DNA of 64,000 bases from Patescibacteria group bacterium. Lineage in GTDB: Bacteria > Patescibacteriota > Patescibacteriia > UBA10025 > JAHIVO01. The position numbers and the translations under genes are program-made. The notes under the pieces were generated by a model. It made no database searches, had not been told where the DNA came from, and saw only the letters and a program-made list of their open reading frames with translations. Of this stretch, positions 1-64,000 are shown in pieces. Location of the stretch: contig JAXDBW010000042.1 of assembly GCA_034678405.1 (NCBI GenBank), positions 136 to 64,135 of the forward strand, in the 5' to 3' direction. Within the stretch, counting starts at the first letter, position 1, and every line of letters starts with the position of its first letter.

Positions 1-1125
1 CATGCTGTCTTTGACATCCTTTTTTGCTTCCAGTAGTCCGACGTATGCACTATTGTCTTTCGGCGCTGTGGCGAGATAGACCACGCCGTGCGCGAGGTTT
101 ATCTGGCACTCTGGGTAGCCAATCTTCTGTACTGCCTCGAAGACATCGAGAGCAATTCTGAGTGCCTGAGGATCAGCCATCCCCACATCCTCACTGGCAA
201 AGACGACCATCCGCCGCGCGATAAACTCAGGTGACTCCCCTGCCTCCACCATGCGATTCAGCCAATACAGCGCTCCATCCGGATTACTGCCGCGCATGGA
301 TTTGATAAATGCGGAAATGACATTGTAGTGCTCTTCGCCTTTTTTGTCATACTGGAGAGCTTTGTGCTGGAGTGCGTCTTCGATGGTAGTCTTGTCGAGA
401 TGAACAATCCCCTTCGCATCAGCCTTTGTCGCCTTGGCCGCGATCTCTAGTGCGTTCAGAGCTGTCCGGGCATCACCATTTGCCCCCTCGATCAGTACAT
501 CAAGTGCTTTCGGGGCGATTTTAATATTCTGCTGTCCGAGACCCGTTTCCTTATCAATAAGGGCGCGCTTAATAATCCGGGAGAGTTCTGGCACCCCATG
601 CCGCTGCATCACAAACACCCGCGACCGAGATAGCAGCGGGGCGATCACTTCAAACGATGGATTCTCTGTCGTGGCGCCAATTAATGTAATTGTGCCATTC
701 TCCACATATGGCAGGAAAGCATCCTGCTGGGCTTTGTTCCAGCGGTGGATTTCATCCACAAATAATATCGTGCGCTCATTATGAAACTTCCGACGGTTCT
801 CTGCTTCCTGGGCGACGATGCGCAACTCTTTGATCCCCGACGTGACAGCGCTCAGAGACTCAAATCGCGACTTGGTCATCTGGGCAATGATCCGCGCCAG
901 GGTCGTCTTGCCAGAGCCGGGTGGCCCCCAGAAAATGATAGAAAAAACCTCGTCATTCTCGATCGCCTTACGTAATATTTTGCCTTTGCCGATGATATCC
1001 TCCTGCCCCACGAAGTCATCTAAACTGTCGGGACGAATCCGATCAGCCAGCGGCGCCTCAGTGCGCAGGTCGCGCTCGAGTTTACTGTCGAATAAATCTT
1101 TTTTCTGTTTCTTAGAAGTAGGCAT
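1..1125 (-). CDS. rarA: Replication-associated recombination protein A (RarA/MgsA, AAA+ ATPase). The C-terminus lies beyond the window start.
   Basis: My own translation of the reverse strand from the ATG at 1125 gives MPTSKKQKKDLF...FWGPPGSGKTTLARIIA...LFVDEIHRWNKAQQDAFLPYVENGTITLIGATTENPSFEV, with Walker A and B motifs and sensor residues typical of RarA. The frame stays open to position 1. Confidence 0.85.
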   Translation of the reverse strand, partial: MPTSKKQKKDLFDSKLERDLRTEAPLADRIRPDSLDDFVGQEDIIGKGKILRKAIENDEVFSIIFWGPPGSGKTTLARIIAQMTKSRFESLSAVTSGIKELRIVAQEAENRRKFHNERTILFVDEIHRWNKAQQDAFLPYVENGTITLIGATTENPSFEVIAPLLSRSRVFVMQRHGVPELSRIIKRALIDKETGLGQQNIKIAPKALDVLIEGANGDARTALNALEIAAKATKADAKGIVHLDKTTIEDALQHKALQYDKKGEEHYNVISAFIKSMRGSNPDGALYWLNRMVEAGESPEFIARRMVVFASEDVGMADPQALRIALDVFEAVQKIGYPECQINLAHGVVYLATAPKDNSAYVGLLEAKKDVKDSM

Positions 1126-1696
1126 GTTTCTTTCCTTTTTGCTCGGCAATCATTTCATTATAATGGTCATGACACCGAGCCGCTTCACCCACGCCAAGCT
1201 GGGCTAAAATATTGTGGAGTCGCTGACGGATTGCCGCTGAATCCTTGCCTTGGATTTCAATCTCGATAAACTGCCCTAAGCCCTTAACTGTATCCAGCAC
1301 GATTTCCGCTCGCCCGAGCCGATAGACTGACCGACGCTTGTCGACGACAAATGCCTCGCGGGCTTTAAGCTCCTTGAGAATGGTGCGAATGGTTTTGAGA
1401 TCGCTTACCACAACTTCGTGCTCAGTGGCGGCATACGTCGTCCGAGAAATATGGAGCTCTAGGCGAGTTTGTTTGGACAGTGCATCGTGTCGTACCCGTA
1501 ATATCCGTCCACTTTTTTTTATCATGGGTCGATGATACGGTTCATAGTACCGATCGATCTGATGCTTCTGACCCACATATCGCGCACCAATAGAACGTAG
1601 CTTTCTTTTGATCGGCTCGTGGCTCTTTGCACGTGCTTTGATCTCGACTTCCATATTATGATGCTTTAGGGAAATTACGGTCGACCTGCTCCGCAA
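1112..1696 (-). CDS. CYTH-domain protein (CyaB-like class IV adenylyl cyclase / triphosphatase family)
   Basis: 194 aa. The N-terminal EVEIKARA motif and the alternating acidic/basic beta-strand pattern are typical of CYTH/CyaB. It overlaps the rarA start by 14 nt. Confidence 0.6.
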   Translation of the reverse strand: MRSRSTVISLKHHNMEVEIKARAKSHEPIKRKLRSIGARYVGQKHQIDRYYEPYHRPMIKKSGRILRVRHDALSKQTRLELHISRTTYAATEHEVVVSDLKTIRTILKELKAREAFVVDKRRSVYRLGRAEIVLDTVKGLGQFIEIEIQGKDSAAIRQRLHNILAQLGVGEAARCHDHYNEMIAEQKGKKHAYF

Positions 1697-2444
1697 TCAC
1701 TAGGCCGTGCTGGAGGTATGCTTCGAGCACATCATAGGGGATGTGTTCCTGGGTATAGTATAGCACTACGCTTGCATCAGATATTTCGATCGCAGCGGCA
1801 GTACTGTCGATAGCTTGCTGCATCAGGACAGGATCGAGTAACTGCAGCACCATGCTATCCTGGGTGCCATGCACGTCATAGATTTTCTCAAAATCCCGGC
1901 TCTCCGTATCGATTATGTCCGGCGCGACAAAATACTTTTTGGTCAGTATAATATTTTGCGGTATATGTTTGGAACTAATTTCTACACACCACCCACTAAA
2001 GACTCGTACATTTCCTCTCGTGTTATATTCGGCACCGTGGCCAACAAATCTGTTATATTCCCGCCGCACGCCCGTCACATACTCCCGAGAAAAACCCATC
2101 GCGCTCCCGGGAAATGTCTTCGCGACAATCGGATACACCCACACGCGTCGGCTTTCGATCTGACCATCAACCACTACGTCCATGTCACGCTCCATCATGT
2201 ATTTCTCTGCCTGAAAAAATGATTTTCCAGGATTTGCCCGGAAGCGATCAGCAATATTCCACATGGTATATCCCTGATGCACAGTGAAGGAATGCATCTC
2301 GGCCCAATGCTCAAGCGAAGTGATATCTCGTTTTTTCCTGAACCATCGATTAACTAGCTTTCCTCTGAGCGGAGAAAAATACACAATCATCCCCATTACT
2401 AATATTACGAGGATAGCCGGCAATATATCAGCAGCGTTAATCAT
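1656..2444 (-). CDS. Hypothetical membrane-anchored protein
   Basis: 262 aa ORF with an N-terminal hydrophobic helix (ILPAILVILVMGMIVYF). It sits co-directionally in an operon-like arrangement. Confidence 0.5.
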   Translation of the reverse strand: MINAADILPAILVILVMGMIVYFSPLRGKLVNRWFRKKRDITSLEHWAEMHSFTVHQGYTMWNIADRFRANPGKSFFQAEKYMMERDMDVVVDGQIESRRVWVYPIVAKTFPGSAMGFSREYVTGVRREYNRFVGHGAEYNTRGNVRVFSGWCVEISSKHIPQNIILTKKYFVAPDIIDTESRDFEKIYDVHGTQDSMVLQLLDPVLMQQAIDSTAAAIEISDASVVLYYTQEHIPYDVLEAYLQHGLVIAEQVDRNFPKAS

Positions 2445-2448
2445 AGTG

Positions 2449-3255
2449 CTATTTCAACCACTTAATTCTTTTCAGCAGCGGGCCATACAAATCCTCTTGC
2501 CAGTTGATACTAAACCGCTGGCGCTTGTCTCGTGGCTGGTAGGGACGGCTTGTGAACTGCACCGAGGGGATGTCAGTGATAACGGCAATGGGTGTCTGCT
2601 CGGTCCCCTCCCCGGTCGCGAAGACAGCAGCAGTGGCGAGTGCATCGGCGACATTCGTTGTGGAGACTTTAAACTTCCGGCCATATAAATCCCTCGTCTG
2701 ACGATAGTCATTGAGCGGACGGAACCCATAGTACCCGAGGGCAATCCCCAGCACCCCGCGCCGCATGGGCACCGTGTGGCTGTCAGTGATGATGACGCCA
2801 ACATCTTTAACATGATAGGTCTTGCGGATCCACTGCCATAGTTCTTTAGCAGTTACCTGTGGACGTTTCGGCCAGAGGATATAGTACTCGCCAGCATTCG
2901 ACGCATCGATCCCGGCTGACGGGATGAGGATGTTGTGCTTGATTGTCAGCACCGCATACCCTTTCGGCACGGCATGGCGCGGAAGATAACGGTCGGCCTC
3001 TCGTCGTATCAGTTCATCTTTATGCGGGTACCGCTCTTTTGGCACGCACCGACCCTGGTGGATACTGACTACCTTTGAGGCAATTGCCACTACAGAACGC
3101 TCTGGAACACGCTTCACGGCCCTCTGAAAGGCCTCATAGAGGTCATCCTGAGGCGGGTGCAATAAACGTGTTTTGATGGCTCTGACGCGCATAGAATACC
3201 CGAATTGTACCACTTCTCCCCTGTCCACGAAAGCAGCATTGACAGAACTGACCAT
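2449..3255 (-). CDS. CofE-family protein (F420-0:gamma-glutamyl ligase-like)
   Basis: 268 aa. Matches the CofE pattern VAIASKVVSIHQGR...SAGIDASNAGE...VGVIITDSH...RRGVLGIALG...RDLYGRKFKV...ADALATAAVFATGEG. Confidence 0.75.
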   Translation of the reverse strand: MVSSVNAAFVDRGEVVQFGYSMRVRAIKTRLLHPPQDDLYEAFQRAVKRVPERSVVAIASKVVSIHQGRCVPKERYPHKDELIRREADRYLPRHAVPKGYAVLTIKHNILIPSAGIDASNAGEYYILWPKRPQVTAKELWQWIRKTYHVKDVGVIITDSHTVPMRRGVLGIALGYYGFRPLNDYRQTRDLYGRKFKVSTTNVADALATAAVFATGEGTEQTPIAVITDIPSVQFTSRPYQPRDKRQRFSINWQEDLYGPLLKRIKWLK

Positions 3256-3333
3256 TCGTGGTACATTTCGCCGCTATCCTTTGAAAACTACTATTATTAG
3301 TACGGAAAGCGTGCTAAAATACCCCCTATATAA

Positions 3334-3389
3334 CGGGGAGTGGCGCAGTTTCCGCCAAAGGCGGATCGGCCTCTGGCCGAGGCTAGCGC
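3334..3389 (+). pseudogene. Degenerate 5' fragment of tRNA-Pro. It has the acceptor, D-arm and 5' D-loop, interrupted by palindromic hairpin inserts.
   Basis: CGGGGAGTGGCGCAGTT-[TCCGCCAAAGGCGGA]-[TCGGCCTCTGGCCGAG]-GCTAGCGC mirrors the 5' end of the intact tRNA at 3403 (CGGGGTGTGGCGCAGTTGGCTAGCGC). It lacks the anticodon and T arms. Confidence 0.6.
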
Positions 3390-3402
3390 TACACGTGTAT
3401 AT

Positions 3403-3478
3403 CGGGGTGTGGCGCAGTTGGCTAGCGCGCATCGTTCGGGACGATGAGGTCGCCGGTTCAAGTCCGGCCACCCCGACC
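3403..3478 (+). tRNA. tRNA-Pro (anticodon CGG), CCA encoded
   Basis: Hand-folded cloverleaf. Acceptor CGGGGTG/CACCCCG, D-stem GCGC, anticodon stem CATCG/CGATG with loop TTCGGGA, T-stem GCCGG/CCGGC with loop TTCAAGT, discriminator A plus CCA. Confidence 0.85.
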
Positions 3479-3490
3479 AGTCAATGTATT

Positions 3491-3850
3491 ATGTTTTTTG
3501 TTTACATACTCAATAACTCCGAAGATAATGTCTCTTACGTTGGTGCCACTGGGAAACTTCCACAGACTCGTTTAACTGAGCATAATATTGGCAGCAATAC
3601 TTGGACAAGCACTCACGGACCTTTTACACTAATATATTACGAAAGCTATCACTGCAAAAAAGACGCCTTACATCGAGAGCAGTTTCTAAAATCGGGGCAG
3701 GGGCGCAAACTAGTTACTCTGATTATTGACAATTATGCAGTTTCCGCCAAAGGCGGACCCGCCTCTGGCGGGGGCTACCCGCCCGCTCCGAATGCGGAGC
3801 AGTCGGGCGGGGCGCGCATCGTTCGGGACGGCATACGGTTTCATCCATAG
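3491..3850 (+). CDS. GIY-YIG nuclease family protein (small COG2827/YhbQ-like domain with a C-terminal extension)
   Basis: MFFVYILNNSEDNVSYVGATGKLPQTRLTEHN...GPFTLIYYESYHCKKDALHREQFLKSGQGRK matches the GIY-YIG motif order (YIL, YVG, R..EH, E). The reading frame runs on through the downstream hairpin and tRNA-like sequences to the TAG at 3848. Confidence 0.7.
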   Translation: MFFVYILNNSEDNVSYVGATGKLPQTRLTEHNIGSNTWTSTHGPFTLIYYESYHCKKDALHREQFLKSGQGRKLVTLIIDNYAVSAKGGPASGGGYPPAPNAEQSGGARIVRDGIRFHP

Positions 3851-3891
3851 GATGATCCGCCTTTGGCGGACAAGTCCGGCCACCCCGACCA
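3743..3891 (+). repeat. tRNA-Pro-derived 3' segments with inverted palindromic hairpins
   Basis: Hairpin TCCGCCAAAGGCGGA (3743-3757) and its reverse complement TCCGCCTTTGGCGGA (3856-3870). 3812-3830 duplicates the D-stem and anticodon arm GCGCGCATCGTTCGGGACG. 3871-3891 duplicates the last 21 nt of the tRNA (CAAGTCCGGCCACCCCGACCA). Confidence 0.7.
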
Positions 3892-4142
3892 AAGGCCTTG
3901 AGTTTGTCGAAGAACCAGGTGGATACACACAACTCATGGAACACACTCCATGCGTTCTGTTCATTCGTCTGAATGACAAATCACAAAAACGGCAAACCCT
4001 CAAACAGGAGGAGAATCTTCATTTGAACCTTTCACCTCACTATTTACCGCGTAACGCTCCTTAACTGGTTCCCCATTCCCCTAGAGTGAATGGGATCCTT
4101 CTCAGGACGAGAAAATTGAACCAGCAATATAGGAGATACCAC

Positions 4143-4448
4143 ATGTGTTTCGTGACAAGTAACGGACGGGAGATCCACAATCGGGTCAGGGACTTTTTCC
4201 CTCACAAGCAGCCGGGCACACCGTCGAAGCGTCAGCAGGGCCATCTGCTGAAGAAAGAGAAGCCGCTGGAAGTCTTCCAGGACAACAAATCTATCTTCGG
4301 TCATCTCGTTGGCCGCGACCGCGGCAGCGACAAAATGCTATTCCGGCCTGCCGGCGCCGACGACCCGATCCTCATTGATGGCGATCTGCCCGCCACCAAG
4401 ACCACGAACAAACGTATCACCACTGCTGCTGAGGCAGTGGCCGCGTAA
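4143..4448 (+). CDS. Hypothetical small protein
   Basis: A GGAG lies 8 nt upstream of the ATG at 4143, and a rho-independent terminator follows immediately downstream. Confidence 0.4.
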   Translation: MCFVTSNGREIHNRVRDFFPHKQPGTPSKRQQGHLLKKEKPLEVFQDNKSIFGHLVGRDRGSDKMLFRPAGADDPILIDGDLPATKTTNKRITTAAEAVAA

Positions 4449-4476
4449 TCCACAGACGCGACATAAGTTAAGTATA

Positions 4477-4508
4477 GCCGCCTGGCTTTCCCCGGGCGGC
4501 TCTTTTTT
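4477..4508 (+). terminator. Rho-independent terminator
   Basis: GCCGCC-TGGCTTTCCCCG-GGCGGC hairpin followed by TCTTTTTT. Confidence 0.7.
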
Positions 4509-4608
4509 ATGTCCCGCTAGAAATTATATTTCTAACGGGATAGGATAAAAAAGACCGCCGGACGCCTCGAGAGACGTACGACGGTACATATGGGACTACA
4601 GAGTCTCC

Positions 4609-5967
4609 TCACTCGACCAGGGGAAGATTCGAGGGTAATGCTTCACTGGTGTCGAGATTGAAACGCCGCACGAGAATGTGCTGGGCGGTAGCGAGCTTTT
4701 CTGCATACTCAAAGCAACTGTCGAGCTCATCCGCACTGATAATCTCGCTGAGCGGTTTATTTGCCGGCTCAAAGACCGACGTCCACAGCACATCGCGAAA
4801 CGGCGTCCGTGTATCCATGGCCTGAAACGCACACTTCTGCACGAAACGATACACATCGTCGTTTTCGTATCCGTACCGACCGAGCAACGACTTGACGTTC
4901 TCGGACGCCCAGCAGCCATTGGTCCGATCAATGTTTTGCGCCATCCGAGCAGCGTTGACCTCGAGATTCTCGACTACCCATGTCATTTTGTCGAGCATGT
5001 AGTCAAGCAGGATGGTCGCATCCGGCAGGCAAATCCGCTCAACGCTCGAATGACAGATGTCCCGCTCATCCCAGGTGCGAATTAGCTCCTGACCCATGGC
5101 CGCGTATCCCCGGAGTGCAATCGCCTGGCCGCAAATACGCTCCAGGATGATGGTGTTGCGCTTGTGAGGCATCGCTGATGAGCCCTTCTGCCCCTGCTTG
5201 CGAGGCTCACGATACTCCCCGTAGGCAGTGGTAGCATGGATTCGCATATCAGTCGCAAACTTCTCGAGTATGCCACCGATAATGCTGACGACCGCGAGAA
5301 AATTCGCGATATTATCCCGGAGTGTAATCTGACCATTCGCCGGCCGCACTTCCAGACCCAGAATTGCCAGAACTCGACTCTCGAGATCCGGTGAAATATT
5401 CATCCAGTTGCCCATGGCACCGGAGAATTTCACCCGCTGTACACGAGCGACAGCCGCCCGCAGCAGCTCCCGGGCCGAGATAACCGCATCCAGAAACACG
5501 CAGAACGTGTGAATCAGTACGTCGGGCTCGCCGTCCTGACCATGGGTGGTCCCCATCTTATAGATCCGATACGACTTACCCGCTCGACGGCGCAGTGCTA
5601 CTTCCAGTTTCTCCAGATCATCATCCAGCACATTGCCGACGTCACGCAGGATTAAGCCGAGCGCCGGCTCTTCCGTATCGTAGGACGTCATTTCCTCGTG
5701 CAGGTAGTGCTGGAATTCTGCCGGAATCAGACTGCTGATGTACATCAGGAAAGCCAGCAGATCGTGCTCGATCCGTTTGTCGATTTCATTGATTGCATCA
5801 GCGTTGATGGTAATCTTCTCCGGATATTTCATTAAGACAATATCCGGATACTTCTTCGTCTCCACCTTGGCCCTGATAGCCGCGCGTTCGACGTCATACC
5901 ATCGGCCAAACTTCGCTTCATCAGTCCAGAGACCGGACATGATAATTCGTGAGTAACGTTTCAACAT
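4609..5967 (-). CDS. purB: Adenylosuccinate lyase
   Basis: Fumarate-lyase signature GSSAMPHKRNT, and an N-terminus MLKRYSR like the PurB start MIERYSRPEM. GGAGG lies 7 nt upstream of the ATG at 5967. The ORF could start at 5997 instead. Confidence 0.9.
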   Translation of the reverse strand: MLKRYSRIIMSGLWTDEAKFGRWYDVERAAIRAKVETKKYPDIVLMKYPEKITINADAINEIDKRIEHDLLAFLMYISSLIPAEFQHYLHEEMTSYDTEEPALGLILRDVGNVLDDDLEKLEVALRRRAGKSYRIYKMGTTHGQDGEPDVLIHTFCVFLDAVISARELLRAAVARVQRVKFSGAMGNWMNISPDLESRVLAILGLEVRPANGQITLRDNIANFLAVVSIIGGILEKFATDMRIHATTAYGEYREPRKQGQKGSSAMPHKRNTIILERICGQAIALRGYAAMGQELIRTWDERDICHSSVERICLPDATILLDYMLDKMTWVVENLEVNAARMAQNIDRTNGCWASENVKSLLGRYGYENDDVYRFVQKCAFQAMDTRTPFRDVLWTSVFEPANKPLSEIISADELDSCFEYAEKLATAQHILVRRFNLDTSEALPSNLPLVE

Positions 5968-6128
5968 GTTTTGTTTCCTCCATAAACGATTTGACAAGGT
6001 TCGGTTTCAAATTACCCCACCTTATCACTTCTCCGCACTAGCAGTCAACCACTTGACGACGGGTCGTGGTTACTCGTACAATAATCGCAAAACCCACACA
6101 AACATACATGGTTCCATAGGAGGTACCC

Positions 6129-6596
6129 ATGTTCCTTGCCATAGTAGCATCAGTAATCATCGGGGTAGCGCCAGCAGACAGCGCACTCAGACACGACTGT
6201 ACCCAGAAACAGCTCAGCTATGACACCGTGGTCGCGATCTTTCAGACCCTCGACGGCATCCTTGCGGCCGAGCAGGCATACCAGGACACACATCGTGCAT
6301 ATCTGACGTGTAACGTGATGACCGAGCTGGTCTCTATCGATTCCCTCGAGCGCGCCCTGGAGTGTACCTTCCCGGCGAGCATGATGCATGACACGATGTA
6401 CTGCGTGGCGATTAGGCACCAATGGAATGATCCGGACGCTAACGAAAATCCCTGCCGTGAGTTGATCATCAGCCTCTATAATAGTACATCTCCGACAAAT
6501 CTGCCGATTGCCCGACTCACCTACTGTGCCGACACCGGCCGGCGCGAATACGAATACGTCGAGTACGGTAAATCTGTCCACACCCTACTCGAGTGA
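6129..6596 (+). CDS. Hypothetical secreted protein
   Basis: AGGAGG RBS, a signal-peptide-like N-terminus MFLAIVASVIIGVAPADSA, and a terminator just downstream. Confidence 0.5.
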   Translation: MFLAIVASVIIGVAPADSALRHDCTQKQLSYDTVVAIFQTLDGILAAEQAYQDTHRAYLTCNVMTELVSIDSLERALECTFPASMMHDTMYCVAIRHQWNDPDANENPCRELIISLYNSTSPTNLPIARLTYCADTGRREYEYVEYGKSVHTLLE

Positions 6597-6621
6597 TATG
6601 ACGCCGCTCAATATCACAAGA

Positions 6622-6659
6622 CCCGCCCATTACTATGAGTGCGGCGGGTTTGTTTTTTT
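6622..6659 (+). terminator. Rho-independent terminator
   Basis: CCCGCC...GGCGGG hairpin followed by TTTGTTTTTTT. Confidence 0.65.
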
Positions 6660-6737
6660 CTGTCGACCGGTGTATGCTTACCGGCGAAACATACATCGAA
6701 CATACTTTGTCAAACACTCTAGCCCAGGAAGGTGCAT

Positions 6738-6908
6738 ATGTGTAATCGTTGTTGTGCTGCCGGTGTACTGTCCGACGACCAGTACGAGTGTCATAACTGC
6801 GGCCATATCGGCCGAACTGATCAGGGTAATCCTGGTCACTGTGTCGAATGTGGTCACGACATGCGCGATCCGGTTGATCGCGCACGATCATCCATGGACA
6901 ATGGATGA
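6738..6908 (+). CDS. Small Cys/His-rich zinc-ribbon protein (56 aa). It is absent from the ORF track because it is shorter than 60 aa.
   Basis: AGGAAGG RBS upstream of the ATG. Translation is MCNRCCAAGVLSDDQYECHNCGHIGRTDQGNPGHCVECGHDMRDPVDRARSSMDNG, with three CxxC/CxxCGH pairs. Confidence 0.45.
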   Translation: MCNRCCAAGVLSDDQYECHNCGHIGRTDQGNPGHCVECGHDMRDPVDRARSSMDNG

Positions 6909-6926
6909 GATACGTTCCGACACCAA

Positions 6927-6958
6927 CAAAAAAAGCGGCTCAGTCTCTGAGTCGCTTT
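6927..6958 (-). terminator. Rho-independent terminator downstream of guaA (hairpin is bidirectional)
   Basis: AGCGGCTCAG-TCTC-TGAGTCGCT hairpin. Read on the minus strand it is followed by TTTTTTT. Confidence 0.6.
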
Positions 6959-6966
6959 CCTACTTA

Positions 6967-8499
6967 CTACTCCCACTCGACAGTACCGGGCGGTTTTGAG
7001 GTGATGTCATAGAGCACCCGATTGACCGCGTGTACTTCATTGGTGATGCGCGCTGATATCCGCGCGAGCATGGCATCCGAGAAACGAGTCCAGTCCGCCG
7101 TCATGAAATCAACTGTACTCACTGCCCGCATGATGATCGGATAGCCATAGGTACGGCTATCTCCCTGGACACCCACAGACTTGATGGTTGGTAGTACGGC
7201 GAAGTATTGTTGTGGTCTTTTTTTCAGTGGCAACCGATCAACTTCTTCGCGGACGATCGCATCGGCCTGACGGAGGATGTCGAGTTTGCCTTTGGTAATC
7301 TCACCAATAATTCTGACTGCGAGCCCAGGACCGGGAAACGGCTGCCGCTCCACCACGCTGGCGGGCAATCCCAGGACTCGACCGACGCGTCGGACTTCGT
7401 CTTTGTACAATTCTCGAAATGGTTCAATCAATGTGAAGCCAAACTTCTTCGGCAGACCACCGACATTGTGATGGGATTTAATGACGGCGGCAGTCTTGCC
7501 CACGCTCACCCCGGAGGTAATCGCGTCAGTATAGAGTGTGCCCTGGACGAGCCACTCCACATTTTTGCCAAGCTTCTTCGCTTCCCGCTCGAAGATGCGG
7601 ATGAAGAGCTCGCCAATAATTTTTCGTTTCTGCTCAGGGTCTATGACGCCGTTCAGTTTCCGGAGAAATTCCGCCTCGGCTCGGATAACTTTCAGATTGA
7701 CTTTTTGGTACGAGCGAAATGTTTTCTCCACTTGCTGGACTTCTCCCTGCCGAAGAAGTCCGGTATCGACGAAGATACAGGTTAGTTGCTTGCCGACCGC
7801 CTGATGAACCAGGGTAGCCGCAACTGATGAATCAACGCCACCAGACAAAGCGCACACGACTCGATCCATACCTACTTCCTTTCGGATTGAGGTGATTTTT
7901 TGCTGGACAAATTTCTTCATTGACCAGGACTTTTTTGCCTTGGTAGCTTTTACAAAGTTTTCGAGCATCCGCATCCCAGATTTCGTATGGGACACTTCGG
8001 GATGAAACTGTAAACCATAGATGTGCTTCCGAGTATTGGCAATGGCGACGTGCGGACAGTTATCTGACGAGGCGAGACTGACAAACCCCCGCGGTAGTTT
8101 CGCGACATAGTCACCATGGGACATCCAGGTATGCTGGGTTTTCGTCAGTCCGCTAAACAGCGTGCCTGCCCGCTTAATCCGGATATCAGCTGGACCGTAC
8201 TCCCGCTTCGTTCCCCGGGCGACGCGGCCACCCAGCTGATGGGCCATCAGCTGCAGGCCATAGCAAATCCCCAGCACCGGAATGCCGAGATCATACACCT
8301 GTTTGTTTACTGTGAGTGCTGAGGAGCCGGATAAATTGCGGGGGCCGCCGGACAGGACGATACCCTTGGCCTGCTGTAGTTTTGATAATGGGAAAGTATA
8401 GGGCACCAGTTCTGCATAGACCCCAAGCTCGCGGATCCGCCGCACAATCAAGTGTGAGTATTGCGACCCGAAATCAAGAACGTAGATGGTATCCCTCAT
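6967..8499 (-). CDS. guaA: GMP synthase (glutamine-hydrolysing)
   Basis: 510 aa. N-terminal class-I glutamine amidotransferase domain (IYVLDFGSQYSHLIVRRIRELGVYAELVP) followed by the ATP-pyrophosphatase domain (SGGVDSSV). Confidence 0.95.
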   Translation of the reverse strand: MRDTIYVLDFGSQYSHLIVRRIRELGVYAELVPYTFPLSKLQQAKGIVLSGGPRNLSGSSALTVNKQVYDLGIPVLGICYGLQLMAHQLGGRVARGTKREYGPADIRIKRAGTLFSGLTKTQHTWMSHGDYVAKLPRGFVSLASSDNCPHVAIANTRKHIYGLQFHPEVSHTKSGMRMLENFVKATKAKKSWSMKKFVQQKITSIRKEVGMDRVVCALSGGVDSSVAATLVHQAVGKQLTCIFVDTGLLRQGEVQQVEKTFRSYQKVNLKVIRAEAEFLRKLNGVIDPEQKRKIIGELFIRIFEREAKKLGKNVEWLVQGTLYTDAITSGVSVGKTAAVIKSHHNVGGLPKKFGFTLIEPFRELYKDEVRRVGRVLGLPASVVERQPFPGPGLAVRIIGEITKGKLDILRQADAIVREEVDRLPLKKRPQQYFAVLPTIKSVGVQGDSRTYGYPIIMRAVSTVDFMTADWTRFSDAMLARISARITNEVHAVNRVLYDITSKPPGTVEWE

Positions 8500-9494
8500 A
8501 CTGTATCTTTCACAAATGACGCCTCAAATGCCCACTGCGTGCATTGGTCAATCTGACGCTGGGTCAGGATCTTGTTTTTCTTCAGGAGCTCCTGCTCCTG
8601 CTGGATATTAGTTCGGTACATTTCTGGACCATCAGTATTGATCGTAAACTTGATGTTGTATTTCAAATATTTTTTCACGATGGATCGAAGATCATTGATA
8701 TTACGCACCACCGAATTCTTGAGGTTTGAAGTGGGGCACATTTCGAGAGTGATGTCATTTTCAACTACCTGCTGCATGAGCTTTGGATCCTTCGTACAGA
8801 GAAATCCGTGACCGATCCGATCCGGTTTGATCTTGTTGACGACATAGCGCATCTCGGGAATGTTCCCCTCTTCACCAGTATGGATCGTTACCCCGAGGCC
8901 AGCTGTACGCGCTTGTTTGAAGAGCGGGGCGTGCTTTTTCATGGAGAATGATTTGCGCTGTGGCCCTGCCACGTCGATACCCACGATACCAAATTTCTGG
9001 TACTTAATCGCTTTCTGGAGAATAATCTTATTCTGCTTGAGCGTCAGCATCCGATCCATCATCAGGATGAGGCCAGCTTTCACCTGCGGGTACTCGAGCT
9101 GCGCCTGCTGCATGCCCCAGATAGCGGACATGATCATATGATCGAGATCTTTCTCACCGCCACGATTACGGAACATCGGATTGAATCGAAGTTCGTGCAG
9201 GACAATATTACTGGCACGATAGCCACCACCGATGACGCTCCGGACAGACTCCCGCAGTGGCTCCGGTGATGACTGGATCAGCTCCGTCCAGTGGAAGAAA
9301 TCATAGTGCATCCGGTTGAGGTTGGGATTTTTTTCATCCTCATCCATCGTGATCATTGCTTCGAAATCCCAGTAGTCTTTGCTCGGCAGTTTGACGCCCC
9401 GCTGATGCGCGATCGACCACAGCATGGGCGGTGCTACGGATGAACCGAGGTGAGCATGCAATTCAACGCGCGGTTTCGTATGATTCCGTTTCAT
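8496..9494 (-). CDS. add: Adenosine deaminase
   Basis: 332 aa with HAHL metal-binding motif, TIHTGEEG and TINTDGP motifs. Confidence 0.85.
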   Translation of the reverse strand: MKRNHTKPRVELHAHLGSSVAPPMLWSIAHQRGVKLPSKDYWDFEAMITMDEDEKNPNLNRMHYDFFHWTELIQSSPEPLRESVRSVIGGGYRASNIVLHELRFNPMFRNRGGEKDLDHMIMSAIWGMQQAQLEYPQVKAGLILMMDRMLTLKQNKIILQKAIKYQKFGIVGIDVAGPQRKSFSMKKHAPLFKQARTAGLGVTIHTGEEGNIPEMRYVVNKIKPDRIGHGFLCTKDPKLMQQVVENDITLEMCPTSNLKNSVVRNINDLRSIVKKYLKYNIKFTINTDGPEMYRTNIQQEQELLKKNKILTQRQIDQCTQWAFEASFVKDTV

Positions 9495-9495
9495 A

Positions 9496-10557
9496 TTAAT
9501 AATTCGGAGCTTTCTTGCTAATAGTTATTGAGTGTGGATGCGACTCTTTCAGGCTGGCATGTGATATCTGGATAAATCGCGCTTGCCGCGGCATATCCGC
9601 AATAGTCATCGCCCCGATATAGCCCATGCCACTCTTCAGCCCGCCCACCATATGCCAGATGACGTCCTCGACCGGGCCTTTGTATGGTGTCACTGCCTCT
9701 ACGCCCTCAGGGACATACTTGGTTTTGCCTTTTTGGAAATAGCGATCACTGGATTTGCCGCCCTTCATCGCGCCCAGACTGCCCATACCGCGATACTGTT
9801 TGTATTTCTTACCGCCGATAGTAATGACTGAGCCGGGGGTTTCGGCGGTACCGGACAGCATGGAGCCGAGCATCACGGACGAAGCACCCGCGGCCAGAGC
9901 TTTCACGATGTCGCCGGAGTATTTGATGCCACCGTCGGCTATCACGGGCACCTTTTTCTGCTTTGCTACTTTTACTACATCCATGATGGCCGTGAGCTGT
10001 GGGACACCAATACCAGCCACGATGCGGGTCGTACAAATAGCGCCAGGGCCGATGCCCACCTTCAGCCCGTCAGCGATCGGCAGCAATGCTTTGGCTGCTT
10101 CGGCCGTACCGATGTTTCCCATCACCAGAGGTGTCCTGATGGCTTTTTTGATTTTTCGTGCGCTGGCCATGATCCGCGTGTGATGGGCGTGCGCGCAGTC
10201 GACGAAGATAACGGTCGCCCCGGCTTTGTCTAGCGCTGTCGCGCGCTCAATATCATGTGGTCCGACTGCCGCGCCGACTTGGACCTTCGCTTTCTTCGCT
10301 TCTCGGACCCACTTCACCTGTTGTTCGATAGTACAGTTGCGATGCAGGACGGCCATGCCCCCGAGTTTCCCGAGCGTGATAGCCATCTTCGCTTCACTCA
10401 CCGTATCCATCGCGGCTGAGAGGATCGGTACGTCCAAAAAAACCGTCTGAGTGAGACGGGTCTTGAGATTAATCCGATCACGATCCACCCCGGATTTACG
10501 TGGCTCCAGGAGCACGTCATCAAAGGTAATGCCTTGTCGGATCGCGGGAGTAGCCAT
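9496..10557 (-). CDS. guaB: IMP dehydrogenase / GMP reductase family protein (no CBS subdomain)
   Basis: 353 aa TIM barrel with catalytic loop [10 protein letters not shown] and [24 protein letters not shown]. It is too short to contain the CBS pair, so IMPDH versus GuaC is not resolved. Confidence 0.8.
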
Positions 10558-10632
10558 GCGGCTAATAATCTATGTTGTTAAAAATGTTGGAAACAGTATA
10601 CCACGCGTACGAGGATACGTCTACTCTACTAT

Positions 10633-10664
10633 AAAAAGCCCCGACCTGGCAAGCCAGATCGGGG
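10633..10664 (-). terminator. Rho-independent terminator after purA
   Basis: Minus strand: GCCCCGATCTGGCTTGCCAGGTCGGGGC followed by TTTTTAT. Confidence 0.65.
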
Positions 10665-10699
10665 TAGTGTGTATTCCTCCTAGAGAAGTACTGATGTGG

Positions 10700-12145
10700 T
10701 TATTGACGGACGATCAGGTGTGCCCGGTCCGGACCAGTGCTGATGTACCCGTAGTGGCAACCGGCAATCTCCTCGAACGTCTCGATGTACTGGCGGGCGT
10801 TGGCTGGCAGTTTCGCGAAATCGGTCTCGCCGGTGAAATCGTCATCCCACCCCGGCAGTACGGTGTATTCAGGACGAATCTGATCCCACACTTTCGGCGA
10901 GAACGGCATCTGATTCGGGCTGACTGCTGACTGACCGAGTCGATACCCGGTCACCAGCTTCACGGTTTCCAATCCCGTCAGATAGTCGAGTTTTGTCAGC
11001 GCCATCGTGTCAGGTGCATTCACCTGGCAGAAATAGTTGGTGAAAACCGGGTCGCCCCAGCCGAGTCGACGCGGACGGCCCGACGTGGCGCCGTACTCAT
11101 TGCCGACCACCCGCAGGTACTGACCAATCTCCTGGTCACTTGCCCGGCTGGCATTGATCTTCTCACGCATCTCGGCAATCCACGCCGTGCGCTGATCCTT
11201 CGGGATGCGCTTTTCCTTGTCCGTGATGGCATAGTCGCCGAGTTCACTCGGGAACGGGCCGTTGCCGACCCGGTGAGTGATCGCCGTATCGACGCCAATC
11301 TTGTAGCCGACTGCTTCGATGGGCAATCCGGAACCGACGGTGATACCGCCAAACGTACAGAGCCCCTGGGTATTATTGCCCCAGGTGCCCCAGTACGGAT
11401 CGAGCCACATACCCTGGGCACCTTCCCAGAGGATGCGCTTATTCTGATTGCTCCAGGCATCGAACAGATACTGACGGACATCACGGACGTAGGGTCGCAT
11501 CCGTCCGGCAATCGCCGTCAGGTACTCGGTCATTTCATCCGGAGTGTAGATGTGATCGTAATCGACCTCGCCTGCTTCGTGAGATGTAGCGACGGCCGCC
11601 TGCACGTCGGGCAACTGAAATATGCCCTCAAACGAGCGGTAGAAAACCCCCAGCCACCGGCGCAGTTCATCGTCGTCAAAAATCATCGACATATGCGGAT
11701 CCAATCGCAGGCCGATTGAGCCAGCGATCGCGCACATGCCGCGGCCCGTCGTGTAGGCCTTGTTGACGCCTTTGCGATTTTCGAAGTACCACTCGAGAAT
11801 CCGGTGCCACGGCATACTGAGAAACGCTCCGGTATCCACAAACAGACCCTTGAGATCGCCTCCCCGGGAGGCAAATTCATCGACCTCTTTGATCAGCTGG
11901 TACGGATCCACTCGGACGCCCTTGGTCAGGACGCAGATCTTACCAGCTGCCGCCCCGCTCGGGAGCAAATGGCCGACAAACTTGAAATCGCCGACCGTGA
12001 TCGTATGGCCGGCGTTAGCACCACCCTCATAGCGTGCGACAATCTCAGAATCTTCGGCACACGAGTCAACGATTTTTCCCTTTCCCTCATCGCCAACCTT
12101 TGCGCCAATCACGGCCTTGTTCTGTTTCTTCATGCTATCCTCCAA
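10700..12145 (-). CDS. purA: Adenylosuccinate synthetase
   Basis: GDEGKGKIVD P-loop, GGANAGHTI, and a C-terminal GTP-binding region. It is 481 aa, longer than the typical bacterial PurA. Confidence 0.9.
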   Translation of the reverse strand: MEDSMKKQNKAVIGAKVGDEGKGKIVDSCAEDSEIVARYEGGANAGHTITVGDFKFVGHLLPSGAAAGKICVLTKGVRVDPYQLIKEVDEFASRGGDLKGLFVDTGAFLSMPWHRILEWYFENRKGVNKAYTTGRGMCAIAGSIGLRLDPHMSMIFDDDELRRWLGVFYRSFEGIFQLPDVQAAVATSHEAGEVDYDHIYTPDEMTEYLTAIAGRMRPYVRDVRQYLFDAWSNQNKRILWEGAQGMWLDPYWGTWGNNTQGLCTFGGITVGSGLPIEAVGYKIGVDTAITHRVGNGPFPSELGDYAITDKEKRIPKDQRTAWIAEMREKINASRASDQEIGQYLRVVGNEYGATSGRPRRLGWGDPVFTNYFCQVNAPDTMALTKLDYLTGLETVKLVTGYRLGQSAVSPNQMPFSPKVWDQIRPEYTVLPGWDDDFTGETDFAKLPANARQYIETFEEIAGCHYGYISTGPDRAHLIVRQ

Positions 12146-12236
12146 TTCAGGATTATGGGTTTGGGTATTGTCAATGTCAAAAAACCACCCCTACCTTAGG
12201 GCAGAATGCGTCACTTGTCAATCGAATATAGCCAGC

Positions 12237-12881
12237 CTAGTCGATCCGCTGGCAGCCCACACAGGTAAACTCCCCCACTCGTGTCCGCTGGAGAGCAGCA
12301 ATATATCCACCGGTCCCGAGCGCGGCGCCAATATCGCGGGCGAGCGAGCGAATGTACACGCCAGATTCACATACGACTGAGATGGCTAGCTCGGGATAGC
12401 GATAGCCAGTAATGCTAATTGATTTGATCGTGACCGTCCGCGTCCCGAGATTCATCCGTTCTCCAGCTCGCGCCCGTTCGTGAGCCCGTTTACCATGATA
12501 ATGAACAGCGCTATGCTGCGGCGGAGCTTGCTGGATAGTACCGACGAACTGCGGGAGGATGCGCTCAATCTCCTGCTGCGTCGGCGGCTGGGTCACTGAC
12601 TGAGGCGTGATCTCTCCCTCCGCGTCATCAGTCGTACTGGTCGCCCCGAGTCTGATAATGGCATGGTATTCCTTCTCCTGCTGCTGGTACTCAGCAAGTC
12701 GCCGGGTAGCCTCCCGGCCGATACCCACCACTAATACGCCCGAGGCCAGTGGGTCCAGCGTGCCGGCATGTCCGATGCGCCGCTCGCCGGTCTGGCGGCG
12801 GAGTTTGTCGATCACATCGTGCGACGTCATGCCGGATGGTTTGTAGATCGGGATGATCCCTTTGGAAATTGACTCGGTCAT
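12237..12881 (-). CDS. truB: tRNA pseudouridine(55) synthase
   Basis: IPIYKPSGMTSHDVIDKLRR...GHAGTLDPLASGVLVVGIG motifs, including the catalytic Asp. Confidence 0.9.
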   Translation of the reverse strand: MTESISKGIIPIYKPSGMTSHDVIDKLRRQTGERRIGHAGTLDPLASGVLVVGIGREATRRLAEYQQQEKEYHAIIRLGATSTTDDAEGEITPQSVTQPPTQQEIERILPQFVGTIQQAPPQHSAVHYHGKRAHERARAGERMNLGTRTVTIKSISITGYRYPELAISVVCESGVYIRSLARDIGAALGTGGYIAALQRTRVGEFTCVGCQRID

Positions 12882-12886
12882 AGGTA

Positions 12887-13615
12887 TTGCCTAGAATATA
12901 TCATATGCCTGACCAGCGCAATACAACCCTCCCGACCCTGATCGCCTCCGACTGGCATCTCGGGGGGCCTGACGCACAACCAAAACGCATTTTGGATACG
13001 CTCAAACGTGTGCCCTGCAGTCGCTTCATGATGCTCGGCGATATGTATAACGACCCCTCCAGCCATCGCCTGCCCGCGGATGTCCGGGCGCTCGAGGAAT
13101 TCATAAAAAATATTTCCGTTCCGAAAATATTTATCGAGGGTAATCATGACTTCCAGCACCTCAATTCATACATCCCCGACTTAGGGTTTACCCTCTACCC
13201 GCAAGACACGTACTATGCATGGGAACTTAATGGCCATCGCCATATTGCTATCCATGGACTCCAATTTGATGGGTGGGTCTTCCGCTATCCCTGGCTGACT
13301 CGTACTGCCGATCGATTCATTAATCATTTCAAGGAATGGTTCCCGCGTCTCGGGCACTATTTCGACCAGAAAGCGCGCGAACGCCCCCACAAAGTCCCCC
13401 GGATGATCCGTGGCGCGGTTGCTTTTGCCAAAAAACATGGCGCCGACCGAATCTACATCGGACACCACCACGCTCATACCTCGATTGAACGAGTAGACGG
13501 GATCGAAGTGATTAATGTCGGCTGCATGACCAATAAACCTCACGAGCAGTTCTCCTATACGCTCGAGAACCCCGACGGCCGGGTAGAATTTGTGAACGAA
13601 CCAAATCCAGCATAA
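12887..13615 (+). CDS. Calcineurin-like metallophosphoesterase
   Basis: SDWHLGG (DxH), GDMYND (GDxxD) and GNHD motifs. The true start may be the ATG at 12905, because the truB start lies only 5 nt away on the other strand. Confidence 0.75.
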   Translation: MPRIYHMPDQRNTTLPTLIASDWHLGGPDAQPKRILDTLKRVPCSRFMMLGDMYNDPSSHRLPADVRALEEFIKNISVPKIFIEGNHDFQHLNSYIPDLGFTLYPQDTYYAWELNGHRHIAIHGLQFDGWVFRYPWLTRTADRFINHFKEWFPRLGHYFDQKARERPHKVPRMIRGAVAFAKKHGADRIYIGHHHAHTSIERVDGIEVINVGCMTNKPHEQFSYTLENPDGRVEFVNEPNPA

Positions 13616-13676
13616 AAAAGCTGCCACCATCCACGCGGGATAATGGCAGCGTCCTCACATCTAACCGCAGGTGCGG

Positions 13677-13817
13677 CTAGTTTTCTTCGAGATCGAGGCG
13701 TGTCAGAGGTGTCGACGAAGTCGGCGGATCGCAACATAAAAACTGTGCAGCTTCGTTTGGACTGAGCGTCCCTACTTCCTCAACGGTAACGGTCTTCAAG
13801 TCTCGGGTTTCTTCCAT
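13677..13817 (-). CDS. Possible small ORF (46 aa)
   Basis: GGAGGA lies 5 nt upstream of an ATG on the minus strand. Translation is MEETRDLKTVTVEEVGTLSPNEAAQFLCCDPP... I see no homology. Confidence 0.25.
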   Translation of the reverse strand: MEETRDLKTVTVEEVGTLSPNEAAQFLCCDPPTSSTPLTRLDLEEN

Positions 13818-14007
13818 GATGTCCTCCGGACGATTAGAATGGTGCTATTTGGTTTGGTTCTATCTCCACCGTGCCATAGAAAAATTAGGGTGTCAATGCC
13901 TTTTAGAAATGTATTTCTAACGGATTAATAACAAAACGCCCCTATGTGGGGGGTATAGCTGCAGGATACGGGCAATGATGAGATCGTCGCCCTTCTCATC
14001 CCCAATC

Positions 14008-14078
14008 CTGCGGGACCTGGATTCGAACCAGGATTACATGATTCAGAGTCATGCGTCCTACCATTAGACGATCCCGCA
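14008..14078 (-). tRNA. tRNA-Gln (anticodon CUG)
   Basis: Reverse complement is TGCGGGATCGTCTAATGGTAGGACGCATGACTCTGAATCATGTAATCCTGGTTCGAATCCAGGTCCCGCAG. U1-A72 acceptor, 3-bp D-stem, anticodon loop CTCTGAA. The architecture matches E. coli tRNA-Gln. Confidence 0.85.
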
Positions 14079-14140
14079 GGATTGGGGAAGAAATATGGTT
14101 TGTAATGAAGAAAAGATATTCGCCAGGCAGAGCCTGGTCC

Positions 14141-14215
14141 GGCTCCGCCGGAAACCAGGATTACATGATTCAGAGTCATGCGTCCTACCATTAGACGATC
14201 CCGCAGGTCTCAGGG
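14141..14215 (-). pseudogene. Degenerate tRNA-Gln copy
   Basis: The 5' two-thirds is identical to the tRNA at 14008-14078 through the anticodon arm and T-stem. The T-loop is replaced by the hairpin TTCCGGCGGAGCCGGA, and the 3' acceptor (CTCTGCC) cannot pair with the 5' end. Confidence 0.6.
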
Positions 14216-14254
14216 CGAATATATACTATCATAACTGGGTTAGCTTTTGCAGTA

Positions 14255-14300
14255 CATGATTCGGAAGTCTCGAGTCCTACCATTAGAACCTGCCCTGAGC
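14255..14300 (-). pseudogene. Second degenerate tRNA-Gln-like fragment
   Basis: The D-arm TTCTAATGGTAGGAC is conserved, the anticodon region has diverged, and there is no T-arm. Confidence 0.4.
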
Positions 14301-14372
14301 GAAGTCGTAGGGCGATCCCGCAATGGTAATATCTGCACATGCTATCAAAGCGCCGTGCCAGTGTCAAGGATG

Positions 14373-15995
14373 TTAGTTTTCTTCGGCAATGATTTCACCA
14401 CCAAAGACGTCGACCGCCCGCTGGACAGTCGCGTGTACCGGTGGTGTCGGCTCAGCGGGGCGGATCTCATCGAAAGCGCTCGGCTCAATCACCGTCGTCC
14501 CGACGCCGAGCTGGAGCCCAAACTGATCATTTAGGATATCCTGAATCGTCGCCCGCACTGTCGGCTGACCAATGCGTTCAGCATGAAACGCGTGCTGGAA
14601 CGCAATAATTAAGCGCCCGTCCTCAATCGAGTAAGGAGCGGCTACTTTTAGTGACATACCGACCGACCGCTGCTGCTCTGAGATAGCATCAAGTATATTC
14701 GGCCACTGTTTCCGGATTTGCTCGAGACTGGCGGTGGCTTTAGTTTTTGACTTCTTGGTCGCGGGTTTAGCGGGCGTGACTGGTTTCTCGGGCTTCGGAG
14801 TAGCCGCCGGTTCCAGCGTACCGGAAGATGCTGAGGCGGTAGACGGCTGCTGCGCCGCAGGCGCTGGTGTTGATGGAGTCGCGGGTGGCATAACTCCATC
14901 GGACTCATCATCCGTCGTCAATGAAACGATGGCTAGCTCGAGTGGGAGCTGGGGTATCTGCGCAAACCGGAGCTCTTTCTCCGCGGCAACGAATGTTTCG
15001 ATCATAGTGACGAGCTGCGCCGGTGATATCTGCTGCATCATCGCTTCGAAACTGTTGCGCATATCATCATCAAACCCGTACGCCTCAAGCTCATCCTGCA
15101 GACCATGGGCTCGATACAGGAGAGCCACCCGAAGGAATTCGATAACCTCACGAGCGAAGTCCTGGAGCTGGACACCGTCCTGCATGAGTTGATTTATGAG
15201 AGTAATGCCCTCCCCGGTCTGCCGGTTAATAATGCTGGCTACCAGGGCAACTACTGACTGCGTGTTACTCTGCGGAAGAACGAGGGCGGCCTGCTCGGCG
15301 GTAATTTCCTTATCATCGAGAGTCAGGATCTGCCCGAGGAGTACCTCGGCATCACGCACTGAGCCATCGGCCCGTCGCGCAATGGTCCGGAGCACGTCGA
15401 TATCGACCTTCATCTTTTCGGCACTGACGATGTACTCCAGTCGCTCGAGTAGTTTCGGTACGGGTACCCGTTTGAAATCAAACCGTTGGCAGCGGGAAAT
15501 AATAGTTTCTGGGACGCGGTGAATCTCGGTCGTGGCGAGAATAAAGATGACGTGCCCCGGTGGTTCTTCGAGCGTCTTCAGGAGCGCGTTAAACGCGCTG
15601 GGCGATAGCATATGTACCTCATCGATGATAAACACCTTGTACGGTAACCGCTGTGGCGTAAACCGAGCATTCTCTATAATATTTTCCCGGACATTATCCA
15701 CGCCCGTATGTGAGGCTGCATCAATCTCGATCACATCAATAGACTTGCCTGAGATGATCTCCTCAGCTACGCGCTGCCGCTCATCCCCGTGCAGCGACTG
15801 GGTATTGACCGCTTGAGCAAGCAACCGGGCGGTAGTGGTCTTGCCGACACCCCGTGGACCAGAAAAAAGGTACGCGTGCGCGACCCGATTATGCTTGAGC
15901 TCATTTTGGAGCGTGTGGATTATCGGTTCCTGGCCGACGAGCTCATCAAATGATGAGGGCCGGTAGGTCCGATACAGGGCTTGGGACATATACAA
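14373..15995 (-). CDS. dnaX: DNA polymerase III subunit gamma/tau
   Basis: RTYRPSSFDELVGQE...HAYLFSGPRGVGKTTTARLLA Walker A, SRC motif (ISRCQRFDFK), and a proline-rich linker. Confidence 0.92.
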   Translation of the reverse strand: MYMSQALYRTYRPSSFDELVGQEPIIHTLQNELKHNRVAHAYLFSGPRGVGKTTTARLLAQAVNTQSLHGDERQRVAEEIISGKSIDVIEIDAASHTGVDNVRENIIENARFTPQRLPYKVFIIDEVHMLSPSAFNALLKTLEEPPGHVIFILATTEIHRVPETIISRCQRFDFKRVPVPKLLERLEYIVSAEKMKVDIDVLRTIARRADGSVRDAEVLLGQILTLDDKEITAEQAALVLPQSNTQSVVALVASIINRQTGEGITLINQLMQDGVQLQDFAREVIEFLRVALLYRAHGLQDELEAYGFDDDMRNSFEAMMQQISPAQLVTMIETFVAAEKELRFAQIPQLPLELAIVSLTTDDESDGVMPPATPSTPAPAAQQPSTASASSGTLEPAATPKPEKPVTPAKPATKKSKTKATASLEQIRKQWPNILDAISEQQRSVGMSLKVAAPYSIEDGRLIIAFQHAFHAERIGQPTVRATIQDILNDQFGLQLGVGTTVIEPSAFDEIRPAEPTPPVHATVQRAVDVFGGEIIAEEN

Positions 15996-16058
15996 AAGCG
16001 GCGAAATCGATATAAAACGATGCGCATGTATTGTATCTCAAGTCGGACGGCCTGGCAA

Positions 16059-16694
16059 CTAGCCGAGGTCTTCGATGTCCTCGACGACCTCAGTCGCTGG
16101 GGCTTCGGCGGTGGTTGGCGCGGCCATGTCAGCCTCGGTCGGACGAGGTTCGCCCGCTTTGATGATATTTTCGACGGCCCCCCAGTCACTGGCCTGGTCT
16201 TTCGGTACCAGGAGCACTACTTCATCACCCTGTTCGCCCTTGAAATACGTCACGCTTGCGAGGAGTACCTTGTATGAGGCATCACCCACAATGACGCGGT
16301 ATTCATCGGTGGTCTCATCTTTCGCGAGGATGCCGACCACACGCTGGCGGTCGACCGGACCGATCTGTTTGTACATAAACGTCCCATCACCGGTAATGGT
16401 GAGTTTCAGTGTATCACCGACGACGAGTTTTGACTTCGAGGCGTAGTTGGCGGGCACGCTGTATTGTTTCCCATCTGGCCCTACCATGTTTTGCCCATCG
16501 AAGATACCCTCGATGATTTTCTCATCGGCGTTTGATGACATGCTCCCGACGGCTTGCGCCTTCGAGGAAAGCTCACTGATGCTATCATCGTCACCAGCGA
16601 CCTGTGCCAAAAGCTGCCGCGCACTCTCGAGTGAGACATGGGCGGCTTCCACCAGTTTTTTGACTTGTTGGAGTTTATTTTGTTTTGCGGCCAT
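16059..16694 (-). CDS. Hypothetical protein
   Basis: 211 aa ORF immediately upstream of dnaX and co-directional with it. Acidic C-terminus. Confidence 0.5.
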   Translation of the reverse strand: MAAKQNKLQQVKKLVEAAHVSLESARQLLAQVAGDDDSISELSSKAQAVGSMSSNADEKIIEGIFDGQNMVGPDGKQYSVPANYASKSKLVVGDTLKLTITGDGTFMYKQIGPVDRQRVVGILAKDETTDEYRVIVGDASYKVLLASVTYFKGEQGDEVVLLVPKDQASDWGAVENIIKAGEPRPTEADMAAPTTAEAPATEVVEDIEDLG

Positions 16695-16805
16695 ATGTGT
16701 GTTTCGCGTGGGTAAAAACCCTTTGTTTTGCGGTTGATTATTGTTTTTATGCAGCGGTACCAGTGTACCCTAGATACCGCGCTCAGTCAATATATACGAG
16801 ACTAC

Positions 16806-17339
16806 TCACGACACCTCATACATATAGATCGGAATTCGCTGATCACTTGGTTTGTTCACTGTCGTCGGCACCCACTCGGGAATAGCAAAACTATAGGAAA
16901 TAACTTTAGTTCCTGGTTTCAGCTCCCGTTTAAATTTTGGTCCCAGTTTGGCCATGGCTTTCGGCGTCAAGAAACAAAAAATAACCGTGGCCTGTCCGAG
17001 GTCGCGCTGGTAGAAATCAGCAAAGCGAATTTCAACTTGCCGAGATAGGCCGAGCAGGAGAATGTTGAGCCGCGACCAGAGATACGGTAAGAAAGATACC
17101 TCATACCCACAAAACGTAGCCGTAGAATTATGCGCCATGCCAATCAAGACACGCCCATCTCCCGACCCTAAATCATACACGACATCACTATCGTGAATAT
17201 CGGCGAGCTGGATAATACGTTTAATATCCTTTTTGAAAACCGGCAGCCACGGCGCAGCCTTCACCCCGGCATACGCCGCCGTGCCGAGAACCACCACGCT
17301 ACCAACAAATAATGCTGCGGCTGTAATACTGCCAGACAT
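16806..17339 (-). CDS. Class I SAM-dependent methyltransferase, membrane-anchored
   Basis: VYDLGSGDGRVL (motif I) downstream of an N-terminal TM segment. Its start codon is 1 nt from the stop of the upstream ATPase gene. The start is chosen at MSGSITAA; the full ORF reaches 17444. Confidence 0.65.
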   Translation of the reverse strand: MSGSITAAALFVGSVVVLGTAAYAGVKAAPWLPVFKKDIKRIIQLADIHDSDVVYDLGSGDGRVLIGMAHNSTATFCGYEVSFLPYLWSRLNILLLGLSRQVEIRFADFYQRDLGQATVIFCFLTPKAMAKLGPKFKRELKPGTKVISYSFAIPEWVPTTVNKPSDQRIPIYMYEVS

Positions 17340-17340
17340 A

Positions 17341-19890
17341 TTATGCGTTGCGCTCACCGACCATTGGTCCTTGCGTCGCCGCCGGAGTCCCGAGTTTAGA
17401 TTTATCTGCAATCTCACTCTCGACCTGCACTCGATCTCGACCATACTTCATGCGAGAGAGTTCTATCAGTTGCTGCGCTCGCGCGGGGTCTCCCGGCTGC
17501 GGCGGATACGTCTGCATGGTAAATGGCTTGGATGCGGTGTTATTAATGAGGAGTTTCACCAGGGCAGTATACATATCGACATTGATGATGTCGTATTCAT
17601 TGAAGACCGGGTCAAACTCCTTCGCAAACGTCTCCGCATCCTCGACGCCCACCCGAAACATCACGACCGTCCCGGCATTACCAAAGACCGCATCCCGAAT
17701 CCGGGTATCGTTATTCTCGCGGACCAGCTGACTGATGTACTGATGTGCCATGGTGAGATTGAGGCGGTATTTCCGTGCTTCGGAGAGGATTGTCGCGATA
17801 CTATCCGTCACAAAATTTTGGAATTCATCAATATAGAGATAAAAATCACTACGCTGCTCCTCAGGGAGACTCACTCGCTTCATCGCGGCCATCTGAAGTT
17901 TCGAGACGATGATGAGGCCGAGGAGACTGCTGTTCACTTCCCCGGTCGTGCCCTTGGCGAGATTGATCAGGAGTATCTTTTTATTATTCATCACATCATC
18001 GAAGTTAAACCCCGACTTCGGCTGACCAATGATATTGCGCATCATCGCATTCTCCACAAACCGTCCTACTTTCGAAATGATGTAGCCGAGCATCTCTGAT
18101 TTATGAAAGTCTGACGTCTTCGCCATTTCCTTTTCCCAGAATGCCCGAACTACCGGGTCTTTTACCTTCGTCAGTTTATATTTCTGGAAGGCTGGATCAG
18201 TAAACATCCGGGGGATCTCAGCCAGCGTCCCCGGACTCTCAGTATCCTCCATCAGGGTCAGCATGACATTCCGCATATTATGCTCAAACATTGGACCGAT
18301 CATTTCCGGCGGGAAGAGCTTTTCAAAGATTGCGATCATTTCCTGCACTGCGAAATCTTTTTCCTCTGGCGTCTTCGCTTCGAGCATATTGAGGCCCAGA
18401 GGCCGTTCCATATCCGAGGGATTGAAATATATTACGTCATCAGCGCGCTCCTTCGGGATGTGCTCCATGACCGTGCTGACGAGATCACCATGCGGATCGA
18501 CGACCCCCACCCCTTTGCCATTCTGGATATCCTGAATAATCATATTTGAAAGGAGTACTGATTTCCCAACGCCCGACTTACCGATGACATACACATGGCG
18601 GCGGCGGTCGCTGTCTCCGATGCGGACCTGGACATCCTGTCCCCGAAACGGACTGTGGCCGAGGATGAGCCCCTCGGTCGGCATGTTCACTGGCGCAGGA
18701 GCTTTGCGCGAGGAGAGCCAGCGGATATTTGGTGTCTCCGTGATAGGTAATGGGAAATGATAGACGCTGGCCATTTCTTCAGCATTGAGAAGCATCGAAT
18801 GTTTTTCATTGAACCGGCGATATATATAGTCGTTAACAATCAAATCGGTATTGCGTCGATCACGACGCGAAAAGCCGTTGCCATACTCATACATATTATA
18901 CTGGCTAAAGGCATCCACTATATTTGTCAGATGGGCCTGGGCCCGCTCCCGACTCTGGGCAGACACGATGATGCGGATATTGACATCCATACCAGCTTTG
19001 GAGGTTTTCTCCTCAATACTCTTCGCGATTTCTTCGTCGCGAGCCGAGGGGGTATGGGCTTTGGCAAATTCGGTTTCCGATTCTTTCTTTGGGAAAAAAG
19101 TTCGGAATACCTCCATGAGTAGGGCGCGTGCACCACTATAGCCGATAGCCTCTTTGAGTGATTTGCCGTTATGGAGATCGCGGGCGACTCGTGCGCCAAA
19201 ATCATGCCAGGGCGCCTTTGCCGAGCGGGCGACATACTGAATGATAGCACTCTCACCGACTGGCACCTTGGACAGGACATTCGTGAGTGACTGCAGCGGA
19301 TCCACCTCAAGCTGGCGGTACGTCCGAATCGGAAAGATATACTCTTTTTTAAATTCAAGAGTAGTAGCGACTACCACACTCGTCGGAGTAAAGACATTGA
19401 AATCATCGACCGGATCTATATTTGCTCGCGGGTATTGTGCATGAATTTGCTGCTCCATGTATTCGCGCAGGTACCGCGGCACCGCGACATAAAACGAAAT
19501 CAATCCCTGAGTCGCAACTATCTCGAGAGCGAAATGGTCATTGCGGCCAGCTACTGCCGCCCCCATCCCCCGCTGGGCACGCATCCCCCCGAGTACCGAA
19601 AACCATGCTTCGGCTTCATTGAGCATATCCTGGATCCCCTGGACCGTATGCATCTGCTCACTGTCCTCTCCCATTTCTGACTCTTTTGGCACGGTGACGA
19701 GGAGCAATACTTTTTGCAAGGCATGCGGAAGTGACTTTTCACTCCGGAGACGCTTCTTGATAATGAAAAAAGCGGCCACCACCGTAATGATGATAGAGAC
19801 ACCGATGAGTACTATGGGAAAGGCGGCACTCTCGAGCGGATGCGCGAGTGCGTCTTTGAGCTGTGAAAAAATGTTGAGCTGCGGCGTCAT
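17341..19890 (-). CDS. VirD4/TraG/TraD-like type IV coupling protein family ATPase (membrane-anchored P-loop NTPase)
   Basis: 849 aa. N-terminal TM helix, Walker [14 protein letters not shown] followed by GVVDPHGDL, which resembles the T4CP DPKGEL box. Walker B is FYLYIDEFQNF. Confidence 0.55.
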   Translation of the reverse strand: MTPQLNIFSQLKDALAHPLESAAFPIVLIGVSIIITVVAAFFIIKKRLRSEKSLPHALQKVLLLVTVPKESEMGEDSEQMHTVQGIQDMLNEAEAWFSVLGGMRAQRGMGAAVAGRNDHFALEIVATQGLISFYVAVPRYLREYMEQQIHAQYPRANIDPVDDFNVFTPTSVVVATTLEFKKEYIFPIRTYRQLEVDPLQSLTNVLSKVPVGESAIIQYVARSAKAPWHDFGARVARDLHNGKSLKEAIGYSGARALLMEVFRTFFPKKESETEFAKAHTPSARDEEIAKSIEEKTSKAGMDVNIRIIVSAQSRERAQAHLTNIVDAFSQYNMYEYGNGFSRRDRRNTDLIVNDYIYRRFNEKHSMLLNAEEMASVYHFPLPITETPNIRWLSSRKAPAPVNMPTEGLILGHSPFRGQDVQVRIGDSDRRRHVYVIGKSGVGKSVLLSNMIIQDIQNGKGVGVVDPHGDLVSTVMEHIPKERADDVIYFNPSDMERPLGLNMLEAKTPEEKDFAVQEMIAIFEKLFPPEMIGPMFEHNMRNVMLTLMEDTESPGTLAEIPRMFTDPAFQKYKLTKVKDPVVRAFWEKEMAKTSDFHKSEMLGYIISKVGRFVENAMMRNIIGQPKSGFNFDDVMNNKKILLINLAKGTTGEVNSSLLGLIIVSKLQMAAMKRVSLPEEQRSDFYLYIDEFQNFVTDSIATILSEARKYRLNLTMAHQYISQLVRENNDTRIRDAVFGNAGTVVMFRVGVEDAETFAKEFDPVFNEYDIINVDMYTALVKLLINNTASKPFTMQTYPPQPGDPARAQQLIELSRMKYGRDRVQVESEIADKSKLGTPAATQGPMVGERNA

Positions 19891-19906
19891 GCCAGGGGCT
19901 CGGTGG

Positions 19907-20491
19907 TTATTGTTTTGGCTGCTGCTGTTCTCGCCAATTCAGGAGGCGGTCAGTTTTAATCTTCGCTTCCTGCTCGAGAAAAAATTTATTGACTCCCGGA
20001 ATCATCTGTAGCCACTCCTTAATCAGGTTGAGAATTTCGCGAACCTTCACTTTTGTTTCCTGGAGCAAAGTCTTTACTTCTCTGGCGGTTTCTTCCCCTT
20101 TTTGCTGAAATGCCATCTGTTGCTGCGGCGTCATGCCAGCGAATATTTCCTCAAGATGCTCAGACAACACATTCTCAATCTCGATTAAGATTGAATCCTT
20201 GGCTACCGGTGCTGGGGCAGCTGGCTGATTCTGGATGGCCGGTGGCGCTGCCTGTCGACGGGATTGTTCATCCTCAGTCCGCTGTTCCTCTGTCTGTTCT
20301 GGCTGTGTCTCGGGGCGGCGCTCCACTTCGCGCTGCTGCTCAGGTGGTTGCGGCACTTCAGGGGTGGGGCGTGCATCAGGTGACTTTTCAAAATCAAAAA
20401 TATCTTCCACTTCAGGGGACGCTTTCTGTTCTGACTGATTTTTGTTTACTTCGACCATTAATAACAGGTGATGGTTTTTTAAGCTATTCAT
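19907..20491 (-). CDS. Hypothetical acidic low-complexity protein
   Basis: 194 aa, rich in E, Q and P, with a coiled-coil-like C-terminus. It lies immediately upstream of the coupling ATPase. Confidence 0.45.
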   Translation of the reverse strand: MNSLKNHHLLLMVEVNKNQSEQKASPEVEDIFDFEKSPDARPTPEVPQPPEQQREVERRPETQPEQTEEQRTEDEQSRRQAAPPAIQNQPAAPAPVAKDSILIEIENVLSEHLEEIFAGMTPQQQMAFQQKGEETAREVKTLLQETKVKVREILNLIKEWLQMIPGVNKFFLEQEAKIKTDRLLNWREQQQPKQ

Positions 20492-20740
20492 ATTATATCA
20501 TTTTTTCTATAAAAAATCAATCCCTCACTTTAAACTAATAAGGTGAGGAATTGCCCTGAGCTTGCCGAAGGGCCTCATATCCTATTCAACTACAGACTAA
20601 ATAGAGCCAATCTTAGCCAAGAGTTATTGCCCCAGATATGCACATCTCGCCCCTTGACACAGGTGCCATACCATGATAGTATGTCCCGTTACGCTTGTTT
20701 AGGAGAGAAAGAAACAATTCATAGATCTAGGAGGTCTGCA

Positions 20741-21205
20741 ATGCGTTCACTGAACATCGCCGCTCTTTTGATTGCCACCGTTGCGGTTGCGCTGGGCACC
20801 ACTGGCTGCGACCTGAAACGGATTGTCGGTTCGTCCCCCTACGCCGATGGGAACTATGTTCTCCTCGAGTCGAAGGGTGAGGTGTACGACAACAACGCCT
20901 TCATCGACCTGAACGAAGCCCCGCAAAATGGCTACATGCAAATCAAGGGGTTTGTCCATGTCGAGGGTGGGTATACGCTGGTGACAGCTCAAATCAAGAT
21001 CGGCGGACAGTCGTGGCAGAACTTCCCGAACATCGAAGGGAAGTTCAAACCCTACATCGACTATTCGAACAACCACTCGGATAGCGAGGTCGACGTCCAG
21101 ATCCGGTTCCGGTTTGGATATAGGGACCAGTACAACGCCGCCCACACCACCGACTTCTACTACGCCAACTACCGGCTGTGGCACAATCCCTACCATCTGG
21201 AATAG
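20741..21205 (+). CDS. Putative lipoprotein
   Basis: AGGAGG lies 7 nt upstream of the ATG. Signal peptide with a lipobox-like LGTTGC. Confidence 0.6.
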   Translation: MRSLNIAALLIATVAVALGTTGCDLKRIVGSSPYADGNYVLLESKGEVYDNNAFIDLNEAPQNGYMQIKGFVHVEGGYTLVTAQIKIGGQSWQNFPNIEGKFKPYIDYSNNHSDSEVDVQIRFRFGYRDQYNAAHTTDFYYANYRLWHNPYHLE

Positions 21206-21348
21206 ATGGTACGAACAGTCGTTGGAGCGTGGCAGCGCACAACCATTTGGCGCACGTATGATACAACTCAGCGTGCGCCTCTTTTTTATCCCTTGAAAAA
21301 TACAGAAAAATGTGTTACACTATAGATAATCCAACATAAAAATCATCC

Positions 21349-22290
21349 ATGACGGAACTTTCACCCGCTTCAACCTCTCTCCTTCTCATCCTCGTCGTTC
21401 TCGGCGTGGTTATCTTTTGGTTATATCGGATGAACCTGAAAGCCAGATCAAACTTCGGCGTACTGAAACTCTATGCCAAGGATTTAACCGCTCTGGCTCA
21501 GCAAAAAAAACTTGACCCGGTGATCGGCCGCGAGCATGAAATTGAACGCGTTATCCAGATCCTCTCCCGCCGGACGAAGAACAACCCCGTGCTCATCGGC
21601 AAATCCGGCGTCGGCAAGACGGCCATCGTGGAGGGCCTTGCACAAAAGGTAGCCGACGGTAGCGTCACGTCGGCGCTCGAAAATAAAAAAGTATTACAGC
21701 TGGATCTGAGCGGTCTCGTCGCCGGCACCAAATACCGCGGTGAGTTTGAAAAACGATTGAAGTCACTCGTCGATGAAATTATTGCCGCGAAGCGATCAAT
21801 TATTTTATTTATTGATGAGATTCATAGCCTCGCTGAGGCTGGAGAAGCGACCGGTGCGATTAACGCGGCAGACATCCTGAAACCGGCCCTCTCCCGCGGA
21901 GACCTCCAAATGATCGGCGCGACCACTCCCGAGGAATACAAAACCTATGTCGAACATGACCAAACCCTCGAGCGTCGTTTCCAGCCAGTGAGTATCGAGG
22001 AGGTGTCGAAAGAGCAAACCCTCGCCATCCTCAAAGGAATCCGTCCTCAGTACGAAGAGCACCACCAGCTGAAGATCACTGACGCCGCCCTGGAGCGAGC
22101 CATCACTCTCGCGGACGAGCATGTCCATGATCGATTTTTTCCTGACAAAGCGATTGATCTCATGGATGAGGCGGCTGCCCTCGTGAAATTACGCAGTATT
22201 AAGGATGGTAATGCGCATCTCCAAGTCGAACCGCAAGACATCGAAACCATCCTCAATGAGTGGAAAGAAGAAGGGATCGAAGCATCATAA
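21349..22290 (+). CDS. Membrane-anchored Clp/Hsp100-like AAA+ protein with the D1 ATPase domain only
   Basis: TM helix, then [44 protein letters not shown] (ClpA/B/C D1 Walker A), Walker [11 protein letters not shown], and sensor GATT..EY...D..LERRFQ. The protein ends after the D1 small subdomain, with no N-domain or D2. Confidence 0.7.
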
Positions 22291-22306
22291 GTAATCACGC
22301 GAGCAG

Positions 22307-23185
22307 ATGTCAGGTCTCCTCCTGGTCATCATCGGGTCAATCATCTACCCGTTCATAGACGTATTTAAGAAGAAGGCCACCGCCCACTACAGTGTGGGGG
22401 TTATTTTTTGGTTAGTGGCGCTCTGTGAAGTGCCCTTCTATATCGTACTCATCCTCTGGCTGGGGATCCCGGAGATAGACGCGAGCTTTTGGTGGATTGT
22501 CGGCATCAATACACCGATCCTGATTATTACCAATGTCCTCCTGATCAAAGACGAAAAGATCGCGCCGCTTTCGACCACACTCCCCCTGCTTTCCTTTACC
22601 CCCGTCTTCCTCATCTTCACGTCATATTTTTTCCTCGGCGAATTACCGAATGCCTACGGCGTCATCGGCATCTTCCTCGTGGTACTCGGCGCTATCCTGC
22701 TGAAGGGCGAAGATCTACGGAACGGCCTGCGAAGCCGGATGCGTCACATCTTCTCGCAGCGCTCGAGTCTCTATATCCTCGTCATTGCGTTTCTCTGGAG
22801 CTTCAGCGCGAATTTCGTAAAGATCGCGGCCGAGGCGAGCTCGGCGTGGTTTTACCTCGCTGTCACGGTGGCCCTGGAGGCGCTCTTCATGACTGTTTGG
22901 ATGGCCTTCCGTCATGGCAAACGCACTGTCGGAAAAATCAAAGGACATATCCCTCTCCTAGTCGGGGCGGCAGTGTTCTCTGTCGCGGCGGATGTTATCT
23001 TTTTGATAGGGCTTGAGCATACGTTTGTCTCCTACGCTATCGCCATCAAGCGCGGCCTCCTCATCGTCGGCAGTATCGCACTCGGCGCAGCATTCTTCCG
23101 TGAACGCAATATCCGATACCGAATCGGTGGGGCACTGGTGATGGCCATCGGCCTTCTCTTCATCCTCGTCTTTGGCGCGAGCTAG
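22307..23185 (+). CDS. EamA/DMT-family transporter
   Basis: 292 aa and about 10 TM helices. It is a paralog of the gene at 25458. Confidence 0.65.
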   Translation: MSGLLLVIIGSIIYPFIDVFKKKATAHYSVGVIFWLVALCEVPFYIVLILWLGIPEIDASFWWIVGINTPILIITNVLLIKDEKIAPLSTTLPLLSFTPVFLIFTSYFFLGELPNAYGVIGIFLVVLGAILLKGEDLRNGLRSRMRHIFSQRSSLYILVIAFLWSFSANFVKIAAEASSAWFYLAVTVALEALFMTVWMAFRHGKRTVGKIKGHIPLLVGAAVFSVAADVIFLIGLEHTFVSYAIAIKRGLLIVGSIALGAAFFRERNIRYRIGGALVMAIGLLFILVFGAS

Positions 23186-23306
23186 ACGCCGTTGACAGTA
23201 CCCCAGCGGCATGGTACGATTGCGGCGGAAATTTTCTCTATACATAATACATACCGTCCTTTGTGTACTCACCCTAAACCCTTCACCTCTGTCCGGGAGG
23301 CCTTTT

Positions 23307-23621
23307 ATGGCTGAACCAAAAAAGGTGAATAACGGCAATGTGTTTGACACACAGGCTGATGGATCGGTCATCTCAAAATTGGTCGGCACATTTACACCCA
23401 GCGTAACCATCGGGGAGTATGTCCGTATTAATGACATGCTCGGCACCGTCTCCACGCTCGGAACGGATCATGAGGTGTTTGCTGAAATAGCCGGCTATAT
23501 CACAGTAGTGGGGGTATCTGATGATCATCCGATTGAATTCGGCCAAATACTCATCGTGATCACTCCGAGCGATACGCCGCCACCTCCGACGAACAGCCGT
23601 GTCAAAAAAACAGAACCCTAA
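23307..23621 (+). CDS. Biotin/lipoyl-attachment-like domain protein (no AMKM lysine)
   Basis: GGGAGG RBS. GTVSTLGTDHEVFAEIAGYITVV resembles the hybrid barrel motif, but the biotinyl-Lys is not evident. Confidence 0.4.
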   Translation: MAEPKKVNNGNVFDTQADGSVISKLVGTFTPSVTIGEYVRINDMLGTVSTLGTDHEVFAEIAGYITVVGVSDDHPIEFGQILIVITPSDTPPPPTNSRVKKTEP

Positions 23622-23645
23622 GACCGTTATTCATACCATAGACAC

Positions 23646-23678
23646 GGGATGTAGCAGCAGCTACATCCCGTCTTTTTT
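23646..23678 (+). terminator. Rho-independent terminator
   Basis: GGGATGTAGC-AGCA-GCTACATCCC followed by GTCTTTTTT. Confidence 0.75.
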
Positions 23679-23718
23679 CGTTGCGAAAGCGTAGAAAACC
23701 AGCTACAATACAGCTACT

Positions 23719-25263
23719 ATGCTGTCACTATTTAATACACTCCACCGGACAAAAGAACCGTTTACCCCCCTGTCGGATAATCACGTCGGGCTCTATACCT
23801 GTGGCCCGACAGTCTATAACTATGCCCATATCGGCAACCTCCGGACGTACCTCTTCGAGGACATTCTGAAACGTGTCCTGCGCGCTGACGGCTATGATGT
23901 CACGCACGTCATGAACATAACTGATGTCGGTCATCTGACGGATGATGCTGATCGCGGAGAGGACAAGATGGAGAAAAGCGCGGCAAAAGAAGGTAAAACT
24001 GTCTGGGACGTCGCGGAGCATTATACCCAGGCATTCAAAAAAAACATGCATGAACTCAATATCTCTGAGCCAGACATCTGGGCGAAAGCCACCGACCATA
24101 TCCAGGAGCAGATCGACTGGATCAGGCGACTTGAGCAAAAGGGCTTCACGTACCAGACGAGTGATGGCGTGTATTTCGATACCAGCAAGCTCAATGACTA
24201 TGGTAAGCTCTCCGGTCAAAATCGCGCCGAGCTCTCCGAGGGTATCCGCGTCGAGAAAAACGACGAAAAGAAAAACCCGACTGACTTCGCGCTCTGGAAA
24301 TTCTCACCGCAAGACGTGAAACGCCAAATGGAATGGAACTCGCCCTGGGGCATTGGGTTCCCCGGCTGGCACCTCGAGTGCTCAGTCATGGCGAGTAAAT
24401 ATCTCGGGGAGCAGTTTGACATCCACTGCGGTGGGATTGACCACATCCCCATCCACCATACCAATGAGATTGCTCAGACTGAAGCGGTCACGGGCAAGGA
24501 CTTCGTGAAGTATTGGCTGCATGGCGAATTCCTGGTCCTGAAAGATGAAGACCCACTCTCGGGGATCAAACTAATTAACACAACAATGATCTGCGAAATT
24601 TGTGGCCACAATAATTTTTTCCCTGACCAGAAAAAATTCAAATTTAAAAATAAAGACGGTTACAAGTTTATCTACGCAGAATGTGAGAAATGTCATGCGG
24701 AAATGAGCTTTGGAGTTAGAAAAATGGCAAAGTCCGCAGGGAACTTCATCACTCTCGAGACCCTGAAGAGCAAAGGCTATGACCCACTTGCCTACCGCTT
24801 CTTTAATCTCGGTACGCACTATCGCAAACCGCTCACCTTCACCTGGGAAGCGATCGAGTCGGCTCAGCACGCCTATGACAATGTCATGGCTATCGCAGCA
24901 GACCTCGGCGAGCCGAAGATTGGCTGTGCTGAATTTGAGGAGAAATTTATGCACGCACTGAATGATGATCTGAATACGCCGCAAGCGCTAGCAGTCATGT
25001 GGGACCTACTAAAATCCGACTACCCGCCTGCTGCCAAAAAAGCCTCACTACTGAAATTTGATGAAATCCTCGGCCTGGACCTGGCCAGCGCCAAACCAAT
25101 CGATGTGCCTGCTGCCATACGCGAGTTAGTCTCGAAGCGTGAGCAGCTCCGCACCGACAAACAATACGACGAGGCTGATACACTCCGAGATGAGATTGCT
25201 GCCGCAGGATTTATCGTCGAAGACACCCCCGCTGGCTCGGTTCTGAAAAAGTTAAAATCATAA
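23719..25263 (+). CDS. cysS: Cysteine--tRNA ligase with a ~55-aa zinc-ribbon insertion before KMSKS
   Basis: HIGN motif ([10 protein letters not shown]), zinc-binding Cys residues (CGPTVY, ECSVM), and KMAKSAGN at residue ~335. The insertion is [10 protein letters not shown]...[12 protein letters not shown]. Confidence 0.92.
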
Positions 25264-25457
25264 GCCCTCTGTGAGAAATTGGGTCTGGGATTTTCCTGAG
25301 CCCATCCTATACTGAGTAAAGCGTTTGATAGCACCTCGCGAATAAAATCCCAGCGTCTCTTTTCCGTTGCTTTTCTGGACGAGCAGAAAAGCAACAAAAC
25401 GCTTGGTCACTCGAAAAGTAGCGAAGATATTTACGAACAAAAAGGGACAAAAAAACT

Positions 25458-26333
25458 ATGCTCGGTTTCTTCCTCGCTATTACCGCCTCGCTGCTCTTCG
25501 CGGCGCGGGACAGCCTCAATAAATACGTCAGTACCAATACTTCGCCCCTCTTCGTCTACTGGGCGGTGGTGTTGTTTTCCTTACCGGTATTTACGGTCGG
25601 CGTTCTAATCCAGGGCATCCCGCCGCTCGACAGCGGCATCTTTTGGCTGATGGTGGCTCTGGGGGTGCCATTCTATGTCACCACCAGTGTCCTCCTGATT
25701 CGCGCTATGCAAATCTCCCCGCTCTCCCTCACCCTACCCTTCCTCGGGTTCAGCCCAGTATTCCTCCTCTTCACCTCATGGATTATTCTCGGACAGGTGC
25801 CCAGCCACTGGGGCATCATCGGTGTGGTCTTGGTGACGCTCGGTGCCTATTTTATCCATTTTCAGGGACGGCGCGCGGGATGGATGGCGCCGCTCCAGGC
25901 TATCAGACATGAGCGTGGCTCATGGTATGTCATCATCGTCGCGCTGATCTGGAGCATCACGGCAAATTTTGATAAAATCGCGCTCGATCACTCGACGCCG
26001 CTGTCATATCTATTTATATATAGTGTGGTCTCACTCGTAGCGTTGACTATAGCCCTGGCCTGGCGGAGAGAATTGCACAGCGTCAGAACGCTGCGTGTCC
26101 ATCCTATAGCCCTACCATTGACCGGCCTGATCACCGGCTTTGCGACCCTACTGCAAATGATGGCAATCCAGCTCATCATCGTACCCTATGTCATCACTAT
26201 CAAGCGGGCCGGCTCTATCCTCGGCGGAATCGCGATTGGTGCTGCGTACTTCCGTGAACCGGGCTTCCGCCGCCGTTTTGGCGCTGGACTGGTGATGCTT
26301 GCGGGCGTAGCCTTGATACTCATCTTTGGATAG
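25458..26333 (+). CDS. EamA/DMT-family transporter (paralog of 22307-23185)
   Basis: 291 aa and about 10 TM helices. The shared motifs PLSLTLPFLGFSPVFLLFTSW and ILGQVP show it is a paralog. Confidence 0.65.
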   Translation: MLGFFLAITASLLFAARDSLNKYVSTNTSPLFVYWAVVLFSLPVFTVGVLIQGIPPLDSGIFWLMVALGVPFYVTTSVLLIRAMQISPLSLTLPFLGFSPVFLLFTSWIILGQVPSHWGIIGVVLVTLGAYFIHFQGRRAGWMAPLQAIRHERGSWYVIIVALIWSITANFDKIALDHSTPLSYLFIYSVVSLVALTIALAWRRELHSVRTLRVHPIALPLTGLITGFATLLQMMAIQLIIVPYVITIKRAGSILGGIAIGAAYFREPGFRRRFGAGLVMLAGVALILIFG

Positions 26334-26427
26334 CGAAACAGCCCTCGCATCTTTACAAACGGCTGTTTTTTTGCTATACTTAAGGAAATAAAACAAAAAT
26401 CACCATTAATATATAAGGTTTACGAGT

Positions 26428-27354
26428 ATGGAACAACCCCAACTCACCCAAACCATGACCAAACAGGCTGTAGATACCTCGACACGGCTGGTTTTAGGTA
26501 TTGGCATGATCAGCGCTTTCGCCGTCGGCATCAGTCTGTCCATGGCACTACTCAATATAAATCTCCTTGCTGAGGAGGCGCCAGAAATCATTACACTCAA
26601 AAAACCGTTCAAAGTATCGGATATCTGGGATGGGGCGCTGACGACAGATGCACAGTATAATAACAACCTCGTCCTCTATGCTACGGATAGCGTGCATAAC
26701 CCCGGATACCAGGAACCGCTGGGTAAATTTTTCCTGCATGAATATCAAGATGGATCTGCCTATGCCTCTACCTATCGGCTCGCCATAAGTAATGATGATG
26801 CATATATCGCCGGTGGTTCGCATGCATCGATCGCCACAATCCTGACTGGCACGGGAGTGCACACCCTCTGCGTCCCTCCTGCACTGGATGATCCCTACGT
26901 GTGGTTTGACGCCAACGGGAATCCATATGATGACTATGATTTGTCAGGTAATGCCCTGACTGACTGTGTCTCCGTCAAAAACCGTGCTTACGCACCTTAT
27001 ATTATCGATTCAGCTACTATCAATCAACCATATGAATCAAATAGCCAGATAGTGGAGCTGAAAAAGGATGGCGCGGTTTTGGCCGCGGTTGTGGATGGAC
27101 AGGTCGAAACCTATAGCTCCTCAGAAACGCTCCACGGTGGCGCACCCCTATATGTCAGTCTCGAGACGACTGATATCCCCCGGCTGCTACCGAGCCGTAC
27201 TATCCAAGTGATCTCGGGCGGTATTCAGACGCTCTGTATCCCACCGACCAACATCAGCAATACGCCCACACAGTATTATTTTAATTCCGACGGGTGGCCG
27301 TATCGTGACCCACTCCTCACCCAGAGCGTCCGCTGCGTGAAAGCAATCATGTAG
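26428..27354 (+). CDS. Hypothetical membrane-anchored/secreted protein
   Basis: 308 aa with an N-terminal TM segment and a terminator downstream. Confidence 0.5.
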   Translation: MEQPQLTQTMTKQAVDTSTRLVLGIGMISAFAVGISLSMALLNINLLAEEAPEIITLKKPFKVSDIWDGALTTDAQYNNNLVLYATDSVHNPGYQEPLGKFFLHEYQDGSAYASTYRLAISNDDAYIAGGSHASIATILTGTGVHTLCVPPALDDPYVWFDANGNPYDDYDLSGNALTDCVSVKNRAYAPYIIDSATINQPYESNSQIVELKKDGAVLAAVVDGQVETYSSSETLHGGAPLYVSLETTDIPRLLPSRTIQVISGGIQTLCIPPTNISNTPTQYYFNSDGWPYRDPLLTQSVRCVKAIM

Positions 27355-27373
27355 TACATACGCGCATGCACGA

Positions 27374-27402
27374 AACCCCGACTCATCCGAGCCGGGGTTT
27401 TT
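27374..27402 (+). terminator. Rho-independent terminator
   Basis: CCCCG...CGGGG hairpin followed by TTTTTGG. Confidence 0.65.
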
Positions 27403-27418
27403 GGTATGTCATAGTAAA

Positions 27419-27889
27419 CTAACCGTAAAATCCCAAACGCTGATACCAATGCGGTGGATAGGTTTCCTGCGGAGGGAGCTGCTGATCAGTGTCATCCGCA
27501 CTGATAGATATGCGCTCAGCCGGAAAATCAGCATTGACCAGAAATATAAAGGTAGCCGGACCGCGGCCGATATATGTAGCAAACGCAGCGGTGTGGTCGG
27601 CATCAGAGGACACATAGCCATAGTAATCCACTCCGGAATAGTGGAGCAGTGGAATGCCCAACCGAAACCCGACTAATGCCGTAAACGGCTGATCAGCCCG
27701 CAGTACGATAGTGCGCATCCCTCGCCGGCCGGTCGACCCTGGATAGGTCCATTCACGTGTCTGACTCGAAGCGTCAGTAAATTTCTGTAAGTATGTAAAC
27801 TTCCGGAGGTGTTCCCGTCCGAGGAAATGCACAAGAGCCAGCAGCAATACACAAATGATGCTGAGAAAAATGATTATCCCCATATACAA
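27419..27889 (-). CDS. Hypothetical membrane-anchored protein
   Basis: 156 aa with an N-terminal TM segment. Confidence 0.4.
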   Translation of the reverse strand: MYMGIIIFLSIICVLLLALVHFLGREHLRKFTYLQKFTDASSQTREWTYPGSTGRRGMRTIVLRADQPFTALVGFRLGIPLLHYSGVDYYGYVSSDADHTAAFATYIGRGPATFIFLVNADFPAERISISADDTDQQLPPQETYPPHWYQRLGFYG

Positions 27890-27907
27890 TAGGGTTCTCT
27901 GATTTTT

Positions 27908-28531
27908 TTAGTCCTCGTCGGCAGTTTCCCGGCGTTTCCGCTTGCGGGCACCGGTTCCTTTCAGGACGAAGAGTGCGACGATCGGGGCAATAATCCAGAA
28001 TGACTGAGCTGATTCGGTCGCAAATAGCTGTTTGGTTAGCGGGGCGAGCACGTCCTGGACTGTTTCGGCAGGCAAATACGAGAGAATAATACTCACCAGG
28101 AGCCCGACATGCATGATACTGAAGAGGAGTACCTGCCACCAGGGGCCAGCCGTATCGGCAGAGCCGATTGACTTCATCAGAGCTGAGCGGGTAATCACCA
28201 CGAAAAGGAAAATGAAGAGGAAGAGGAACGCCGAAATCTGCACGACGAAGATCTGCCCCAGGAGATTATGTAGCCAATCCTGGACTTGTGGTGAATTGAA
28301 GAATGGCGCATGGTCGACGAGCGCGAGCGAGACGTAGATACTGATCAAGATGACGATAATGCGGTCGCGGCCCAGGGATAATCCGTAAAGAAACGCGGCC
28401 ACAACGAAAAAGAGGATGATAAAAAGATCCCAGGTCGGTCTGGTCCAGTCGATATTTTGCATGAATTGGGCGCTACTCTGCGCGGCGTTTGCCGCTTCTT
28501 GAGCGTAGGCCACAGGAATTAATCCCAGCAT
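27908..28531 (-). CDS. Hypothetical integral membrane protein
   Basis: 207 aa with a signal-peptide-like N-terminus, about 4 TM segments and a basic C-terminus. Confidence 0.5.
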   Translation of the reverse strand: MLGLIPVAYAQEAANAAQSSAQFMQNIDWTRPTWDLFIILFFVVAAFLYGLSLGRDRIIVILISIYVSLALVDHAPFFNSPQVQDWLHNLLGQIFVVQISAFLFLFIFLFVVITRSALMKSIGSADTAGPWWQVLLFSIMHVGLLVSIILSYLPAETVQDVLAPLTKQLFATESAQSFWIIAPIVALFVLKGTGARKRKRRETADED

Positions 28532-28624
28532 CCTCCGAAAAATTTTTGGTTTTTAATTCGAACAGTTATGAGTATAGCATAAAAAAGCACTTTTTTCAAG
28601 CTATACCTTGTGTGTAACTACTGA

Positions 28625-29746
28625 CTACGACTGATTGAGCTCCTCGAGGAGCTGCTTTTGTTTACGCGAAAGCTTCGTCGGTGTCACCACCTGGACGGTC
28701 ACGAGATGGTCTCCTCGTCCGCGAGTGCGTAAATGAGGCACCCCTTTTTCTGATAGTTTAAACACTTTGCCTGACTGTGTGCCAGCGGGCACCTTCAGCA
28801 TGACTTCACCATCCAGGGTTTCCACAGGGATCTTGTCCCCGAGGGCGGCCTGGCTAAATGAGAGCTCGGCAGTCGAGCGAATATCATCGCCGTCTCGGTC
28901 AAACTGCGGATCTGGCTGGACTCGGACGGTGATATAGAGATCCCCCGCCTGACTACCCCGCACACCGACTTCGCCTTTGCCCGACAACCGAATTGTTTCG
29001 CCGTCGCTGATGCCAGCGGGAATTTTCACTCGGACCGTTTCTTCTTCTTTTACCCGGCCCTCGCCGTTACATTTTGTACATTTCTTCTCGGGCTTCTTCC
29101 CCTCCCCATGACAATCCGGACAAATGCTGGCCGTGCGAAACTGGCCGAGAATCGTCTGCTGGACCCGGGCGACTTGGCCCTGTCCCCCGCAGGTCTGGCA
29201 CGTCTCTATCTTCGTGCCCGGCTCAGCGCCATTTCCGCCACACTTCAAGCAGGCGACGTGGGTATAGAGCGAGATGTCTGTCTCGGCGCCGAAGACCGCC
29301 TCGCGAAACGGTAGCTGCATATCCATCTGGATGTCCTGGCCCGACGTCCGGGCACTCCGCCCACCGCTGCGGCGGCCGAAACCGAAAATATCCCCGAAGA
29401 TATCACCAAAATCACCGAAGTCATACTCAACTCGCTGACCCTGTCCCTGACCACCACCAAATGGTCCTCCCGCGCCACCAGCGGCACGGGCAAAGTCCTC
29501 CCAATTAAACCCCTGACCACGGGCACCGGCTTGCTGCTCATAGCCGGGACCAAACTGATCATAGCGCTGCCGGCGCTCAGCATTGCCGAGCACCTGGTAG
29601 GCACCGTTAATTTCCTTAAACTTCGCTTCGTCTCCATCCGGTTTGTCCGGGTGGTATTTGTGCGCGAGCTTGCGGTAGGCCTTCTTTATTTCGTCTGCCG
29701 AGGCGTCTTTCGCGACACCCAGAATCTCATATAAATCTTTTGACAT
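28625..29746 (-). CDS. dnaJ: Molecular chaperone DnaJ
   Basis: J-domain (YEILGV...HPD), G/F-rich linker, and four CxxCxGxG zinc-finger repeats. Confidence 0.95.
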
Positions 29747-29810
29747 AGTGTTGGACTATCTCCCTGAACCACGAAGTATACGTATTTTATCCCAGACAGT
29801 CAATACCCTC

Positions 29811-30869
29811 CTATAACGTGACTTTCTCTACCTCGGTCTGGACTTTCGTAATCTTGATGAAATGCAACCATTTCAGTATCTGATAGACGAGGAGACTAAA
29901 TGCTTTGATCAGTTCGCGATAGACTATGGAAAAAACATTCAAAACAAAAAATAAACTCAAGGCAAGCAACGCCGGAATAAATTTCTGATAGGGCTGCACA
30001 AACTGATTTACTTTTTTCGTCACAATCTTCCTGACGACTGTATCCATAGTGTCAGACCCGGCGGCCTGGATATCAAACGTGTTGAGAAATTCCTGACGCC
30101 CCTGTGCTACGATTTCGTTGCTGGCCGCATCAAGCCCGGCTTTAATCTGTTCATCCAGAGCTCTGATTTCTGGTGTGACATTGTCTATTTTGTCTACCCC
30201 CTGCGACTTGAGCTGATCGATGCGGGTGATATTAGCGATAAATGCATCGAGGCTCAGATCCTTATCATAGCCGTTGCCATAGACATTTTCGAGTGTGAAA
30301 TTTACGGTGCTCATGCTCGTATCAACTAATCCATTGACAATGCGATCCTCCGCATTGGGCTGATCAATGAAGTATCCGTAGTACATCACCGAGCTGGCGA
30401 GAAGGATGATCGTCACGGCGCCTTTCAGCCCGGTGTCCAGCGTCTTCTGCGGTTTAAACGTCGTGCGCGTCTTCAAGTCGTCATTGATAGACCGGCGCCA
30501 GAGAAGGAAACCAAGCATCATGATAAGCGCGGCAATCAATGTCCAAACCGAAAAACCAAAAAAGACAAAACTGGTCAGTGCCGCCACGATGATTGTGAGG
30601 AGAATCATGAGCCGCTTCGTCACGAGCACCTCCGTCAGGGCCACCATAGCAAACATCAAACAGAAAGCCAGCAGTGTACTAACGACGGTTAGGATATTAT
30701 TCAGACTAAATGTGAAGGCAACATTGTGGAGTGCGTTATTCCACGCGAGCCAAAAGACGGCGGTCGACACAACCATCAGGCCAAACAGCGTCAACACCTT
30801 GTGCCCAGGCTGTGATGGGACGAAGTCTTTGAGGGATGGTATTTCTTTTTTTTCCTGTTCGACGCGCAT
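29811..30869 (-). CDS. Hypothetical integral membrane protein
   Basis: 352 aa with multiple TM helices. I see no recognised motif. Confidence 0.5.
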   Translation of the reverse strand: MRVEQEKKEIPSLKDFVPSQPGHKVLTLFGLMVVSTAVFWLAWNNALHNVAFTFSLNNILTVVSTLLAFCLMFAMVALTEVLVTKRLMILLTIIVAALTSFVFFGFSVWTLIAALIMMLGFLLWRRSINDDLKTRTTFKPQKTLDTGLKGAVTIILLASSVMYYGYFIDQPNAEDRIVNGLVDTSMSTVNFTLENVYGNGYDKDLSLDAFIANITRIDQLKSQGVDKIDNVTPEIRALDEQIKAGLDAASNEIVAQGRQEFLNTFDIQAAGSDTMDTVVRKIVTKKVNQFVQPYQKFIPALLALSLFFVLNVFSIVYRELIKAFSLLVYQILKWLHFIKITKVQTEVEKVTL

Positions 30870-30966
30870 GTATTGACAAATGCTACTAATACCAGTAGTG
30901 TACTATAGATTCGGTCAAATTAAAAATCGTACATACCACACATACTTCAAATACAGGAGGTGCACT

Positions 30967-31335
30967 GTGCATCAAGACGGCACACAGTACTATCGTTGCA
31001 TCAAACCGCTAACTAAGAATGCGGTGATATTCTGCGCCGGCCACCAGTATCTACGACGCCTGCCTGGTGCAGGAAGCGTCTCACTGGACAAAACCGGGGG
31101 CGGGGTGATTGCTCTCTCCGATGAAGAGCTGGTCCAGCACTTCGTACCGGTATTTTCGGTTCGATGTACCTATGAGTACACGATCATGCGTGAGCCGGTA
31201 TTCCGCAAGGGTGGGATGTACTGGGCTCGTTCGTCGGATACCACGGACGATGTCCATATCTACCCGGGCCGGCAGGATGCGGTCGTCACCCTTTCCGCGC
31301 AGACTTTCAAAAAACATTTCACCGTGTCTGCCTGA
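30967..31335 (+). CDS. Hypothetical protein
   Basis: AGGAGG lies 6 nt upstream of the GTG at 30967. The ORF track extends this frame upstream to 30880, but that part has no RBS. Confidence 0.4.
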   Translation: MHQDGTQYYRCIKPLTKNAVIFCAGHQYLRRLPGAGSVSLDKTGGGVIALSDEELVQHFVPVFSVRCTYEYTIMREPVFRKGGMYWARSSDTTDDVHIYPGRQDAVVTLSAQTFKKHFTVSA

Positions 31336-31354
31336 TCGACGGTGTCCAGGCGAT

Positions 31355-31393
31355 CAAAAAACCCGAGCGACTAACTATCGCCCGGGTCTTTTA
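31355..31393. terminator. Bidirectional rho-independent terminator between convergent genes
   Basis: AAAAAA-CCCGAGCGA...TCGCCCGGG-TCTTTTATT. Confidence 0.6.
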
Positions 31394-31405
31394 TTGTATC
31401 GGAAC

Positions 31406-31708
31406 TTACGCCGTCCGAAATCCGATTTCCGAACCAGGCGCCTGCGCTTCCTCGATCTTACCAAATTTGTCTTCGTACTTCTTGATATTTTCCTCGAGCG
31501 CCTTATAGATGCGTTTCATATGTCCGGGGCTGGTAATCACCCGGGCATTCACCACGCCGGCTCGCTGATGCGCGTAGACATTCATAAAGTCGAGGACAAA
31601 CTCCTCCTTCGAGTGTGAGACGCCCATCGCGTTTGAATACACGCCTTTCAGGGTCGCGTCATCAATCTTGATATTGATTTGCTGTTGATTATTCTGCTGG
31701 CCATTCAT
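31406..31708 (-). CDS. DUF3467-family protein
   Basis: GVYSNAMGVSHSKEEFVLDF...RVITSPGHMKRIYKALEENIKKYEDKFGKI matches the DUF3467 consensus (GIYSNLA..HS..EFVLDF ... P.HAKRL..AL..NI.KYE..FG.I). Confidence 0.75.
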   Translation of the reverse strand: MNGQQNNQQQINIKIDDATLKGVYSNAMGVSHSKEEFVLDFMNVYAHQRAGVVNARVITSPGHMKRIYKALEENIKKYEDKFGKIEEAQAPGSEIGFRTA

Positions 31709-31835
31709 ACAGTCAGATATATTACTAATAATATCTGTATCATAGCGAGCGACGGAGTATTTGACAAATCGGGCAATTCGCCAGTAGGCTGAAGGTAGAC
31801 ATTGCTCGTATCAATCTCAAACAGTGAGGTGACAT

Positions 31836-32154
31836 ATGCCACATCGATTACCTATAGCGCGCATTGTGTTCCAGCGACGACGCATCATGATCCGGGCTGG
31901 CGCCCGCCGCTTCTCTATCCACACCGGTGGGGTACACCGGATACGCTTCAGCTCGCATGACGAGCCGCAGCACGTCCGCCTCGGACCGCATCATCGCACG
32001 GTGCATCTCCACGCGCCGATCGTCCATGCCATCCACTGCTGAGCCACAAATCACCAGTAGCCGGTCTGTGTCTGGCTACGGCTACCCGACGGGGCCGCTT
32101 GGTTCCTCCACCGCCTGAGCTCTTCTCCACATTTGGAGCTCAGGCGATTTTTTT
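31836..32154 (+). other. GC-rich, apparently non-coding segment ending in a strong intrinsic terminator. Possible ncRNA of unknown class.
   Basis: The only ORFs are Arg/His-rich and appear on both strands, which is typical of spurious translation of GC-rich RNA. Terminator GCCTGAGCTC...GAGCTCAGGC plus T7 at 32113-32154. Confidence 0.3.
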
Positions 32155-32255
32155 ATCCATCGAAAATCATTGACAGGGGCCATGGGGGCACGGTATGGTA
32201 ACTATGTAAATACATACAGCCCTTCACACCCCAAAAAAAATAAGGGAGGTATCCC

Positions 32256-32660
32256 ATGACAGGAGGTATGTCGGCGGCAGATGCCACAGACCGTGCTCAG
32301 CTGAGCATTGATTTTACGCTGCCCACCTTCAGTATCGACGACCACGGCGTCAGCCCATCCGTGAATGATGGTGTCATCATCAATCACATCGAGCTGACGG
32401 AATTCGATGAACTCGCGATTCATGTCGCATCCCATCACATCACCGCATCCCCCGCCACTACGGTTTCGCTATCCGAGATACTCGATGGTACCGTCATTAT
32501 CCGCGCCACGGATGACCGTGATGAGCTCATCCTCTGCAATGCGGATGATTACAGCGGTTCGAAATTCCTCGCCATCCATCAGAGTACTCTGCAGACTATC
32601 GGCGCGCATTTCGGCGTCAATCCCGAGACTATTCTCTCCATCTGTCCCGCTCCGTCATAA
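32256..32660 (+). CDS. Hypothetical protein
   Basis: AAGGGAGG RBS 7 nt upstream of the ATG. 134 aa. Confidence 0.5.
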   Translation: MTGGMSAADATDRAQLSIDFTLPTFSIDDHGVSPSVNDGVIINHIELTEFDELAIHVASHHITASPATTVSLSEILDGTVIIRATDDRDELILCNADDYSGSKFLAIHQSTLQTIGAHFGVNPETILSICPAPS

Positions 32661-32801
32661 GCACGCCGTGCTACTCCCCTACGCACATAATCCACGGCCC
32701 GTCTCAACCATATAGTATGAGCGGGCCTTTGCTATTGACAAAGTACGATACTCATGATAGAATCGCACATTACTACTGTATATGAAACCAAGGAGGTATT
32801 C

Positions 32802-33056
32802 ATGAATCGGTACGCTCTCCTCGTAGTAATTCTCGCTCTTTCGATCTTGCTGCTGTTCGTAACCACGGTCACCGGACCCTTTGGAAAAAACGCACTGGCC
32901 AACTGTATCAATCAGTTGTCCTATGTGGTCAATGATTTTGGTTACGTCGCAGAAAGTGTTGATGGCCGCAATGCAGTCATCAAAATCATCGCGCTCCTGG
33001 CCGCGATCACATCACTGCTCTGCATCATCGTATCAAAACCGCAGGGATCGCACTAA
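32802..33056 (+). CDS. Small membrane protein (2 TM)
   Basis: AAGGAGG RBS with the ATG at 32802, and a terminator directly after the stop. Confidence 0.55.
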   Translation: MNRYALLVVILALSILLLFVTTVTGPFGKNALANCINQLSYVVNDFGYVAESVDGRNAVIKIIALLAAITSLLCIIVSKPQGSH

Positions 33057-33058
33057 CC

Positions 33059-33100
33059 AGCAGGCACTCATCGGACGAGCGCCTGCTTTGATTTTTATTT
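33059..33100 (+). terminator. Rho-independent terminator
   Basis: AGCAGGC...GCCTGCT followed by TTTGATTTTTATTT. Confidence 0.7.
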
Positions 33101-33177
33101 GACGCGAGTAACTGAGATGGGGTAGGCTGGATCTGAAATTCGGTCGTCTGACACTACGGCCGAGCTTCATGCTCTAT

Positions 33178-33229
33178 CCCCCCGCGTATCCACTTCTGTC
33201 TGGTTGATGGGTACGCGGGGACTTTTTTT
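33178..33229 (+). terminator. Rho-independent terminator (second in the series)
   Basis: CCCCCGCGTA...TACGCGGGG followed by ACTTTTTTT. Confidence 0.6.
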
Positions 33230-33345
33230 AGCCCAACTTGACAGCGACATAGAACTGCGCTACGCTAGTTTCTCACATATAGATCATTCTTTCGGATTTA
33301 CATAAAAGCCCCCCTCTGAGCCTTTTCAGGCTCAGCCCTGCGTGT

Positions 33346-33400
33346 AGTGGGACCGTGCAGACAGCATTTCCGGATGCTCGAGCGGTCCCACTCTTTTTTA
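33346..33400 (+). terminator. Rho-independent terminator (third in the series)
   Basis: AGTGGGACCG...CGGTCCCACT followed by CTTTTTT. Confidence 0.6.
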
Positions 33401-33404
33401 TATA

Positions 33405-33433
33405 TTGACGAAGAAACGGCGTCGTGCTACTAT
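33405..33433 (+). promoter_or_regulatory. Sigma70-like promoter for the 33531 operon
   Basis: TTGACG, a 17-nt spacer, then TACTAT. It lies about 95 nt upstream of the GTG start. Confidence 0.5.
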
Positions 33434-33530
33434 CGGTAGTTCCGATGTATATATGCATCGGGTTTTCAACACACGCAAAAGCGAACATTTGACATAACCA
33501 ACAAACCCAAACCAATACGGAGGTACATTC

Positions 33531-34544
33531 GTGAAACGATTCAGTATTATGGTGTTATTGCTCGTACCACTGGTGCTCTCGCAGCGCCTCTCCGCCGCCC
33601 CCGATTCGATCAAGGTCACCTTTGACCGTAATGAAGGTATGGCGGCCTGGGACCGGATCGTCCGCATCCAGGGAGATGCCATCGCAGCTATGGTCGGCAG
33701 TCAACTGGCGGACTCAACCAGTATCATTACCGTCATATCAAATGCTGACGGCGTCCAATACCGGACGAATCATCAGAAACAGAATACGGTCATGACTGAG
33801 GAACGGGCCGTCACCGCGACCACCCTGCTCGAGTACTACTGTGCCGATCTCAGCCGAGTTCGCGTCGTGCCGCTCATGAATCAGGCGGACACCGGATCAG
33901 AATATCGGTACATCATTTTCAAGTATGCGAGTCACCGGCCGGGCACGTCAGCGATAGAACCGTTTGGGGGCTCGCGAGAAGCAGTTCGTGAACATGAACG
34001 ACGGTCAGACATAGCGCCGATCCGTCCCACGCCTCCCGTGTCGACTCCCCCGGCCAAATCAACTCCTGATACGTGCTGCACGTATACCGCATTGTGGCTG
34101 GGCACTGGACTCAACTACAGCCCCTTGGAAAAAGTGCTGCCGCACATCCAGGCTGAATGGGGTACAGAGCGACTGCGGTTGATAGCGGCGGTCAGCTATT
34201 CAGTCTACCAGGAGGATAAAAACTTCGCTGGAGACGAGCTACAGGTAAGCTATCGCTCAGTAGCCGGCGGTATTGCCTGGCAGGCAGTACCACACAGCCA
34301 GTTTGACCTGGTGGCGCTCTGGCAACGAAACGAGGAGTATGCCGTCGACTACGGCCGCTACGCCCGCAAGCTGGAAGGGCCGGCCATCGGTATACGACTA
34401 CAACTGACCGACTATCTGGAGATGACCGGTCTGTGGACCCCCAGCGAGGAACAGGTACGCGGCCGCGACGAAGTCGTCTGGGATACCGGTAAGATGTACC
34501 TCGGCCTGTCCGCGTTCATTCGTTTGACAGGAGGTGACCGATGA
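33531..34544 (+). CDS. Secreted protein, possibly with an OmpA-like N-terminal region and a beta-rich C-terminal half
   Basis: GTG start, and a signal peptide MKRFSIMVLLLVPLVLSQRLSAA. The C-terminal half has an alternating hydrophobic pattern. The OmpA assignment is weak. Confidence 0.5.
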   Translation: MKRFSIMVLLLVPLVLSQRLSAAPDSIKVTFDRNEGMAAWDRIVRIQGDAIAAMVGSQLADSTSIITVISNADGVQYRTNHQKQNTVMTEERAVTATTLLEYYCADLSRVRVVPLMNQADTGSEYRYIIFKYASHRPGTSAIEPFGGSREAVREHERRSDIAPIRPTPPVSTPPAKSTPDTCCTYTALWLGTGLNYSPLEKVLPHIQAEWGTERLRLIAAVSYSVYQEDKNFAGDELQVSYRSVAGGIAWQAVPHSQFDLVALWQRNEEYAVDYGRYARKLEGPAIGIRLQLTDYLEMTGLWTPSEEQVRGRDEVVWDTGKMYLGLSAFIRLTGGDR

Positions 34545-35107
34545 AACGTGTAGCATTCCTCTGCTGCCTGGCTGTCCTGGGCATGCTCATCAGCTGCGCT
34601 GAGAAGTTGCCGACGCCGACATCGCCCGATGTCGACACCCTCTATGTCGACGATACGACTACAATCTACGACTCGACCACGACGGCCGATACGCTGATTG
34701 ACACGATCTATATCGATGACACGCTCGTCATCTATGATACGACGATTATCGTGGACACCGTCGGGACTGACACCGTGACGGTCGTGGACACGATCTACAT
34801 CGACTCTACTACCACCGAGCCGTACTGCGGTACGCTCGATAGTAAATCGAAGCAGATCAAGTGGTTTGTCCCGCTCGAGCCGGGCCTGTATACCTTCCGT
34901 TTCTTCGGCTCGACTGACCGAGACAAACCCGAACAGCAGCTGACGGTCACGATCGGTAACACTCCCTGCGAATGGCCGATCGCCAGCCAACCGGAGCTGA
35001 CGCTCACCTTCACTGCTACATCTAGCCGCTGGGTCGTCATCACGGCTAATCCGCCGCCCGCCCGTGGGCACGCGATTCAGATCTGTCTCGAGATCCAGAA
35101 AACATAA
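34541..35107 (+). CDS. Lipoprotein with tandem D-T-I-Y-I-D-D-T-type repeats
   Basis: Lipobox LISC. The start overlaps the upstream stop (ATGA). Imperfect 21-24-nt coding repeats at 34621-34810. Confidence 0.6.
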   Translation: MKRVAFLCCLAVLGMLISCAEKLPTPTSPDVDTLYVDDTTTIYDSTTTADTLIDTIYIDDTLVIYDTTIIVDTVGTDTVTVVDTIYIDSTTTEPYCGTLDSKSKQIKWFVPLEPGLYTFRFFGSTDRDKPEQQLTVTIGNTPCEWPIASQPELTLTFTATSSRWVVITANPPPARGHAIQICLEIQKT

Positions 35108-35131
35108 CATTGCTCATACACACCCATTACC

Positions 35132-35162
35132 CAGGGGAGGCACCGCCTTCCCTGTTTTTTTA
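35132..35162 (+). terminator. Rho-independent terminator
   Basis: CAGGGGAGG-CACCG-CCTTCCCTG followed by TTTTTTTATT. Confidence 0.7.
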
Positions 35163-35241
35163 TTAACCCTCTTGACATAAGCGACTCAAATAGCGCAGGA
35201 TGGAGAAAAGCGCTCATCAAATGCAGCACGTGGAGGCAAGG

Positions 35242-35382
35242 ATGCCTGATATACTCAAGGTTCTGATCGCGTTTGTGATCGTGGCAGTGGTTGCGGTAGC
35301 CGGATGCGGCGGATTCTTCACCTATATTATCTACTCCGGCAATCGTAAAAATAGCCGTGAAGCAAATAAATCCGAACTATAG
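35242..35382 (+). CDS. Small single-TM protein (46 aa)
   Basis: GGAGG 8 nt upstream of the ATG at 35242, and a terminator downstream. Confidence 0.4.
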   Translation: MPDILKVLIAFVIVAVVAVAGCGGFFTYIIYSGNRKNSREANKSEL

Positions 35383-35433
35383 GTTCGACCGCCCGGTCCT
35401 CGGATATAATCGAGGACGTAGTACCATCGAAAC

Positions 35434-35471
35434 AGCCGCTGTGGGTTCTACTCCCAGAGCGGCTTTTTTTA
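35434..35471 (+). terminator. Rho-independent terminator
   Basis: AGCCGCT...AGCGGCT followed by TTTTTTTAT. Confidence 0.7.
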
Positions 35472-35480
35472 TATAAGATG

Positions 35481-35517
35481 AAAAAACTCGGCCTACTGAT
35501 ATACATCAATAGGCCGA
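35481..35517 (-). terminator. Rho-independent terminator for the minus-strand gene 35544-35867
   Basis: Minus strand: TCGGCCTATTGATGTATATCAGTAGGCCGA followed by GTTTTTTC. Confidence 0.6.
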
Positions 35518-35543
35518 TACTCAGATTTCCACAGCTGGCCCGA

Positions 35544-35867
35544 TCAGGCCGGCGGCTGCCAGGTGAGCTTGGCCAGGCGAGCCGCCTGGACGAGCTGCTG
35601 ATACGGGGTAAGCAGTCCGTACCAGCTTCCCTGGGTCTTCTTCAACGACGTGCGTGCGTCATCGATCTGTTTCCAGATACTGACGATCAGGTCGGTCGTC
35701 ACCGTCTGGCCGTTGCTGGTCAGAGCCTGCAGCATCTTCACCGCGATGTCGTGCTGCTCCCGCTCCTGAAGCACGAGATTCTCCTTGGCGAACCGCACGC
35801 TGAGGAATTCCTTAATCGGGATGAGTGCATGGATGGCCTCACCCAGCGTCAGTTTCATTTTCGGCAT
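35544..35867 (-). CDS. Hypothetical protein
   Basis: 107 aa ORF with a terminator downstream. Confidence 0.45.
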   Translation of the reverse strand: MPKMKLTLGEAIHALIPIKEFLSVRFAKENLVLQEREQHDIAVKMLQALTSNGQTVTTDLIVSIWKQIDDARTSLKKTQGSWYGLLTPYQQLVQAARLAKLTWQPPA

Positions 35868-36001
35868 GGTCTGTGTCCTTTCTGCCGTATAGGGGTTTGG
35901 TGATAGTAAGGGCTATGTTATATGACAGGCCAGTATATGCTAAAACCGACCAGCCGTCAAGGACTTGGGTGGTATAGATGAAAAAATATACTGCTCTACT
36001 C

Positions 36002-36445
36002 CTATTTGCTAACCCCTTGCCAAAAGTCCCGGCTCTCTCCCGCATAATATACCAGAGCGGCGGCGAGCGACTGTGCGCTGACTCCTATCGATGAGTGCTG
36101 CGGCGGCAGATATACCATATGGCTCCCGCGCAGATAGCAGCCGGTCGAGCTCCACTGCATCGTATTAACTGATAGCGTTTCATCAAATACCGGACAGTGC
36201 GCCTGCCTGATATGATCTATCTGCTCACACACGAGCACGTAGCCCGCTGGATCATTGCTTTTGATTTTTTTCAATATCGAACGGATCTCATCATCACTCG
36301 TCCCAGCAATGCTCCCACTGATATCAATCACGCAACGATGCCCGATATCCACATACCCAGTCATCGCCCGCCAGCCAAGCCATGCTCCGCCGCAGACGAG
36401 AACAATAACAATCAACCATATGCCTCGAAATATTATTCGTTTCAT
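36002..36445 (-). CDS. Hypothetical membrane-anchored protein (paralog of 36442-36915)
   Basis: N-terminal TM segment. It shares the motif Y(A/V)(F/L)VC(Q/E)(R/Q)(V/I) with its neighbour. Confidence 0.45.
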   Translation of the reverse strand: MKRIIFRGIWLIVIVLVCGGAWLGWRAMTGYVDIGHRCVIDISGSIAGTSDDEIRSILKKIKSNDPAGYVLVCEQIDHIRQAHCPVFDETLSVNTMQWSSTGCYLRGSHMVYLPPQHSSIGVSAQSLAAALVYYAGESRDFWQGVSK

Positions 36446-36915
36446 GGGGCCAATGGATTATAGTGATCGGAAATCAAGTGCATACTCGCAAAACCACGCG
36501 CATAGCACTCCTGCTCATCATATGATCGCGACTCCTCAAACTGCGACACATGGCATGATTCATGCACAATAATACTGCTCGTCCAGAGGACGTCTTTATT
36601 CGACGTTGATATGTCAATCCGCTTACCCGATTCACCGTTTGACGGCGGACGAAAACAGCCGCCCCACACAGTGCCGCCACATGCGAAATTGGGATTGATG
36701 TAGTGCACCCGCTGGCACACAAATGCGTAGTTTTCCGGATCGCCATATTTTAGCAGGTGCAGCCCTTGCTTAACCGTCGCATTATTAAACTCGAGTATCG
36801 AGGGTGCGATGAAAATACGACACGACGCGCCGGAGTCTATATACACATACTGCCACCAGATAAACCCTCCGATGACTACCAGGGCAATGCTGATGTTGCG
36901 TAGCTTATGACTCAT
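36442..36915 (-). CDS. Membrane-anchored HExxH protein (SprT-like putative zinc metallopeptidase)
   Basis: IIVHESCHVSQFEE. The H-E-x-C-H motif is reminiscent of the SprT/WLM families. N-terminal TM segment. Confidence 0.45.
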   Translation of the reverse strand: MSHKLRNISIALVVIGGFIWWQYVYIDSGASCRIFIAPSILEFNNATVKQGLHLLKYGDPENYAFVCQRVHYINPNFACGGTVWGGCFRPPSNGESGKRIDISTSNKDVLWTSSIIVHESCHVSQFEESRSYDEQECYARGFASMHLISDHYNPLAP

Positions 36916-37369
36916 GAGATGTCAGTTGTTGACGAAGTTGGCTATACCCCTTCTCTGCAGCCCACCGACTGTACTCCACGAGTGCTATCGTGCACAGCAC
37001 CAGCGTATAGTACAGCGCCCCGTACACCAAATAGCTGACTGCGGCGAGTAGATACGCAAGTACCATGAATTGATACCAGTACATCCAGGGGGTCAGTATA
37101 CCTGCGCTTATGCGCAGATCTCGGCGCAGCCGCTGCGATTGCTGAAACTTGAATTCGCCGATCATGGCCGGGATGATGAACGCGGCCATCATGATACCGA
37201 CCGCGACGATGCTGGCGGTAGCACCAATATGACGCGAAATCCAATTGCCAATATGCTCACCCTGACCCCATATCGCTGCCAACGCATAAATAGAAATCCT
37301 CCGCATATGTGCTGCATACACGGCGGTACTATGCATGTTATCAAGCTGAATAATAGTCTGATTCCCCAT
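36905..37369 (-). CDS. Hypothetical integral membrane protein
   Basis: 154 aa with about 4 TM segments. Confidence 0.45.
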   Translation of the reverse strand: MGNQTIIQLDNMHSTAVYAAHMRRISIYALAAIWGQGEHIGNWISRHIGATASIVAVGIMMAAFIIPAMIGEFKFQQSQRLRRDLRISAGILTPWMYWYQFMVLAYLLAAVSYLVYGALYYTLVLCTIALVEYSRWAAEKGYSQLRQQLTSHES

Positions 37370-37386
37370 AAAAAGACAAGTCTCTT

Positions 37387-38025
37387 TTACCAGCGCGTAT
37401 GGTCGGCGATATACTGCACCACCCGCGTCATTTCCTCAGTATGACCGCTGCCCGGACTAGTAGCGTTGATCATAAATACAGCGCCTTTCGTATCTGGGGG
37501 AGCCGCATAGATACGAGCCCGATAGGCGTCCGCGTACTCGGACTCCACATAAAATGTCTCAAACGTACCCTCCACGCCATCGACCGTATAGGGCTCTGAC
37601 TGGAGGTCCGTTTTGGTGATATGCGCCGTACCTTGCTGATCTTCTCCCTGGAGCATGAGGTCGCCGGCTAGATATATCGTAACGGTGATACAGTCATCCC
37701 GTTTGAGCAGATCTAGGATCGAGGCCTCTGCGCAGGCTTCACTATTTGCGACCTGGAAACCGCGTGTCCCCGAAACTGAACTGTTGATATCCTGACGCAT
37801 CACGTAGTCCTCGGGATAGGCGGTCCGGTAACCCACATCTTCGAGCCGGACTTCGTGCTCGTCCCGCAGGCCGACCGTCACCAGCGCATCATCAATGACA
37901 GAAGTGCTGGTATAGAGATAATACCCTCCCCCGCCGACGATAAGCAGGATAATAATAATCCAGCGCACGACGTGGTGCGAGGACGTGACTCCCGGATACT
38001 GATCGATATCGACGGGCTCGGTCAT
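37387..38025 (-). CDS. Hypothetical membrane-anchored protein
   Basis: 212 aa with an N-terminal TM segment (WIIIILLIVGGGGYYLY). Confidence 0.45.
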   Translation of the reverse strand: MTEPVDIDQYPGVTSSHHVVRWIIIILLIVGGGGYYLYTSTSVIDDALVTVGLRDEHEVRLEDVGYRTAYPEDYVMRQDINSSVSGTRGFQVANSEACAEASILDLLKRDDCITVTIYLAGDLMLQGEDQQGTAHITKTDLQSEPYTVDGVEGTFETFYVESEYADAYRARIYAAPPDTKGAVFMINATSPGSGHTEEMTRVVQYIADHTRW

Positions 38026-38162
38026 ATTAGTTGCGTGTTATTTTTGGTATTAATAGTATCTATATACAGTATACCACACTGTCGCCCCGCAGCACCTCGG
38101 TAAAAAACCACCCGCCTCGCTGGAGGGAAAAGGCGGGTGTGGATTATGGCTGACGGGTGGCG

Positions 38163-38498
38163 CTACGGCCGCCGGTCAGACAAATCAGGTGACCAAATCG
38201 CCTTCGCGACGGTCACAGCGAACTTCAGCCGTTTGAAGGTCGGGAATGCCTTGATCCATTCCTCGTCCATCTGCTGCAGCTGCTCGTCTGCCTGTTCGAC
38301 CGCTTCGAGCACCTGGCTGATCACCTCGGGCGTCGGTTTCTCGCCGAGATTGACCGTCAGGTTGAAAAGCCTGACCGCGATATATGTCTGCTGCTCCTCG
38401 CTGAGCCCATACCGCTCGGCCCACCGCTCCTGCACCTGGGTGCGAACTGCCAGCATATGCTGGAATCCTGTACTAATATCAAACCGTACTTTCAGCAT
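38163..38498 (-). CDS. Hypothetical protein
   Basis: AAAGGAGAC RBS upstream of the ATG at 38498 (MLKVRFDISTG...). The ORF track start at 38594 lacks an RBS. Confidence 0.45.
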   Translation of the reverse strand: MLKVRFDISTGFQHMLAVRTQVQERWAERYGLSEEQQTYIAVRLFNLTVNLGEKPTPEVISQVLEAVEQADEQLQQMDEEWIKAFPTFKRLKFAVTVAKAIWSPDLSDRRP

Positions 38499-38747
38499 AA
38501 AAAGTCTCCTTTCAGACCTTTTCGGGGTTGAAGTGTTTTCAACGTTCTCTATTGTATTGTTTCCTCCAGCAGTAGAGTATAAAGTACAAATCATACTCCG
38601 TCAACCCCCAGCACCTCCTGACCACCCTCTTGTCATCCTGAAGGAATGTAATGACTGAAGGATATAACTATATCCTTCAAAAGTATCAGTAAAATATGCT
38701 AGACTTATGAGAGGAGGGCTTGGTATTGAGATTAATGAATATAATCC

Positions 38748-40001
38748 ATGTCTATCGAATCCAGTCCTGATGCTGGTGAAATTATAGCAAACGAAACGGT
38801 AGCAGAATTTGAACCAGCGCCTGCGCCTGAACAAGTCGAAAACCAGCAGGAGTTTGTCGACATTACTGATATCCCAGAAAATAACAACGACCTGCTGCAG
38901 GCTATCGAGGCGGAAAATCAAAATGAAGCGCTCGATTATTTCGAAACGCGGCGGAAACTAGAGAGTTTGGATGAAACACAAGTCGAGCGGATGTGGGCTG
39001 AGGTCGGAGATAGGCTGAAAGAAAACGGCATTTTCACCAATCATGCCGAGGAAGGCATCGATGTGTTTAGCAGAAAAAGTGAATGGACTTCCCCCTATCC
39101 GGTCAATCGCCTCAGTCAGGAAGAAATCCATGCAAATTTCAAAAAGAAATATGCTAATATCTCCGGATTTTATGAAGGTGGTGTTGTATTTATAAATGAA
39201 GCTGCTAATGCAAAACGGCAAACGCCCGCCCGAGAGAACTTAGCTTCGCTGGCTGCGGGGTATGGGCTGGGCGAAGAAACAGATACATTCATTCATGAAA
39301 TATACCATGGCTTCCAAGATTTAGATCCGGAGGAAGTCAAAAAATATCAAGAAGAAGTACGCCGTATCACCGATCAAATAAAAGCTATTGAAATAGAAGC
39401 ACAGATAAAAGGTCAGTACGGATACGAAGCCATCCCCTTGCGCGGCCAGCTGATCAGAATGAGAGAGGCGCTGATGGGAACGCGAAAAGACCGTTCATCT
39501 CATACCGACGATCAATTAGCTGATGATGCGATTGCACAAGAAATGCACGCACACATGTTCTCTGACCCCACGCGGTATAGGGGCAAGATAGAATCCTATA
39601 CCGAGGAGGGAGTGGTCAATGCCTATATGGAGATGCCGATACGCAGGGTATATGAAAAAATGATTGGGACCAGGAGAGATACTGAGGATACAGAAAGAAC
39701 CTATAGATATGACTATATGAAAGGTAAAGAAGATCAAGCGTTCATGGCGTTTCAGCAGATCGAAGGATTGCGGGCGCTTGGCATGAATAATTTAGAAATT
39801 GGGCGGATCATAGCTGAAGATGAATATGACAGTGAACAGGGGTACTACAAAAAATTACAAGAAGCAATATTTCAGCAACGAGAGAAACTCGGCATCGACC
39901 GAGACCAGCATCTGAAGATTGTAAAACGTTTTCGGCTGGATACCATTCATAAGGCACTCCAGGCCAGAAATATTGTGGGAAACGCGGTACGTACTATCTG
40001 A
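38748..40001 (+). CDS. Hypothetical acidic protein with an HExxH motif (low-GC island)
   Basis: 417 aa with FIHEIYHGFQDLDPEE. Local GC is about 35-40% against a background near 52%. Confidence 0.5.
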   Translation: MSIESSPDAGEIIANETVAEFEPAPAPEQVENQQEFVDITDIPENNNDLLQAIEAENQNEALDYFETRRKLESLDETQVERMWAEVGDRLKENGIFTNHAEEGIDVFSRKSEWTSPYPVNRLSQEEIHANFKKKYANISGFYEGGVVFINEAANAKRQTPARENLASLAAGYGLGEETDTFIHEIYHGFQDLDPEEVKKYQEEVRRITDQIKAIEIEAQIKGQYGYEAIPLRGQLIRMREALMGTRKDRSSHTDDQLADDAIAQEMHAHMFSDPTRYRGKIESYTEEGVVNAYMEMPIRRVYEKMIGTRRDTEDTERTYRYDYMKGKEDQAFMAFQQIEGLRALGMNNLEIGRIIAEDEYDSEQGYYKKLQEAIFQQREKLGIDRDQHLKIVKRFRLDTIHKALQARNIVGNAVRTI

Positions 40002-40017
40002 TACCTCCTATCATACT

Positions 40018-40371
40018 ATGCCACACATCATCCAATATAGATGCGAAAATTACGAAAAGTGTCACTTTGGAATAATTGACACTGGCCCAACCATGAACGT
40101 TAGATTGGAAGATGGCACTATAGAAAAACTGCCACATCCATCTGAGGAAGCGAGAGCTCTGGCAGTAACTGGCAAGAGCCTAGGTGAATTAGCAGAAGAA
40201 AAAAGAATTTTTTACCAAGAGAGCAAATTTTGCACCAGATGTCTGAAGGTGGCGGAGGAATGCGTGTGTCAGGATACAGCTGCGCATATACCGATGTCAG
40301 AGCTAGAGGGCAAAAAATGTTTCGTGTGTAAAACGGGAATTATAAAAAAGAGCGCGGTCGGCATGTCGTGA
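40018..40371 (+). CDS. Cys-rich small protein (multiple CxxC pairs)
   Basis: CENYEKCH ... CTRCLKVAEECVC ... CFVCK. Start is uncertain (ORF track gives 39973), and there is no clear RBS. Confidence 0.35.
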   Translation: MPHIIQYRCENYEKCHFGIIDTGPTMNVRLEDGTIEKLPHPSEEARALAVTGKSLGELAEEKRIFYQESKFCTRCLKVAEECVCQDTAAHIPMSELEGKKCFVCKTGIIKKSAVGMS

Positions 40372-40405
40372 GCGCACCACCCTCTAGCCGTCCTGAATAA
40401 AAACA

Positions 40406-40526
40406 TTGTCATCCTGAACCCGAAGGTCCTGATGGAAATCAGGATCTCAAAAAAATCCACAGTGGATTGTTTGAGATTCCGGGTCCCCGTAGAGTGACGG
40501 GGCAGGCAAGCCCGGAATGACAATCG
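40406..40526. repeat. Two adjacent copies, in opposite orientation, of the TTGTCATyCyGA...GGATCTC hairpin repeat family
   Basis: TTGTCATCCTGAACCCGAAGGTCCTGATGGAAATCAGGATCTC (40406-40448). The reverse complement of 40473-40526 is TTGTCATTCCGGGC...CCCGGAATCTC. Confidence 0.7.
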
Positions 40527-40530
40527 TTTT

Positions 40531-40989
40531 TTAGGATACCTTCAAAACCTCCGCCAGTATCGGATGCGAGAAATACGCCAGCACGTCGAAATCAGGGTCG
40601 GATAGCTCCATCATCTCCATCCCCGGCCGCTCAATGATCTGATACCCTGGCTTGCCGAGATACTTACGCTTAAACGCTGGATAATCACTCAACGTAAAAT
40701 CCGCATCGCCCCTCTCTGGCCGGTCCGCGGCTGGTTTGCGTACTTTCACTATCTTCAATGGATCGGCTACCGTTTCAATCGGCTCGGCTAGCAAATACAC
40801 ATTCCCCATCTTCGTCTCCTGCACGACTCTGCCCATTTCCCCGACGGCCGTATCCATCTGCTGATACTCCGCCTCTGACTGCGCGAAAATGCACGCGTAA
40901 TTCACCGGCACGCCTTTTGCATCGGTGTGCTTGTCTTTTAATCGCTCGGCGTCCCGGACGATGGATTGAATTATGCTGATTACATTCAT
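40531..40989 (-). CDS. Hypothetical protein
   Basis: 152 aa ORF with normal host GC. Confidence 0.45.
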   Translation of the reverse strand: MNVISIIQSIVRDAERLKDKHTDAKGVPVNYACIFAQSEAEYQQMDTAVGEMGRVVQETKMGNVYLLAEPIETVADPLKIVKVRKPAADRPERGDADFTLSDYPAFKRKYLGKPGYQIIERPGMEMMELSDPDFDVLAYFSHPILAEVLKVS

Positions 40990-41408
40990 GACATTTTCTT
41001 AATCTTCTTCGTTACCGCGTCCTGAAATATGCGAAATGCTTTGCGTTTCTCCTTCGGATAGATATAGGGAATACCCAGCACGAAACCACACGATCTACAC
41101 TTCAGCGGGCCAATACTTGCCAAGTCCTTCTTCTGTAAATCAACCAACCGCTCTGGACTCATGATCCGGTCCATATACAACCGTCGTAGGTTCCCCGGGC
41201 CATCTTTTTGATAAACTAGTACCGCTGCCCCACACTGCTGACACGAAATATCCAGCAGCCGTGAATATCCTCCCCGAGCGCTTTTGTATTTGTCTCGCTT
41301 GAGTGTGAGTTGTTTCTTTTTCATGCGATTAGTATACCAAAAATCTCCGCTCCCCGCCTGTTGGGGGTGGTTTTGGGGCATTTTACTACCGCGTGGATTC
41401 CTCCACAC
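40986..41408 (-). CDS. Zinc-ribbon protein
   Basis: CQQCG...CRSCG. The start may be the internal MKKKQLTLKR at 41324. Confidence 0.4.
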   Translation of the reverse strand: MWRNPRGSKMPQNHPQQAGSGDFWYTNRMKKKQLTLKRDKYKSARGGYSRLLDISCQQCGAAVLVYQKDGPGNLRRLYMDRIMSPERLVDLQKKDLASIGPLKCRSCGFVLGIPYIYPKEKRKAFRIFQDAVTKKIKKMS

Positions 41409-42300
41409 CCCTAATAAGAGTCTCGAGGTGTGATTTCAAATTATCCTGGCTTAAAATAACTATCTCAAGGGTTTTTTCGCGTTTAGTGCGTCTTGGAGGG
41501 AGTCGATTGGAGTATTTTCTCCAAAATTTCTCTCGCAGCGGATACTCATAAATTACAGAACCCACATCTTTACATGACCACGCCTCTTGATTAATCACCT
41601 GACCATCAGCAAGCAACTCATCGTTTATTGAACAGAATTGCATCTGATTATTTGTAATAAGTAGTGGATGAAAAAGTAATTTATTGACGGAGCCAGATCT
41701 TACTTTTTCGTTTTCCTCAATGATCCATTTTGTATATTGATCGACAAAGAAGCGTTGTGCTAAAGATACCTGATGACATGCCTTGAATATTGGTTCATTT
41801 GAAGTTAAAAAATATTGATCCTTGTCGTCTTTCTTCAGCACATAGCCCTGTTCCGCATAACTATATGCATTCGTTAAAAGAAATACGTTGCTGGACAATT
41901 CATAGCTTTTTGAAGGAGGGGCGAGATCCCCACCACGATTTCCAGGATCATCAATTACCTTTATACATTCCATACTATAGGGAACCTCCTCCTCACCAAA
42001 AAAGACCCAAGAGGCGGTGTTCTTTTTTCTGTACTCCTCAATATTACTAGGATTATGATACTTACACTCAATAATTAAAAAAACTATGTAATCGTTAATT
42101 ACCTTACTGGCAATTATATCAACGGCCGAATCATCAGTATCTTTATATCTAAAATCACTTGCACCAGATACTGGAAATTCAATATCAGAAATTTCAAAGC
42201 CGTACTTTGACAGTAAAATCTGAGACTTCTTCTGAAATGAAATCCCAGAATTGCTAATCGCCTCTATTTGTCCCTGTTCCATTTCTCCAACATAATTCAC
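41386..42300 (-). CDS. PD-(D/E)xK nuclease-like protein (restriction-endonuclease-like fold), low GC
   Basis: 304 aa at about 33% GC. DIIASKVINDYIVFLIIECKY fits a D...(E/D)xK core. There is no adjacent methyltransferase. Confidence 0.4.
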   Translation of the reverse strand: MNYVGEMEQGQIEAISNSGISFQKKSQILLSKYGFEISDIEFPVSGASDFRYKDTDDSAVDIIASKVINDYIVFLIIECKYHNPSNIEEYRKKNTASWVFFGEEEVPYSMECIKVIDDPGNRGGDLAPPSKSYELSSNVFLLTNAYSYAEQGYVLKKDDKDQYFLTSNEPIFKACHQVSLAQRFFVDQYTKWIIEENEKVRSGSVNKLLFHPLLITNNQMQFCSINDELLADGQVINQEAWSCKDVGSVIYEYPLREKFWRKYSNRLPPRRTKREKTLEIVILSQDNLKSHLETLIRGVEESTR

Positions 42301-42351
42301 TTATGTACACAGTATACACCAAAAGAGCCCCTTGCGGGGCTCTTGGAGATA

Positions 42352-44283
42352 TTACTTCTTGTCTTCCTTTTTGACGTCCTCGTACTCTGCTTCGACGGGA
42401 CCGTCTTTCTTATCGTCCTTCTGCTCGGCTCCGGGCTGTGCGCCGGGTTGGCCCTGGGGACCACCCTGTCCGGGCTGACCCTTTTGGTCGCCGTACATGG
42501 CCTGGCCGATCTTCTGGACGGTTTGATTCAGATCTTCGACTGCTTTCTTGATGGCGTCGACATCATCCTTATCCTTCACCTCGTTGACTGCCTTCACCTT
42601 CTCTTCGATTTCTTTCTTCACGTCATCCTTGACCTTGTCCCCGGCATCTTTGAGTGCCTTCTCGGCGGTGTAGGTCAGGGTCTCGGCCTGGTTACGGATT
42701 TCGATCAGTTCTTTCTTCTTCGTATCTTCTGCTTCGTGTGCCTGCGCGTCCTGTTTCATCTTCTCTACTTCTTCCTTGGATAATCCAGAAGAGGCAGTGA
42801 TAGTGATGGATTGCTCCTTGCCAGAGGCTTTGTCTTTGGCTTTCACATTCAGGATACCATTGGCATCAATGTCGAATGACACCTCTACCTGCGGGACGCC
42901 GCGTGGTGACGGCGGGATACCGGAGAGGATGAAGCGACCGAGGGTCTTATTATCCGTGGCCATGGGGCGTTCGCCCTGCAGCACGTGAACCTCGACTGAC
43001 GTCTGGTTATCAGCGGCAGTAGAGAAGACCTGCGATTTGCTGGTCGGGATAGTGGTGTTACGTTCGATTAACGGCGTGGAGACACCACCGAGGGTTTCGA
43101 TACCGAGAGTTAATGGAGTGACGTCGAGTAAGAGTACGTCCTTCACATCACCCTGCAGCACGCCAGCCTGGACCGCGGCGCCCATGGCGACCACTTCGTC
43201 CGGGTTTACACCCACGTGGGGTTTCTTGCCAAAATATTTCTCGACGACTTCGAGCACCTTCGGCATGCGGGTCATACCACCCACCATGATCACCTCTTCG
43301 ATGTCCTTGGCTTCCATTTTCGCATCCTCGAGGGCTTTCTTCAGGGGTTCGATGGTTTTCTCGATGAGGTCCTCGACGAGTGATTCCAGTTTCGCCCGAG
43401 TGAGTTTCAGGTTCATGTGTTTCGGACCAGATGAGTCAGTGGTGATAAACGGCAGGTTGACCTCTGTCTCAGTCGTGGTAGAGAGTTCGATCTTGGCTTT
43501 CTCCGCGGCTTCTTTCAGACGCTGGAGGGCCATCTGATCCTTGGACAGGTCGATACCCTGGTCCTTGGTAAATTCCTCTACCAGCCAGTCGATAATGCGT
43601 TTGTCAAAATCATCACCACCGAGGTGAGTATCACCGTTGGTGGATTTCACTTCCACGGTGTCCTCAGAGATGTCCAGGATAGAGATATCAAACGTACCGC
43701 CACCCAAGTCATAGACCGCGACTTGCTGGTTTTTCTTCTTATCAAATCCATAGGCCAGCGCAGCTGCCGTGGGTTCGTTGATGATACGCTTGACCTTCAG
43801 CCCTGCGATTTCACCAGCGTCCTTCGTGGCCTGCCGCTGTGAGTCATCGAAATACGCCGGCACGGTAATGACAGCTTCTTCGATCTTCTCACCGATTTTG
43901 GCTTCGGCGTCGGATTTCAGCTTCTGGAGGATCATGGCGGAGACTTCCTGCGGGGTGTAGAGATTGTCACCCATCTTTACCTTCACGCCCTGACCAGCCT
44001 GCTCGATCTTGTACGGCATGGTTTTCACATCATGCTGCACTTCGTCGTCATCCCAGTGGCGGCCGATGAGGCGTTTCACTGAGAAGACGGTGTTTTCCGG
44101 ATTGGTGACCGCTTGGCGTTTGGCGACTTGGCCGACGAGGCGTTCGCCAGTCTTACTGATCGCCACCATTGACGGAGTCGTCCGGTTGCCTTCTTTGTTT
44201 TCGATCACTTTCGGTTCGCCACCTTCCACGATTGCCATGGCTGAGTTGGTCGTACCGAGATCGATTCCGAGAATCTTTGACAT
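42352..44283 (-). CDS. dnaK: Molecular chaperone DnaK (Hsp70)
   Basis: [18 protein letters not shown], and a C-terminal lid with the acidic tail [10 protein letters not shown]. Confidence 0.98.
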
Positions 44284-44348
44284 AGTGTTATTCGTTAATC
44301 CTTTCTAAATTGGTTAGGTTAATATTTCCGTGTCACTCTGAACCCGTT

Positions 44349-44432
44349 CGCTTTCACTCAGGGCATGCTCAGTGAAGAGTCTCCTAGCCATTACATGGCT
44401 AGGGGTTCCTTCGCTTCGCTCAGGATGACAAT
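44349..44432. repeat. Hairpin repeat family copies upstream of dnaK
   Basis: 44408-44432 reverse complement is TTGTCATCCTGAGCGAAGCGAAGG. 44349-44379 is a related GCATGC-centred palindrome. Confidence 0.6.
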
Positions 44433-44441
44433 GTGCATTGG

Positions 44442-44801
44442 TTAATTAAGAAAATTATCTGTTTTCTCCAGGGCTTCATGGATAGCCAGGACGTCTTCGC
44501 CCCGTACCCGTTCACCATCCTGGAATCTAAGTACTTCATGCCGCTCGAGGTCAGTCAGGGTACTGGCTACTTTCAGACCCTGCTGCGACATAGAGATGAG
44601 GGACATGGCCGCACTCTGGCAGGTGGTGCATTTGATATACATCAGGGTCGCACCGTCTTCCTCCTGGATGACGTCGATTTTATTGAAGTCGTACATGCTG
44701 CGGCAGACCGGGCAGCGGGCGTCTATTTTGATCCGCTCCGGGCGGCCACCCTGCTGGTCATTGCCGAAATTGCTGTTGAAATTGTTATTGATTGCGCTCA
44801 T
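44442..44801 (-). CDS. Zinc-ribbon protein inside the heat-shock cluster
   Basis: 119 aa with CPVCRS ... CTTCQS. It is co-directional between hsp20 and dnaK. Confidence 0.45.
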   Translation of the reverse strand: MSAINNNFNSNFGNDQQGGRPERIKIDARCPVCRSMYDFNKIDVIQEEDGATLMYIKCTTCQSAAMSLISMSQQGLKVASTLTDLERHEVLRFQDGERVRGEDVLAIHEALEKTDNFLN

Positions 44802-44835
44802 GTATTGTATTGGGTAATGGGTTATCCCTCACCGA

Positions 44836-44949
44836 TTGTCATCCCGAGCAACGCCGAGGGATCTCTGTGAATGGCTGCCGCGTCGGGTAACCGAGATGCT
44901 TCGGCTTCGTCGCGTATATCTACGCGACTTCGCTCAGCATGACAAGCGT
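44836..44949. repeat. Hairpin repeat family copies
   Basis: TTGTCATCCCGAGCAACGCCGAGGGATCTC (44836-44865). The reverse complement of 44926-44949 is CGCTTGTCATGCTGAGCGAAGTCG. Confidence 0.65.
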
Positions 44950-45057
44950 GAGTGCCCCAGAGCCAGAAGATGAGCGAAAGGGGGTGTCCACTCTGGATCT
45001 TCTGGCTCCGGGGGATGACTGAATTATTCAGTCACCGGGTTCCGGATGCCAACGTGG

Positions 45058-45483
45058 TTACTTTTTCACGTTGACCTTGATCGATTTGGGTTTGACTTCT
45101 TCGGCTTTCGGGATGGTGATCTTCAGCATCCCTTTGTCGAAATCAGCCTGGGCGTCGGCGCCCTTCACCTGCGTCGGGAGAGCGACCGCGCGGTAGAATG
45201 AGCCGCTGCGGACCTCTTTGCGGTAGAAATTCTGATCATCGACTTCCCGCTTGTGTTCCATCGTGCCCTCGATCTTCAGGACGTCGTTTTCGATGGTGAT
45301 GTTCACCTTGTCCGGGTCGACGCCGGCCAGCGGGGTTTCTACGATGACATTGTCTTTGTCCTGGTAGATGTCCACCGCGGGGGTGAATGAGTGAGTCTCC
45401 GCCATGCTCATGGGCATGTCCTCGAAAAATTTATCGAAATCGGACATGTCCCAGAATGGACGGTAGCGCATAAGTTGTCGCAT
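45058..45483 (-). CDS. Hsp20/alpha-crystallin small heat-shock protein
   Basis: 141 aa. Alpha-crystallin domain with AVDIYQDKDNVIVETPLAGV...GMLKITIPK. Confidence 0.85.
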   Translation of the reverse strand: MRQLMRYRPFWDMSDFDKFFEDMPMSMAETHSFTPAVDIYQDKDNVIVETPLAGVDPDKVNITIENDVLKIEGTMEHKREVDDQNFYRKEVRSGSFYRAVALPTQVKGADAQADFDKGMLKITIPKAEEVKPKSIKVNVKK

Positions 45484-45537
45484 AGATTTTTGTCCTTTCT
45501 GCCCGATAGGGCGTTAGTTAATTATTTTTTTAATTCC

Positions 45538-45695
45538 TCATCCCGAACTTGTCTCGGGATCTAATTGGTCATTGTATGATTCAACCGTTTTGTCATTCTG
45601 AAGGAGCGACGAGCGACTGAAGAATCTCTATGACTTTTTACTTAGCTCATGAAGATTCTTCGACTCCACTTCGTTTCGCTCAGAATGACAAAGGG
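45538..45695. repeat. Three copies of the hairpin repeat family between grpE and hsp20
   Basis: CTCATCCCGAACTTGTCTCGGGATCT (45538-45563), TTGTCATTCTGAAGGAGCGACGAGCGACTGAAGAATCTC (45590-45628), and the reverse complement of 45670-45695, CCTTTGTCATTCTGAGCGAAACGAAG. Confidence 0.7.
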
Positions 45696-45708
45696 TGGTT
45701 AGTATTTC

Positions 45709-46194
45709 TTACGCTGCCACTTTCACCTTCGCCGGGTCGAGTACCTTGCCATGCATCAGATAGCCGGGCTTCACTTCCTCGATAATCATATCTGCGGCGA
45801 CACCATCTTTCTTTTCTTTACCGACGGCTTCATGTTTCTCTGGGTCGAACTTCTCGCCTTCAGTTTTAATCTCTTCGATGCCGAGCTGCCCCAGAAAATC
45901 AGTCATTTGTTTCTTGATCTGCTCGAGACCCGTCATCCAGTCGCTCTTCTTCTGGTCGTCGGGGATGTGTTTCCAGGCAAGTTTGAAATTGTCATAGATC
46001 GGCAGGAGCTGGAGAATCAGTGAGGCATTAGCGAACTGCACCATTTCCATCTGTTTCTTCTCTGATTCTTTCTTCAGATTGATATAGTCTGCTTTCGCCC
46101 GCTTCCAGCCGTTCATGTATTCGTCCATTTTTGTGTGTGCTACCTCGAGTTCTTTTTGTAATTTCTCTGTCTCGCCTGTATGTTTGTTGTCCAT
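45709..46194 (-). CDS. grpE: Nucleotide exchange factor GrpE
   Basis: 161 aa with a coiled-coil N-terminus (YMNGWKRAKADYINLKKESEKK) and the GrpE C-terminal beta domain (PEKHEAV...PGY..HGKVL). Confidence 0.9.
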   Translation of the reverse strand: MDNKHTGETEKLQKELEVAHTKMDEYMNGWKRAKADYINLKKESEKKQMEMVQFANASLILQLLPIYDNFKLAWKHIPDDQKKSDWMTGLEQIKKQMTDFLGQLGIEEIKTEGEKFDPEKHEAVGKEKKDGVAADMIIEEVKPGYLMHGKVLDPAKVKVAA

Positions 46195-46348
46195 GATGAA
46201 GTGTGTCTAAAGTTTAAGGTTGAAAGAGGTATGTATGGAAATATGTTTAAAGTCTTTAGTTACCGACCTATGACCTTCAACCTACATCTATACTTTCCTC
46301 TTTAAACATCCAACATACAACCTACTATCAAGAGCCCTCTATCCTCTA

Positions 46349-47056
46349 TTACGCGTCGCTAAATAATTTCTTGGTAAAGTGGACTAAGGCATAGGTATCT
46401 TCGTAGTTCATCCGCATGGGCCCCAGCACACCGATCAAGCCTGGCTGCTCGCTACCAAACTGGTACGCACTGAAGATCGTGCTGCATTCACTGCCGAAAG
46501 GATTCTCTGAGCCGACCAGTACGCGCGGGTTGTCCGTCACTTTATTGAAGAGCTGCACGATGACGTCGTCGAGATGATCGACGATTTCCGTCATATTGCG
46601 GATCAGGTCAATGTCTTTGAATTCTGGTTTGTTAAATAAATTGGACAGGCCCGTGTAGTATACGTTGTCGGGATTGAAGCCGACAAAAACGGCATTCTGC
46701 GAGAGTTGCGCCAGTGTGCGAGCCACCTCTTTCACGGCGACTTCCTTGTCCGCCTCTTTGCGTTTGTGCAGCGCCTTCTGCAGGAGCGTCATATCGCCTT
46801 TGGTAGGCTCTTTTTCCACCAGGAAGTTCTCGATATAGTACTGCCAGCCTTTCTCAGTGGGGACGCGTCCGGCGGAGGTATGCGGCTGATAAATCAGGCC
46901 TTCTTCTTCGAGATCGGCCATTTCATTGCGAATGGTAGCGGATGACAGCTGCAGGTCGTATTTATCCACAAGCGCCTTCGAAGGCACGGTTTTTCCCATG
47001 CTTCCGACGTGTTCGTTGATAATTGCGCTAAGAATAGCCTTTTTTCGTTCTTTCAT
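46349..47056 (-). CDS. hrcA: Heat-inducible transcription repressor HrcA (short form)
   Basis: wHTH LSSATIRNEMADLEEEGLIYQPHTSAGRVPT, C-terminal GPMRMNYEDTYALV, and a perfect CIRCE upstream. Confidence 0.9.
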   Translation of the reverse strand: MKERKKAILSAIINEHVGSMGKTVPSKALVDKYDLQLSSATIRNEMADLEEEGLIYQPHTSAGRVPTEKGWQYYIENFLVEKEPTKGDMTLLQKALHKRKEADKEVAVKEVARTLAQLSQNAVFVGFNPDNVYYTGLSNLFNKPEFKDIDLIRNMTEIVDHLDDVIVQLFNKVTDNPRVLVGSENPFGSECSTIFSAYQFGSEQPGLIGVLGPMRMNYEDTYALVHFTKKLFSDA

Positions 47057-47082
47057 ATGCTACGCAAAGGTATTATAAATCA

Positions 47083-47109
47083 TTAGCACTCTCAGGTCAA
47101 GAGTGCTAA
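47083..47109. promoter_or_regulatory. CIRCE operator (HrcA binding site)
   Basis: TTAGCACTC-N9-GAGTGCTAA, a perfect match to the CIRCE consensus, 27 nt upstream of the hrcA start. Confidence 0.9.
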
Positions 47110-47162
47110 TATCATGCTTTTTACTAAATGTCCCCTTTAGCTACCCAGTATTACTTCCGCTA

Positions 47163-47984
47163 TCATTCCCAAACTTCGGTAAACTGAAATGTTTTGAATA
47201 TCATTTTGTTTATTTCAGAATTATTACCACGCAGCAGGTACGTGTGTCCTTTGAGTTCGAACAGATAATTCAGAGCTTCTCCCCCGATCGCCATTGACTC
47301 GGTCACCGACCAACCGGGTATCCCACTCGCATAAATCTTTTTCTTGGTTAACAACGTATCGACCACGTCACTAATTTTTTCATCGATCGGTGTCTGGTCT
47401 ACTGAAATATATGGATATGGATAGCTGCCGTCGATGGGGGCAATCGAAATAGTTGCGTTATCTTGATCAATGATGTTGTATGTCGGCGGGTAGGAAATCC
47501 TGTATGCATACTCCTCGTTCTCATACGTGAGCCAGTCAGAGGTGTCCACCGTCGTGCTGTCGGCATTCGCGTTGGTCGCCGAATTTGTATTGCCGTTTAT
47601 ATTCCCATTGGGATCAGCCACACAAAATGACACAGTCTCACCATAGTCTTCAATTTGTATCCACTGATCTATTTCGCATATTTCTCCTGATTCACAATCA
47701 CTATCGCTCTCACATAATTTGTGACATTTCTGATCACCGCCGACTGTCTCAACCGGTGCAGTACCATCCCATCGCAGCCCACCACTGACCGCATGATAGC
47801 AGTAGTACCCTTCGGGGCAGGAGTTAGACGTATAGGTGCATTCAGGTGTTTCAGCAACCGTAACAGCTGCATCGTTCCCCTCCTCATTATCCTTCACTAC
47901 AAATGCCGCAGTGAGCATGAGCACGGTGATGAGGAAGATAAAACCAATGATGATGGTATAGGTGTAGCCTTTTTGGGTGGTCAT
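47163..47984 (-). CDS. Cys-rich secreted protein with a pilin-like N-terminus
   Basis: Basic leader ending in QKG, then YTYTIIIGFIFLITVLMLTAA, which resembles a class III/prepilin signal. 14 Cys in the mature part. Paralogous N-terminus with the next gene. Confidence 0.55.
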   Translation of the reverse strand: MTTQKGYTYTIIIGFIFLITVLMLTAAFVVKDNEEGNDAAVTVAETPECTYTSNSCPEGYYCYHAVSGGLRWDGTAPVETVGGDQKCHKLCESDSDCESGEICEIDQWIQIEDYGETVSFCVADPNGNINGNTNSATNANADSTTVDTSDWLTYENEEYAYRISYPPTYNIIDQDNATISIAPIDGSYPYPYISVDQTPIDEKISDVVDTLLTKKKIYASGIPGWSVTESMAIGGEALNYLFELKGHTYLLRGNNSEINKMIFKTFQFTEVWE

Positions 47985-47994
47985 AGAGTGATTA

Positions 47995-49440
47995 TTATTC
48001 AAAACAAGTTAAGATAGTCGTGGGTGTCACGTCATCGACGAGTTCACCACTGCGATACACATCATAGTAACTCGCTGGCGTAAACGTGAAATCGCCACAG
48101 GCGGGTACCTGCCGAGCGCTATCCAGGAGCTGCTCATAGCGCTCATTGCTGGCAGCCTGATCCGCCGGGCATGGCTCGCCACATTCGGCAAATGTCTCCT
48201 GTCCTGTCTTGGTGACTGTTTTTGTCCCCAGATATATGTCATATGTCGCCATCGCTCCAAACCCAGCATCACCGCCCGCAAAGGCCATATGCATGATATT
48301 ACTATCGGGATCAAAAGAGGTAAATCGCAAGGCGGCTAAATAAATGAATTCCAACTGGTCATAGATATTGTGTATCAGTAATTCCTGTGTGCCGGCTGAA
48401 ATAGTATATTTATACAAATCGCACTGGCGATATTGGGCATATTCCGCTCCCTGCCCGCTACTCTGGCAGGGTCCCTGCAAATAATACAGCCGGTCAGGCG
48501 CTACCAGGTAGATATTTCTAATCGAACTCTCTGTATTATCCTCACCACTGAAAAGTATAGATGATGCCCCTGAACTGATAGTATAGACACCGACGCTATG
48601 ATACGTGCTGTCCCCAGGCTCTTTCGTGATGTAGTACACCTTCCCGTCATGATACGCGGCCCGGTTATTAGTCGAGCGCATGAGCAACGTCGCTATTTCG
48701 GACGTCTGTCCATCGGACGACATCTTTTTCAGCGCAGCATATGATGACTGGTTTTGGTGCGTCGGTGGGTCGAGATACAGAAATCCGCCATCCGGCGACG
48801 TCGCGGTGGTACTGCTGACTGGCGTGGCAATTACCGTATACTCACTACCCAGTCCGAGATCGGCCGCGTCAAGGTTCTGAAACATGGTCATAAACATCGA
48901 CCGATACGTTTCGTCATCACAGGTAATTTGCTGCCCATCGATAGAATCATACGCCCGACACAATACATGGTCAGTATCTCCATCATAGAGCCCAAAAAAG
49001 TATGAGGCATCTGGGCAACTCCCTGACCGGCTCCATGCCACCAGCGCATCATCAATCACGAATAGCGCGTTGCGTTTATCATTGCATGTAGAATTCTCAG
49101 CAATCTGCCGAAACGGCGCGAGATCCACGGTCGTCACGTCAGACTCGGTCGGCACACATTTGAGCATAGTGGCCGGACAGTCAGACATCCCTTTCTCTGG
49201 ACAGGGCCCCCAGCCCCGCGACGTCACTTCAAATTCATACCCTGCGGGGCAGGTGCATGCCACCGGTGCCACGGCGGTATGTGAATACTCGAGACTCAGG
49301 TCGCAAACCTGAGTTTGATTGGTCGGGCCAGTATTGCTACCATTCTCCTGCACCACCAGCGCGGCAGTGAGCATCAGCACCGTGATGAGGAAAATGATAC
49401 CGATGATGATGGTATAAGCGTAGCCACGCTGGGATGTCAT
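47995..49440 (-). CDS. Cys-rich secreted protein with a pilin-like N-terminus
   Basis: The start chosen, MTSQRGYAYTIIIGIIFLITVLMLTAALVV at 49440, is nearly identical to the N-terminus of the neighbouring gene. The ORF track extends upstream to 49578. Confidence 0.55.
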   Translation of the reverse strand: MTSQRGYAYTIIIGIIFLITVLMLTAALVVQENGSNTGPTNQTQVCDLSLEYSHTAVAPVACTCPAGYEFEVTSRGWGPCPEKGMSDCPATMLKCVPTESDVTTVDLAPFRQIAENSTCNDKRNALFVIDDALVAWSRSGSCPDASYFFGLYDGDTDHVLCRAYDSIDGQQITCDDETYRSMFMTMFQNLDAADLGLGSEYTVIATPVSSTTATSPDGGFLYLDPPTHQNQSSYAALKKMSSDGQTSEIATLLMRSTNNRAAYHDGKVYYITKEPGDSTYHSVGVYTISSGASSILFSGEDNTESSIRNIYLVAPDRLYYLQGPCQSSGQGAEYAQYRQCDLYKYTISAGTQELLIHNIYDQLEFIYLAALRFTSFDPDSNIMHMAFAGGDAGFGAMATYDIYLGTKTVTKTGQETFAECGEPCPADQAASNERYEQLLDSARQVPACGDFTFTPASYYDVYRSGELVDDVTPTTILTCFE

Positions 49441-49444
49441 ACGA

Positions 49445-50353
49445 TTAACTTGTGATGGTGAATGAATTGACCATACTCTCAAAGTCCTGAGAATACTGGG
49501 TCGCTGGATCGTACGGGTAATGCGATATGATGTACACCGTGTCTCCGTCGAAATAGTAATATGTTTCGACATTGCCACTCGCCTCTCCGGCCGGGATGAC
49601 GGCGCGATACATACTCAGGCCATTTCGGGTCACCCAGCCCTCCTCCAGAGTGCCGTCTGGGCCATCGTCGATGGTATCGATGAATTCTGCCTGAGTAGTG
49701 ACATCAGATCGATAGTCACTGAATGTTGTTTTGTGGATGGTAAACTGGGGGCCAAAGGCATATCCCTCAGTCGCGCCGGATAGCTCTGGGCTTTCCTCTG
49801 TCGGCAGCCAGACCTGATCATGAAGATACCATCCGTCGGGGGTCGTGAATGAATAGCCGTCCTCACTAGCATACTGCCGTGAGTCGACGGTGCTGGCATT
49901 CGCATTTTCTGTCTCGCTACAGTTTTCTTCCCATTCCCGTAAGCACTTCTGTTTAGCTTCGCACCAGGTATAGCCAGCGCTGGGGATGCAGCCGTGTTCA
50001 TCGCGATCACCGCCGAGAATCGCGTCGTTTACATTAGTATCAGTGTTCACATTCTCCTGCACACCCGTCCCATCAGGCTGCTGAGTGACACACTGAGCGG
50101 CGACACACGCACAGGTCGTGCCCGATGGCAGGACATATGATATATCTACTTTACCAATCTTCAGTGGCACGGTGCTCCAGCAACCTGCGGTCGACCCTGT
50201 CTCAACCAGGGTGCACTCGCTGGTAGCGAGGCATGCCGTATCTCCCCCCACGGTCCAGTCAGTAAAGAGCACCGCGGCCCCTCCCGCCAATAGGATGACA
50301 ACCAGTACACTTATAATGATACTGGTTTTGGTAAAACCTTGTGAAGTAGTCAT
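49445..50353 (-). CDS. Cys-rich secreted protein with a pilin-like N-terminus
   Basis: MTTSQGFTKTSIIISVLVVILLAGGAAVLF, which is the G|FT prepilin-like arrangement. Confidence 0.5.
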   Translation of the reverse strand: MTTSQGFTKTSIIISVLVVILLAGGAAVLFTDWTVGGDTACLATSECTLVETGSTAGCWSTVPLKIGKVDISYVLPSGTTCACVAAQCVTQQPDGTGVQENVNTDTNVNDAILGGDRDEHGCIPSAGYTWCEAKQKCLREWEENCSETENANASTVDSRQYASEDGYSFTTPDGWYLHDQVWLPTEESPELSGATEGYAFGPQFTIHKTTFSDYRSDVTTQAEFIDTIDDGPDGTLEEGWVTRNGLSMYRAVIPAGEASGNVETYYYFDGDTVYIISHYPYDPATQYSQDFESMVNSFTITS

Positions 50354-50376
50354 AGTATCGTCTGGTAATGTGATAA

Positions 50377-51162
50377 CTATGGCAAGTCTATGGTCTCGAG
50401 GATTTCTTTGGCGGTCTCATACTCCGGCTGATCCACGAGGTTATTCGCTTCACAGGCGGTGTAGTCAGCAAACTCGAGATCGGTACTACAGCTGAAATAC
50501 GACTGGAAGACAAAGCCCTTGATCTCCGTCGTCCCCGCCACAGTCGGATCATCACCAAATACTTCATTGACCTGACCCTCATAGACGAGATTGGCCAGCT
50601 GGACAGACTCACCCTCGATAGTAATCGTCTCCCCGCTCTTCACCTCTCCCGCACCAATGCCGGTCCGTCCAAGGATACCACCATCATCGCCGGGCAGCAT
50701 CAACCCTACCATCAGCCGGTACTGATTGTCCGGGCTATAGAATTTAAGATAGCGGATGGGAAACTCGGTAAATGTTTCGTCCGTAGTCACTTCCTCATAC
50801 TCCTCAGTCCAGTCGCAAGGATACTGGACGGTATAGCCATATTCTGCATTCGTATACGTATGCCACGGACAGGCCGTCGAGGCTGATGCATTTGTATTAG
50901 TTGTGTCAGAATTCACATTTTCATTTGTTGCGGTGGCCACGTTGGCATTCTCATTGGTCGTCGTATTCACGTTTTGATTTGCATTGAAGTTTGCAGTGTT
51001 TGTATTGGCAGTGGCATGCGTCGCGCTATTGGTCGGCGCGATGTCATCGGCCTTATATTTGATCAAATAATATGCCGCGCCAACCATACCGAGCGCCACC
51101 AGAGCAATGGTAACCGCGGCTACAATGTGGATAAAACCCCGTTCTTTTTTCATAGGCCCCAT
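50377..51162 (-). CDS. Secreted/membrane-anchored protein with a pilin-like N-terminus
   Basis: MKKERGFIHIVAAVTIALVALGMVGAAYYLI and an N-rich low-complexity stretch. Confidence 0.5.
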   Translation of the reverse strand: MGPMKKERGFIHIVAAVTIALVALGMVGAAYYLIKYKADDIAPTNSATHATANTNTANFNANQNVNTTTNENANVATATNENVNSDTTNTNASASTACPWHTYTNAEYGYTVQYPCDWTEEYEEVTTDETFTEFPIRYLKFYSPDNQYRLMVGLMLPGDDGGILGRTGIGAGEVKSGETITIEGESVQLANLVYEGQVNEVFGDDPTVAGTTEIKGFVFQSYFSCSTDLEFADYTACEANNLVDQPEYETAKEILETIDLP

Positions 51163-51171
51163 ACTTATTAA

Positions 51172-51558
51172 TTATTTTTGTAATACCTTATTAACTTCGT
51201 TAACGACATCGGCGAGATGCCAGTCTGTTTTGACCAGATAGCCGCGCGCTCCCTGCTCGATGGCTCGGGTGATCTCATCCCCACCCCCGAGATTGCTGAG
51301 CATGATAACTTTGGCCGTCCTACCCCAGTCATCTTCCCGGAGTTTCTGCAGCATCGTGATACCGTCCATCACCGGCATCACGATATCGAGCAGGATGACG
51401 TCCGGATGCTCGGCTAGCGCGGCGCCGAGACCTTCTTCGCCGTTTTGGGCCTCGAGGACACGAAAATCCTCATGCATAAATTTCACGCGAAGTGCATCAC
51501 GCAATATTTTCTCATCCTCGACGATCAGGACGGTCGCCGTATTCATAGTCAATGACAA
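51172..51558 (-). CDS. Single-domain response regulator (CheY-like receiver)
   Basis: VLIVEDE...D for the acidic pocket, phospho-acceptor Asp in ILLDIVMP, and KVIMLSN. Confidence 0.85.
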   Translation of the reverse strand: MSLTMNTATVLIVEDEKILRDALRVKFMHEDFRVLEAQNGEEGLGAALAEHPDVILLDIVMPVMDGITMLQKLREDDWGRTAKVIMLSNLGGGDEITRAIEQGARGYLVKTDWHLADVVNEVNKVLQK

Positions 51559-51580
51559 CTAATAATTATCGTATCCGGAG

Positions 51581-52525
51581 TTATTCCCCCGCGGGGACGA
51601 CGTCCCCATTGTGTAATTTCTGACAAACGTTTTGGATACAATCCACGCTATACTCGCTATTCTGCTGTGAATTAGGGCAGTACGGAGTTGAGTACTGAGG
51701 ACAGCTCGGGACAGTATCAGAGCACTGCGTCTGGGTTTCTGCCCGGAGATCCACATATGACTCGGTATTCACCGCCACGAAATTCGGATCGCTGTATTCG
51801 ATACAATTAGGCGGCGTGCAGCAATCGGCGTGATCATAGGCGGCATCGACGAGTGAGCAATCGTCGGCCGTGACACAACTCGTCCCGACAGTCCCATTGG
51901 AAAGGGAGACCGTGCCGGCAGTTGTGGTAATCACCACGCTGTTGGTATTTGCGTCTGTTGTCGCATTAATATTGGCTGATGAATTGGTATTATTGGGTGG
52001 GGTACAGTATCCCGCTCCACATGTCGACCCAGTGGCCGTATTGACGGATTTAATAGTCCGATCAATCTCCTGATCAGTGAGGCTAGTGTCACGAGGAAGA
52101 AACAGAGCGGCGTATACCACCGCCGTAAATGAAAGAAGGGTGATCAAGACCAACACCAGCCACACAGCTGTGTGATGACGATGATGCCGGGCGGGCAGGT
52201 CCACTTGCGGCACCGGTACCTTAGTCATATTAAATTTCTCCGGGACGAGCCGTGACGGGGTAACTGGCGTGGCCTGAGACTTCGGTGTGGCGATGACTGT
52301 TGGTTTCTGAGTGCGGGCGGTCGGCTGCGTAGTCCGCGGAGCCTTCTGCCGTGGAGTGACCTGCGACGCGCTGCGCTTCCGCTTCGGAATGGCTTTCTTT
52401 CTGGTGGTGGTTTTTTTTCCGGCAGAGCCGGATCCAGCTTTGCCGGATTTCTTCTTTGTGGTGGCAGTTGTACTTTTTTTCATTGCTGCTATGCTGTTAC
52501 TCCGCGTTAGTCGGGGCTGCGGCAA
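51581..52525 (-). CDS. Hypothetical membrane protein with a basic S/T/K-rich N-terminus and a Cys-rich ectodomain
   Basis: 314 aa with one TM segment (VWLVLVLITLLSFTAVVYAALF) and 12 Cys in the C-terminal half. Confidence 0.5.
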   Translation of the reverse strand: MPQPRLTRSNSIAAMKKSTTATTKKKSGKAGSGSAGKKTTTRKKAIPKRKRSASQVTPRQKAPRTTQPTARTQKPTVIATPKSQATPVTPSRLVPEKFNMTKVPVPQVDLPARHHRHHTAVWLVLVLITLLSFTAVVYAALFLPRDTSLTDQEIDRTIKSVNTATGSTCGAGYCTPPNNTNSSANINATTDANTNSVVITTTAGTVSLSNGTVGTSCVTADDCSLVDAAYDHADCCTPPNCIEYSDPNFVAVNTESYVDLRAETQTQCSDTVPSCPQYSTPYCPNSQQNSEYSVDCIQNVCQKLHNGDVVPAGE

Positions 52526-53048
52526 TCATGACATTCCATGATCCCGCCCCTCCAGGGATATAGATCGCTTCACCCTCAGCTCCACGCATATCGACGGTAT
52601 CAACATACACGCTGAGTGCGGTCACGACGTCAGGACTCCCGAGGGCTGGCTCAGTGAAGTTCCACATGACCGTCTGCGCATCGTCACTTACTGACATCAC
52701 GCCCGGGACACGCTCATCGATACCCTGCAGGACATAAAAATTAGTTGTGGTAATGGTGGCGGGGTTAATTGGTTTCGAGAATGTCAGTGATACCGCTGCT
52801 ATCTCAGCACTCACGCTCTCTGCCTCGGGCGTCGTGCCGGTGAGGTAGATATCCCCGGATGAATCATTGATCACTATGGTATTCGGATTCGTCTCATCAG
52901 TCATCGTAGTCGGTGCGGATGCCTTTTGGATAAATAAGAAATATATTGCAAACAGGAATCCGAGAATAATGATAGCCCCCACCCCGAGCCAGAGCTTGCG
53001 CTTGGCTGCCTGGACCCGAGGATCGATTGGTTGCGGATTGTTTTGCAT
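52497..53048 (-). CDS. Hypothetical membrane-anchored protein
   Basis: 183 aa with an N-terminal TM segment. It overlaps the downstream gene by 29 nt. Confidence 0.45.
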   Translation of the reverse strand: MQNNPQPIDPRVQAAKRKLWLGVGAIIILGFLFAIYFLFIQKASAPTTMTDETNPNTIVINDSSGDIYLTGTTPEAESVSAEIAAVSLTFSKPINPATITTTNFYVLQGIDERVPGVMSVSDDAQTVMWNFTEPALGSPDVVTALSVYVDTVDMRGAEGEAIYIPGGAGSWNVMIAAAPTNAE

Positions 53049-53114
53049 AGTACATACAGTATACCAAAAACCGCCGTCAGTGTGTACCGGCGGCGGCCGT
53101 GATATAGTCGCAGA

Positions 53115-53933
53115 CTATTCTGCTCGATTGAAACTCCAAAACGCAAGGATAAACATCACTAGCCCAAAGGCGAGGATGACCAGCATATTCTCGGTCGAGG
53201 AATGGAGCAGGATCGAGTCCAGCACCTGCTTCGGCGCGTCAGTGAAGACCACTCGCCGCAGCCCATCCACCGCATAGGTCAGCGGATTGACAGTAGAGAG
53301 GACTTCCATCCATTTCGGCACATTGGTCAGGGAGAAAAACGCGCCTGAGAGGAACATCATCGGGAAGAAGAGAAACTGAAAGACAAATTGGAACCCCTCC
53401 GCATTCCGCATCCGCGAGGCGATGAAGAGCCCGAGCGCCGTCACGGCAAATGACAGGAGGAGCGCGAAGAAGAGAATGCCGGGAATGGTCGACCACACGA
53501 TGTCGAGCCCGAAGAGGGGCGACAGGGCGATCAGGAGGACGGCCTGGAAGAGACCAATCACGATGCCCGAGAGCACCTTGCCAAACATGATCGAGGCTCG
53601 CGAGACGGGCGCGACGAGGATTTCCTTCAGGAAACCAAACTCCCGATCGGTTACGATCGAAATCGAGGTATTCAGCGCGACACCGAGCGTGGTCGTGGCG
53701 ATAATGCCGGGGAACATAAACTGGACGAAATTGAACCCGATACCCGGTCCCCCGCCCATGGATATGGTCGCCTCGAGTCCGACGCCGAAGATGCCGAGGA
53801 AAATGACCGGTTGCATCACCGAGCCGATGATTCGAGCTTTGTCTTTGAAAAACCGGAGCAGATCACGCATGAAGATATTACGCACCGAGCGGAGCTCCAG
53901 GGCAAATCCTGTTGTATTGGTAGTAGTTGTCAT
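53115..53933 (-). CDS. ABC-2 family transporter permease
   Basis: 272 aa with 6 TM segments and an ABC-2-like N-terminus (RDLLRFFKDKARIIGSVMQP). Confidence 0.8.
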   Translation of the reverse strand: MTTTTNTTGFALELRSVRNIFMRDLLRFFKDKARIIGSVMQPVIFLGIFGVGLEATISMGGGPGIGFNFVQFMFPGIIATTTLGVALNTSISIVTDREFGFLKEILVAPVSRASIMFGKVLSGIVIGLFQAVLLIALSPLFGLDIVWSTIPGILFFALLLSFAVTALGLFIASRMRNAEGFQFVFQFLFFPMMFLSGAFFSLTNVPKWMEVLSTVNPLTYAVDGLRRVVFTDAPKQVLDSILLHSSTENMLVILAFGLVMFILAFWSFNRAE

Positions 53934-54922
53934 CGTCTAAATCCTCTCTTCCTTAAAAAGTTTTTAGATTTCTCAGCGGCACTTGGCGCTTCATCCCGGA
54001 TCTTCGACCCCGTGAGTTTGATGAAGACATCATCAAGCGTCGGCTGCTTGAGTTCGATTGACTGCACTTGCTGGGGGAGCTCACGAATCAGTTTCGGTAG
54101 AACTTCATCGCCATCCTTTACGACTGCTTTTATCTTTTTCTCATCGATCCGGACGTCCTGAGAAAAATGATCCTTGATGTATGCGATGGCCTGATCGTTA
54201 TTGTCGGTCTGCATGGTAATGATATCACCGCCCACACCCTCTTTTAGTTTGTCAGGGGTATCCATAGCCACGATCTTTCCATGGTCAATGACGGCAATCC
54301 GGTCACAGTACTCGGCTTCATTGAGATAGTGAGTCGTCATGAAAAGGGTAATCTTCTCCTGCTTGGCGACTTTCAGGATGTACTGCCACATGGTCGCGCG
54401 GGTCTGCGGGTCGAGACCAATGGTTGGCTCATCGAGGAAGAGAATCTTCGGATAGTGGAGCATCCCGCGGACGATCTCGAGCCGTCGTTTCATCCCCCCG
54501 GAGAAATCCCGGACCGGCTTATTAGCCCGGTCAGCGAGATCGACCAGTTCGAGTAGCTCATGTGCTCGTTTCTTATACACACTCGAGGGTACACCATAGA
54601 ATTCCGCATGGAAGCGGAGATTCTGATAAGCGCTCAGTTCTTCGTCCAGGGTTGGCTCCTGGAATACCATGCCGATTGATTTTCGGACAGCGATACGCTC
54701 AGTCTTCACTGAGTGCCCGGCGATACGCGCCTCGCCGCTGGTGGGCTTGAGAAGCGTGGAGAACATTTTGATGGTAGTCGTCTTCCCGGCGCCATTTGGC
54801 CCGAGGAAACCAAACACCTCACCCTCCCGCACCGTGAAGCTGATCCCCTTTACCGCTTGGAAATCTTTAAACGAGCGGGTCAGGTTTTCGACTTCGATGA
54901 TTGTGGGGTTTGATTCGTTCAT
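53930..54922 (-). CDS. ABC transporter ATP-binding protein
   Basis: Walker A GPNGAGKTT, signature LSGGMKRRLEI, and Walker B ILFLDEPT. Confidence 0.92.
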   Translation of the reverse strand: MNESNPTIIEVENLTRSFKDFQAVKGISFTVREGEVFGFLGPNGAGKTTTIKMFSTLLKPTSGEARIAGHSVKTERIAVRKSIGMVFQEPTLDEELSAYQNLRFHAEFYGVPSSVYKKRAHELLELVDLADRANKPVRDFSGGMKRRLEIVRGMLHYPKILFLDEPTIGLDPQTRATMWQYILKVAKQEKITLFMTTHYLNEAEYCDRIAVIDHGKIVAMDTPDKLKEGVGGDIITMQTDNNDQAIAYIKDHFSQDVRIDEKKIKAVVKDGDEVLPKLIRELPQQVQSIELKQPTLDDVFIKLTGSKIRDEAPSAAEKSKNFLRKRGFRR

Positions 54923-55185
54923 GCGAGTTTTTGGATTTTTTTAAGCTTGTTAATAGTTTTCGATCCGGCCTTCACGTGTGATTCATACATGTTGATCATC
55001 TTGCCGATGTCTTGCTCGCGTACCAGGCCGATAATTGTGGAATGTTTGGTGAATACAACGAGTGAATCTCCCGGCTTGATATTGAGCTGGCGACGAAGTT
55101 TCGCAGGGATGACGATCTGCCCCTGGCTGGCGACGGTCACCGAACCATGGACGTCATACTGCATATGAGGGTTTTTCGGGGTCAT
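54919..55185 (-). CDS. AbrB/MazE/SpoVT-family DNA-binding protein
   Basis: VTVASQGQIVIPAKLRRQLNIKPGDSL is a swapped-hairpin SpoVT/AbrB motif. It overlaps the ABC ATPase start by 4 nt. Confidence 0.7.
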   Translation of the reverse strand: MTPKNPHMQYDVHGSVTVASQGQIVIPAKLRRQLNIKPGDSLVVFTKHSTIIGLVREQDIGKMINMYESHVKAGSKTINKLKKIQKLA

Positions 55186-55374
55186 AGGCGTTTCTATAGA
55201 ATATTATATATTTTATAGATTAGTATACTCCCCCGGGATGGCCCGTCAAGCACAAAAAAACGGGCATTTCTGTATACCCGTTTTAGTGATGTGTCTAGCA
55301 GCCGCAGCCACCGCCGCACGGACAGTCGCCATCTCCACCATGATTGTTATACATAGACATATTTATATAAATCA

Positions 55375-56427
55375 TTACTGCTCTAGTATACGCGAGGACG
55401 GCTCACCGGGCAACTCCGATTTCGTCGTCTCGCCGTTTGCGGGGACATCCTTGAGAAATTTCAATCCGACATTTGAGAGGAAGATGAGTCCAATTGCCAC
55501 TTTCACAAAATCAGCTGCCCGCAGCACCATAGTAAAGGCCACGCCGAGTGACGGTGTATACCCGAGCGCCCGGAAGACAATGGCCTGACTGGCCTCAAAC
55601 GAACCGAGTGAGGCTGGAATCGGGATAAGAAATGAAAGAATCATGAAAACCATCATCACGAGAATGTCGAGGAAATGGCCTGATATATTGAGGGCGTGGA
55701 GCACCACCATAAACTGGATAAAGATGACGATCCCCCCGAGCAAAGACAGGAGTAGGCCTTCGATAAATATTCTTGGTCGCCGTTGGAAGAATTGGATAAT
55801 GATACTCTCGAAGTACAACATTTTTTCAAAAAATTTGCTCAGCCGTTTGAATCGGTGGATCCGGAAAAATTTAAGAAATGATGAAAAAAAGCCAATACCG
55901 CGATACGTCTGCACATAGAAAAGCCCAAGTAAGACTACCAGAATGAAAAGGGTCGCCACAAACACACTAATCGCCTCCCAGCTAATCTGATAGGTAAACA
56001 TAGCATAGATGAGCGCCCCGATGAGGAAAGGTAAGGGATACGTAAAGTCCAGAATCTTGTCCACGATAATCGAGGCCATGCCCCGAGAGAGACGGATTTT
56101 TGTCTTGCGTTTCAGTAGATAGGCTCGGATAGGCTCCCCTCCGACGTAGGGGCCGGGGGTGATGAAGCTGATAGCAAACCCGACGAACTTCGGGGCGAGG
56201 AGATCACGAAACGTGACGTGGTCCCCCTGCGCTGCGAGTACCCGCTGCCACCGGTAAATAGTGATGGCAATCTGCAATAACCCGAGACCAATCACGACCA
56301 GTAAAATCTCCCAAGAGAATGAAGAAAAGACACGAACGATTTCATCCGTGCCAATATACAACACCACGCCAATGAATAGCGCGATACCCACCAGCGTGGA
56401 GACGATAAAGAGAAGGATTTTCTTCAT
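55375..56427 (-). CDS. Flippase-like / UPF0104 (MprF N-terminal-like) integral membrane protein
   Basis: 350 aa with about 8 TM segments. Motif R.L..K.VG.A.S..TPG..GGEP.RAYLL. Confidence 0.55.
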   Translation of the reverse strand: MKKILLFIVSTLVGIALFIGVVLYIGTDEIVRVFSSFSWEILLVVIGLGLLQIAITIYRWQRVLAAQGDHVTFRDLLAPKFVGFAISFITPGPYVGGEPIRAYLLKRKTKIRLSRGMASIIVDKILDFTYPLPFLIGALIYAMFTYQISWEAISVFVATLFILVVLLGLFYVQTYRGIGFFSSFLKFFRIHRFKRLSKFFEKMLYFESIIIQFFQRRPRIFIEGLLLSLLGGIVIFIQFMVVLHALNISGHFLDILVMMVFMILSFLIPIPASLGSFEASQAIVFRALGYTPSLGVAFTMVLRAADFVKVAIGLIFLSNVGLKFLKDVPANGETTKSELPGEPSSRILEQ

Positions 56428-56496
56428 GGAAACGAGATAGAGACAAAAAGAGGTCTGATAGACACTAGTATATCCTGTTTATCGCCGTTTTTCAAT

Positions 56497-57294
56497 CTAG
56501 TCGTTCGGATAGACGACAATCACCACTTTCGCGCCCATATCGACATCGCCGCCGTTCCAATCGTGCATTGCCTCCATCACCACATCGATGTCATAGACGT
56601 AATTCTCCCCTTTCCGCGTGCCGACGTCATTGGTGATAAAGGTATCAGTAGTATAGCCCCGCACCACGAACATATGATACAGCGGACCACCACTACGGAA
56701 ATTTGGATTTCCGAGCTGCTTACCGGCAGCCGGGATGATGACTGGGCGTCCTGCCGCGATGTGCCGCTTGATATCATCCACCGACGGATCCTGGATCACG
56801 TCGACACGATCATAGCCCCAGTAGTCACGGATAAACTGCGCGGTCTCAGCCGCGGTTGTGTCTTTATAGAACCCCAAATGCTCCTCCTCCCAGGCAACGA
56901 GATCAAGAATCTCTTTATCAGCGATTTCTGGTGTGAATGTCTGCGATTGATAATAATAGTGGACCGTTATAGCCGAAGCCTCTTCACAGGCCTCCTGATA
57001 CGGATAGTCCCAGTTCGCATGCGGTGCCTGGGTGGTAAACGGCACATTGAGATTGAGCTCGTCAGGGATGGCGACCGGCTCCGGCTCAGCTACCGGGTCA
57101 GTATTTACGTTTTCATCTACAGTATCCGGCTCGGTGTCGACATTGCGGAAGGCATCATAATTCACCGCCGGTGGGGCGGGGTCTTCCATCCATTGCTCCC
57201 AAACGTCAGTAATCCGGTGACGGCCGAGGAATACCAGGCCCGCCAGGATGAAGATAATGAGTATGAAATTTAGCCAAAATATGTGTTTACGCAT
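56497..57294 (-). CDS. C39-like (Peptidase_C39_2-type) cysteine peptidase domain protein, membrane-anchored
   Basis: N-terminal TM segment. Candidate catalytic Cys in YQEACEEASAIT and His in HMFVVRGY. It is a paralog of the gene at 63178. Confidence 0.55.
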   Translation of the reverse strand: MRKHIFWLNFILIIFILAGLVFLGRHRITDVWEQWMEDPAPPAVNYDAFRNVDTEPDTVDENVNTDPVAEPEPVAIPDELNLNVPFTTQAPHANWDYPYQEACEEASAITVHYYYQSQTFTPEIADKEILDLVAWEEEHLGFYKDTTAAETAQFIRDYWGYDRVDVIQDPSVDDIKRHIAAGRPVIIPAAGKQLGNPNFRSGGPLYHMFVVRGYTTDTFITNDVGTRKGENYVYDIDVVMEAMHDWNGGDVDMGAKVVIVVYPND

Positions 57295-57367
57295 GCGCCA
57301 ACGATTAGCCTCCTATTAACTCGGGACTATAGAGGAGTGGGCACAGAAAGTCAAGCGGACAACACGA

Positions 57368-60300
57368 TTATTGTCCCTGCCTGACGATTTCCTTTAATCC
57401 CGTAATTCTATACTTGCCGCGTTTTTTTTCACCCCCCGCCGCATCGACATATGCGTACGGAGCACGGCCGCCTTTGGACTCGAGCATCTCTGACGTGTCA
57501 ATCAGGGTATAGCCCTCGGGTATCGCGTCCGCTTCTTTGATAAAGATGCGCATTCCCATCTGCTCTGCCTTTTTAACTGCGTGCGTTAACATCACTAAAT
57601 CAACGGCGCCACTGGCCGTGCTAGCATATTTCGTTTCGAGAAACAAAGCCGGCTCTCCGCCGGGTAACGACAACATACGGGTAATGCGACGTCCTATTGC
57701 ATTGCCTTTCTCATTTCTGACGATGGTCGCCTTGGTATTCGGTTCACTGATATATGCCATCAGTGCTTCATTATATCCCCCACTATTGTAGTCCTGACAG
57801 GATTTTACCGGATCTGAACCTATTTTAAAACAAGTTTCCAAATCAGAACTGTCCTCCGCAACCAGATTCTGTGCCGCCTGATCACCCGTGCCCAGTTCCT
57901 GGAGTGTTTTTTCAATTGTAATAAAGACGCTTTCCGCGGCCGGAAACCTTTCTTTCAGGCTGCGTATAAATTTACTTAACTTTTGGCTGCGCTTGCCTTC
58001 CTTGCCCTCCAGTAAATATCCCTGTGCGATTTCTTCGGCTTTTAAAAGAGATAAGCGCACCATGTCACGTTCAGCCGAAAGTTGATCTTGGAATCTTTTC
58101 AATTCATCAATTTTGATATTAATTTCTTCACGTTCAGCGCCCTCAGCTCTACTTTTCTGCTTTCCTAAAGCACTTAACTCCTGGCCTATTTTCTTTATTT
58201 CTTCTTTGATTTCTGCGGTTATGGTTTCGGGATCTCCGGCGGCTAAGGCTTCGCTTCCAAGTTCTTGGATATTAGCCTGCAAAATTGATTTAATGGCAAT
58301 CGCAACGTCGGTACTGGATGTTTCGAGTGAGGCCGCCAAATCAGTTTTTTGATCCTGTGACCACGTATCAAATTGACTGTCTGTTAATGCCTCGGGCACA
58401 TGTCCTTCCATCTTAATATCTTCCAGAAGTCTATTCTTTTCAAACCGCCACTCGTGGTATGTACCCAAACCGGCTTGTTGGAAGGCTTCTTTCATCAGGG
58501 ACATAATTTCAGGATTATCGCGGTGTTTGGTTATATACAGCAGGATAGGCGAACCTCCTCCAAATGATTCAATGGCCTTTTGCTGTTCTGATGGGCTTAG
58601 ATCTGGTGCAGTAAGCTGATTACTGATTTCTACACCCAGTTGTTCGCGAAGCTGCGCCCAAGTTTCCGGCAATGTGGACTCGGTCGATTCCTGTTTCATT
58701 CTCTTCAATAGTGCAAAGCTATACGCGTCTTCCAAAAGCCTCTCTTCATCGCTTTCAGATGGATTCTCAGCTGCAAAAATCTTTTCATAATCATCCTGTA
58801 ATCCCTCACTGTGCAACGTCCCGATTGATTTGTAGAGGCGATATCCTTTGGCCAAAAGGGTTGTTTTTTGTTCAGGTGTTTTGGCGCGCTCTAAACGTTT
58901 GAAAATATTACTAATGGTCTTCGGCGCGAATTGAATACGTTCAGTGTCATTCGCCGCATCCTCCATAATTTTTTCCTGGGATATTTCCGGTACAAACCGT
59001 CTGATCTGATCGGCCATTTCATAGCCAACGAACGGATTAATTTTAATCCACGATCGGATTAATCCAGGCCTGTCCTTTTCATCAATATATCCTATGATTC
59101 TGTCGGCGGAGACTAATGCTTCCGAGGGGTGCTTATCAACCAGCTGCTTCAATTTCATTTTTGCCCAATCCGGGGAAACAGCTTTTGACCATTTATGGAA
59201 ATAATCAAGCGCGGCCTCTTCATCCATCCCTATCACACGTTCTAAAAATAATCTGGCCTCATCCTCATTAAATAAATATGAAAAATTAGGGAAATAATCC
59301 AAAACCTGATGAGGAACTAGATATGATAGTTTTTCCACAAACTTAACGAGATCCTCCTCAGTGCCAAGAACCTGACGGATTTTATCCAACTCCATCAAGG
59401 CATGTTGCGGATTCATTTCCGCCTTCCGCAACAGAAAATCCATCAGTTCATCCTCTGAAACCAGCTCCCGTAAAAAATTACCATCCTCAGTCTGAGATCT
59501 GTACGTTTCTAAAAAACGAAAATCTCTTGCTTCGGCGAGAAGTCCTCGTCCGAATTCCCTTTTTTCTTCGCCGGACATGTGCGACATTTGGTCAAAATGA
59601 CGTCGGCCATATACAATACTTTCTGGATATTCTGTCATCAACCGCTTAATGAGCTGTGGGCGCTCTTCCTCCGGTATGACATCGAGGACGATATGGCTAT
59701 TGCGCAGGGCCTCATACGGGGACTCCCGGATGATGATTCGACTGACCCGTTCTCGCTGCTCCGGTGTAATTAATTTATGCCGCAAAACCTCTTCGCTGAA
59801 CATGGGGCTGAAATTTTTTTCTAGCGTGGTGACACACCTCTCCAATATGTCTTCCATGCCGTGTTCACCAAAATACTCCGCAACGAGTTCCGGCTGATCT
59901 AATAAATCATCAGGGGCGTATTGCGCCATGCGTTTCACGGTTTCCGCCTTCCATCCTTCACCTAAAACTGATGCATACTGATTTAAAGTTTTTTCTGGGT
60001 CACTAAAATGATAATGTATGTTTTCCTCCTGGGTAAGCTTGCTTAAGGCTTGTCTTAGTCTTTCTTTGTCAGCTTCAGTAGTAAACAAGGCGCAGTAATG
60101 AGCCACTACTTCACTGGGGACTAAGGCCCTGTCTATCCGTTGTAAAAACGCATCCATCGCCTGCTCACGAGTAAACACTCCTTCACTTACCAATTGATTT
60201 ATATTTTCAAAAAGCTCGTGATCTGAAACCATTTCTGCACAATGTTTTAGGGTTTCCGGCGTCAATCGTGCCCTGACGGAATCTTTTTTAAATAGATTAT

Positions 60301-61075
60301 CTATAGAATACGGACTTTGTGCCGCCGCGTTTACAACCAGCTCATTCAATTCGTGATCATCAAATAAACTGTCATATTTATCAAGATAAAACAAAAACAG
60401 CCGTGGATCCCTTTCGGCAGCTTTCTGAGCAATATTTCTTATCTCATCATCATGAAAGATACCCCTCAATTCCTTGGAATTCATTAAAAAAGCGTCAGGG
60501 CGTTCCTGGAGAGTGTTTCGAATCAACGAATAAAATGATTCAACATCACCACTTGCCTGATCGCGGGCTGCATCCGTGAAAAAACGTTCAGACAAGCCGC
60601 CACTACCCTGCATTCGACTCAATATTCTCTCCATGAGGCCCGTCGGTATCCCGTACTCAAACGGAAGTGGATGGCTATCTCCTTTTGAACCATGACCACG
60701 ATATTTATACGCATTATGTTCATTTTTTCTCAATTTTCTCAAAGCCCCCAAAAAAGTCTGATACTGCTCCTGTAAATCGGAATCTGACTTCATTCGGTCT
60801 TTTAATTCATCTGCCGACAGATGATATATTTGCTCCGGCGGTTCCGGGATCGGCGTCTTATCAACGTCTTCATCATAGTCCATCATACGCGAAGCTTCAG
60901 CAAATCGAAACTGCTGCTCCAGCTCTTGGGGACCTTTTTGGGTGCCAATTGTCTGGACATCTTCCGATGAGGGAACTGTTTTTTCTGGACTATTCGGACA
61001 ATCCGAAGCATGCTCCCCGATTTCCACCGGATAGCCGCAATGCGGGCATTGTGCTGTTGGTTGTTTTTCAGACAC
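57368..61075 (-). CDS. Giant (1235 aa) acidic helical protein with an N-terminal zinc-ribbon
   Basis: N-terminus MSEKQPTAQCPHCGYPVEIGEHASDCPN, shared with the 61520 gene. The rest has no recognisable catalytic motifs. Confidence 0.6.
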   Translation of the reverse strand: MSEKQPTAQCPHCGYPVEIGEHASDCPNSPEKTVPSSEDVQTIGTQKGPQELEQQFRFAEASRMMDYDEDVDKTPIPEPPEQIYHLSADELKDRMKSDSDLQEQYQTFLGALRKLRKNEHNAYKYRGHGSKGDSHPLPFEYGIPTGLMERILSRMQGSGGLSERFFTDAARDQASGDVESFYSLIRNTLQERPDAFLMNSKELRGIFHDDEIRNIAQKAAERDPRLFLFYLDKYDSLFDDHELNELVVNAAAQSPYSIDNLFKKDSVRARLTPETLKHCAEMVSDHELFENINQLVSEGVFTREQAMDAFLQRIDRALVPSEVVAHYCALFTTEADKERLRQALSKLTQEENIHYHFSDPEKTLNQYASVLGEGWKAETVKRMAQYAPDDLLDQPELVAEYFGEHGMEDILERCVTTLEKNFSPMFSEEVLRHKLITPEQRERVSRIIIRESPYEALRNSHIVLDVIPEEERPQLIKRLMTEYPESIVYGRRHFDQMSHMSGEEKREFGRGLLAEARDFRFLETYRSQTEDGNFLRELVSEDELMDFLLRKAEMNPQHALMELDKIRQVLGTEEDLVKFVEKLSYLVPHQVLDYFPNFSYLFNEDEARLFLERVIGMDEEAALDYFHKWSKAVSPDWAKMKLKQLVDKHPSEALVSADRIIGYIDEKDRPGLIRSWIKINPFVGYEMADQIRRFVPEISQEKIMEDAANDTERIQFAPKTISNIFKRLERAKTPEQKTTLLAKGYRLYKSIGTLHSEGLQDDYEKIFAAENPSESDEERLLEDAYSFALLKRMKQESTESTLPETWAQLREQLGVEISNQLTAPDLSPSEQQKAIESFGGGSPILLYITKHRDNPEIMSLMKEAFQQAGLGTYHEWRFEKNRLLEDIKMEGHVPEALTDSQFDTWSQDQKTDLAASLETSSTDVAIAIKSILQANIQELGSEALAAGDPETITAEIKEEIKKIGQELSALGKQKSRAEGAEREEINIKIDELKRFQDQLSAERDMVRLSLLKAEEIAQGYLLEGKEGKRSQKLSKFIRSLKERFPAAESVFITIEKTLQELGTGDQAAQNLVAEDSSDLETCFKIGSDPVKSCQDYNSGGYNEALMAYISEPNTKATIVRNEKGNAIGRRITRMLSLPGGEPALFLETKYASTASGAVDLVMLTHAVKKAEQMGMRIFIKEADAIPEGYTLIDTSEMLESKGGRAPYAYVDAAGGEKKRGKYRITGLKEIVRQGQ

Positions 61076-61523
61076 AGAGCATATCTGCTAACTCTTTTTT
61101 ACGTTCGAATGTCAGCCGAGGTAGCACTTTCCGTACCTCAGCCGTCGCCTCACGCAGTGTCTCGAGCTGCTCCATGCCCCGCAGAGCGATGGCCAGGCGC
61201 TGATCAATGCGCGCTTCCTCGGTGAGGCCGCCCTCAAGCACGACTGCATCATAGCCGTAATGTAATTGCAGTGTACGCACCACCACATCTACGAACCGGG
61301 GATGGTCTGACTGGATCGTCTGCTGCTCGATCGTTATCGCTTTTGAATCACCCTCCCCGGGCAGCATCGCGACGATGCCGTGCTTCCACCAATCATGTAG
61401 CTGCCGTTGCATCCGATACCGCTCGCCGACTGTACCGCCAGAAACAGAAAATATGCCACTTTCTAGTATGATATGCATTGTCCCTGATGGTCTGGTGATG
61501 GTAATTATCCGTTTCATATTCAT
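61068..61523 (-). CDS. Hypothetical protein (151 aa) between the two zinc-ribbon genes
   Basis: Overlaps both neighbours by 4-8 nt, which indicates translational coupling. Confidence 0.5.
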   Translation of the reverse strand: MNMKRIITITRPSGTMHIILESGIFSVSGGTVGERYRMQRQLHDWWKHGIVAMLPGEGDSKAITIEQQTIQSDHPRFVDVVVRTLQLHYGYDAVVLEGGLTEEARIDQRLAIALRGMEQLETLREATAEVRKVLPRLTFERKKELADMLCV

Positions 61524-63148
61524 GATGCTCCGGTAACACTAAAAAGATACTCCTTAATCATATTTGGGCTGTATTCCTTTTCTGAGTACTGTTTTTGCCA
61601 TCGGGCGATTTCCTGGTCGAGAATATCTTCTCCCCACCGCTCAGGATCCTCCAGTTGTCGGCTGACCTGATTTGCGAGAACGGCGAGAGATTCTTTTTCG
61701 CGATCGGATAAGGATTCAGAAAAATCAGTCAGGGATTGTTCTATCCGCTGCCGGGAGGCTTGGACGATCTCTTCGGCAATGGGCGGAAAGATGAGATTGA
61801 AATCAACGTGACTGGCGCGAGTCGCACCCTGCATAAAATGAAGAAACTCTTCTGATATACCCTGCCCACCATTCGCGAGCCATTCCTCGTAAGCTCGCTC
61901 GATTTCCGTCTGTTTCAGCTCCTCTATAGCTGTGCGCACTTGGGGGGGTATCAGCGCCCAGGCACGGTCTCGTTCATCATCGATGACCTGTCGCATATAT
62001 TCCGAACGTGATTGGGACGCAGCACCGACGTCATAATTTGGATCCTTGCGTTTCACCCAATTATCTACCAATGCGAAATCCTCGGGGTATTCACTCTGAA
62101 ACCAGCTCGGGTTGGATAAATAGGCTCCACCAATTTCTGCCCAATACTCAGTGACTTGATTATAGAGCTGGGCTGAGGAATCGGAGTCGTTGATTGCCTG
62201 CACATACTCAGTGATATATCGGTTCTCCCCTTGGAGAAATCGTTTCGTGACCATGGTCAACAGCTCAGCACGTTCGGGTATAGTCATCTGGTTATCCCGT
62301 AACCAGTCATTGGCATGCATAAACTCATGGTTGGCCGTACTCAAAAGTTCATCAATCTGTTCGTGAAGATACAGATCTATGCTGGTTGGTCCTGTGTCTT
62401 TGCCCCGAGCTTGGCCGGCCTTTACCCAGCCCTCTCCGAGATTGTACTGACCGGCCATCGATCGCTCCTCGGCACTAGCATCTGCCCGATAAATAATTGA
62501 GTCAATGTCGCCGCGGATCCAGTGCTCGGGATATGTTTCTTCAAATATCTTCCTAATTGCCTCGGACTCAAATGACGTCCCCTCAAAACCGGTAATCACC
62601 TCGGGTGATGTCGGTATCTGCCCCAATGCCCGACGCTTGAAATTATCTTGGGCCACATTCATAAATAACTGATATTCACTATCACCATATATGTCCCGCA
62701 GATAATCCAGATCGCCCTGAGCTTCGTGCAGCTCCTGTGCTATGTGCTCAAAACTCTCCGTGAAATTCTCCGACTGCTGCCACTGGGTATCGAGTTGTTG
62801 CCAAAACGGCACGGTTTCGGCCGTGTTAGTCGACTGTTGCTGTGATTCCCGCGATACCCGCTCGATGGCCATCCCTTCCTTCAGTGGAGAGAGTAGCGCC
62901 AGGGAAATAAAACCAATCTCAGCCAGATGATTGAGGCTGCGCTTCATACGTTCGATACGGCTGGAAGAGACCCGTTCTGATCGTTCTGCTTCCAGGGTCT
63001 GTAATTGCTCCGTGATATCAATTAGCTCAGGATCCGGTAGTGCCTCCTGATCACCCACCTCTCGATTCGGGCAGCCCACAGCATGCTCGCCCGTTTCTAC
63101 GGGATAGCCACAGTACTGACATTGTGATTGTGGTTGTGCTTCAGGCAT
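61520..63148 (-). CDS. Zinc-ribbon N-terminus protein with an HExxH motif (542 aa)
   Basis: N-terminus MPEAQPQSQCQYCGYPVETGEHAVGCPN, and an internal ANHEFMHANDW. Confidence 0.6.
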   Translation of the reverse strand: MPEAQPQSQCQYCGYPVETGEHAVGCPNREVGDQEALPDPELIDITEQLQTLEAERSERVSSSRIERMKRSLNHLAEIGFISLALLSPLKEGMAIERVSRESQQQSTNTAETVPFWQQLDTQWQQSENFTESFEHIAQELHEAQGDLDYLRDIYGDSEYQLFMNVAQDNFKRRALGQIPTSPEVITGFEGTSFESEAIRKIFEETYPEHWIRGDIDSIIYRADASAEERSMAGQYNLGEGWVKAGQARGKDTGPTSIDLYLHEQIDELLSTANHEFMHANDWLRDNQMTIPERAELLTMVTKRFLQGENRYITEYVQAINDSDSSAQLYNQVTEYWAEIGGAYLSNPSWFQSEYPEDFALVDNWVKRKDPNYDVGAASQSRSEYMRQVIDDERDRAWALIPPQVRTAIEELKQTEIERAYEEWLANGGQGISEEFLHFMQGATRASHVDFNLIFPPIAEEIVQASRQRIEQSLTDFSESLSDREKESLAVLANQVSRQLEDPERWGEDILDQEIARWQKQYSEKEYSPNMIKEYLFSVTGAS

Positions 63149-63177
63149 AGTCCAATACCTTACTACACGACTAAAAT

Positions 63178-63996
63178 TTATTCAACGACCACACCGCTAT
63201 TCCCCAGTAGCCCCCACATCCACGTGAAGTGGTCGACGGAGAGATACCGTTCACCAGAGAGTGGATCAAGCACGATGATGCGCGTCGGTCCGGACGCTGC
63301 GCCGACATACCCAATCACCACGAACGTGTGTTCGCCCATGATAGCGTCAATATGTTTACCATCAGGTGTTTGCCAGTCGATATCCGTACCACTACCGGCT
63401 GTACCCCAGATGATCACCGGATGACCCTGCTGGATTTCACCGATGATATGCCCCAGCTGCCCTCCAGTAAAGGCTCGCGTGGTGCGATAGGCAGCGCCCG
63501 CCTGGGCAATCGGATCCCAGTACACTCCATACCCCGTCGAGGGCTGGCGGCCGTCGATATCACCAACAAATGCTACGTTTGGATCACCCCAGACGCCATC
63601 TGATTTGGGCGTGGGATCAAAACCAATCGCGTCTATGAGTGGTTGCTCATCAACATTTACCCCAAAATACGATAATGCCATTTTCAGGGTGGCTACTTCA
63701 CAGCTCAGCGGATGATCCTGTCGATCGTAGGCGATGTTCAGTTTCGTGACGGATAGCTCAGTCGCAAATGTGATCTGCTGATCAGTATCCGATGGAAACC
63801 CGTCGACACTCTTAATTCCCTTGGCGAGAGTGACCGTATAGGTGCTATTAAATTCAAGAGTGGCTGCGGGAGTAAATATCATAGTGTTTCCATCCCACGA
63901 GATGGTGCCGTCCACGGCTGGTGAAATGCTAAACTTACTTGCGGCTGAATCCGTATTTACCGCCTGATCAAATGCGATGCGGATGGCACTACTCAC
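63178..63996 (-). CDS. C39-like cysteine peptidase domain protein. The N-terminus may extend beyond the window end.
   Basis: Candidate catalytic Cys in HPLSCEVATLKMALSYFG and His in HTFVVIGY. The first in-frame start inside the window is the GTG at 63996, and the frame is still open at 64000. Confidence 0.55.
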   Translation of the reverse strand: MSSAIRIAFDQAVNTDSAASKFSISPAVDGTISWDGNTMIFTPAATLEFNSTYTVTLAKGIKSVDGFPSDTDQQITFATELSVTKLNIAYDRQDHPLSCEVATLKMALSYFGVNVDEQPLIDAIGFDPTPKSDGVWGDPNVAFVGDIDGRQPSTGYGVYWDPIAQAGAAYRTTRAFTGGQLGHIIGEIQQGHPVIIWGTAGSGTDIDWQTPDGKHIDAIMGEHTFVVIGYVGAASGPTRIIVLDPLSGERYLSVDHFTWMWGLLGNSGVVVE

Positions 63997-64000
63997 GCTG

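Follow-up and report, generated by a model that had tools for sequence, protein, structure and literature searches.

Repeated hairpins in the heat-shock operon of a Patescibacteria bacterium as probable TGTC-tagged members of the CGTC superfamily of REP elements

Short hairpin repeats recur between the genes of a heat-shock operon in a Patescibacteria bacterium, which raises the question of what kind of element they represent, how they have spread, and whether they act on the genes among which they lie. The operon is carried on a 64-kb stretch of DNA that was analysed as a whole (hereafter, the window), and appears to extend from a CIRCE operator with its promoter at about 47100 to a terminator at about 42320, with no terminator between the two (Table 1). 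The contig derives from a metagenome assembly, and homologues of its GrpE protein assign the organism to the Patescibacteria. The repeats also give rise to spurious ORF calls; the annotation pipeline used for the contig chose a false ORF that runs through one repeat unit and missed the real zinc-ribbon gene.

Table 1. Repeat units, their inverted pairs and the features of the host operon in the window, with predicted folds (energies in kcal/mol)
Feature	Position	Strand	Context and remarks	Predicted fold
U1	40406-40448	+	Dimer A	
U2	40473-40523	-	Dimer A	
U3	44330-44383	+	Dimer B; degenerate, GTGTCAC	
U4	44401-44431	-	Dimer B; broken 3' arm (AGGAA)	
U5	44836-44865	+	Dimer C	
U6	44893-44945	-	Dimer C	
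U7	45537-45562	+	Single; tag CCTC replaces TGTC (CTCATCCCGAACTTGTCTCGGGATCT); antisense to the operon, 54 nt upstream of the hsp20 start codon	RNA -9.5, z -2.7
U8	45590-45628	+	Dimer D	
U9	45652-45691	-	Dimer D	
U10	38630-38664	+	Single (TTGTCATCCTGAAGGAATGTAATGACTGAAGGATA); divergent intergenic region, gap 38595-38747; 3' arm common to a perfect 11-bp hairpin at 38659-38684	Weak alone, z -0.7
Dimer A	40406-40523	+/-	U1 and U2; between convergent ORFs 39973-40371 (+) and 40531-40989 (-); stems ATCCTGA/TCAGGAT and ATTCCGGG/CCCGGAAT; spacer with its own small hairpin ATCCACAGTGGAT	RNA -53.5, z -5.8; DNA z -7.4
Dimer B	44330-44431	+/-	U3 and U4; zinc-ribbon-dnaK spacer; central 9-bp hairpin CTAGCCATGTAATGGCTAG	RNA (transcript strand) -39.3, z -3.9
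Dimer C	44836-44945	+/-	U5 and U6; hsp20-zinc-ribbon spacer	RNA -51.7, z -4.9
Dimer D	45590-45691	+/-	U8 and U9; grpE-hsp20 spacer, start 17 nt past the grpE stop codon	RNA -43.1, z -6.7
Heat-shock operon		-	Order hrcA-grpE-hsp20-zinc-ribbon-dnaK	
CIRCE operator	47081-47111		Embedded promoter-like site	
hrcA	46349-47056	-		
grpE	45709-46194	-		
hsp20	45058-45483	-	Pfam	
Zinc-ribbon ORF	44442-44801	-	CxxC, 119 aa	
dnaK	42352-44283	-		
Terminator hairpin	42317-42344		Strong; terminator of the operon	

Anatomy of the units and their head-to-head pairs

Reading and extraction of the sequence yielded 10 units in the window, all built on the plan TGTC-AT(NNN)-variable centre-(N'N'N')AT-CTC. An earlier sequence-only reading had reported at least nine copies in both orientations, and this count is borne out, with units on both strands. 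The check set beforehand for the family was enrichment over shuffled sequence; when it was run within the 64-kb window, the 5' motif TTGTCATYCYGA, allowing at most one mismatch, was found nine times, compared with 1.37 ± 1.08 times in 100 dinucleotide shuffles, in which the largest count was 4. The 3' half alone (RGRATCTC) showed no enrichment (15 in the window versus 11.8 expected), so that the signal resides in the tag together with the paired arms. Of the consensus given in the earlier reading, the full 3' part TCRGRATCTC occurs only in U1 and is replaced by the general form N'N'N'AT-CTC. The reported locations stand for the spacers around grpE, hsp20, the zinc-ribbon gene, and dnaK and for the region at 40406, but the hrcA-grpE spacer (46195-46348), which had been included, has no unit. 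The claimed clustering around the heat-shock genes holds: the window has about 35 intergenic gaps that measure 60 nt or more, units are confined to five of them, all within 38.6–45.7 kb, and the arrangement recurs in related genomes. Four of the five stand in the automated list of gaps; the fifth, 38595-38747 with U10, was scored there as empty, since a greedy choice of ORFs had shortened it.

A unit has the tag YGTC, which is unpaired, at its 5' side. The 5-bp stem that follows has A-T and T-A as its first pairs and is usually succeeded by tandem G.A/A.G mismatches; beyond these lies a distal stem-loop that varies freely in length and sequence, and the unit closes with the short tail CTC, likewise unpaired. 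Nine of the ten tags are TGTC and that of U7 is CCTC, and the stem opens with AT...AT in nine units, U3 having AC...GT instead. Beyond the 5-bp stem, GA is present on both sides in 7 of 10 units and Watson–Crick pairs are present in the other three, while the tail is CTC or CTT in eight. The stems mostly comprise 5–8 Watson–Crick base pairs and the centres measure 7–35 nt, and the copies are strongly divergent from each other. Generic scans of the window for a hairpin made of an anchor and a perfect arm were too unspecific, giving counts near those of the shuffled controls, and the scans were redefined by the tag, the AT-stem, and the tail. A further match at 3968-3979 has no closing arm and probably arose by chance.

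Eight of the ten units form four inverted pairs of 102–118 nt with the TGTC tags pointing outward (head-to-head, HH), and the arms of such dimers mostly lie 20–60 nt apart. This dimeric organization, like the breadth of the distribution of the family, had been missed by the sequence-only reading. In nearest-neighbour predictions, the RNA of each of the four dimers forms an extended, branched hairpin (-39 to -54 kcal/mol, z -3.9 to -6.7), in which the outer tags and the first stems of both arms pair with each other, and the DNA folds of the dimers are similar to the RNA folds. When folded copy by copy, single units are not unusually stable, with z values from +1.4 to -3.5.

Inverted pairs of 102–118 nt whose ends begin with TG and finish with CA resemble miniature elements, and MITEs had been proposed for this locus; the elements would then derive from an insertion sequence of the DDE type that is bounded by the terminal inverted repeats TGTCAT...ATGACA. 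This origin is, however, highly improbable. Direct repeats, the target-site duplications expected of such an insertion, are absent from the flanks of all four pairs, and many units occur singly. The two arms of a pair often have different stems, each of which is internally compensated, which argues that the arms function as hairpins rather than as transposase-binding ends. No recurrent transposase gene lies nearby; all-against-all clustering of the ORFs at the 120 motif-bearing loci listed revealed no recurrent neighbour of any kind, the largest cluster comprising 10 loci.

Several other classes of structure were considered and rejected. The units are absent from the terminator scan and no T-run follows any of them, so they are not intrinsic terminators. 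A hammerhead or other ribozyme, an integron attC site, and a K-turn were likewise discarded, as the units read CUGAGCG rather than CUGANGA, contain no R'/R'' GTTRRRY boxes, and have no 3-nt bulge. At the gathering score, Rfam matched only two tRNAs in the window, and at E <= 10 nothing relevant was found within 38400-47300.

Persistence in the operon and distribution across phyla

The spacers of the heat-shock operon in the window were compared with those of related Patescibacteria (loci L154, L155/L240/L241, L157, L242, L243, and L244), of which L154 represents the closest relative, with a GrpE protein that is 89% identical. U9 is orthologous to the unit that follows grpE in L154, and its stem has undergone a compensatory change (ATTCT/AGAAT in the window versus ATCCT/AGGAT in L154), while U8 has an almost identical counterpart in the corresponding spacer of L244 (L244:1822-1858). 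In the zinc-ribbon-dnaK spacer, dimers occur in the window as well as in L155/L240/L241 and L244; the dimers of these relatives have the stems GCCTC/GAGGC, ATCTC/GAGAT, ATCGC/GCGAT, and ATTGC/GCAAT, and when the window is included six different stems are found in this spacer, five of which are fully paired. U7 is conserved in L155/L240/L241 as the right arm of a degenerate dimer. The hsp20-zinc-ribbon dimer is present only in the window and L242 and is absent from L155/L240/L241 and L243, and in both L157 and L243 the operon is present without any units. The orthologous and compensated units across these relatives indicate that the elements are old residents of the spacers, constrained by pairing and occasionally gained or lost. 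At the level of sequence comparison, the dimers are thereby shown to persist in the same spacers of the hrcA-grpE-hsp20-zinc-ribbon-dnaK operon within this lineage of Patescibacteria.

The family extends far beyond this lineage. A search with the 5' half retrieved 32 viral contigs, most of which contain the short form TTGTCATYCTGAGCGAAGCGAAGRATCTC, in many cases accompanied by an inverted partner. The pattern GTCAT-NNN-GAGCGAAGCGA-NNN-ATC was then scanned over one genome per species, and the short canonical form, GTCAT-NNN-GAGCGAAGCGA-N'N'N'-ATC, was found in genomes of at least 15 phyla, as judged by record titles, with at least 120 stretches matching. The matches listed include Acidobacteriota, Nitrospirota, Planctomycetota, Bacteroidota, Chloroflexota, Verrucomicrobiota, Gemmatimonadota, Bacillota, Pseudomonadota, Patescibacteria (including Gracilibacteria and Saccharimonadales), Omnitrophota, Armatimonadota, Nitrospinota, Deferribacterota, Latescibacterota, and Bdellovibrionota. 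BLAST searches gave no match for a canonical dimer in E. coli genomes and none for the operon spacers in plasmids, and a full-text search of the available papers for the repeat sequence matched only unrelated primers.

In the canonical form, nine stacked positions (5 bp, the G.A/A.G mismatches, and 2 bp) are closed by a 3-nt loop, and the core seen most often among the matches listed has a GC-GAA-GC apex after the tandem G.A mismatch. The two free triplets of the pattern are perfectly complementary in 131 of the 143 hits among these matches, where chance would give 1 in 64, and represent nine different Watson–Crick triplet types, which argues that the hairpin is under selection. Such covariation across phyla, together with the compensated stem changes in orthologous copies, shows on comparative grounds that the hairpin is maintained by selection. 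Also among the matches listed, GTC is preceded by T in 112 of 142 cases and by C in 22; T comes directly after ATC in 115 of 140 cases and the next position is C in 80 of 140, with CCA-type tails in a minority. In 143 further units that had not been selected by the pattern, GA..GA was kept in 99, compared with 0–1 for control tags. Dimers in the same loci are HH in 57 cases and tail-to-tail (TT, tags inward) in five among the loci listed, and 35 of these 57 HH dimers have arms with different stems. The canonical unit on its own folds with z values of only -1.0 as RNA and -0.3 as DNA.

Occupation of the same three operon spacers in several lineages, with only 63–71% identity between the zinc-ribbon proteins and with compensated stems, could also mean that the repeats are a regulatory RNA selected by the host, in which a temperature- or RNase-sensitive structure sets the ratio of HrcA, GrpE, Hsp20, the zinc-ribbon protein, and DnaK, and that their likeness to REPs reflects co-option. 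A unit density in the operon spacers that is several-fold above that of other sequence in these genomes, and the conservation in L155 of the unit upstream of hsp20, agree with such a role. Nevertheless, it is unlikely, since the same elements occur outside the operon (at 40406-40523 and 38630 in the window, and in L245) and beside unrelated genes in at least 15 phyla, the operons of L157 and L243 contain none, and no unit covers a ribosome-binding site.

Relation to REP elements and the question of a transposase

REPs have been divided into a GTAG-tagged and a CGTC-tagged superfamily (Di Nocera, De Gregorio & Rocco 2013, BMC Genomics 14:522; PMC3733652). In the available text of that paper, the tag of the CGTC superfamily is often TGTC or CCTC, and the stems nearly always start with complementary A-T residues. 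For the published families, a stem length of 8–9 bp and loops of 4–5 nt are given, although other loop lengths are also noted, together with a 3-nt tail of consensus CCA. HH dimers, with the tags outside, predominate over rare TT dimers, the spacers measure 20–100 bp, and heterodimers are frequent. Tens to thousands of copies per genome are reported from five phyla, with Neisseria dRS3 and Rickettsia RPE-4 and RPE-6 as named members, and the same text describes the repeats as having no association with a transposase gene.

Measured against this description, so far as the available text gives it, the repeats studied here share the TGTC or CCTC tag, the A-T/T-A opening of the stem, the prevalence of HH dimers (four of four in the window, and likewise among the genome loci listed), the frequent heterodimers, the location between unidirectional or convergent genes, and the lack of an adjoining transposase gene. 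The description of the repeats as REP-like in the sequence-only reading is upheld by these diagnostic features. A short unpaired 3' tail is present, but it is CTC here and CCA in the published text. The central parts of the window units are much longer, and vary more, than the loops of the published families, most window units have Watson–Crick stems of 5–8 bp where 8–9 bp are published, and the hosts comprise Patescibacteria and more than 10 other phyla rather than the five reported there. The repeats are thus probably palindromic elements of the REP type that belong to the CGTC-tagged superfamily as its TGTC variant. Owing to the difference in the tail and the longer centres, they are assigned to the superfamily only and not to one of the four families recognized within it in the text available. 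They constitute a known element in a new host, the Patescibacteria, and no new kind of element.

How such elements are copied is a separate question. A tag beside a single-stranded hairpin with an internal mismatch is a design that is recognized by HUH/Y1 enzymes on single-stranded DNA, and E. coli RayT binds the single-stranded hairpin and cuts at the tag of GTAG REPs. The present repeats resemble the GTAG REPs, BIMEs, and REPINs of E. coli and Pseudomonas (Nunvar 2010, PMC2817692; Bertels & Rainey 2011, PMC3116915) in having a 4-nt tag beside an imperfect hairpin, in forming inverted dimers able to fold as a single long hairpin, in lying in intergenic regions and inside operons, and in persisting vertically over long periods; some enterobacterial REPs also have the GCGAAGC-type apex. 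They differ from GTAG REPs in the tag itself, which is TGTC (or CCTC) rather than GTAG. The subterminal hairpins of IS200/IS605 elements, which are recognized by the Y1 transposase TnpA, similarly combine a single-strand hairpin with an adjoining short cleavage or guide motif and leave no target-site duplication; unlike those elements, however, the present ones are about 100 nt long and non-coding, with no transposase or TnpB gene between the hairpins.

The closest relative, L154, contains a Y1_Tnp gene encoding 187 aa directly upstream of CIRCE/hrcA (L154:4470-5033), and its product scores 116 bits against the NCBIfam model NF047646, 'REP-associated tyrosine transposase', for which the cut-off is 80. 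This RAYT-family gene makes it worth testing whether the dimers belong to a REPIN-RAYT system, in which they would be non-autonomous and copied in trans by a single-copy host RAYT that binds the single-stranded hairpin and cuts at TGTC. The homologues of the L154 protein are single-copy genes that are common in Patescibacteria, one carrier of such a gene (L245) has two HH dimers within 20 kb, and both the dimer architecture and the design of tag, hairpin, and internal mismatch parallel those of the GTAG REPs. Such a system is nonetheless unlikely. No RAYT gene in the loci examined is flanked by units, as a cognate gene would be in a REPIN-RAYT system; this applies to the gene of L154 and to the homologues in L245 and L246, which abut their neighbours (an MgsA-type AAA+ gene or a UvrD gene) and therefore leave no space for repeats. 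Across 80 metagenome loci that contain relatives of the L154 protein, a single unit was located within 400 nt of the gene and 18 at greater distances, and the density is lower near the gene. Furthermore, there is no Y1 gene within the 64-kb window, and the window copies are far more divergent than the near-identical populations typical of REPINs. The CGTC REPs of the available text of PMC3733652 likewise have no association with a transposase, and the conclusion drawn in 2013, that no dedicated transposase accompanies CGTC REPs, is reproduced here.

Proposed role and significance

Because the operon appears to have no internal terminator, the dimers would be transcribed within the polycistronic mRNA, in which they are predicted to form branched hairpins of very high stability. 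On the model of the REPs and BIMEs of E. coli, these hairpins could block 3'-to-5' exonucleases or offer sites to endonucleases, and the dimers may thus act as barriers to mRNA decay or as processing sites. The individual cistrons would thereby acquire different half-lives, and the mRNA levels of the heat-shock genes would become uncoupled from one another. The spread of the units, in turn, would probably depend on an enzyme that reads a single-stranded hairpin beside a short tag, in the manner of HUH/Y1 proteins. The tandem G.A mismatch and the GC-GAA-GC apex are favourable only on the strand that carries the tag, which suggests that the element is active as one of its strands, in the form of either DNA or RNA.

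A more far-reaching proposal, to which only a low probability is attached, is that the YGTC-AT...GA/GA...AT-CTC hairpin is one ancient and nearly pan-bacterial structured element, preserved with hardly any change in at least 15 phyla, which has no transposase of its own and is read by a conserved host factor or by domesticated RAYT-like Y1 proteins embedded in operons. If this is true, the long retention of the element with compensated stems in the heat-shock operon of the genome-reduced Patescibacteria would reflect a host function rather than parasitism.

With these findings, the Patescibacteria, which have some of the smallest and most compact bacterial genomes, join the hosts of tagged REP elements, and the range of the TGTC/CGTC family grows far beyond the five phyla listed in 2013. 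Its breadth, together with the absence of a cognate transposase, is what makes the family worth following, and it should now be easier to test what copies CGTC-type REPs and why genomes that undergo strong reduction retain them at fixed sites in operons.

The heat-shock operon and its spacers

Between hsp20 and dnaK, the real gene is the − strand open reading frame encoding a CxxC...CxxC protein, as opposed to the publicly called + strand frame (see the table below). The protein matches no Pfam family, and it has 45 homologues in Patescibacteria, which are flanked by hsp20 and dnaK in every case.

The loop of the perfect CIRCE operator contains a −35-like hexamer, TTGACC, with TATAAT lying 17 nt downstream of it, and the same CIRCE element is found at L154:5113-5141, in the locus of the closest relative (GrpE 89% identical). 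The hrcA–grpE spacer of the window holds no repeat units, and most of its sequence is kept in its L154 counterpart (L154:5873-6000); in the operons of two other relatives, L155 and L157, hrcA and grpE overlap or are separated by a gap of 9 nt.

The transcript 3' of hsp20 is predicted to fold into a long hairpin (−40.6 kcal/mol, z −5.6) that has no U-tract and is also kept in L155, L240, and L241, where the loop is CCCCCTTTCG. This hairpin does not belong to the repeat family; it may be a processing or stabilizing structure.

Coordinates of features in the window and in related loci
Feature	Location	Strand	Description
Perfect 11-bp hairpin	window 38659-38684		TGAAGGATATA-AC-TATATCCTTCA
Publicly called ORF	window 44433-44870	+	runs through repeat unit U5; C-terminal end ...VIPSNAEGSL
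CxxC...CxxC protein ORF	window 44442-44801	−	between hsp20 and dnaK
Long hairpin 3' of hsp20	window 44955-45013	− (transcript)	GGAGCCAGAAGAT...ATCTTCTGGCTCTGG
hrcA–grpE spacer	window 46195-46348		154 nt, AT-rich
CIRCE operator, perfect	window 47081-47111	−	TTAGCACTC-N9-GAGTGCTAA, upstream of hrcA
RAYT homologue	L154:4470-5033		adjoins hrcA
RAYT homologue	L245:10001-10561		starts 1 nt past MgsA-type AAA+ gene
RAYT homologue	L246:10001-10591		starts 17 nt past UvrD gene
RAYT, REP-associated tyrosine transposase.

Neighbouring features and transposase homologues

The left arm of the 11-bp hairpin is common to the 3' arm of unit U10, and the two structures are mutually exclusive. Three − strand frames downstream of dnaK (152, 140, and 304 aa; window 40531-42300) and two upstream + strand frames (417 and 132 aa) gave no Pfam match. 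The three REP-associated tyrosine transposase homologues from Patescibacteria are single-copy genes set tight against housekeeping genes, none of the three is flanked by repeats, and they look domesticated.

Arrays, composite elements, and viral contigs

A Bacteroidaceae MAG carries a 105-nt repeat eight times in tandem (L039:3450-4220), each copy holding one canonical unit, CTGTCATGTTGAGCGAAGCGAAACATCTC. Elsewhere, in loci from Acidobacteriota and others (L037, L042, L073, L108, L119, and L142), many inverted pairs of units are bracketed in turn by a second inverted repeat lying outside them, with the form CAGGCTGCGGAAAAAG ... CTTTTTCCGCAGCCTG, an arrangement that suggests mosaic, BIME-like composite elements.

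Units are also present in 32 predicted viral contigs (IMG/VR; L002-L033), with 14 half-site matches in L023 and nine in L014, both unit-rich. Phages may therefore bring the units from host to host.

Follow-up and report, generated by a model that had tools for sequence, protein, structure and literature searches.

A minus-strand gene run in a Patescibacteria genome as a probable mosaic of surface-protein modules

Among the described systems closest to the locus reported here are the type IV pilins and pseudopilins (T4aP, Com and T2SS), whose known variants include tip subunits without Glu5 and modular pilins with grafted domains (PMC10191384). Non-canonical signals occur in PilX1 and PilX2 of Saccharibacteria (PMC11623550), and CPR pilus genes typically cluster with their pilins (PMC7143001, PMC11623550). 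In archaea, globular non-pilin ectodomains are found behind pilin-type leaders, whose cleavage has been shown experimentally (PMC10191384). We compared these and other systems with a gene run in the window, a stretch of 64,000 nucleotides from a Kerfeldbacteria-like Patescibacteria MAG, the genome of an ultrasmall bacterium. The original prediction took the run for a surface-structure or secretion/processing locus. The reading that we consider reasonably likely is a mosaic of five or more separate gene modules, mostly encoding surface or membrane proteins, on the probable leading strand.

Every coding-quality ORF between positions 47163 and 64000 lay on the minus strand. The predicted co-directional run was thus real, but it comprised 16 genes (named g16 to g1 here) and not 17. 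Gene g16 (63178 to beyond 64000) was cut by the window end, as its upstream stop was absent and its orthologues have 627-652 aa. The bounds first given (47163-63996) were not the true limits either; the same strand also carried hrcA, grpE, hsp20, a gene for a CxxC protein (119 aa) and dnaK further downstream, as far as 40531, and the full run held 24 genes (40531 to beyond 64000). The spacers from g16 to g1 were 29, -4, -8, 73, 69, 189, -4, -4, 66, 13, 22, 9, 23, 4 and 10 nt; most were indeed short or negative (no more than 73 nt), but that of 189 nt contained sequences resembling a terminator hairpin and a promoter. Start and stop codons overlapped within g15-g14-g13 and within g10-g9-g8, and g7 to g1 were separated by 4-23 nt; these sub-blocks are real units. 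Under a chance model with the strand-switch rate of the window itself (0.20-0.24 per junction), 0.04-0.08 runs of at least 24 genes were expected per window, showing that the run is unusually long. GC skew was negative in 27 of the 32 bins of the window, indicating that the minus strand is probably the leading strand. Co-orientation by itself tells little about a common function of the genes. Membrane segments were predicted in 10 of the 15 genes complete within the window and orthologues of the truncated g16 bear an N-terminal anchor, showing that the region is rich in surface and envelope proteins.

Within the 189-nt spacer between g11 and g10, consensus matches marked a predicted transcription boundary (55222..55284, minus strand), consisting of an intrinsic-terminator-like hairpin (55284-55257) with a T-run behind it and then a promoter-like TTGACG-16-TATACT (55249-55222). 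The run is predicted to be split at this point. Other promoter-like consensus matches on the minus strand were located upstream of g12 (57354-57326), before g11 (56495-56467) and before g7 (53086-53058). Such sites are individually weak evidence, since the scan found 37 of them against 22.5 expected by shuffling, and the transcription units proposed for the run are drawn from consensus sites alone. The downstream boundary (47072..47111, minus strand) was a sequence match: a perfect CIRCE operator, TTAGCACTC-N9-GAGTGCTAA at 47108-47082, overlapped a TTGACC-17-TATAAT promoter ahead of hrcA, and the hrcA-to-dnaK genes followed it directly downstream of g1. These signals bear on the possibility that the whole run is a single supra-operon for envelope biogenesis or for secretion and processing. 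In that case a lipid-linked or peptide product would leave the cell through the ABC-2 transporter and the flippase-like protein, maturation of the anchored proteins would fall to the C39-like peptidases, and regulation to the receiver and AbrB-type proteins. The shared direction of all 16 genes, the short spacers and the 10 membrane proteins favor such a unit, whereas the predicted g11/g10 boundary and the additional promoter-like sites argue against it; comparison with relatives, given below, leads us to regard it as highly improbable.

The comparison set held 16 related genomes or loci, plus L068 (and L069 for g16). The conserved order was a Big_5-C39-like peptidase (g16), a second C39-like peptidase (g12), a flippase-like protein (g11) and then hrcA, interrupted by two variable islands. 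This g16...g12-g11 backbone was syntenic in the 16 related genomes, with g16-g12-hrcA (L029) and g16-g12-g11-hrcA (L031) as minimal arrangements. In the window, g16 (63178..64000, minus strand) retained the C-terminal 273 aa of a membrane-anchored protein with Big_5 (PF13205, E 3e-11) and Peptidase_C39_2 (PF13529, E 2.6e-20) domains; full-length orthologues with an N-terminal TM occurred in 13 of the 16 related loci and in L068/L069. The 265-aa product of g12 (56497..57294, minus strand) had an N-terminal TM, a linker and a Peptidase_C39_2 domain (PF13529, E 1.9e-10), in which Q89, C103, H207 and D223 were unchanged across orthologues. The g12 search reached 56 Patescibacteria loci, and its distant homologues had no conserved partner genes. 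The third backbone gene, g11 (55375..56427, minus strand), encoded a 350-aa multi-pass flippase-like protein of the MprF TM-domain family (PF03706, LPG_synthase_TM, E 1.5e-41; TIGR00374, 101 bits vs cutoff 43). It was present in 13 related loci, directly after g12 in most and behind intervening genes in L014 and L022.

Island B, between g11 and hrcA, began with an exporter cassette. Its first gene, g10 (54919..55185, minus strand), encoded an 88-aa AbrB/SpoVT-type DNA-binding protein (TIGR01439, 47.8 bits vs cutoff 28.3; PF04014, E 1.8e-9), followed with 4-nt overlaps by the DrrA-subfamily ABC ATPase g9 (53930..54922, minus strand; TIGR01188, 353.6 bits vs cutoff 312; PF00005 and DrrA1-3_C) and the ABC-2, DrrB-like permease g8 (53115..53933, minus strand; PF01061, E 4e-34; drrB 193 bits, under its cutoff of 223). 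Profile searches reproduced all domain calls of the original prediction, namely the receiver, AbrB, ABC ATPase, ABC-2 permease and flippase-like proteins and the two C39-like peptidases. The g10-g9-g8 trio was also found in L013, L019 and L022; the ABC-2 cassette was present in 6 of the 16 loci, and 9 loci covering the interval from g12 to hrcA lacked it. In L022 the cassette was 74-76% identical to that of the window while the backbone was only 37-51% identical, showing that the cassette has a separate history. It would be laterally exchanged and probably self-regulated. A role for the C39-like peptidases as an exporter-coupled processing module found no support: the transporter is of the DrrAB/ABC-2 type with no peptidase fusion, and a predicted terminator lies between its genes and those of the peptidases.

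In favor of a single supra-operon, the order g16...g12-g11-(ABC-2) recurred in L010, L011, L013, L014, L019 and L022. The backbone and some island content stayed together at only 31-60% protein identity, which leaves room for some functional coupling, such as that of the C39-like peptidases with the products of the intervening genes. However, the conserved order ran on into hrcA-grpE-dnaK, indicating collinearity of the clade's genomes rather than function. The cassette missing from nine backbone-keeping loci, its discordant identities, the lack of conserved partners of distant g12 homologues and a transporter unlike the peptidase-containing bacteriocin exporters also weigh against a single unit. 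Further, no counterparts of the receiver g5, g2 or g3 were found in the 16 related loci. With the backbone lying beside hrcA in the minimal relatives, the claim of one functional locus found no support.

Island A separated the two peptidase genes and ranged from 0 to 4 genes across relatives. Gene g15 (61520..63148, minus strand) encoded a 542-aa protein lacking TM segments, with an N-terminal CCHC motif followed by an anthrax-LF/PPEP-like (ATLF-like) zinc peptidase fold with an intact HExxH...E. The 151-aa product of g14 (61068..61523, minus strand) also lacked TM segments, and the gene shared 4 nt with the end of g15 and 8 nt with the beginning of g13. In L017, L024 and L068, the g15 homologue was immediately followed by a gene for 147-155 aa, alignable over its whole length at 18-23% identity. 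Gene g13 (57368..61075, minus strand) encoded 1235 aa lacking TM segments; a search of 5.8e9 protein clusters yielded just two homologues other than g13 itself, and Pfam, PDB and PADLOC gave no match. Its N-terminal 28 aa carried the CCHC motif of g15 (68% identity) and were also found in at least three other unrelated large-protein families. This Cys/His motif, M-x-E-x-QP-x3-C-x2-CGYPVE-x-GEH-x3-CPN, thus headed at least four mutually unalignable families and was confined to the island A position in 1.08 Mb of related DNA. Such features would suit a conflict or effector module made of island A and its flanking C39-like peptidases, in which the conserved N-terminus would serve to recognize polymorphic effectors, whose release or processing would take place at the surface, with g15 as a zinc-peptidase toxin and g14 as its immunity protein or inhibitor; the other genes of the run would have no connection with the module. 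The ATLF-like fold is common in toxins, a g15-type gene was always followed by the overlapping gene of about 150 aa, and island content turned over between close relatives, among which L017 had a chimeric remnant of 71 aa and L011 a split gene. Nevertheless, we consider this explanation unlikely. The products of g13-g15 are predicted to be cytoplasmic, with neither signal peptides nor TM segments and no known trafficking domain, whereas an outward orientation is predicted for the C39-like domains. PADLOC and Pfam gave no toxin or immunity matches for island A, and six relatives devoid of the island retained both peptidases.

The remainder of island B was a set of seven genes on the minus strand. 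Gene g7 (52497..53048) encoded 183 aa with an N-terminal TM (residues 22-40) and Big_5 (PF13205, 24.9 bits vs cutoff 23.6), with an orthologue in L005. Gene g6 (51581..52525; start at TTG 52525 or ATG 52483) encoded about 300 aa with a Lys/Thr/Pro-rich cytoplasmic N-terminus, one TM and a Cys-rich ectodomain (12 Cys); partial homologues in L011, L012 and L014 had other anchors. Gene g5 (51172..51558) encoded the predicted stand-alone CheY-like receiver of 124-128 aa with no output domain (PF00072, E 1.2e-23). The tandem genes g4 to g1 followed, in whose N-termini a slash here marks the candidate cleavage site. Gene g4 (50377..51162; 261 aa) had the anchor MKKERG/FIHIV, an Asn/Thr-rich linker and a PsbP-like domain with a weak PsbP_2 match; its family had 656 members at E ≤ 1e-3. 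Gene g3 (49445..50353; 302 aa) had the anchor MTTSQG/FTKT with a TM at 12-30, a Cys-rich segment (10 Cys) and a PsbP-like domain (PsbP_2, E 7.6e-4, below cutoff). Gene g2 (47995..49440, ATG at 49440; 481 aa) had the anchor MTSQRG/YAYT, 16 Cys and a large domain with no match in Pfam or PDB. Its similarity to g1 (48% identity) was confined to the first ~70 aa, the anchors being paralogous, and the Cys-rich segment of g2 was found again in L011 behind a different anchor. Gene g1 (47163..47984, ATG at 47984; 273 aa) had the anchor MTTQKG/YTYT, a Cys-rich module, a linker and a PsbP-like domain; a search retrieved seven proteins at E ≤ 1e-3, including g1 itself. The AF2 model of g1 had a helix at residues 5-32, disorder at 33-46 and a C-terminal domain at pLDDT ~80, although both AF2 models were modest (pLDDT 61-63) because their alignments held only 4-7 sequences. 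Foldseek matched the g1 model to M. tuberculosis Apa, PsbP and CyanoP (E 1e-4 to 8e-4, TM 0.33-0.47) at a probability of 1.00. One homologue was named 'PsbP-related' by NCBI. Ectodomain modules of g1 and g2 recurred behind other anchors.

The proteins of g1-g4 had been described as secreted, Cys-rich and prepilin-like. Three of them had 2.9-3.3% Cys but g4 only 1.5%, and each had one hydrophobic stretch after the N-terminus, whose length (23-25 residues) fits an uncleaved membrane anchor; these stretches are probably retained. [quoted passage not shown] The leaders do have the T4a-prepilin format, being short and basic (modal length 5) with K/R at -2, G at -1, F/Y/L/I at +1 and a hydrophobic helix next, and four such genes stand in tandem. 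The [KR]-G-[F/Y] motif occurred in 31% of 146 family members but in 4.5% of 179 anchored proteins from about 1 Mb of related DNA, a 7-fold enrichment for which a plain signal anchor fails to account. The hrcA-adjacent g4 orthologues of L017, L019 and L037 retained [KR]G[FL]xHI. Ordinary signal peptides lacking a conserved Gly before Phe or Tyr had been named as evidence against prepilins; this objection holds only by half, since in the g4 subfamily the motif is both conserved and enriched. The precedents for tip subunits, modular pilins and PilX1/PilX2 count in the same direction. However, Glu5 was absent from all four window proteins and from 45 of 45 motif-bearing family members, although canonical GFTL[IL]E pilins exist in the related Patescibacteria L043 and L062. 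Neither N_methyl PF07963 (Pfam, E ≤ 0.01) nor TIGR02532 (NCBIfam, E ≤ 1) matched g1-g4, and the g1 model had no pilin head and no pilin match in Foldseek, its helix ending at residue 32 before disorder. The glycine was absent from the g1 orthologues P0003 and P0004 and from syntenic anchored proteins in L005, L010, L011 and L013, and 69% of family members had unrelated anchors. No PilB/C/D/M/T was seen in the locus, the annotated part of the window or the syntenic loci, which counts against prepilins given the usual clustering of CPR pilus genes. The motif therefore stood as real and enriched; a prepilin role is very unlikely, although a prepilin peptidase may still cleave these proteins.

Nothing among the tests made marked a pilus or a dedicated secretion locus. 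What survived of the surface-structure or secretion/processing locus was its wealth of envelope proteins and its genuine sub-blocks; a single locus, prepilins and exporter-coupled C39 peptidases did not. According to the mosaic reading, the backbone upstream of the CIRCE-controlled hrcA-grpE-dnaK genes would supply two anchored, outward-facing papain-fold (C39-like) cysteine peptidases (g16 and g12) and an MprF-type protein (g11). Island A would have been inserted between the two peptidase genes, with g14 as a small, translationally coupled partner of g15, and island B, the exporter cassette plus the g7-g1 set, between g11 and hrcA. The latter set, six single-pass proteins and a lineage-specific stand-alone receiver, would have grown by local duplication and module shuffling. 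Its six surface proteins, each with an N-terminal anchor, a low-complexity linker and a disulfide-rich, Big_5 or PsbP-like ectodomain, would be inserted by Sec, signal-anchored N-in/C-out, and displayed on the cell surface, where they likely give an episymbiont a variable repertoire for interaction or binding. We infer anchor retention over cleavage, and likewise each of these biochemical roles. Set against the mosaic are the run length beyond the strand-switch expectation, the persistence of the backbone with some island content across divergent relatives, the [KR]G[F/Y] enrichment, transcription sites that are consensus matches and the modest AF2 models.

Compared with type IV pilins and pseudopilins, g1-g4 are alike in their short basic K/R-G leader, aromatic or aliphatic +1 residue, hydrophobic helix of ~22 residues and tandem arrangement; they differ in lacking Glu5, the prepilin models, a pilin head (g1), a constant glycine among orthologues and nearby pilus genes, and their ectodomains are PsbP-like or Cys-rich modules on disordered linkers. 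They would resemble the archaeal pilin-type-leader proteins if a prepilin peptidase does cleave them; however, g1-g4 are bacterial, their cleavage would be putative and the motif is optional in their family. The PsbP/CyanoP/Mog1 fold (PsbP_2, PF18933; M. tuberculosis Apa) is that of the g1 C-terminal domain, with weak PsbP_2 matches in g3 and g4, but Pfam scores were under the gathering cutoff and the window proteins are TM-anchored with extra Cys-rich modules. As in DrrAB-type ABC-2 exporters, g9 passes the DrrA cutoff and is translationally coupled to the ABC-2 permease g8, whereas an AbrB/SpoVT-type gene precedes the pair and g8 scores below the DrrB cutoff. PCAT and C39 bacteriocin processing share with the run a papain-fold C39-clan peptidase (g12) with conserved Gln, Cys, His and Asp, and an ABC transporter; in contrast, g16 and g12 are stand-alone TM-anchored C39_2 proteins, one with Big_5, and the transporter is of ABC-2 type, in a separate predicted unit and often absent. 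Unlike the ATLF-like zinc peptidases (anthrax lethal factor, PPEP-1/-2/-3, MtfA), g15 has no Pfam ATLF or PDB sequence match and carries an N-terminal CCHC motif and long helical flanks with no signal peptide. The MprF flippase domain (UPF0104, TIGR00374) is matched full length by the multi-pass g11, which lacks the lysyl-PG synthase domain. Finally, the perfect operator over the hrcA-grpE-...-dnaK promoter directly downstream of g1 is that of a CIRCE/HrcA heat-shock operon, which lies outside the claimed locus and marks its boundary.

All coding-quality ORFs from 47163 to the end of the window were on the minus strand, giving 16 genes (g1, at 47163-47984, to g16). For the last gene, g16 (63178 to beyond 64000), no stop preceded the first codon listed, indicating that it was cut by the window end. 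At least 378 of its residues were present on a short public contig; its orthologues were 627-652 aa long. Contigs encoding g15, sought to reach past the window end, were only 2.6-6.5 kb in length. The minus-strand run went on past 47163 through hrcA, grpE, hsp20, a gene for a 119-aa CxxC protein, dnaK and three more genes, making 24 genes in total with a downstream limit at 40531. The original prediction of a train of 17 genes beginning at 47163 was largely right: the common strand stood, but the count was 16 (the last one cut) and the boundary lay further on. The spacers from g16 to hrcA were 29, -4, -8, 73, 69, 189, -4, -4, 66, 13, 22, 9, 23, 4, 10 and 106 nt. At the window's own strand-switch rate (0.20-0.24 per junction), 0.04-0.08 runs this long were expected per window; the same-strand run is genuinely long. 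GC skew was negative in 27 of the 32 two-kb bins of the window and the cumulative skew fell steadily without a turning point, suggesting that the minus strand is the leading strand. The whole window lies within one replichore. Because the minus strand appears to be the leading strand, co-orientation is favored in itself.

Rfam and tRNA scans of the region found nothing. A public gene call placed a 130-aa gene at 44433-44870 on the plus strand, opposite the 119-aa CxxC...CxxC ORF (44442-44801, minus strand) that follows hsp20. The minus-strand ORF shared 71% identity with the equivalently placed gene of a relative (L007, 13115-13507), which makes the plus-strand call a probable shadow ORF. Elsewhere in the window, an 849-aa membrane protein (17341-19890, minus strand) matched VirD4/TraG/TrwB-type coupling proteins (PF10412, E 2e-11; PF02534, E 2e-10).

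A perfect CIRCE operator (TTAGCACTC-N9-GAGTGCTAA) was found on the minus strand at 47108-47082 (element 47072-47111), ahead of hrcA. It overlapped a TTGACC-17-TATAAT promoter, with the -35 box in the CIRCE spacer and the -10 box after the operator, and was directly followed by hrcA, grpE, hsp20, the CxxC protein gene and dnaK. CIRCE is a firm boundary at this end of the studied run. Its inverted repeat was flagged as terminator-like by the terminator scan. The 189-nt g11-g10 spacer contained a terminator-like hairpin with a T-run (55284-55257), followed by a promoter-like TTGACG-16-TATACT (55249-55222). Further promoter-like sites preceded g12 (57354-57326) and g11 (56495-56467), each matching ten of twelve consensus positions, and g7 (53086-53058; nine of twelve plus an extended -10). 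Promoters and terminators were called by consensus matches only, and 37 promoter-like sites were found where shuffling predicted 22.5. Taken with the spacers, these sites suggest the units g16-g15-g14-g13, g12, g11, g10-g9-g8, g7-g6-g5-g4-g3-g2-g1 and the hrcA operon. A single operon was dropped, since it conflicts with the terminator and promoter predicted at 55284-55222 and with the variable gene content.

Gene content was compared among relatives, with the alignment of g12 orthologues as the search seed and one genome per species. This returned 56 loci, and those with informative names were all from Patescibacteria (Kerfeld-, Uhr-, Falkow-, Terry- and Veblenbacteria); the best named match was a Kerfeldbacteria chromosome with 63% identity. 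Identical protein copies were found in the Patescibacteria MAG GCA_964419765.1. All window proteins were searched by BLAST against the ORFs of the g12 loci, and four further loci were reached by other routes. In the 16 closest loci, the order g16 ... g12-g11 ... hrcA-grpE-dnaK was observed. Minimal arrangements were g16-g12-hrcA (L029) and g16-g12-g11-hrcA (L031). The run was cleanly divided by synteny into a backbone (g16, g12 and g11) and two islands: island A, between g16 and g12, held 0-4 genes, and island B, between g11 and hrcA, held 0 to about 10. The presence of g2, g3, g5, g8-g10 and g13-g15 varied across these loci, and no counterparts of g2, g3 or g5 were found in any of the 16. The conserved order reaches the heat-shock operon; it therefore reflects how collinear the clade is and does not speak for a functional unit. 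No recurrent neighbor or conserved partner of g12 homologues was found in more distant genomes.

The AbrB/ABC-2 cassette (g10-g9-g8) was present in 6 of the 16 loci and missing from 9 loci spanning g12 to hrcA. Its ATPase and permease (53115-55185) were 74-76% identical to those of locus L022 (12830-14855), where g12 and g11 were 51% and 37% identical. The cassette identity far exceeds that of the backbone, indicating that the cassette has its own history, and the sequence comparison suggests its lateral exchange among Patescibacteria. In L013, the AbrB gene was 74% and the ATPase 49% identical to the window's. In eight relatives (L012, L016, L017, L020, L021, L022, L037 and L068), the interval separating the peptidase genes also contained a CorA-like gene (about 318 aa), just upstream of the g12 homologue; the window has no such gene. 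Many records titled 'uncultured Gammaproteobacteria bacterium' (L016, L018, L020, L022, L026, L027 and others) had the Patescibacteria-specific order, with C39_2, flippase-like and hrcA-grpE-dnaK genes at 55-88% identity; these taxonomic labels are probably wrong.

The receiver, AbrB, ABC-2, flippase-like and C39-like identities named in the original prediction were all recovered. Both g12 and g16 were Peptidase_C39_2 proteins (PF13529) with conserved Gln, Cys, His and Asp; Q89, C103, H207 and D223 were invariant among g12 orthologues, and the Cys and His motifs could be aligned between g12 and g16. One N-terminal TM was predicted in g12, and g16 orthologues had an N-terminal TM followed by Big_5 domains; from this topology both peptidases are predicted to face outward. 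The g11 protein matched PF03706 (residues 12-312 of 350) and scored above the TIGR00374 cutoff. MprF proper was dropped because the C-terminal aminoacyl-PG synthase domain was missing, and on its domain content g11 is assigned to the flippase-like LPG_synthase_TM family. In the cassette, g10 encoded an AbrB/SpoVT-type protein (TIGR01439, above cutoff), g9 a DrrA-subfamily ATPase (TIGR01188, 353.6 bits against a cutoff of 312) and g8 an ABC-2 permease (PF01061, E 4e-34; drrB model 193 bits, under the cutoff of 223). The tandem of DrrA-subfamily ATPase and ABC-2 permease is that of a DrrAB-type exporter. The g5 protein was a stand-alone CheY-like receiver without output domain (PF00072, E 1e-23, residues 10-111 of 128), with its acceptor Asp in the context LLDIVMP; no chemotaxis or kinase genes were found in the annotated part of the window. 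PADLOC on nine proteins gave generic receiver cross-hits only, and a defense island or prophage reading was dropped for want of supporting matches. PDB sequence searches with g13, g15, g2 and the g12 and g15 alignments returned nothing meaningful, and permissive Pfam searches (E <= 5) of g2, g6 and g13-g15 gave no match.

The surface proteins made up much of island B. A single TM near the N-terminus was predicted in g1-g4 and g6 (after a Lys/Thr-rich tail in g6), each with 4-16 cysteines, and g7 combined a TM anchor with Big_5. The AlphaFold2 model of g1 (pLDDT 61) consisted of a helix (residues 5-32), disorder, a small beta-rich Cys module, a second disordered linker and a C-terminal domain with pLDDT of about 80. 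In Foldseek, this last domain matched M. tuberculosis Apa, PsbP and CyanoP, with no pilin match. The PsbP-fold match was significant, a g1 homologue (P0005) carried PF18933, and PsbP_2 scores of g3 (20.0 bits) and g4 (16.9 bits) were under the Pfam cutoff of 27. Word-indexed searches yielded 7, 3 and 4 proteins for g1, g13 and g15, the query itself counted in each; so few homologues made the alignments shallow and the models modest (pLDDT 61-63).

The N-termini of g1-g4 had been described as prepilin-like. All four had a short positive leader, Gly(-1), a hydrophobic +1 residue and about 20 hydrophobic residues, and a scan of the window for such glycine-hydrophobic anchors yielded these four and a single weak one at 36427. 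When g4 was searched with full HMMER against 1.84 billion representatives, 656 relatives came back, and the leader motif was present in 45 (31%) of the 146 best full-length ones. These 45 had a modal leader length of 5, K/R at -2, Gly, one of F/I/L/V/Y and a TM helix, with the consensus MKNQ[KR]G/F[IT][HP]IV (slash at the junction). By comparison, about 1 Mb of related DNA contained 179 ORFs with a single anchor, of which 8 (4.5%) had such a junction, and three of those eight were g4 orthologues adjoining hrcA. The leader motif is real and not generic.

Beyond this leader format, every pilin test failed. Glu at +5 was present in none of g1-g4 (I, I, S and V, respectively) and in none of the 45 motif-bearing family members. 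In filaments Glu5 forms a salt bridge in the core, and it is absent only from tip-capping subunits (PMC10191384). The prepilin N-terminal models PF07963 and TIGR02532 gave no match (Pfam E <= 0.01; NCBIfam E <= 1), no canonical G-F-T-L-I-E pilins were found in the window scan, and canonical GFTLLE and GFTLIE pilins were present in related Patescibacteria. The pilin lollipop fold, in which an alpha-1 helix some 50 residues long packs on a beta-sheet head, was not seen in the g1 model, the only one compared (pLDDT 61). The closest g1 orthologues began MTRTNYIPLTVV... and MNQQPSTKTFKTLPILIII..., without the glycine; syntenic anchored proteins in L010, L011 and L013 carried other anchor families, and ectodomain modules recurred behind differing anchors. 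No PilB/C/D/M/T genes were found in the 16 genes, in 10 other scanned window proteins or in the syntenic loci, the remaining window ORFs being judged by eye. Pilins normally cluster with PilD/B/T/C/M in CPR genomes (PMC7143001, PMC11623550). A pilus or competence locus was dropped on the Glu5, sequence-model, fold and machinery tests. The main determinant of leader cleavage is Gly(-1), not Glu5. Tip subunits without Glu5 and modular pilins exist, and PilD acts on its own (PMC10191384). For these reasons, a prepilin peptidase could still cleave the g1-g4 leaders. We regard it as unlikely that such leaders, carried by about 30% of the family, are genuine class III-type signals cleaved despite the missing Glu5, and filament assembly is far less probable than cleavage. 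If cleaved, the non-pilin ectodomains would be handled by, or shown at the tip of, a type IV pilus apparatus, a bacterial counterpart to archaeal surface proteins with pilin-type leaders, serving host contact of episymbionts. We prefer to read g1-g4 as Sec-inserted proteins that would retain their signal anchors.

Island A (g15-g14-g13) was of a different kind: no TM was predicted in these proteins, and no Pfam, NCBIfam, PADLOC or PDB sequence match was obtained. Only the first 28 residues were common to g13 and g15 (61048-61075 and 63121-63148), with the pattern M-x-E-x-QP-x3-C-x2-CGYPVE-x-GEH-x3-CPN (CCHC, sometimes CCHH). Proteins of 568-1526 aa in related genomes (L005, L010, L011, L017, L020, L024, L037 and L068) began with the same motif. 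They fell into at least four families that could not be aligned with one another, and their genes lay nowhere but between the pair of C39-like peptidase genes; no other occurrence was found in 1.08 Mb of related DNA. Island A content turns over quickly. The g13 homologue of L011 was split (756 + 319 aa), and a 71-aa ORF in L017 (8695-8910) had 23 aa of the motif fused to a piece with 58% identity to the C-terminal end of a Big_5-C39 (g16-type) protein, which looks like a recombination or deletion scar. The g15 family retained HExxHAxDW with EYWAE(I) about 55 residues on. The top Foldseek matches of g15 were anthrax lethal factor and C. difficile Zmp1/PPEP-1 with weak E-values, and pLDDT was about 85-90 from residue 335 on and 50-78 across the HExxH region. 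With HExxH and a downstream Glu ligand placed on an ATLF fold, the model supports an ATLF-like (M34/LF/PPEP/MtfA) zinc peptidase. A gene of about 150 aa always directly followed the g15-type gene with overlapping codons. An effector and its partner could be encoded by such a coupled pair, but no export signal was detected in any of these proteins, and we hold this reading to be improbable.

We consider it likely that the run is a concatenation of separate units. The envelope backbone would consist of a pair of cysteine peptidases that face outward, along with a lipid flippase-like protein. Island A would contribute fast-evolving cytoplasmic proteins tagged with the Cys/His motif, and the cassette would be a mobile, AbrB-regulated DrrAB-type efflux system. 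The remaining genes would be a set that expanded locally and is probably co-transcribed, encoding surface proteins that are inserted by Sec, held by signal anchors and equipped with disulfide-rich, Big_5 or PsbP-like ectodomains; a lineage-specific receiver (g5) would have been inserted among these genes. The analysis showed the domains, predicted topology, spacing, synteny and motif statistics, and the transcription units, retention of the anchors and every biochemical role are inferred. Of the surface-structure or secretion/processing locus originally proposed, the richness in surface proteins and the reality of some sub-blocks held; prepilin-like subunits and one linked secretion/processing locus were not supported. 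As a variable surface-protein neighborhood of a collinear Patescibacteria genome, the region is ordinary, apart from two minor, unexplained features. Comparative evidence is needed before a long same-strand run in Patescibacteria is taken for an operon or a dedicated locus. An anchor resembling a pilin leader is enriched in one surface-protein family of organisms that rely on type IV pili to attach to their hosts. A small Cys/His N-terminal tag is common to unrelated large proteins whose genes always lie between those of two surface cysteine peptidases; one of these proteins has a predicted zinc peptidase fold like that of lethal factor, and its gene is coupled to that of a small partner. Either the leader enrichment or the tag could point to host interaction of these ultrasmall bacteria.

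Among known processing systems, the PCAT/C39 type was compared with the run. The C39 peptidase domain with its catalytic Cys/His is shared by g12 and g16. In PCAT systems the peptidase is fused to, or in an operon with, an ABC-B exporter, whereas the transporter here is of the DrrA/ABC-2 type, separated from the peptidases by g11 and the predicted terminator and missing in the nine related loci. A PCAT-type bacteriocin system was dropped on these grounds, the wrong transporter class and the separate units.

Follow-up and report, generated by a model that had tools for sequence, protein, structure and literature searches.

What is encoded by the tightly packed genes that lie between two C39-like peptidase genes in this Patescibacteria genome, and do the two peptidases serve them? 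The whole stretch of DNA analysed, referred to here as the window, is 64,000 nt long. An earlier note had described in it a mirror-symmetric module, with the C39-like genes bracketing three middle genes (genes 1, 2, and 3). Of what it reported, the five ORFs, the assignment of both flanks to C39_2, the HEFMH motif, the overlaps of 4 and 8 nt and the common N-terminal CCHC head all proved real. Every one of the five ORFs is on the (−) strand, and because all of them are co-directional the module is not mirror-symmetric. Gene 1 (61520–63148, − strand) encodes 542 aa, gene 2 (61068–61523, − strand) a soluble protein of 151 aa with no known family, and gene 3 (57368–61075, − strand) a protein of 1235 aa starting with GTG. 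The start of gene 2 and the stop of gene 1 share 4 nt (61520–61523); in the same way, the start of gene 3 and the stop of gene 2 share 8 nt (61068–61075). These overlaps had been taken to imply co-translation; they suggest translational coupling instead. At the other end of gene 3, a terminator-like hairpin (57376–57357) overlaps the stop codon, and a promoter-like TTGACT-17-TATAGT element (57354–57326) precedes the next C39_2 gene. These elements (57326–57376, − strand) are consensus matches only, and they mark a possible transcription-unit boundary.

Both flanking ORFs carry the Pfam domain Peptidase_C39_2 (PF13529), with scores of 41.9 bits (profile positions 1–141 of 143) and 73.9 bits (1–142 of 143) at a gathering cut-off of 24. 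The downstream flank (56497–57294, − strand) encodes a 265-aa protein in which a TM anchor at the N terminus is joined through an Asn/Asp-rich linker to the C39_2 domain (E = 1.9e-10), while the upstream flank (63178–64000, − strand; ORF 63178–63996) holds the last Big_5 domain (PF13205, E = 3.1e-11) followed by C39_2 (E = 2.6e-20). In translation, candidate catalytic residues lie at the expected domain ends of both proteins: Cys in EACEEAS and His in YHMFVV in the former, Cys in SCEVA and His in GEHTF(VV) in the latter. The upstream ORF had been counted as a gene in its own right. Because no stop codon occurs upstream of 63996 within the window, and because the orthologues measure 627–639 aa (N-terminal TM anchor, Big_5 repeats, C39_2), it is the 3′ third of a gene of ~630 aa cut by the window edge. 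The two proteins had also been called paralogues; they do belong to the same Pfam family, but they are only 17% identical (BLASTP E = 0.45), and close paralogy is therefore excluded. The anchor of the 265-aa protein is strong (Kyte-Doolittle 2.84, Hessa sum −4.1), and Hessa sums for the anchors of neighbouring C39_2 proteins range from −4 to −5.6. Since both proteins have such N-terminal anchors, their catalytic domains should sit outside the cell. Both domains are free-standing, with no ABC exporter fused to either; the closest transporter, an ABC_tran + ABC2_membrane pair, is encoded separately a few genes away. Bacteriocin-type C39 processing was also considered and rejected, as PF03412 reached 14.7 bits against a cut-off of 22 on one C39_2 protein and did not match the other.

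Genes 1 and 3 are joined by their N termini. Residues 1–28 are encoded at 63065–63148 in gene 1 (MPEAQPQSQCQYCGYPVETGEHAVGCPN) and at 60992–61075 in gene 3 ((M)SEKQPTAQCPHCGYPVEIGEHASDCPN), both on the − strand. When the gene 1 head is set against that of gene 3 (V/MSEKQPTAQCPHCGYPVEIGEHASDCPN), 19 of the 28 residues are common (~68% identity), and BLASTP found 69% identity over 26 aa as the only similarity between the two proteins. The heads had been described as near-identical, which overstates a similarity that is nevertheless real and specific. A DNA pattern for C-x2-CGYP-x-[DE]-x2-EH-x3-C matched twice in the window vs. never in 100 shuffles; beyond it, the pattern was found at 4 loci in 185,579 species genomes and in 10 JGI metagenome stretches, with no match in viral contigs. 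The similarity is therefore specific, and the objection that it might reflect a generic CxxC spacing fails. The candidate zinc ligands C10, C13, H22, and C26 are invariant in the 9 aligned heads, although the H-x-C spacing of the L015 head is shorter. The protein of gene 1 has no Cys besides the three among these ligands. From these four conserved ligands the head is predicted to bind zinc; AF2 confidence for residues 1–30 is low.

Several observations indicate that selection preserves the head as a protein sequence. In the window, the 18 identical residues include 6 that differ in codon, the 40 nt upstream are unrelated, and head identity is 0.64–0.71 in all comparisons vs. 0.29–0.45 for the orthologous bodies. 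Within genomes the two heads show concerted evolution: in L002 a 66-nt tract is identical between them, and in L015 both have the derived sequence GEHDCPNAP.

After its head, gene 1 continues with an acidic linker, a hydrophobic helix, a gluzincin core and a C-terminal helical extension. The catalytic core spans about residues 190–375 (62024–62581, − strand), with HEFMH at residues 274–278 (62315–62329), Y315, and E334 (62147–62149). Among 73 aligned family members, H274, E275, H278, N280, and E334 are invariant, and Y315 is nearly so. In the structural model the core has a lethal-factor / PPEP / MtfA-like gluzincin fold, with HExxH and a downstream Glu, which marks gene 1 as a putative peptidase. 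Foldseek placed LF and PPEP-1 at the top ranks for this model, an independent line of support. The fold rules out the DUF4157/SprT-like identity that had been proposed for the 542-aa protein. A search at E ≤ 1e-3 gave 653 representatives of the family, most of them without the head, and no Pfam or NCBIfam model describes it. At E ≤ 0.1 a Pfam scan of the window protein returned no match, the ATLF and M90 models included; a faint M90 match (E = 0.17) appeared on the relative P0013 only, and the family profile had no match among PDB sequences. The family is best treated as a separate, unnamed one that shares the M34/M90 fold.

The helix of gene 1 (residues 71–89, SLNHLAEIGFISLALLSPL; 62882–62938, − strand) is moderately hydrophobic, with a Kyte-Doolittle maximum of 1.24 and a Hessa-scale sum of +7.7, and is not a confident TM segment. 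A helix is kept at the equivalent position across the family, and it could be a marginal membrane anchor, in which case the peptidase would lie outside the cell beside the C39_2 domains. Neither a signal peptide nor a convincing TM helix was found in any of the three cassette proteins.

The constant companion of the peptidase is gene 2. A member of the 151-aa family directly follows the HExxH gene in all 10 long-subfamily loci examined (window, L002, L006, L009, L010, L015, L016, L017, L028, and L029), whether head or C39_2 neighbours are present or absent, usually with an overlap of 1–8 nt. The pair occurs without C39_2 on the short contigs L017 and L029, and alone in L030. The HExxH gluzincin and its ~150-aa partner are a widespread, unannotated two-gene module.

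Gene 3, by contrast with this constancy, is the exchangeable member of the cassette. Its head is followed by ~900 aa of all-alpha structure, a coiled-coil hairpin and a conserved alpha/beta C-terminal domain of ~200 aa. The most conserved block (residues 917–1235; 57371–58327, − strand) is 55–65% identical to the L001 and L008 orthologues, and its counterpart in L008 is a separate ORF. No family or PDB match was found for gene 3. That the middle genes could not be placed in a described family was correct as far as family models go, none being available for them, and applies no longer to the fold of the 542-aa protein; none of the three matched a housekeeping family, so that objection to a novel system also falls away. 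In L002, L006, and L015, gene 3 is replaced by unrelated head-bearing giants. Altogether the head was seen on the HExxH protein, the 1235-aa type, and proteins of 1524 aa (L002), 639 aa (L006), 1392 aa (L015), and 280 aa (L013), always strictly at residue 1, and no similarity among their bodies was detectable by BLASTP or hhalign. The earlier idea of a shared head with variable bodies therefore holds: at the level of sequence, the same discrete, conserved unit precedes at least five to six unrelated bodies.

Comparison with relatives shows that the cassette turns over much faster than its flanks. Against L009, the closest relative, the downstream and upstream C39_2 proteins are 88.7% and 86.2% identical, vs. 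45% for gene 1 and 54% for gene 2, and of gene 3 only a head remnant is left. Such remnants persist in two genomes where the giant gene was lost, and L010 carries a head-C39 chimera joined at the common GEHA; these are scars of recombination where head and body meet. L009, L010, and L028 have no giant gene, and L001 and L008 lack the peptidase pair. Slot content differs between all genome types, as judged from loci that were all found via cassette proteins, with the ascertainment bias this brings for empty slots. The backbone ScpAB-S11-TIM-FBA-GAPDH-holin...C39_2-LPG_synthase is kept in all loci, and the cassette genes are neighbours in each related genome found, as the proposed co-conservation of the neighbourhood would have it.

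As to the C39-like peptidases, they are probably only neighbours of the cassette. A dedicated processing role, as previously proposed, is unsupported because the C39_2 proteins are anchored outside, while the cassette proteins have no export signal or convincing TM helix; the pair without C39_2 on L017 and L029 and the free-standing state of the C39_2 domains also speak against it, as does the count of GG/GA/GS leader motifs at or after the conserved block (0 of 9 aligned heads). In L028 no other gene separates the two C39_2 genes, and the HExxH + 152-aa pair is located upstream of both. This adjacency, the strong anchors and the listing of PF13529 as a lysin catalytic domain (PMC8223927) are the reasons for assigning them to the backbone. 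A functional tie with the cassette may still exist, as even the L028 pair adjoins C39_2 genes.

Our preferred reading, held tentatively and at somewhat under even chances, is that the cassette is lineage-restricted and diversifies rapidly, and that in the window's clade it is set between two conserved genes of the cell envelope in a Kerfeldbacteria-like Patescibacterium. Its core would be the LF / PPEP / MtfA-fold gluzincin with the translationally coupled, soluble partner of ~150 aa. The peptidase of the window's clade would have acquired the 28-residue N-terminal CCHC zinc knuckle, and the same head would start a second, giant, mostly alpha-helical protein, whose body varies between genomes, being exchanged for unrelated ones or deleted. 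The head may serve as a zinc-stabilised docking (adaptor) module that brings differently equipped proteins to one common intracellular partner or site, and its coding DNA may double as the upstream homology arm for body swaps, by analogy with polymorphic conflict systems. The 151-aa protein would regulate or inhibit the peptidase or serve as its substrate-adaptor. The C39_2 proteins would be hydrolases anchored in the membrane and active outside the cytoplasm, probably with the cell wall or surface proteins as substrates; they would belong to the conserved backbone and stand outside the cassette mechanism. The whole has the appearance of a novel modular "one head, many bodies" system, carried by a small clade of uncultivated Patescibacteria.

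Three other readings were weighed. The locus might be a polymorphic or processed effector system, in which the head acts as a trafficking or leader module for exporting the peptidase and the giants as leaderless effectors, the 151-aa protein confers immunity or acts as a chaperone, and the C39_2 proteins cleave off the head or process the effectors to maturity outside the cell. This would account for a conserved module strictly at the N terminus of variable bodies, for the small gene immediately 3′ of the peptidase, for the hypervariability and junction scars, and for the cassette adjoining C39_2 genes in all long clade contigs, L028 with its other order included. LF-like peptidases, moreover, include secreted toxins and the secreted PPEPs, which act on and cleave large surface proteins (10.1101/2024.03.15.585006). 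We nevertheless consider it unlikely: no secretion or delivery system was found in the 10-kb flanks of 8 genome types, there is no C39-ABC fusion or double-glycine motif, PF03412 stays below its cut-off, and the giants have no recognisable toxin domain. A folded zinc knuckle would also be an unusual export signal, the head is missing from most HExxH relatives, and the pair can do without C39_2 or stand alone (L030).

Rather less probable still is an anti-phage or intracellular conflict cassette with the giant as a fast-evolving sensor, the gluzincin as an effector restrained by the 151-aa protein, and the head assembling the complex or binding nucleic acid. Contacts with proteins or nucleic acids are commonly made through zinc ribbons, and the first knuckle weakly resembles ribosomal zinc knuckles; the slot is a gene-content hot spot between conserved flanks, as is typical of defence islands, and the cassette proteins have no export signals. 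However, the PADLOC-DB 2.0 defence models matched none of the five proteins (no family at E ≤ 1), motifs of NTPases and nucleases were absent, viral contigs gave no hit, and, because the giant gene and the peptidase pair are each absent from some loci, the parts do not behave as an obligate system. We give equally little credence to lineage-specific fast genes with no joint function, where the head, spread by one local 5′-end duplication, is a small structural zinc cap and synteny is inherited in compact co-directional CPR genomes. The backbone synteny over all loci, the tiny head clade and the independent occurrence of the parts would fit, but the head is the best-conserved part of very divergent proteins and is maintained as protein, it sits on at least 4 unrelated gene 3 bodies plus the 280-aa protein in a different genomic context, and repeated gene conversion and a shared indel have occurred within genomes.

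The fast-diversifying cassette that we favour can be compared with several known systems. Like M34 (LF, PPEP-1/-2/-3) and M90 MtfA, gene 1 has an invariant HExxH and, beyond a near-invariant Tyr, an invariant Glu further downstream, an arrangement parallel to that of LF (H686/E687/H690, Y728, E735) and PPEP-1 (H142/E143/H146, Y178, E185). It differs in its N-terminal zinc knuckle, long helical N-region, C-terminal helical extension of ~170 aa and obligate partner gene of ~150 aa, and it lacks the signal peptide of the PPEPs. The first knuckle of the head, (K/Q)CPxCG(Y/F)P, is typical of zinc ribbons (Pfam zinc_ribbon_2 / DZR; ribosomal eL37 / L37Ae), whereas its second half has H-x3-C (EIGEHAxxCPN) instead of a second CxxC, and the whole 28-residue sequence is confined to the window's clade. 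Its best PDB similarities, to L37Ae and eL37, are weak (E 0.05–0.5), no Pfam zinc-ribbon model matched at E ≤ 0.1, and PHROG 2451 gave a faint match (E 0.16–0.34).

PCAT double-glycine systems likewise have a short N-terminal sequence common to several neighbouring products, and papain-fold C39-clan genes with an ABC transporter a few genes away. Here, however, the family is PF13529 and not PF03412, C39_2 has Big_5 and no ABC exporter as its fusion partner, the transporter close by belongs to the ABC2/DrrAB type, there is no cleavage motif, and the substrates would be 542–1524 aa long. From polymorphic toxin loci the cassette differs in having no known trafficking, pre-toxin or toxin domains, a head of only 28 residues that is predicted to bind metal, and no orphan cassette arrays; the LF-like peptidase and its small downstream gene matched no known toxin or immunity family. 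In other respects it is much like them, with one N-terminal module on unrelated bodies at one locus, a small gene directly after the peptidase, bodies displaced non-homologously or deleted, the breaks falling where the conserved module ends, and flanks far better conserved than the cassette itself.

All five open reading frames described in the earlier note were found, and all lie on the minus strand: a 265-aa gene (56497–57294), ORF 63178–63996 and, between them, the three cassette genes encoding proteins of 542, 151 and 1235 aa, which overlap by 4 and 8 nt, within the range reported before. Both outer ORFs scored above the Pfam threshold for Peptidase_C39_2, and the proposed HMM searches of the five proteins placed the cassette proteins in no known family (Pfam, NCBIfam, PADLOC, PHROGs). 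The term "mirror-symmetric" was inapt, as the genes are co-directional, the two C39_2 proteins are distant relatives (17% identity, BLASTP E = 0.45) and their architectures differ. The upstream ORF additionally carries a Big_5 domain (Pfam) and has no stop codon before the window edge; its orthologues are 627–639 aa long, begin with a membrane anchor and carry several Big_5 domains, and the window holds just the 3' third of this gene.

The HEFMH motif of the 542-aa protein was located at residues 274–278. When 1.84 billion proteins were searched with a profile of its four closest homologues, 653 cluster representatives matched, 106 with an E-value below 1e-30, and the matches spanned profile positions ~200–415. 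In a 73-sequence alignment, H274, E275, H278, N280 and E334 were invariant and Y315, W336, A337 and others near-invariant, the signature of a gluzincin. The AF2 model had a pLDDT of 63 overall and of 60–93 from residue ~190 on; independently, Foldseek ranked anthrax lethal factor (LF) and the Pro-Pro endopeptidase (PPEP) PPEP-1/Zmp1 at the top, with weak E-values. No Pfam or NCBIfam model for this HExxH family was found, with faint M90 and SprT hints on relatives only; the family profile gave 0 matches against PDB sequences, where phmmer also detected nothing significant for the three cassette proteins or for a 280-aa protein with the same N-terminus. Because a known fold is here combined with the lack of any match to sequence models or PDB sequences, these peptidases constitute a new sequence family of known fold.

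Every genomic context examined and every source name given for the HExxH family was patescibacterial. Most members are 300–400 aa long and lack the N-terminal head of the 542-aa protein, which is limited to its nearest relatives (P0009–P0012), with a shortened version in P0013 and a shortened, degenerate one in the peptidase of locus L028. In a distant member of 530 aa (P0110), the head is replaced by an N-terminal DUF6624 (Pfam E=1.5e-18), a further case of N-terminal module exchange within the family. A moderately hydrophobic helix ahead of the core is conserved throughout the family. Since its Hessa-scale sums were positive (+3.5 to +7.7, family median +5.6, as against −4 to −5.6 for the true anchors of the C39_2 proteins), it was downgraded to not a confident transmembrane helix, and the 542-aa protein was rejected as a bitopic membrane protein.

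The 151-aa protein had no match to families, PDB or defence models. A gene of its family directly follows the HExxH gene in 10 of the 10 loci examined of the long HExxH subfamily, including L028 and head-less members on the C39_2-free contigs L017 and L029, and the two genes overlap by 1–8 nt in most loci. The peptidase–partner pair is thus the unit that is stable in evolution, and what is in evidence is a gluzincin of LF/PPEP/MtfA fold with an intact catalytic signature and a constant small partner. A distant 359-aa HExxH relative (L030) has a classical signal peptide and no partner gene. The junction with the third gene is unconserved, with an 8-nt overlap in the window and gaps of 2–68 nt elsewhere. 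On the 3.5-kb contig L017, the head-less HExxH and 149-aa pair is followed by a DUF7387/HicA toxin gene pair (3089–3521).

As the earlier note proposed, the 542-aa and 1235-aa proteins share an N-terminal head, a CCHC zinc knuckle of 28 residues; "near-identical" was too strong for the 19 of 28 residues in common. Their bodies are indeed unrelated, the head being the sole similarity seen by BLASTP. A degenerate DNA pattern encoding C-x2-CGYP-x-[DE]-x2-EH-x3-C occurred twice in the window and in 0 of 100 shuffles. A set of 185,579 species-representative genomes contained it at 4 loci and the JGI metagenomes in 10 stretches, and none of the IMG/VR contigs had it. Given this rarity, the similarity is specific and goes beyond the generic CxxC spacing that had been considered before. 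A 45-aa head profile run against a 5.8-billion-protein database gave 11 candidates, with one protein returned, P0008. The head always begins at residue 1, with a linker rich in acidic residues or Pro behind it, and it holds all the Cys residues of the 542-aa protein. Its first knuckle weakly resembles generic zinc-ribbon knuckles (eL37, L37Ae), and none of the zinc-ribbon Pfam models matches it.

Head identity was 0.64–0.71 in every comparison, versus 0.29–0.45 for orthologous bodies. The two heads of the window use different codons at 6 of 18 identical residues and the DNA upstream of them is unrelated; the conservation therefore acts on the protein, and the head was rejected as a DNA-level repeat or regulatory element. 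A 66-nt tract identical between both heads of L002 and a derived "GEHDCPNAP" common to both heads of L015 show that gene conversion within genomes, or co-evolution, occurs occasionally. The CCHC head is therefore specific, sits on many bodies and is maintained by selection on the protein. The same head (KKCEYCGYPTETGEHHPLC) also begins the 280-aa protein, found on four contigs (L013 1580–2422, L024, L025 and L027) in a different context, C39_2 genes not adjoining. Its body has a kinase-like "ILADFG" motif, and the head shows a weak similarity to the zinc-binding region of eIF5 (E=0.055); its contig is binned as Gammaproteobacteria, with a TspO-like protein, ArsR, a permease and a glycosyltransferase as neighbours.

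The body of the 1235-aa protein is common only to L001 (45% identity) and L008/L021 (31%), with 55–65% identity over its last 319 residues. At the same position stand head-bearing proteins of 1524 aa (L002), 639 aa (L006) and 1392 aa (L015), and no similarity among these and the 1235-type bodies was detected by BLASTP or hhalign. Body homology from high full-length hhalign probabilities was rejected, as the head alone carries them; for the C-terminal domain by itself the probability was below 1%.

The space between the C39_2 genes, here called the slot, differs between all genome types. It encodes proteins of 542, 151 and 1235 aa in the window, 1250 aa only in L001, 1239 aa only in L008 and L021, 582, 147, 1524 and 225 aa plus CorA in L002–L005 (from groundwater samples), 592, 149 and 639 aa in L006, 584, 155 and 1392 aa in L015, 509 and 147 aa plus a head remnant in L009, and 568 and 150 aa plus a 71-aa chimera and CorA in L010. 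The 1235-type gene is intact in L021 (4783–8502) and split as 756 + 319 aa in L008 (10001–13443), where a frameshift or pseudogene, or else a fault in the assembly, must be the cause. A search of 5.8 billion proteins gave very few homologues (4 matches for the 542-aa and 3 for the 1235-aa protein), the head clade is tiny, and the source names, where given, are Patescibacteria or Candidatus Kerfeldbacteria.

Compared with L009, its closest relative, the window has C39_2 flanks that are 88.7% and 86.2% identical, while the 542-aa and 151-aa proteins are only 45% and 54% identical and the giant gene is absent from L009; change in the cassette, whether by sequence evolution or by replacement, thus far outpaces change in the flanks. 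In L009, a head remnant (CSYCGYPVTSGEHD, 11658–11720) directly follows the partner gene, its homology stopping right after "GEH". In L010, the 71-aa chimera (P0008, 10001–10216) joins head residues 1–23 to the C-terminal 48 aa encoded by the upstream Big_5/C39_2 gene at a shared "GEHA" microhomology, the C39_2 part having 94% nucleotide identity to L010 7651–7810. P0008 is a scar that illegitimate recombination left in the slot, and breakpoints recur at the end of the head-coding DNA. These comparisons show that the cassette turns over rapidly and breaks at the head, as is typical of polymorphic conflict loci.

The suggested neighbourhood comparison revealed one backbone common to all loci: ScpA–ScpB–S11 peptidase–TIM–FBA–GAPDH–holin_4_2-like–(KAS III)–Big_5/C39_2 before the slot, and C39_2–LPG_synthase_TM–(ABC_tran, ABC2_membrane) after it. 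The S11 carboxypeptidase, LPG_synthase_TM and ABC2 exporter next to the C39_2 genes suggest a cell-envelope neighbourhood. In L028, the HExxH and 152-aa pair lies upstream of two directly adjacent C39_2 genes; the bracketing put forward in the earlier note is therefore a trait of one sub-clade and not of the system. Judging from these loci, all of them retrieved through cassette proteins, the C39_2 genes are probably neighbours of the cassette that belong to the backbone. PF13529 is listed among the catalytic domains of lysins from phages that infect Gram-positive hosts (PMC8223927), and PHROG endolysin families matched the C39_2 proteins weakly.

At 57326–57376 (minus strand), a hairpin resembling a terminator overlaps the giant gene's stop codon and is followed, ahead of the 265-aa C39_2 gene, by a promoter-like TTGACT-17-TATAGT, both being consensus matches only. 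A similar promoter-like site (56495–56467) precedes an LPG_synthase_TM-like gene (55375–56427). Rfam and tRNA scans of the region found nothing. An 88-aa ORF (54919–55185, minus strand; SQGQIVIPAKLRRQLNIKPGDSLVV), which we take to resemble a candidate AbrB/SpoVT-type domain, shares its last 4 nt with the start of a 330-aa gene in an apparent ABC_tran/ABC2_membrane pair (53115–54922), identified by position from orthologous loci. At 49445–53048 (minus strand) lies a run of membrane-anchored proteins with Asn/Thr-rich low-complexity linkers (e.g., NTNTANFNANQNVNTTTNENAN) and Cys-rich C-terminal domains, probably CPR surface proteins.

The reading that we tentatively prefer, at a little under even confidence, is that the head, stabilised by zinc, serves as a docking module through which the various bodies would reach a common partner or site, that its conserved coding sequence may double as homology for body exchange, and that the 151-aa protein might regulate, inhibit or adapt the peptidase. 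An export or processing effector system employing the C39_2 proteins, akin to the dedicated peptidases of the earlier note, is unlikely. Both C39_2 proteins have strong N-terminal anchors, so that their catalytic domains should be extracytoplasmic, whereas no export signal was found in the cassette proteins; the data do not support the C39_2 proteins as peptidases dedicated to the cassette. Leaderless proteins and conflict-like turnover are what an intracellular defence cassette might present, and none of the five proteins matches a PADLOC defence model; we consider this improbable. Equally improbable, in our view, is that the genes are unrelated, evolve fast and have in common just a structural cap.

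More speculatively, and with low probability, the head could be the address tag of a route, not described so far, by which episymbiotic Patescibacteria deliver proteins or display them on their surface, taking leaderless cargo (the LF-like protease and exchangeable giant effectors) to the cell surface or host cell; recombination within head-coding DNA would let new effector bodies be added, and the membrane-anchored C39_2 peptidases would be an extracellular maturation step.

Literature searches found no publications on these proteins. An unannotated metallopeptidase family of predicted LF/PPEP/MtfA fold with an obligate small partner is now defined, and a small head, predicted to bind zinc, is common to unrelated bodies, owes its persistence to selection and gene conversion and lies where bodies are broken off and replaced—a compact, testable case of modular evolution in ultra-small symbionts. 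Should the head turn out to be a tag for targeting or assembly, it would offer a way into the question of how CPR bacteria put large proteins that lack leaders and evolve fast to use, a question otherwise hard to address since, to our knowledge, CPR bacteria of this kind are not yet open to genetic study; if not, it would be a narrow lineage-specific curiosity.

Among known systems, bacteriocin-type C39 processing differs from the locus in all three of the defining features tested. The closest known families, the M34/M90 gluzincins, resemble the 542-aa protein in fold and motif, but their sequence models do not match it. Polymorphic toxin loci are the closest known systems; the cassette resembles them in architecture and dynamics, but no link to a secretion system and no match to a known toxin or immunity family was found for it. 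We rate the locus as polymorphic and modular, with a new head and a gluzincin family that is likewise new as its building blocks.
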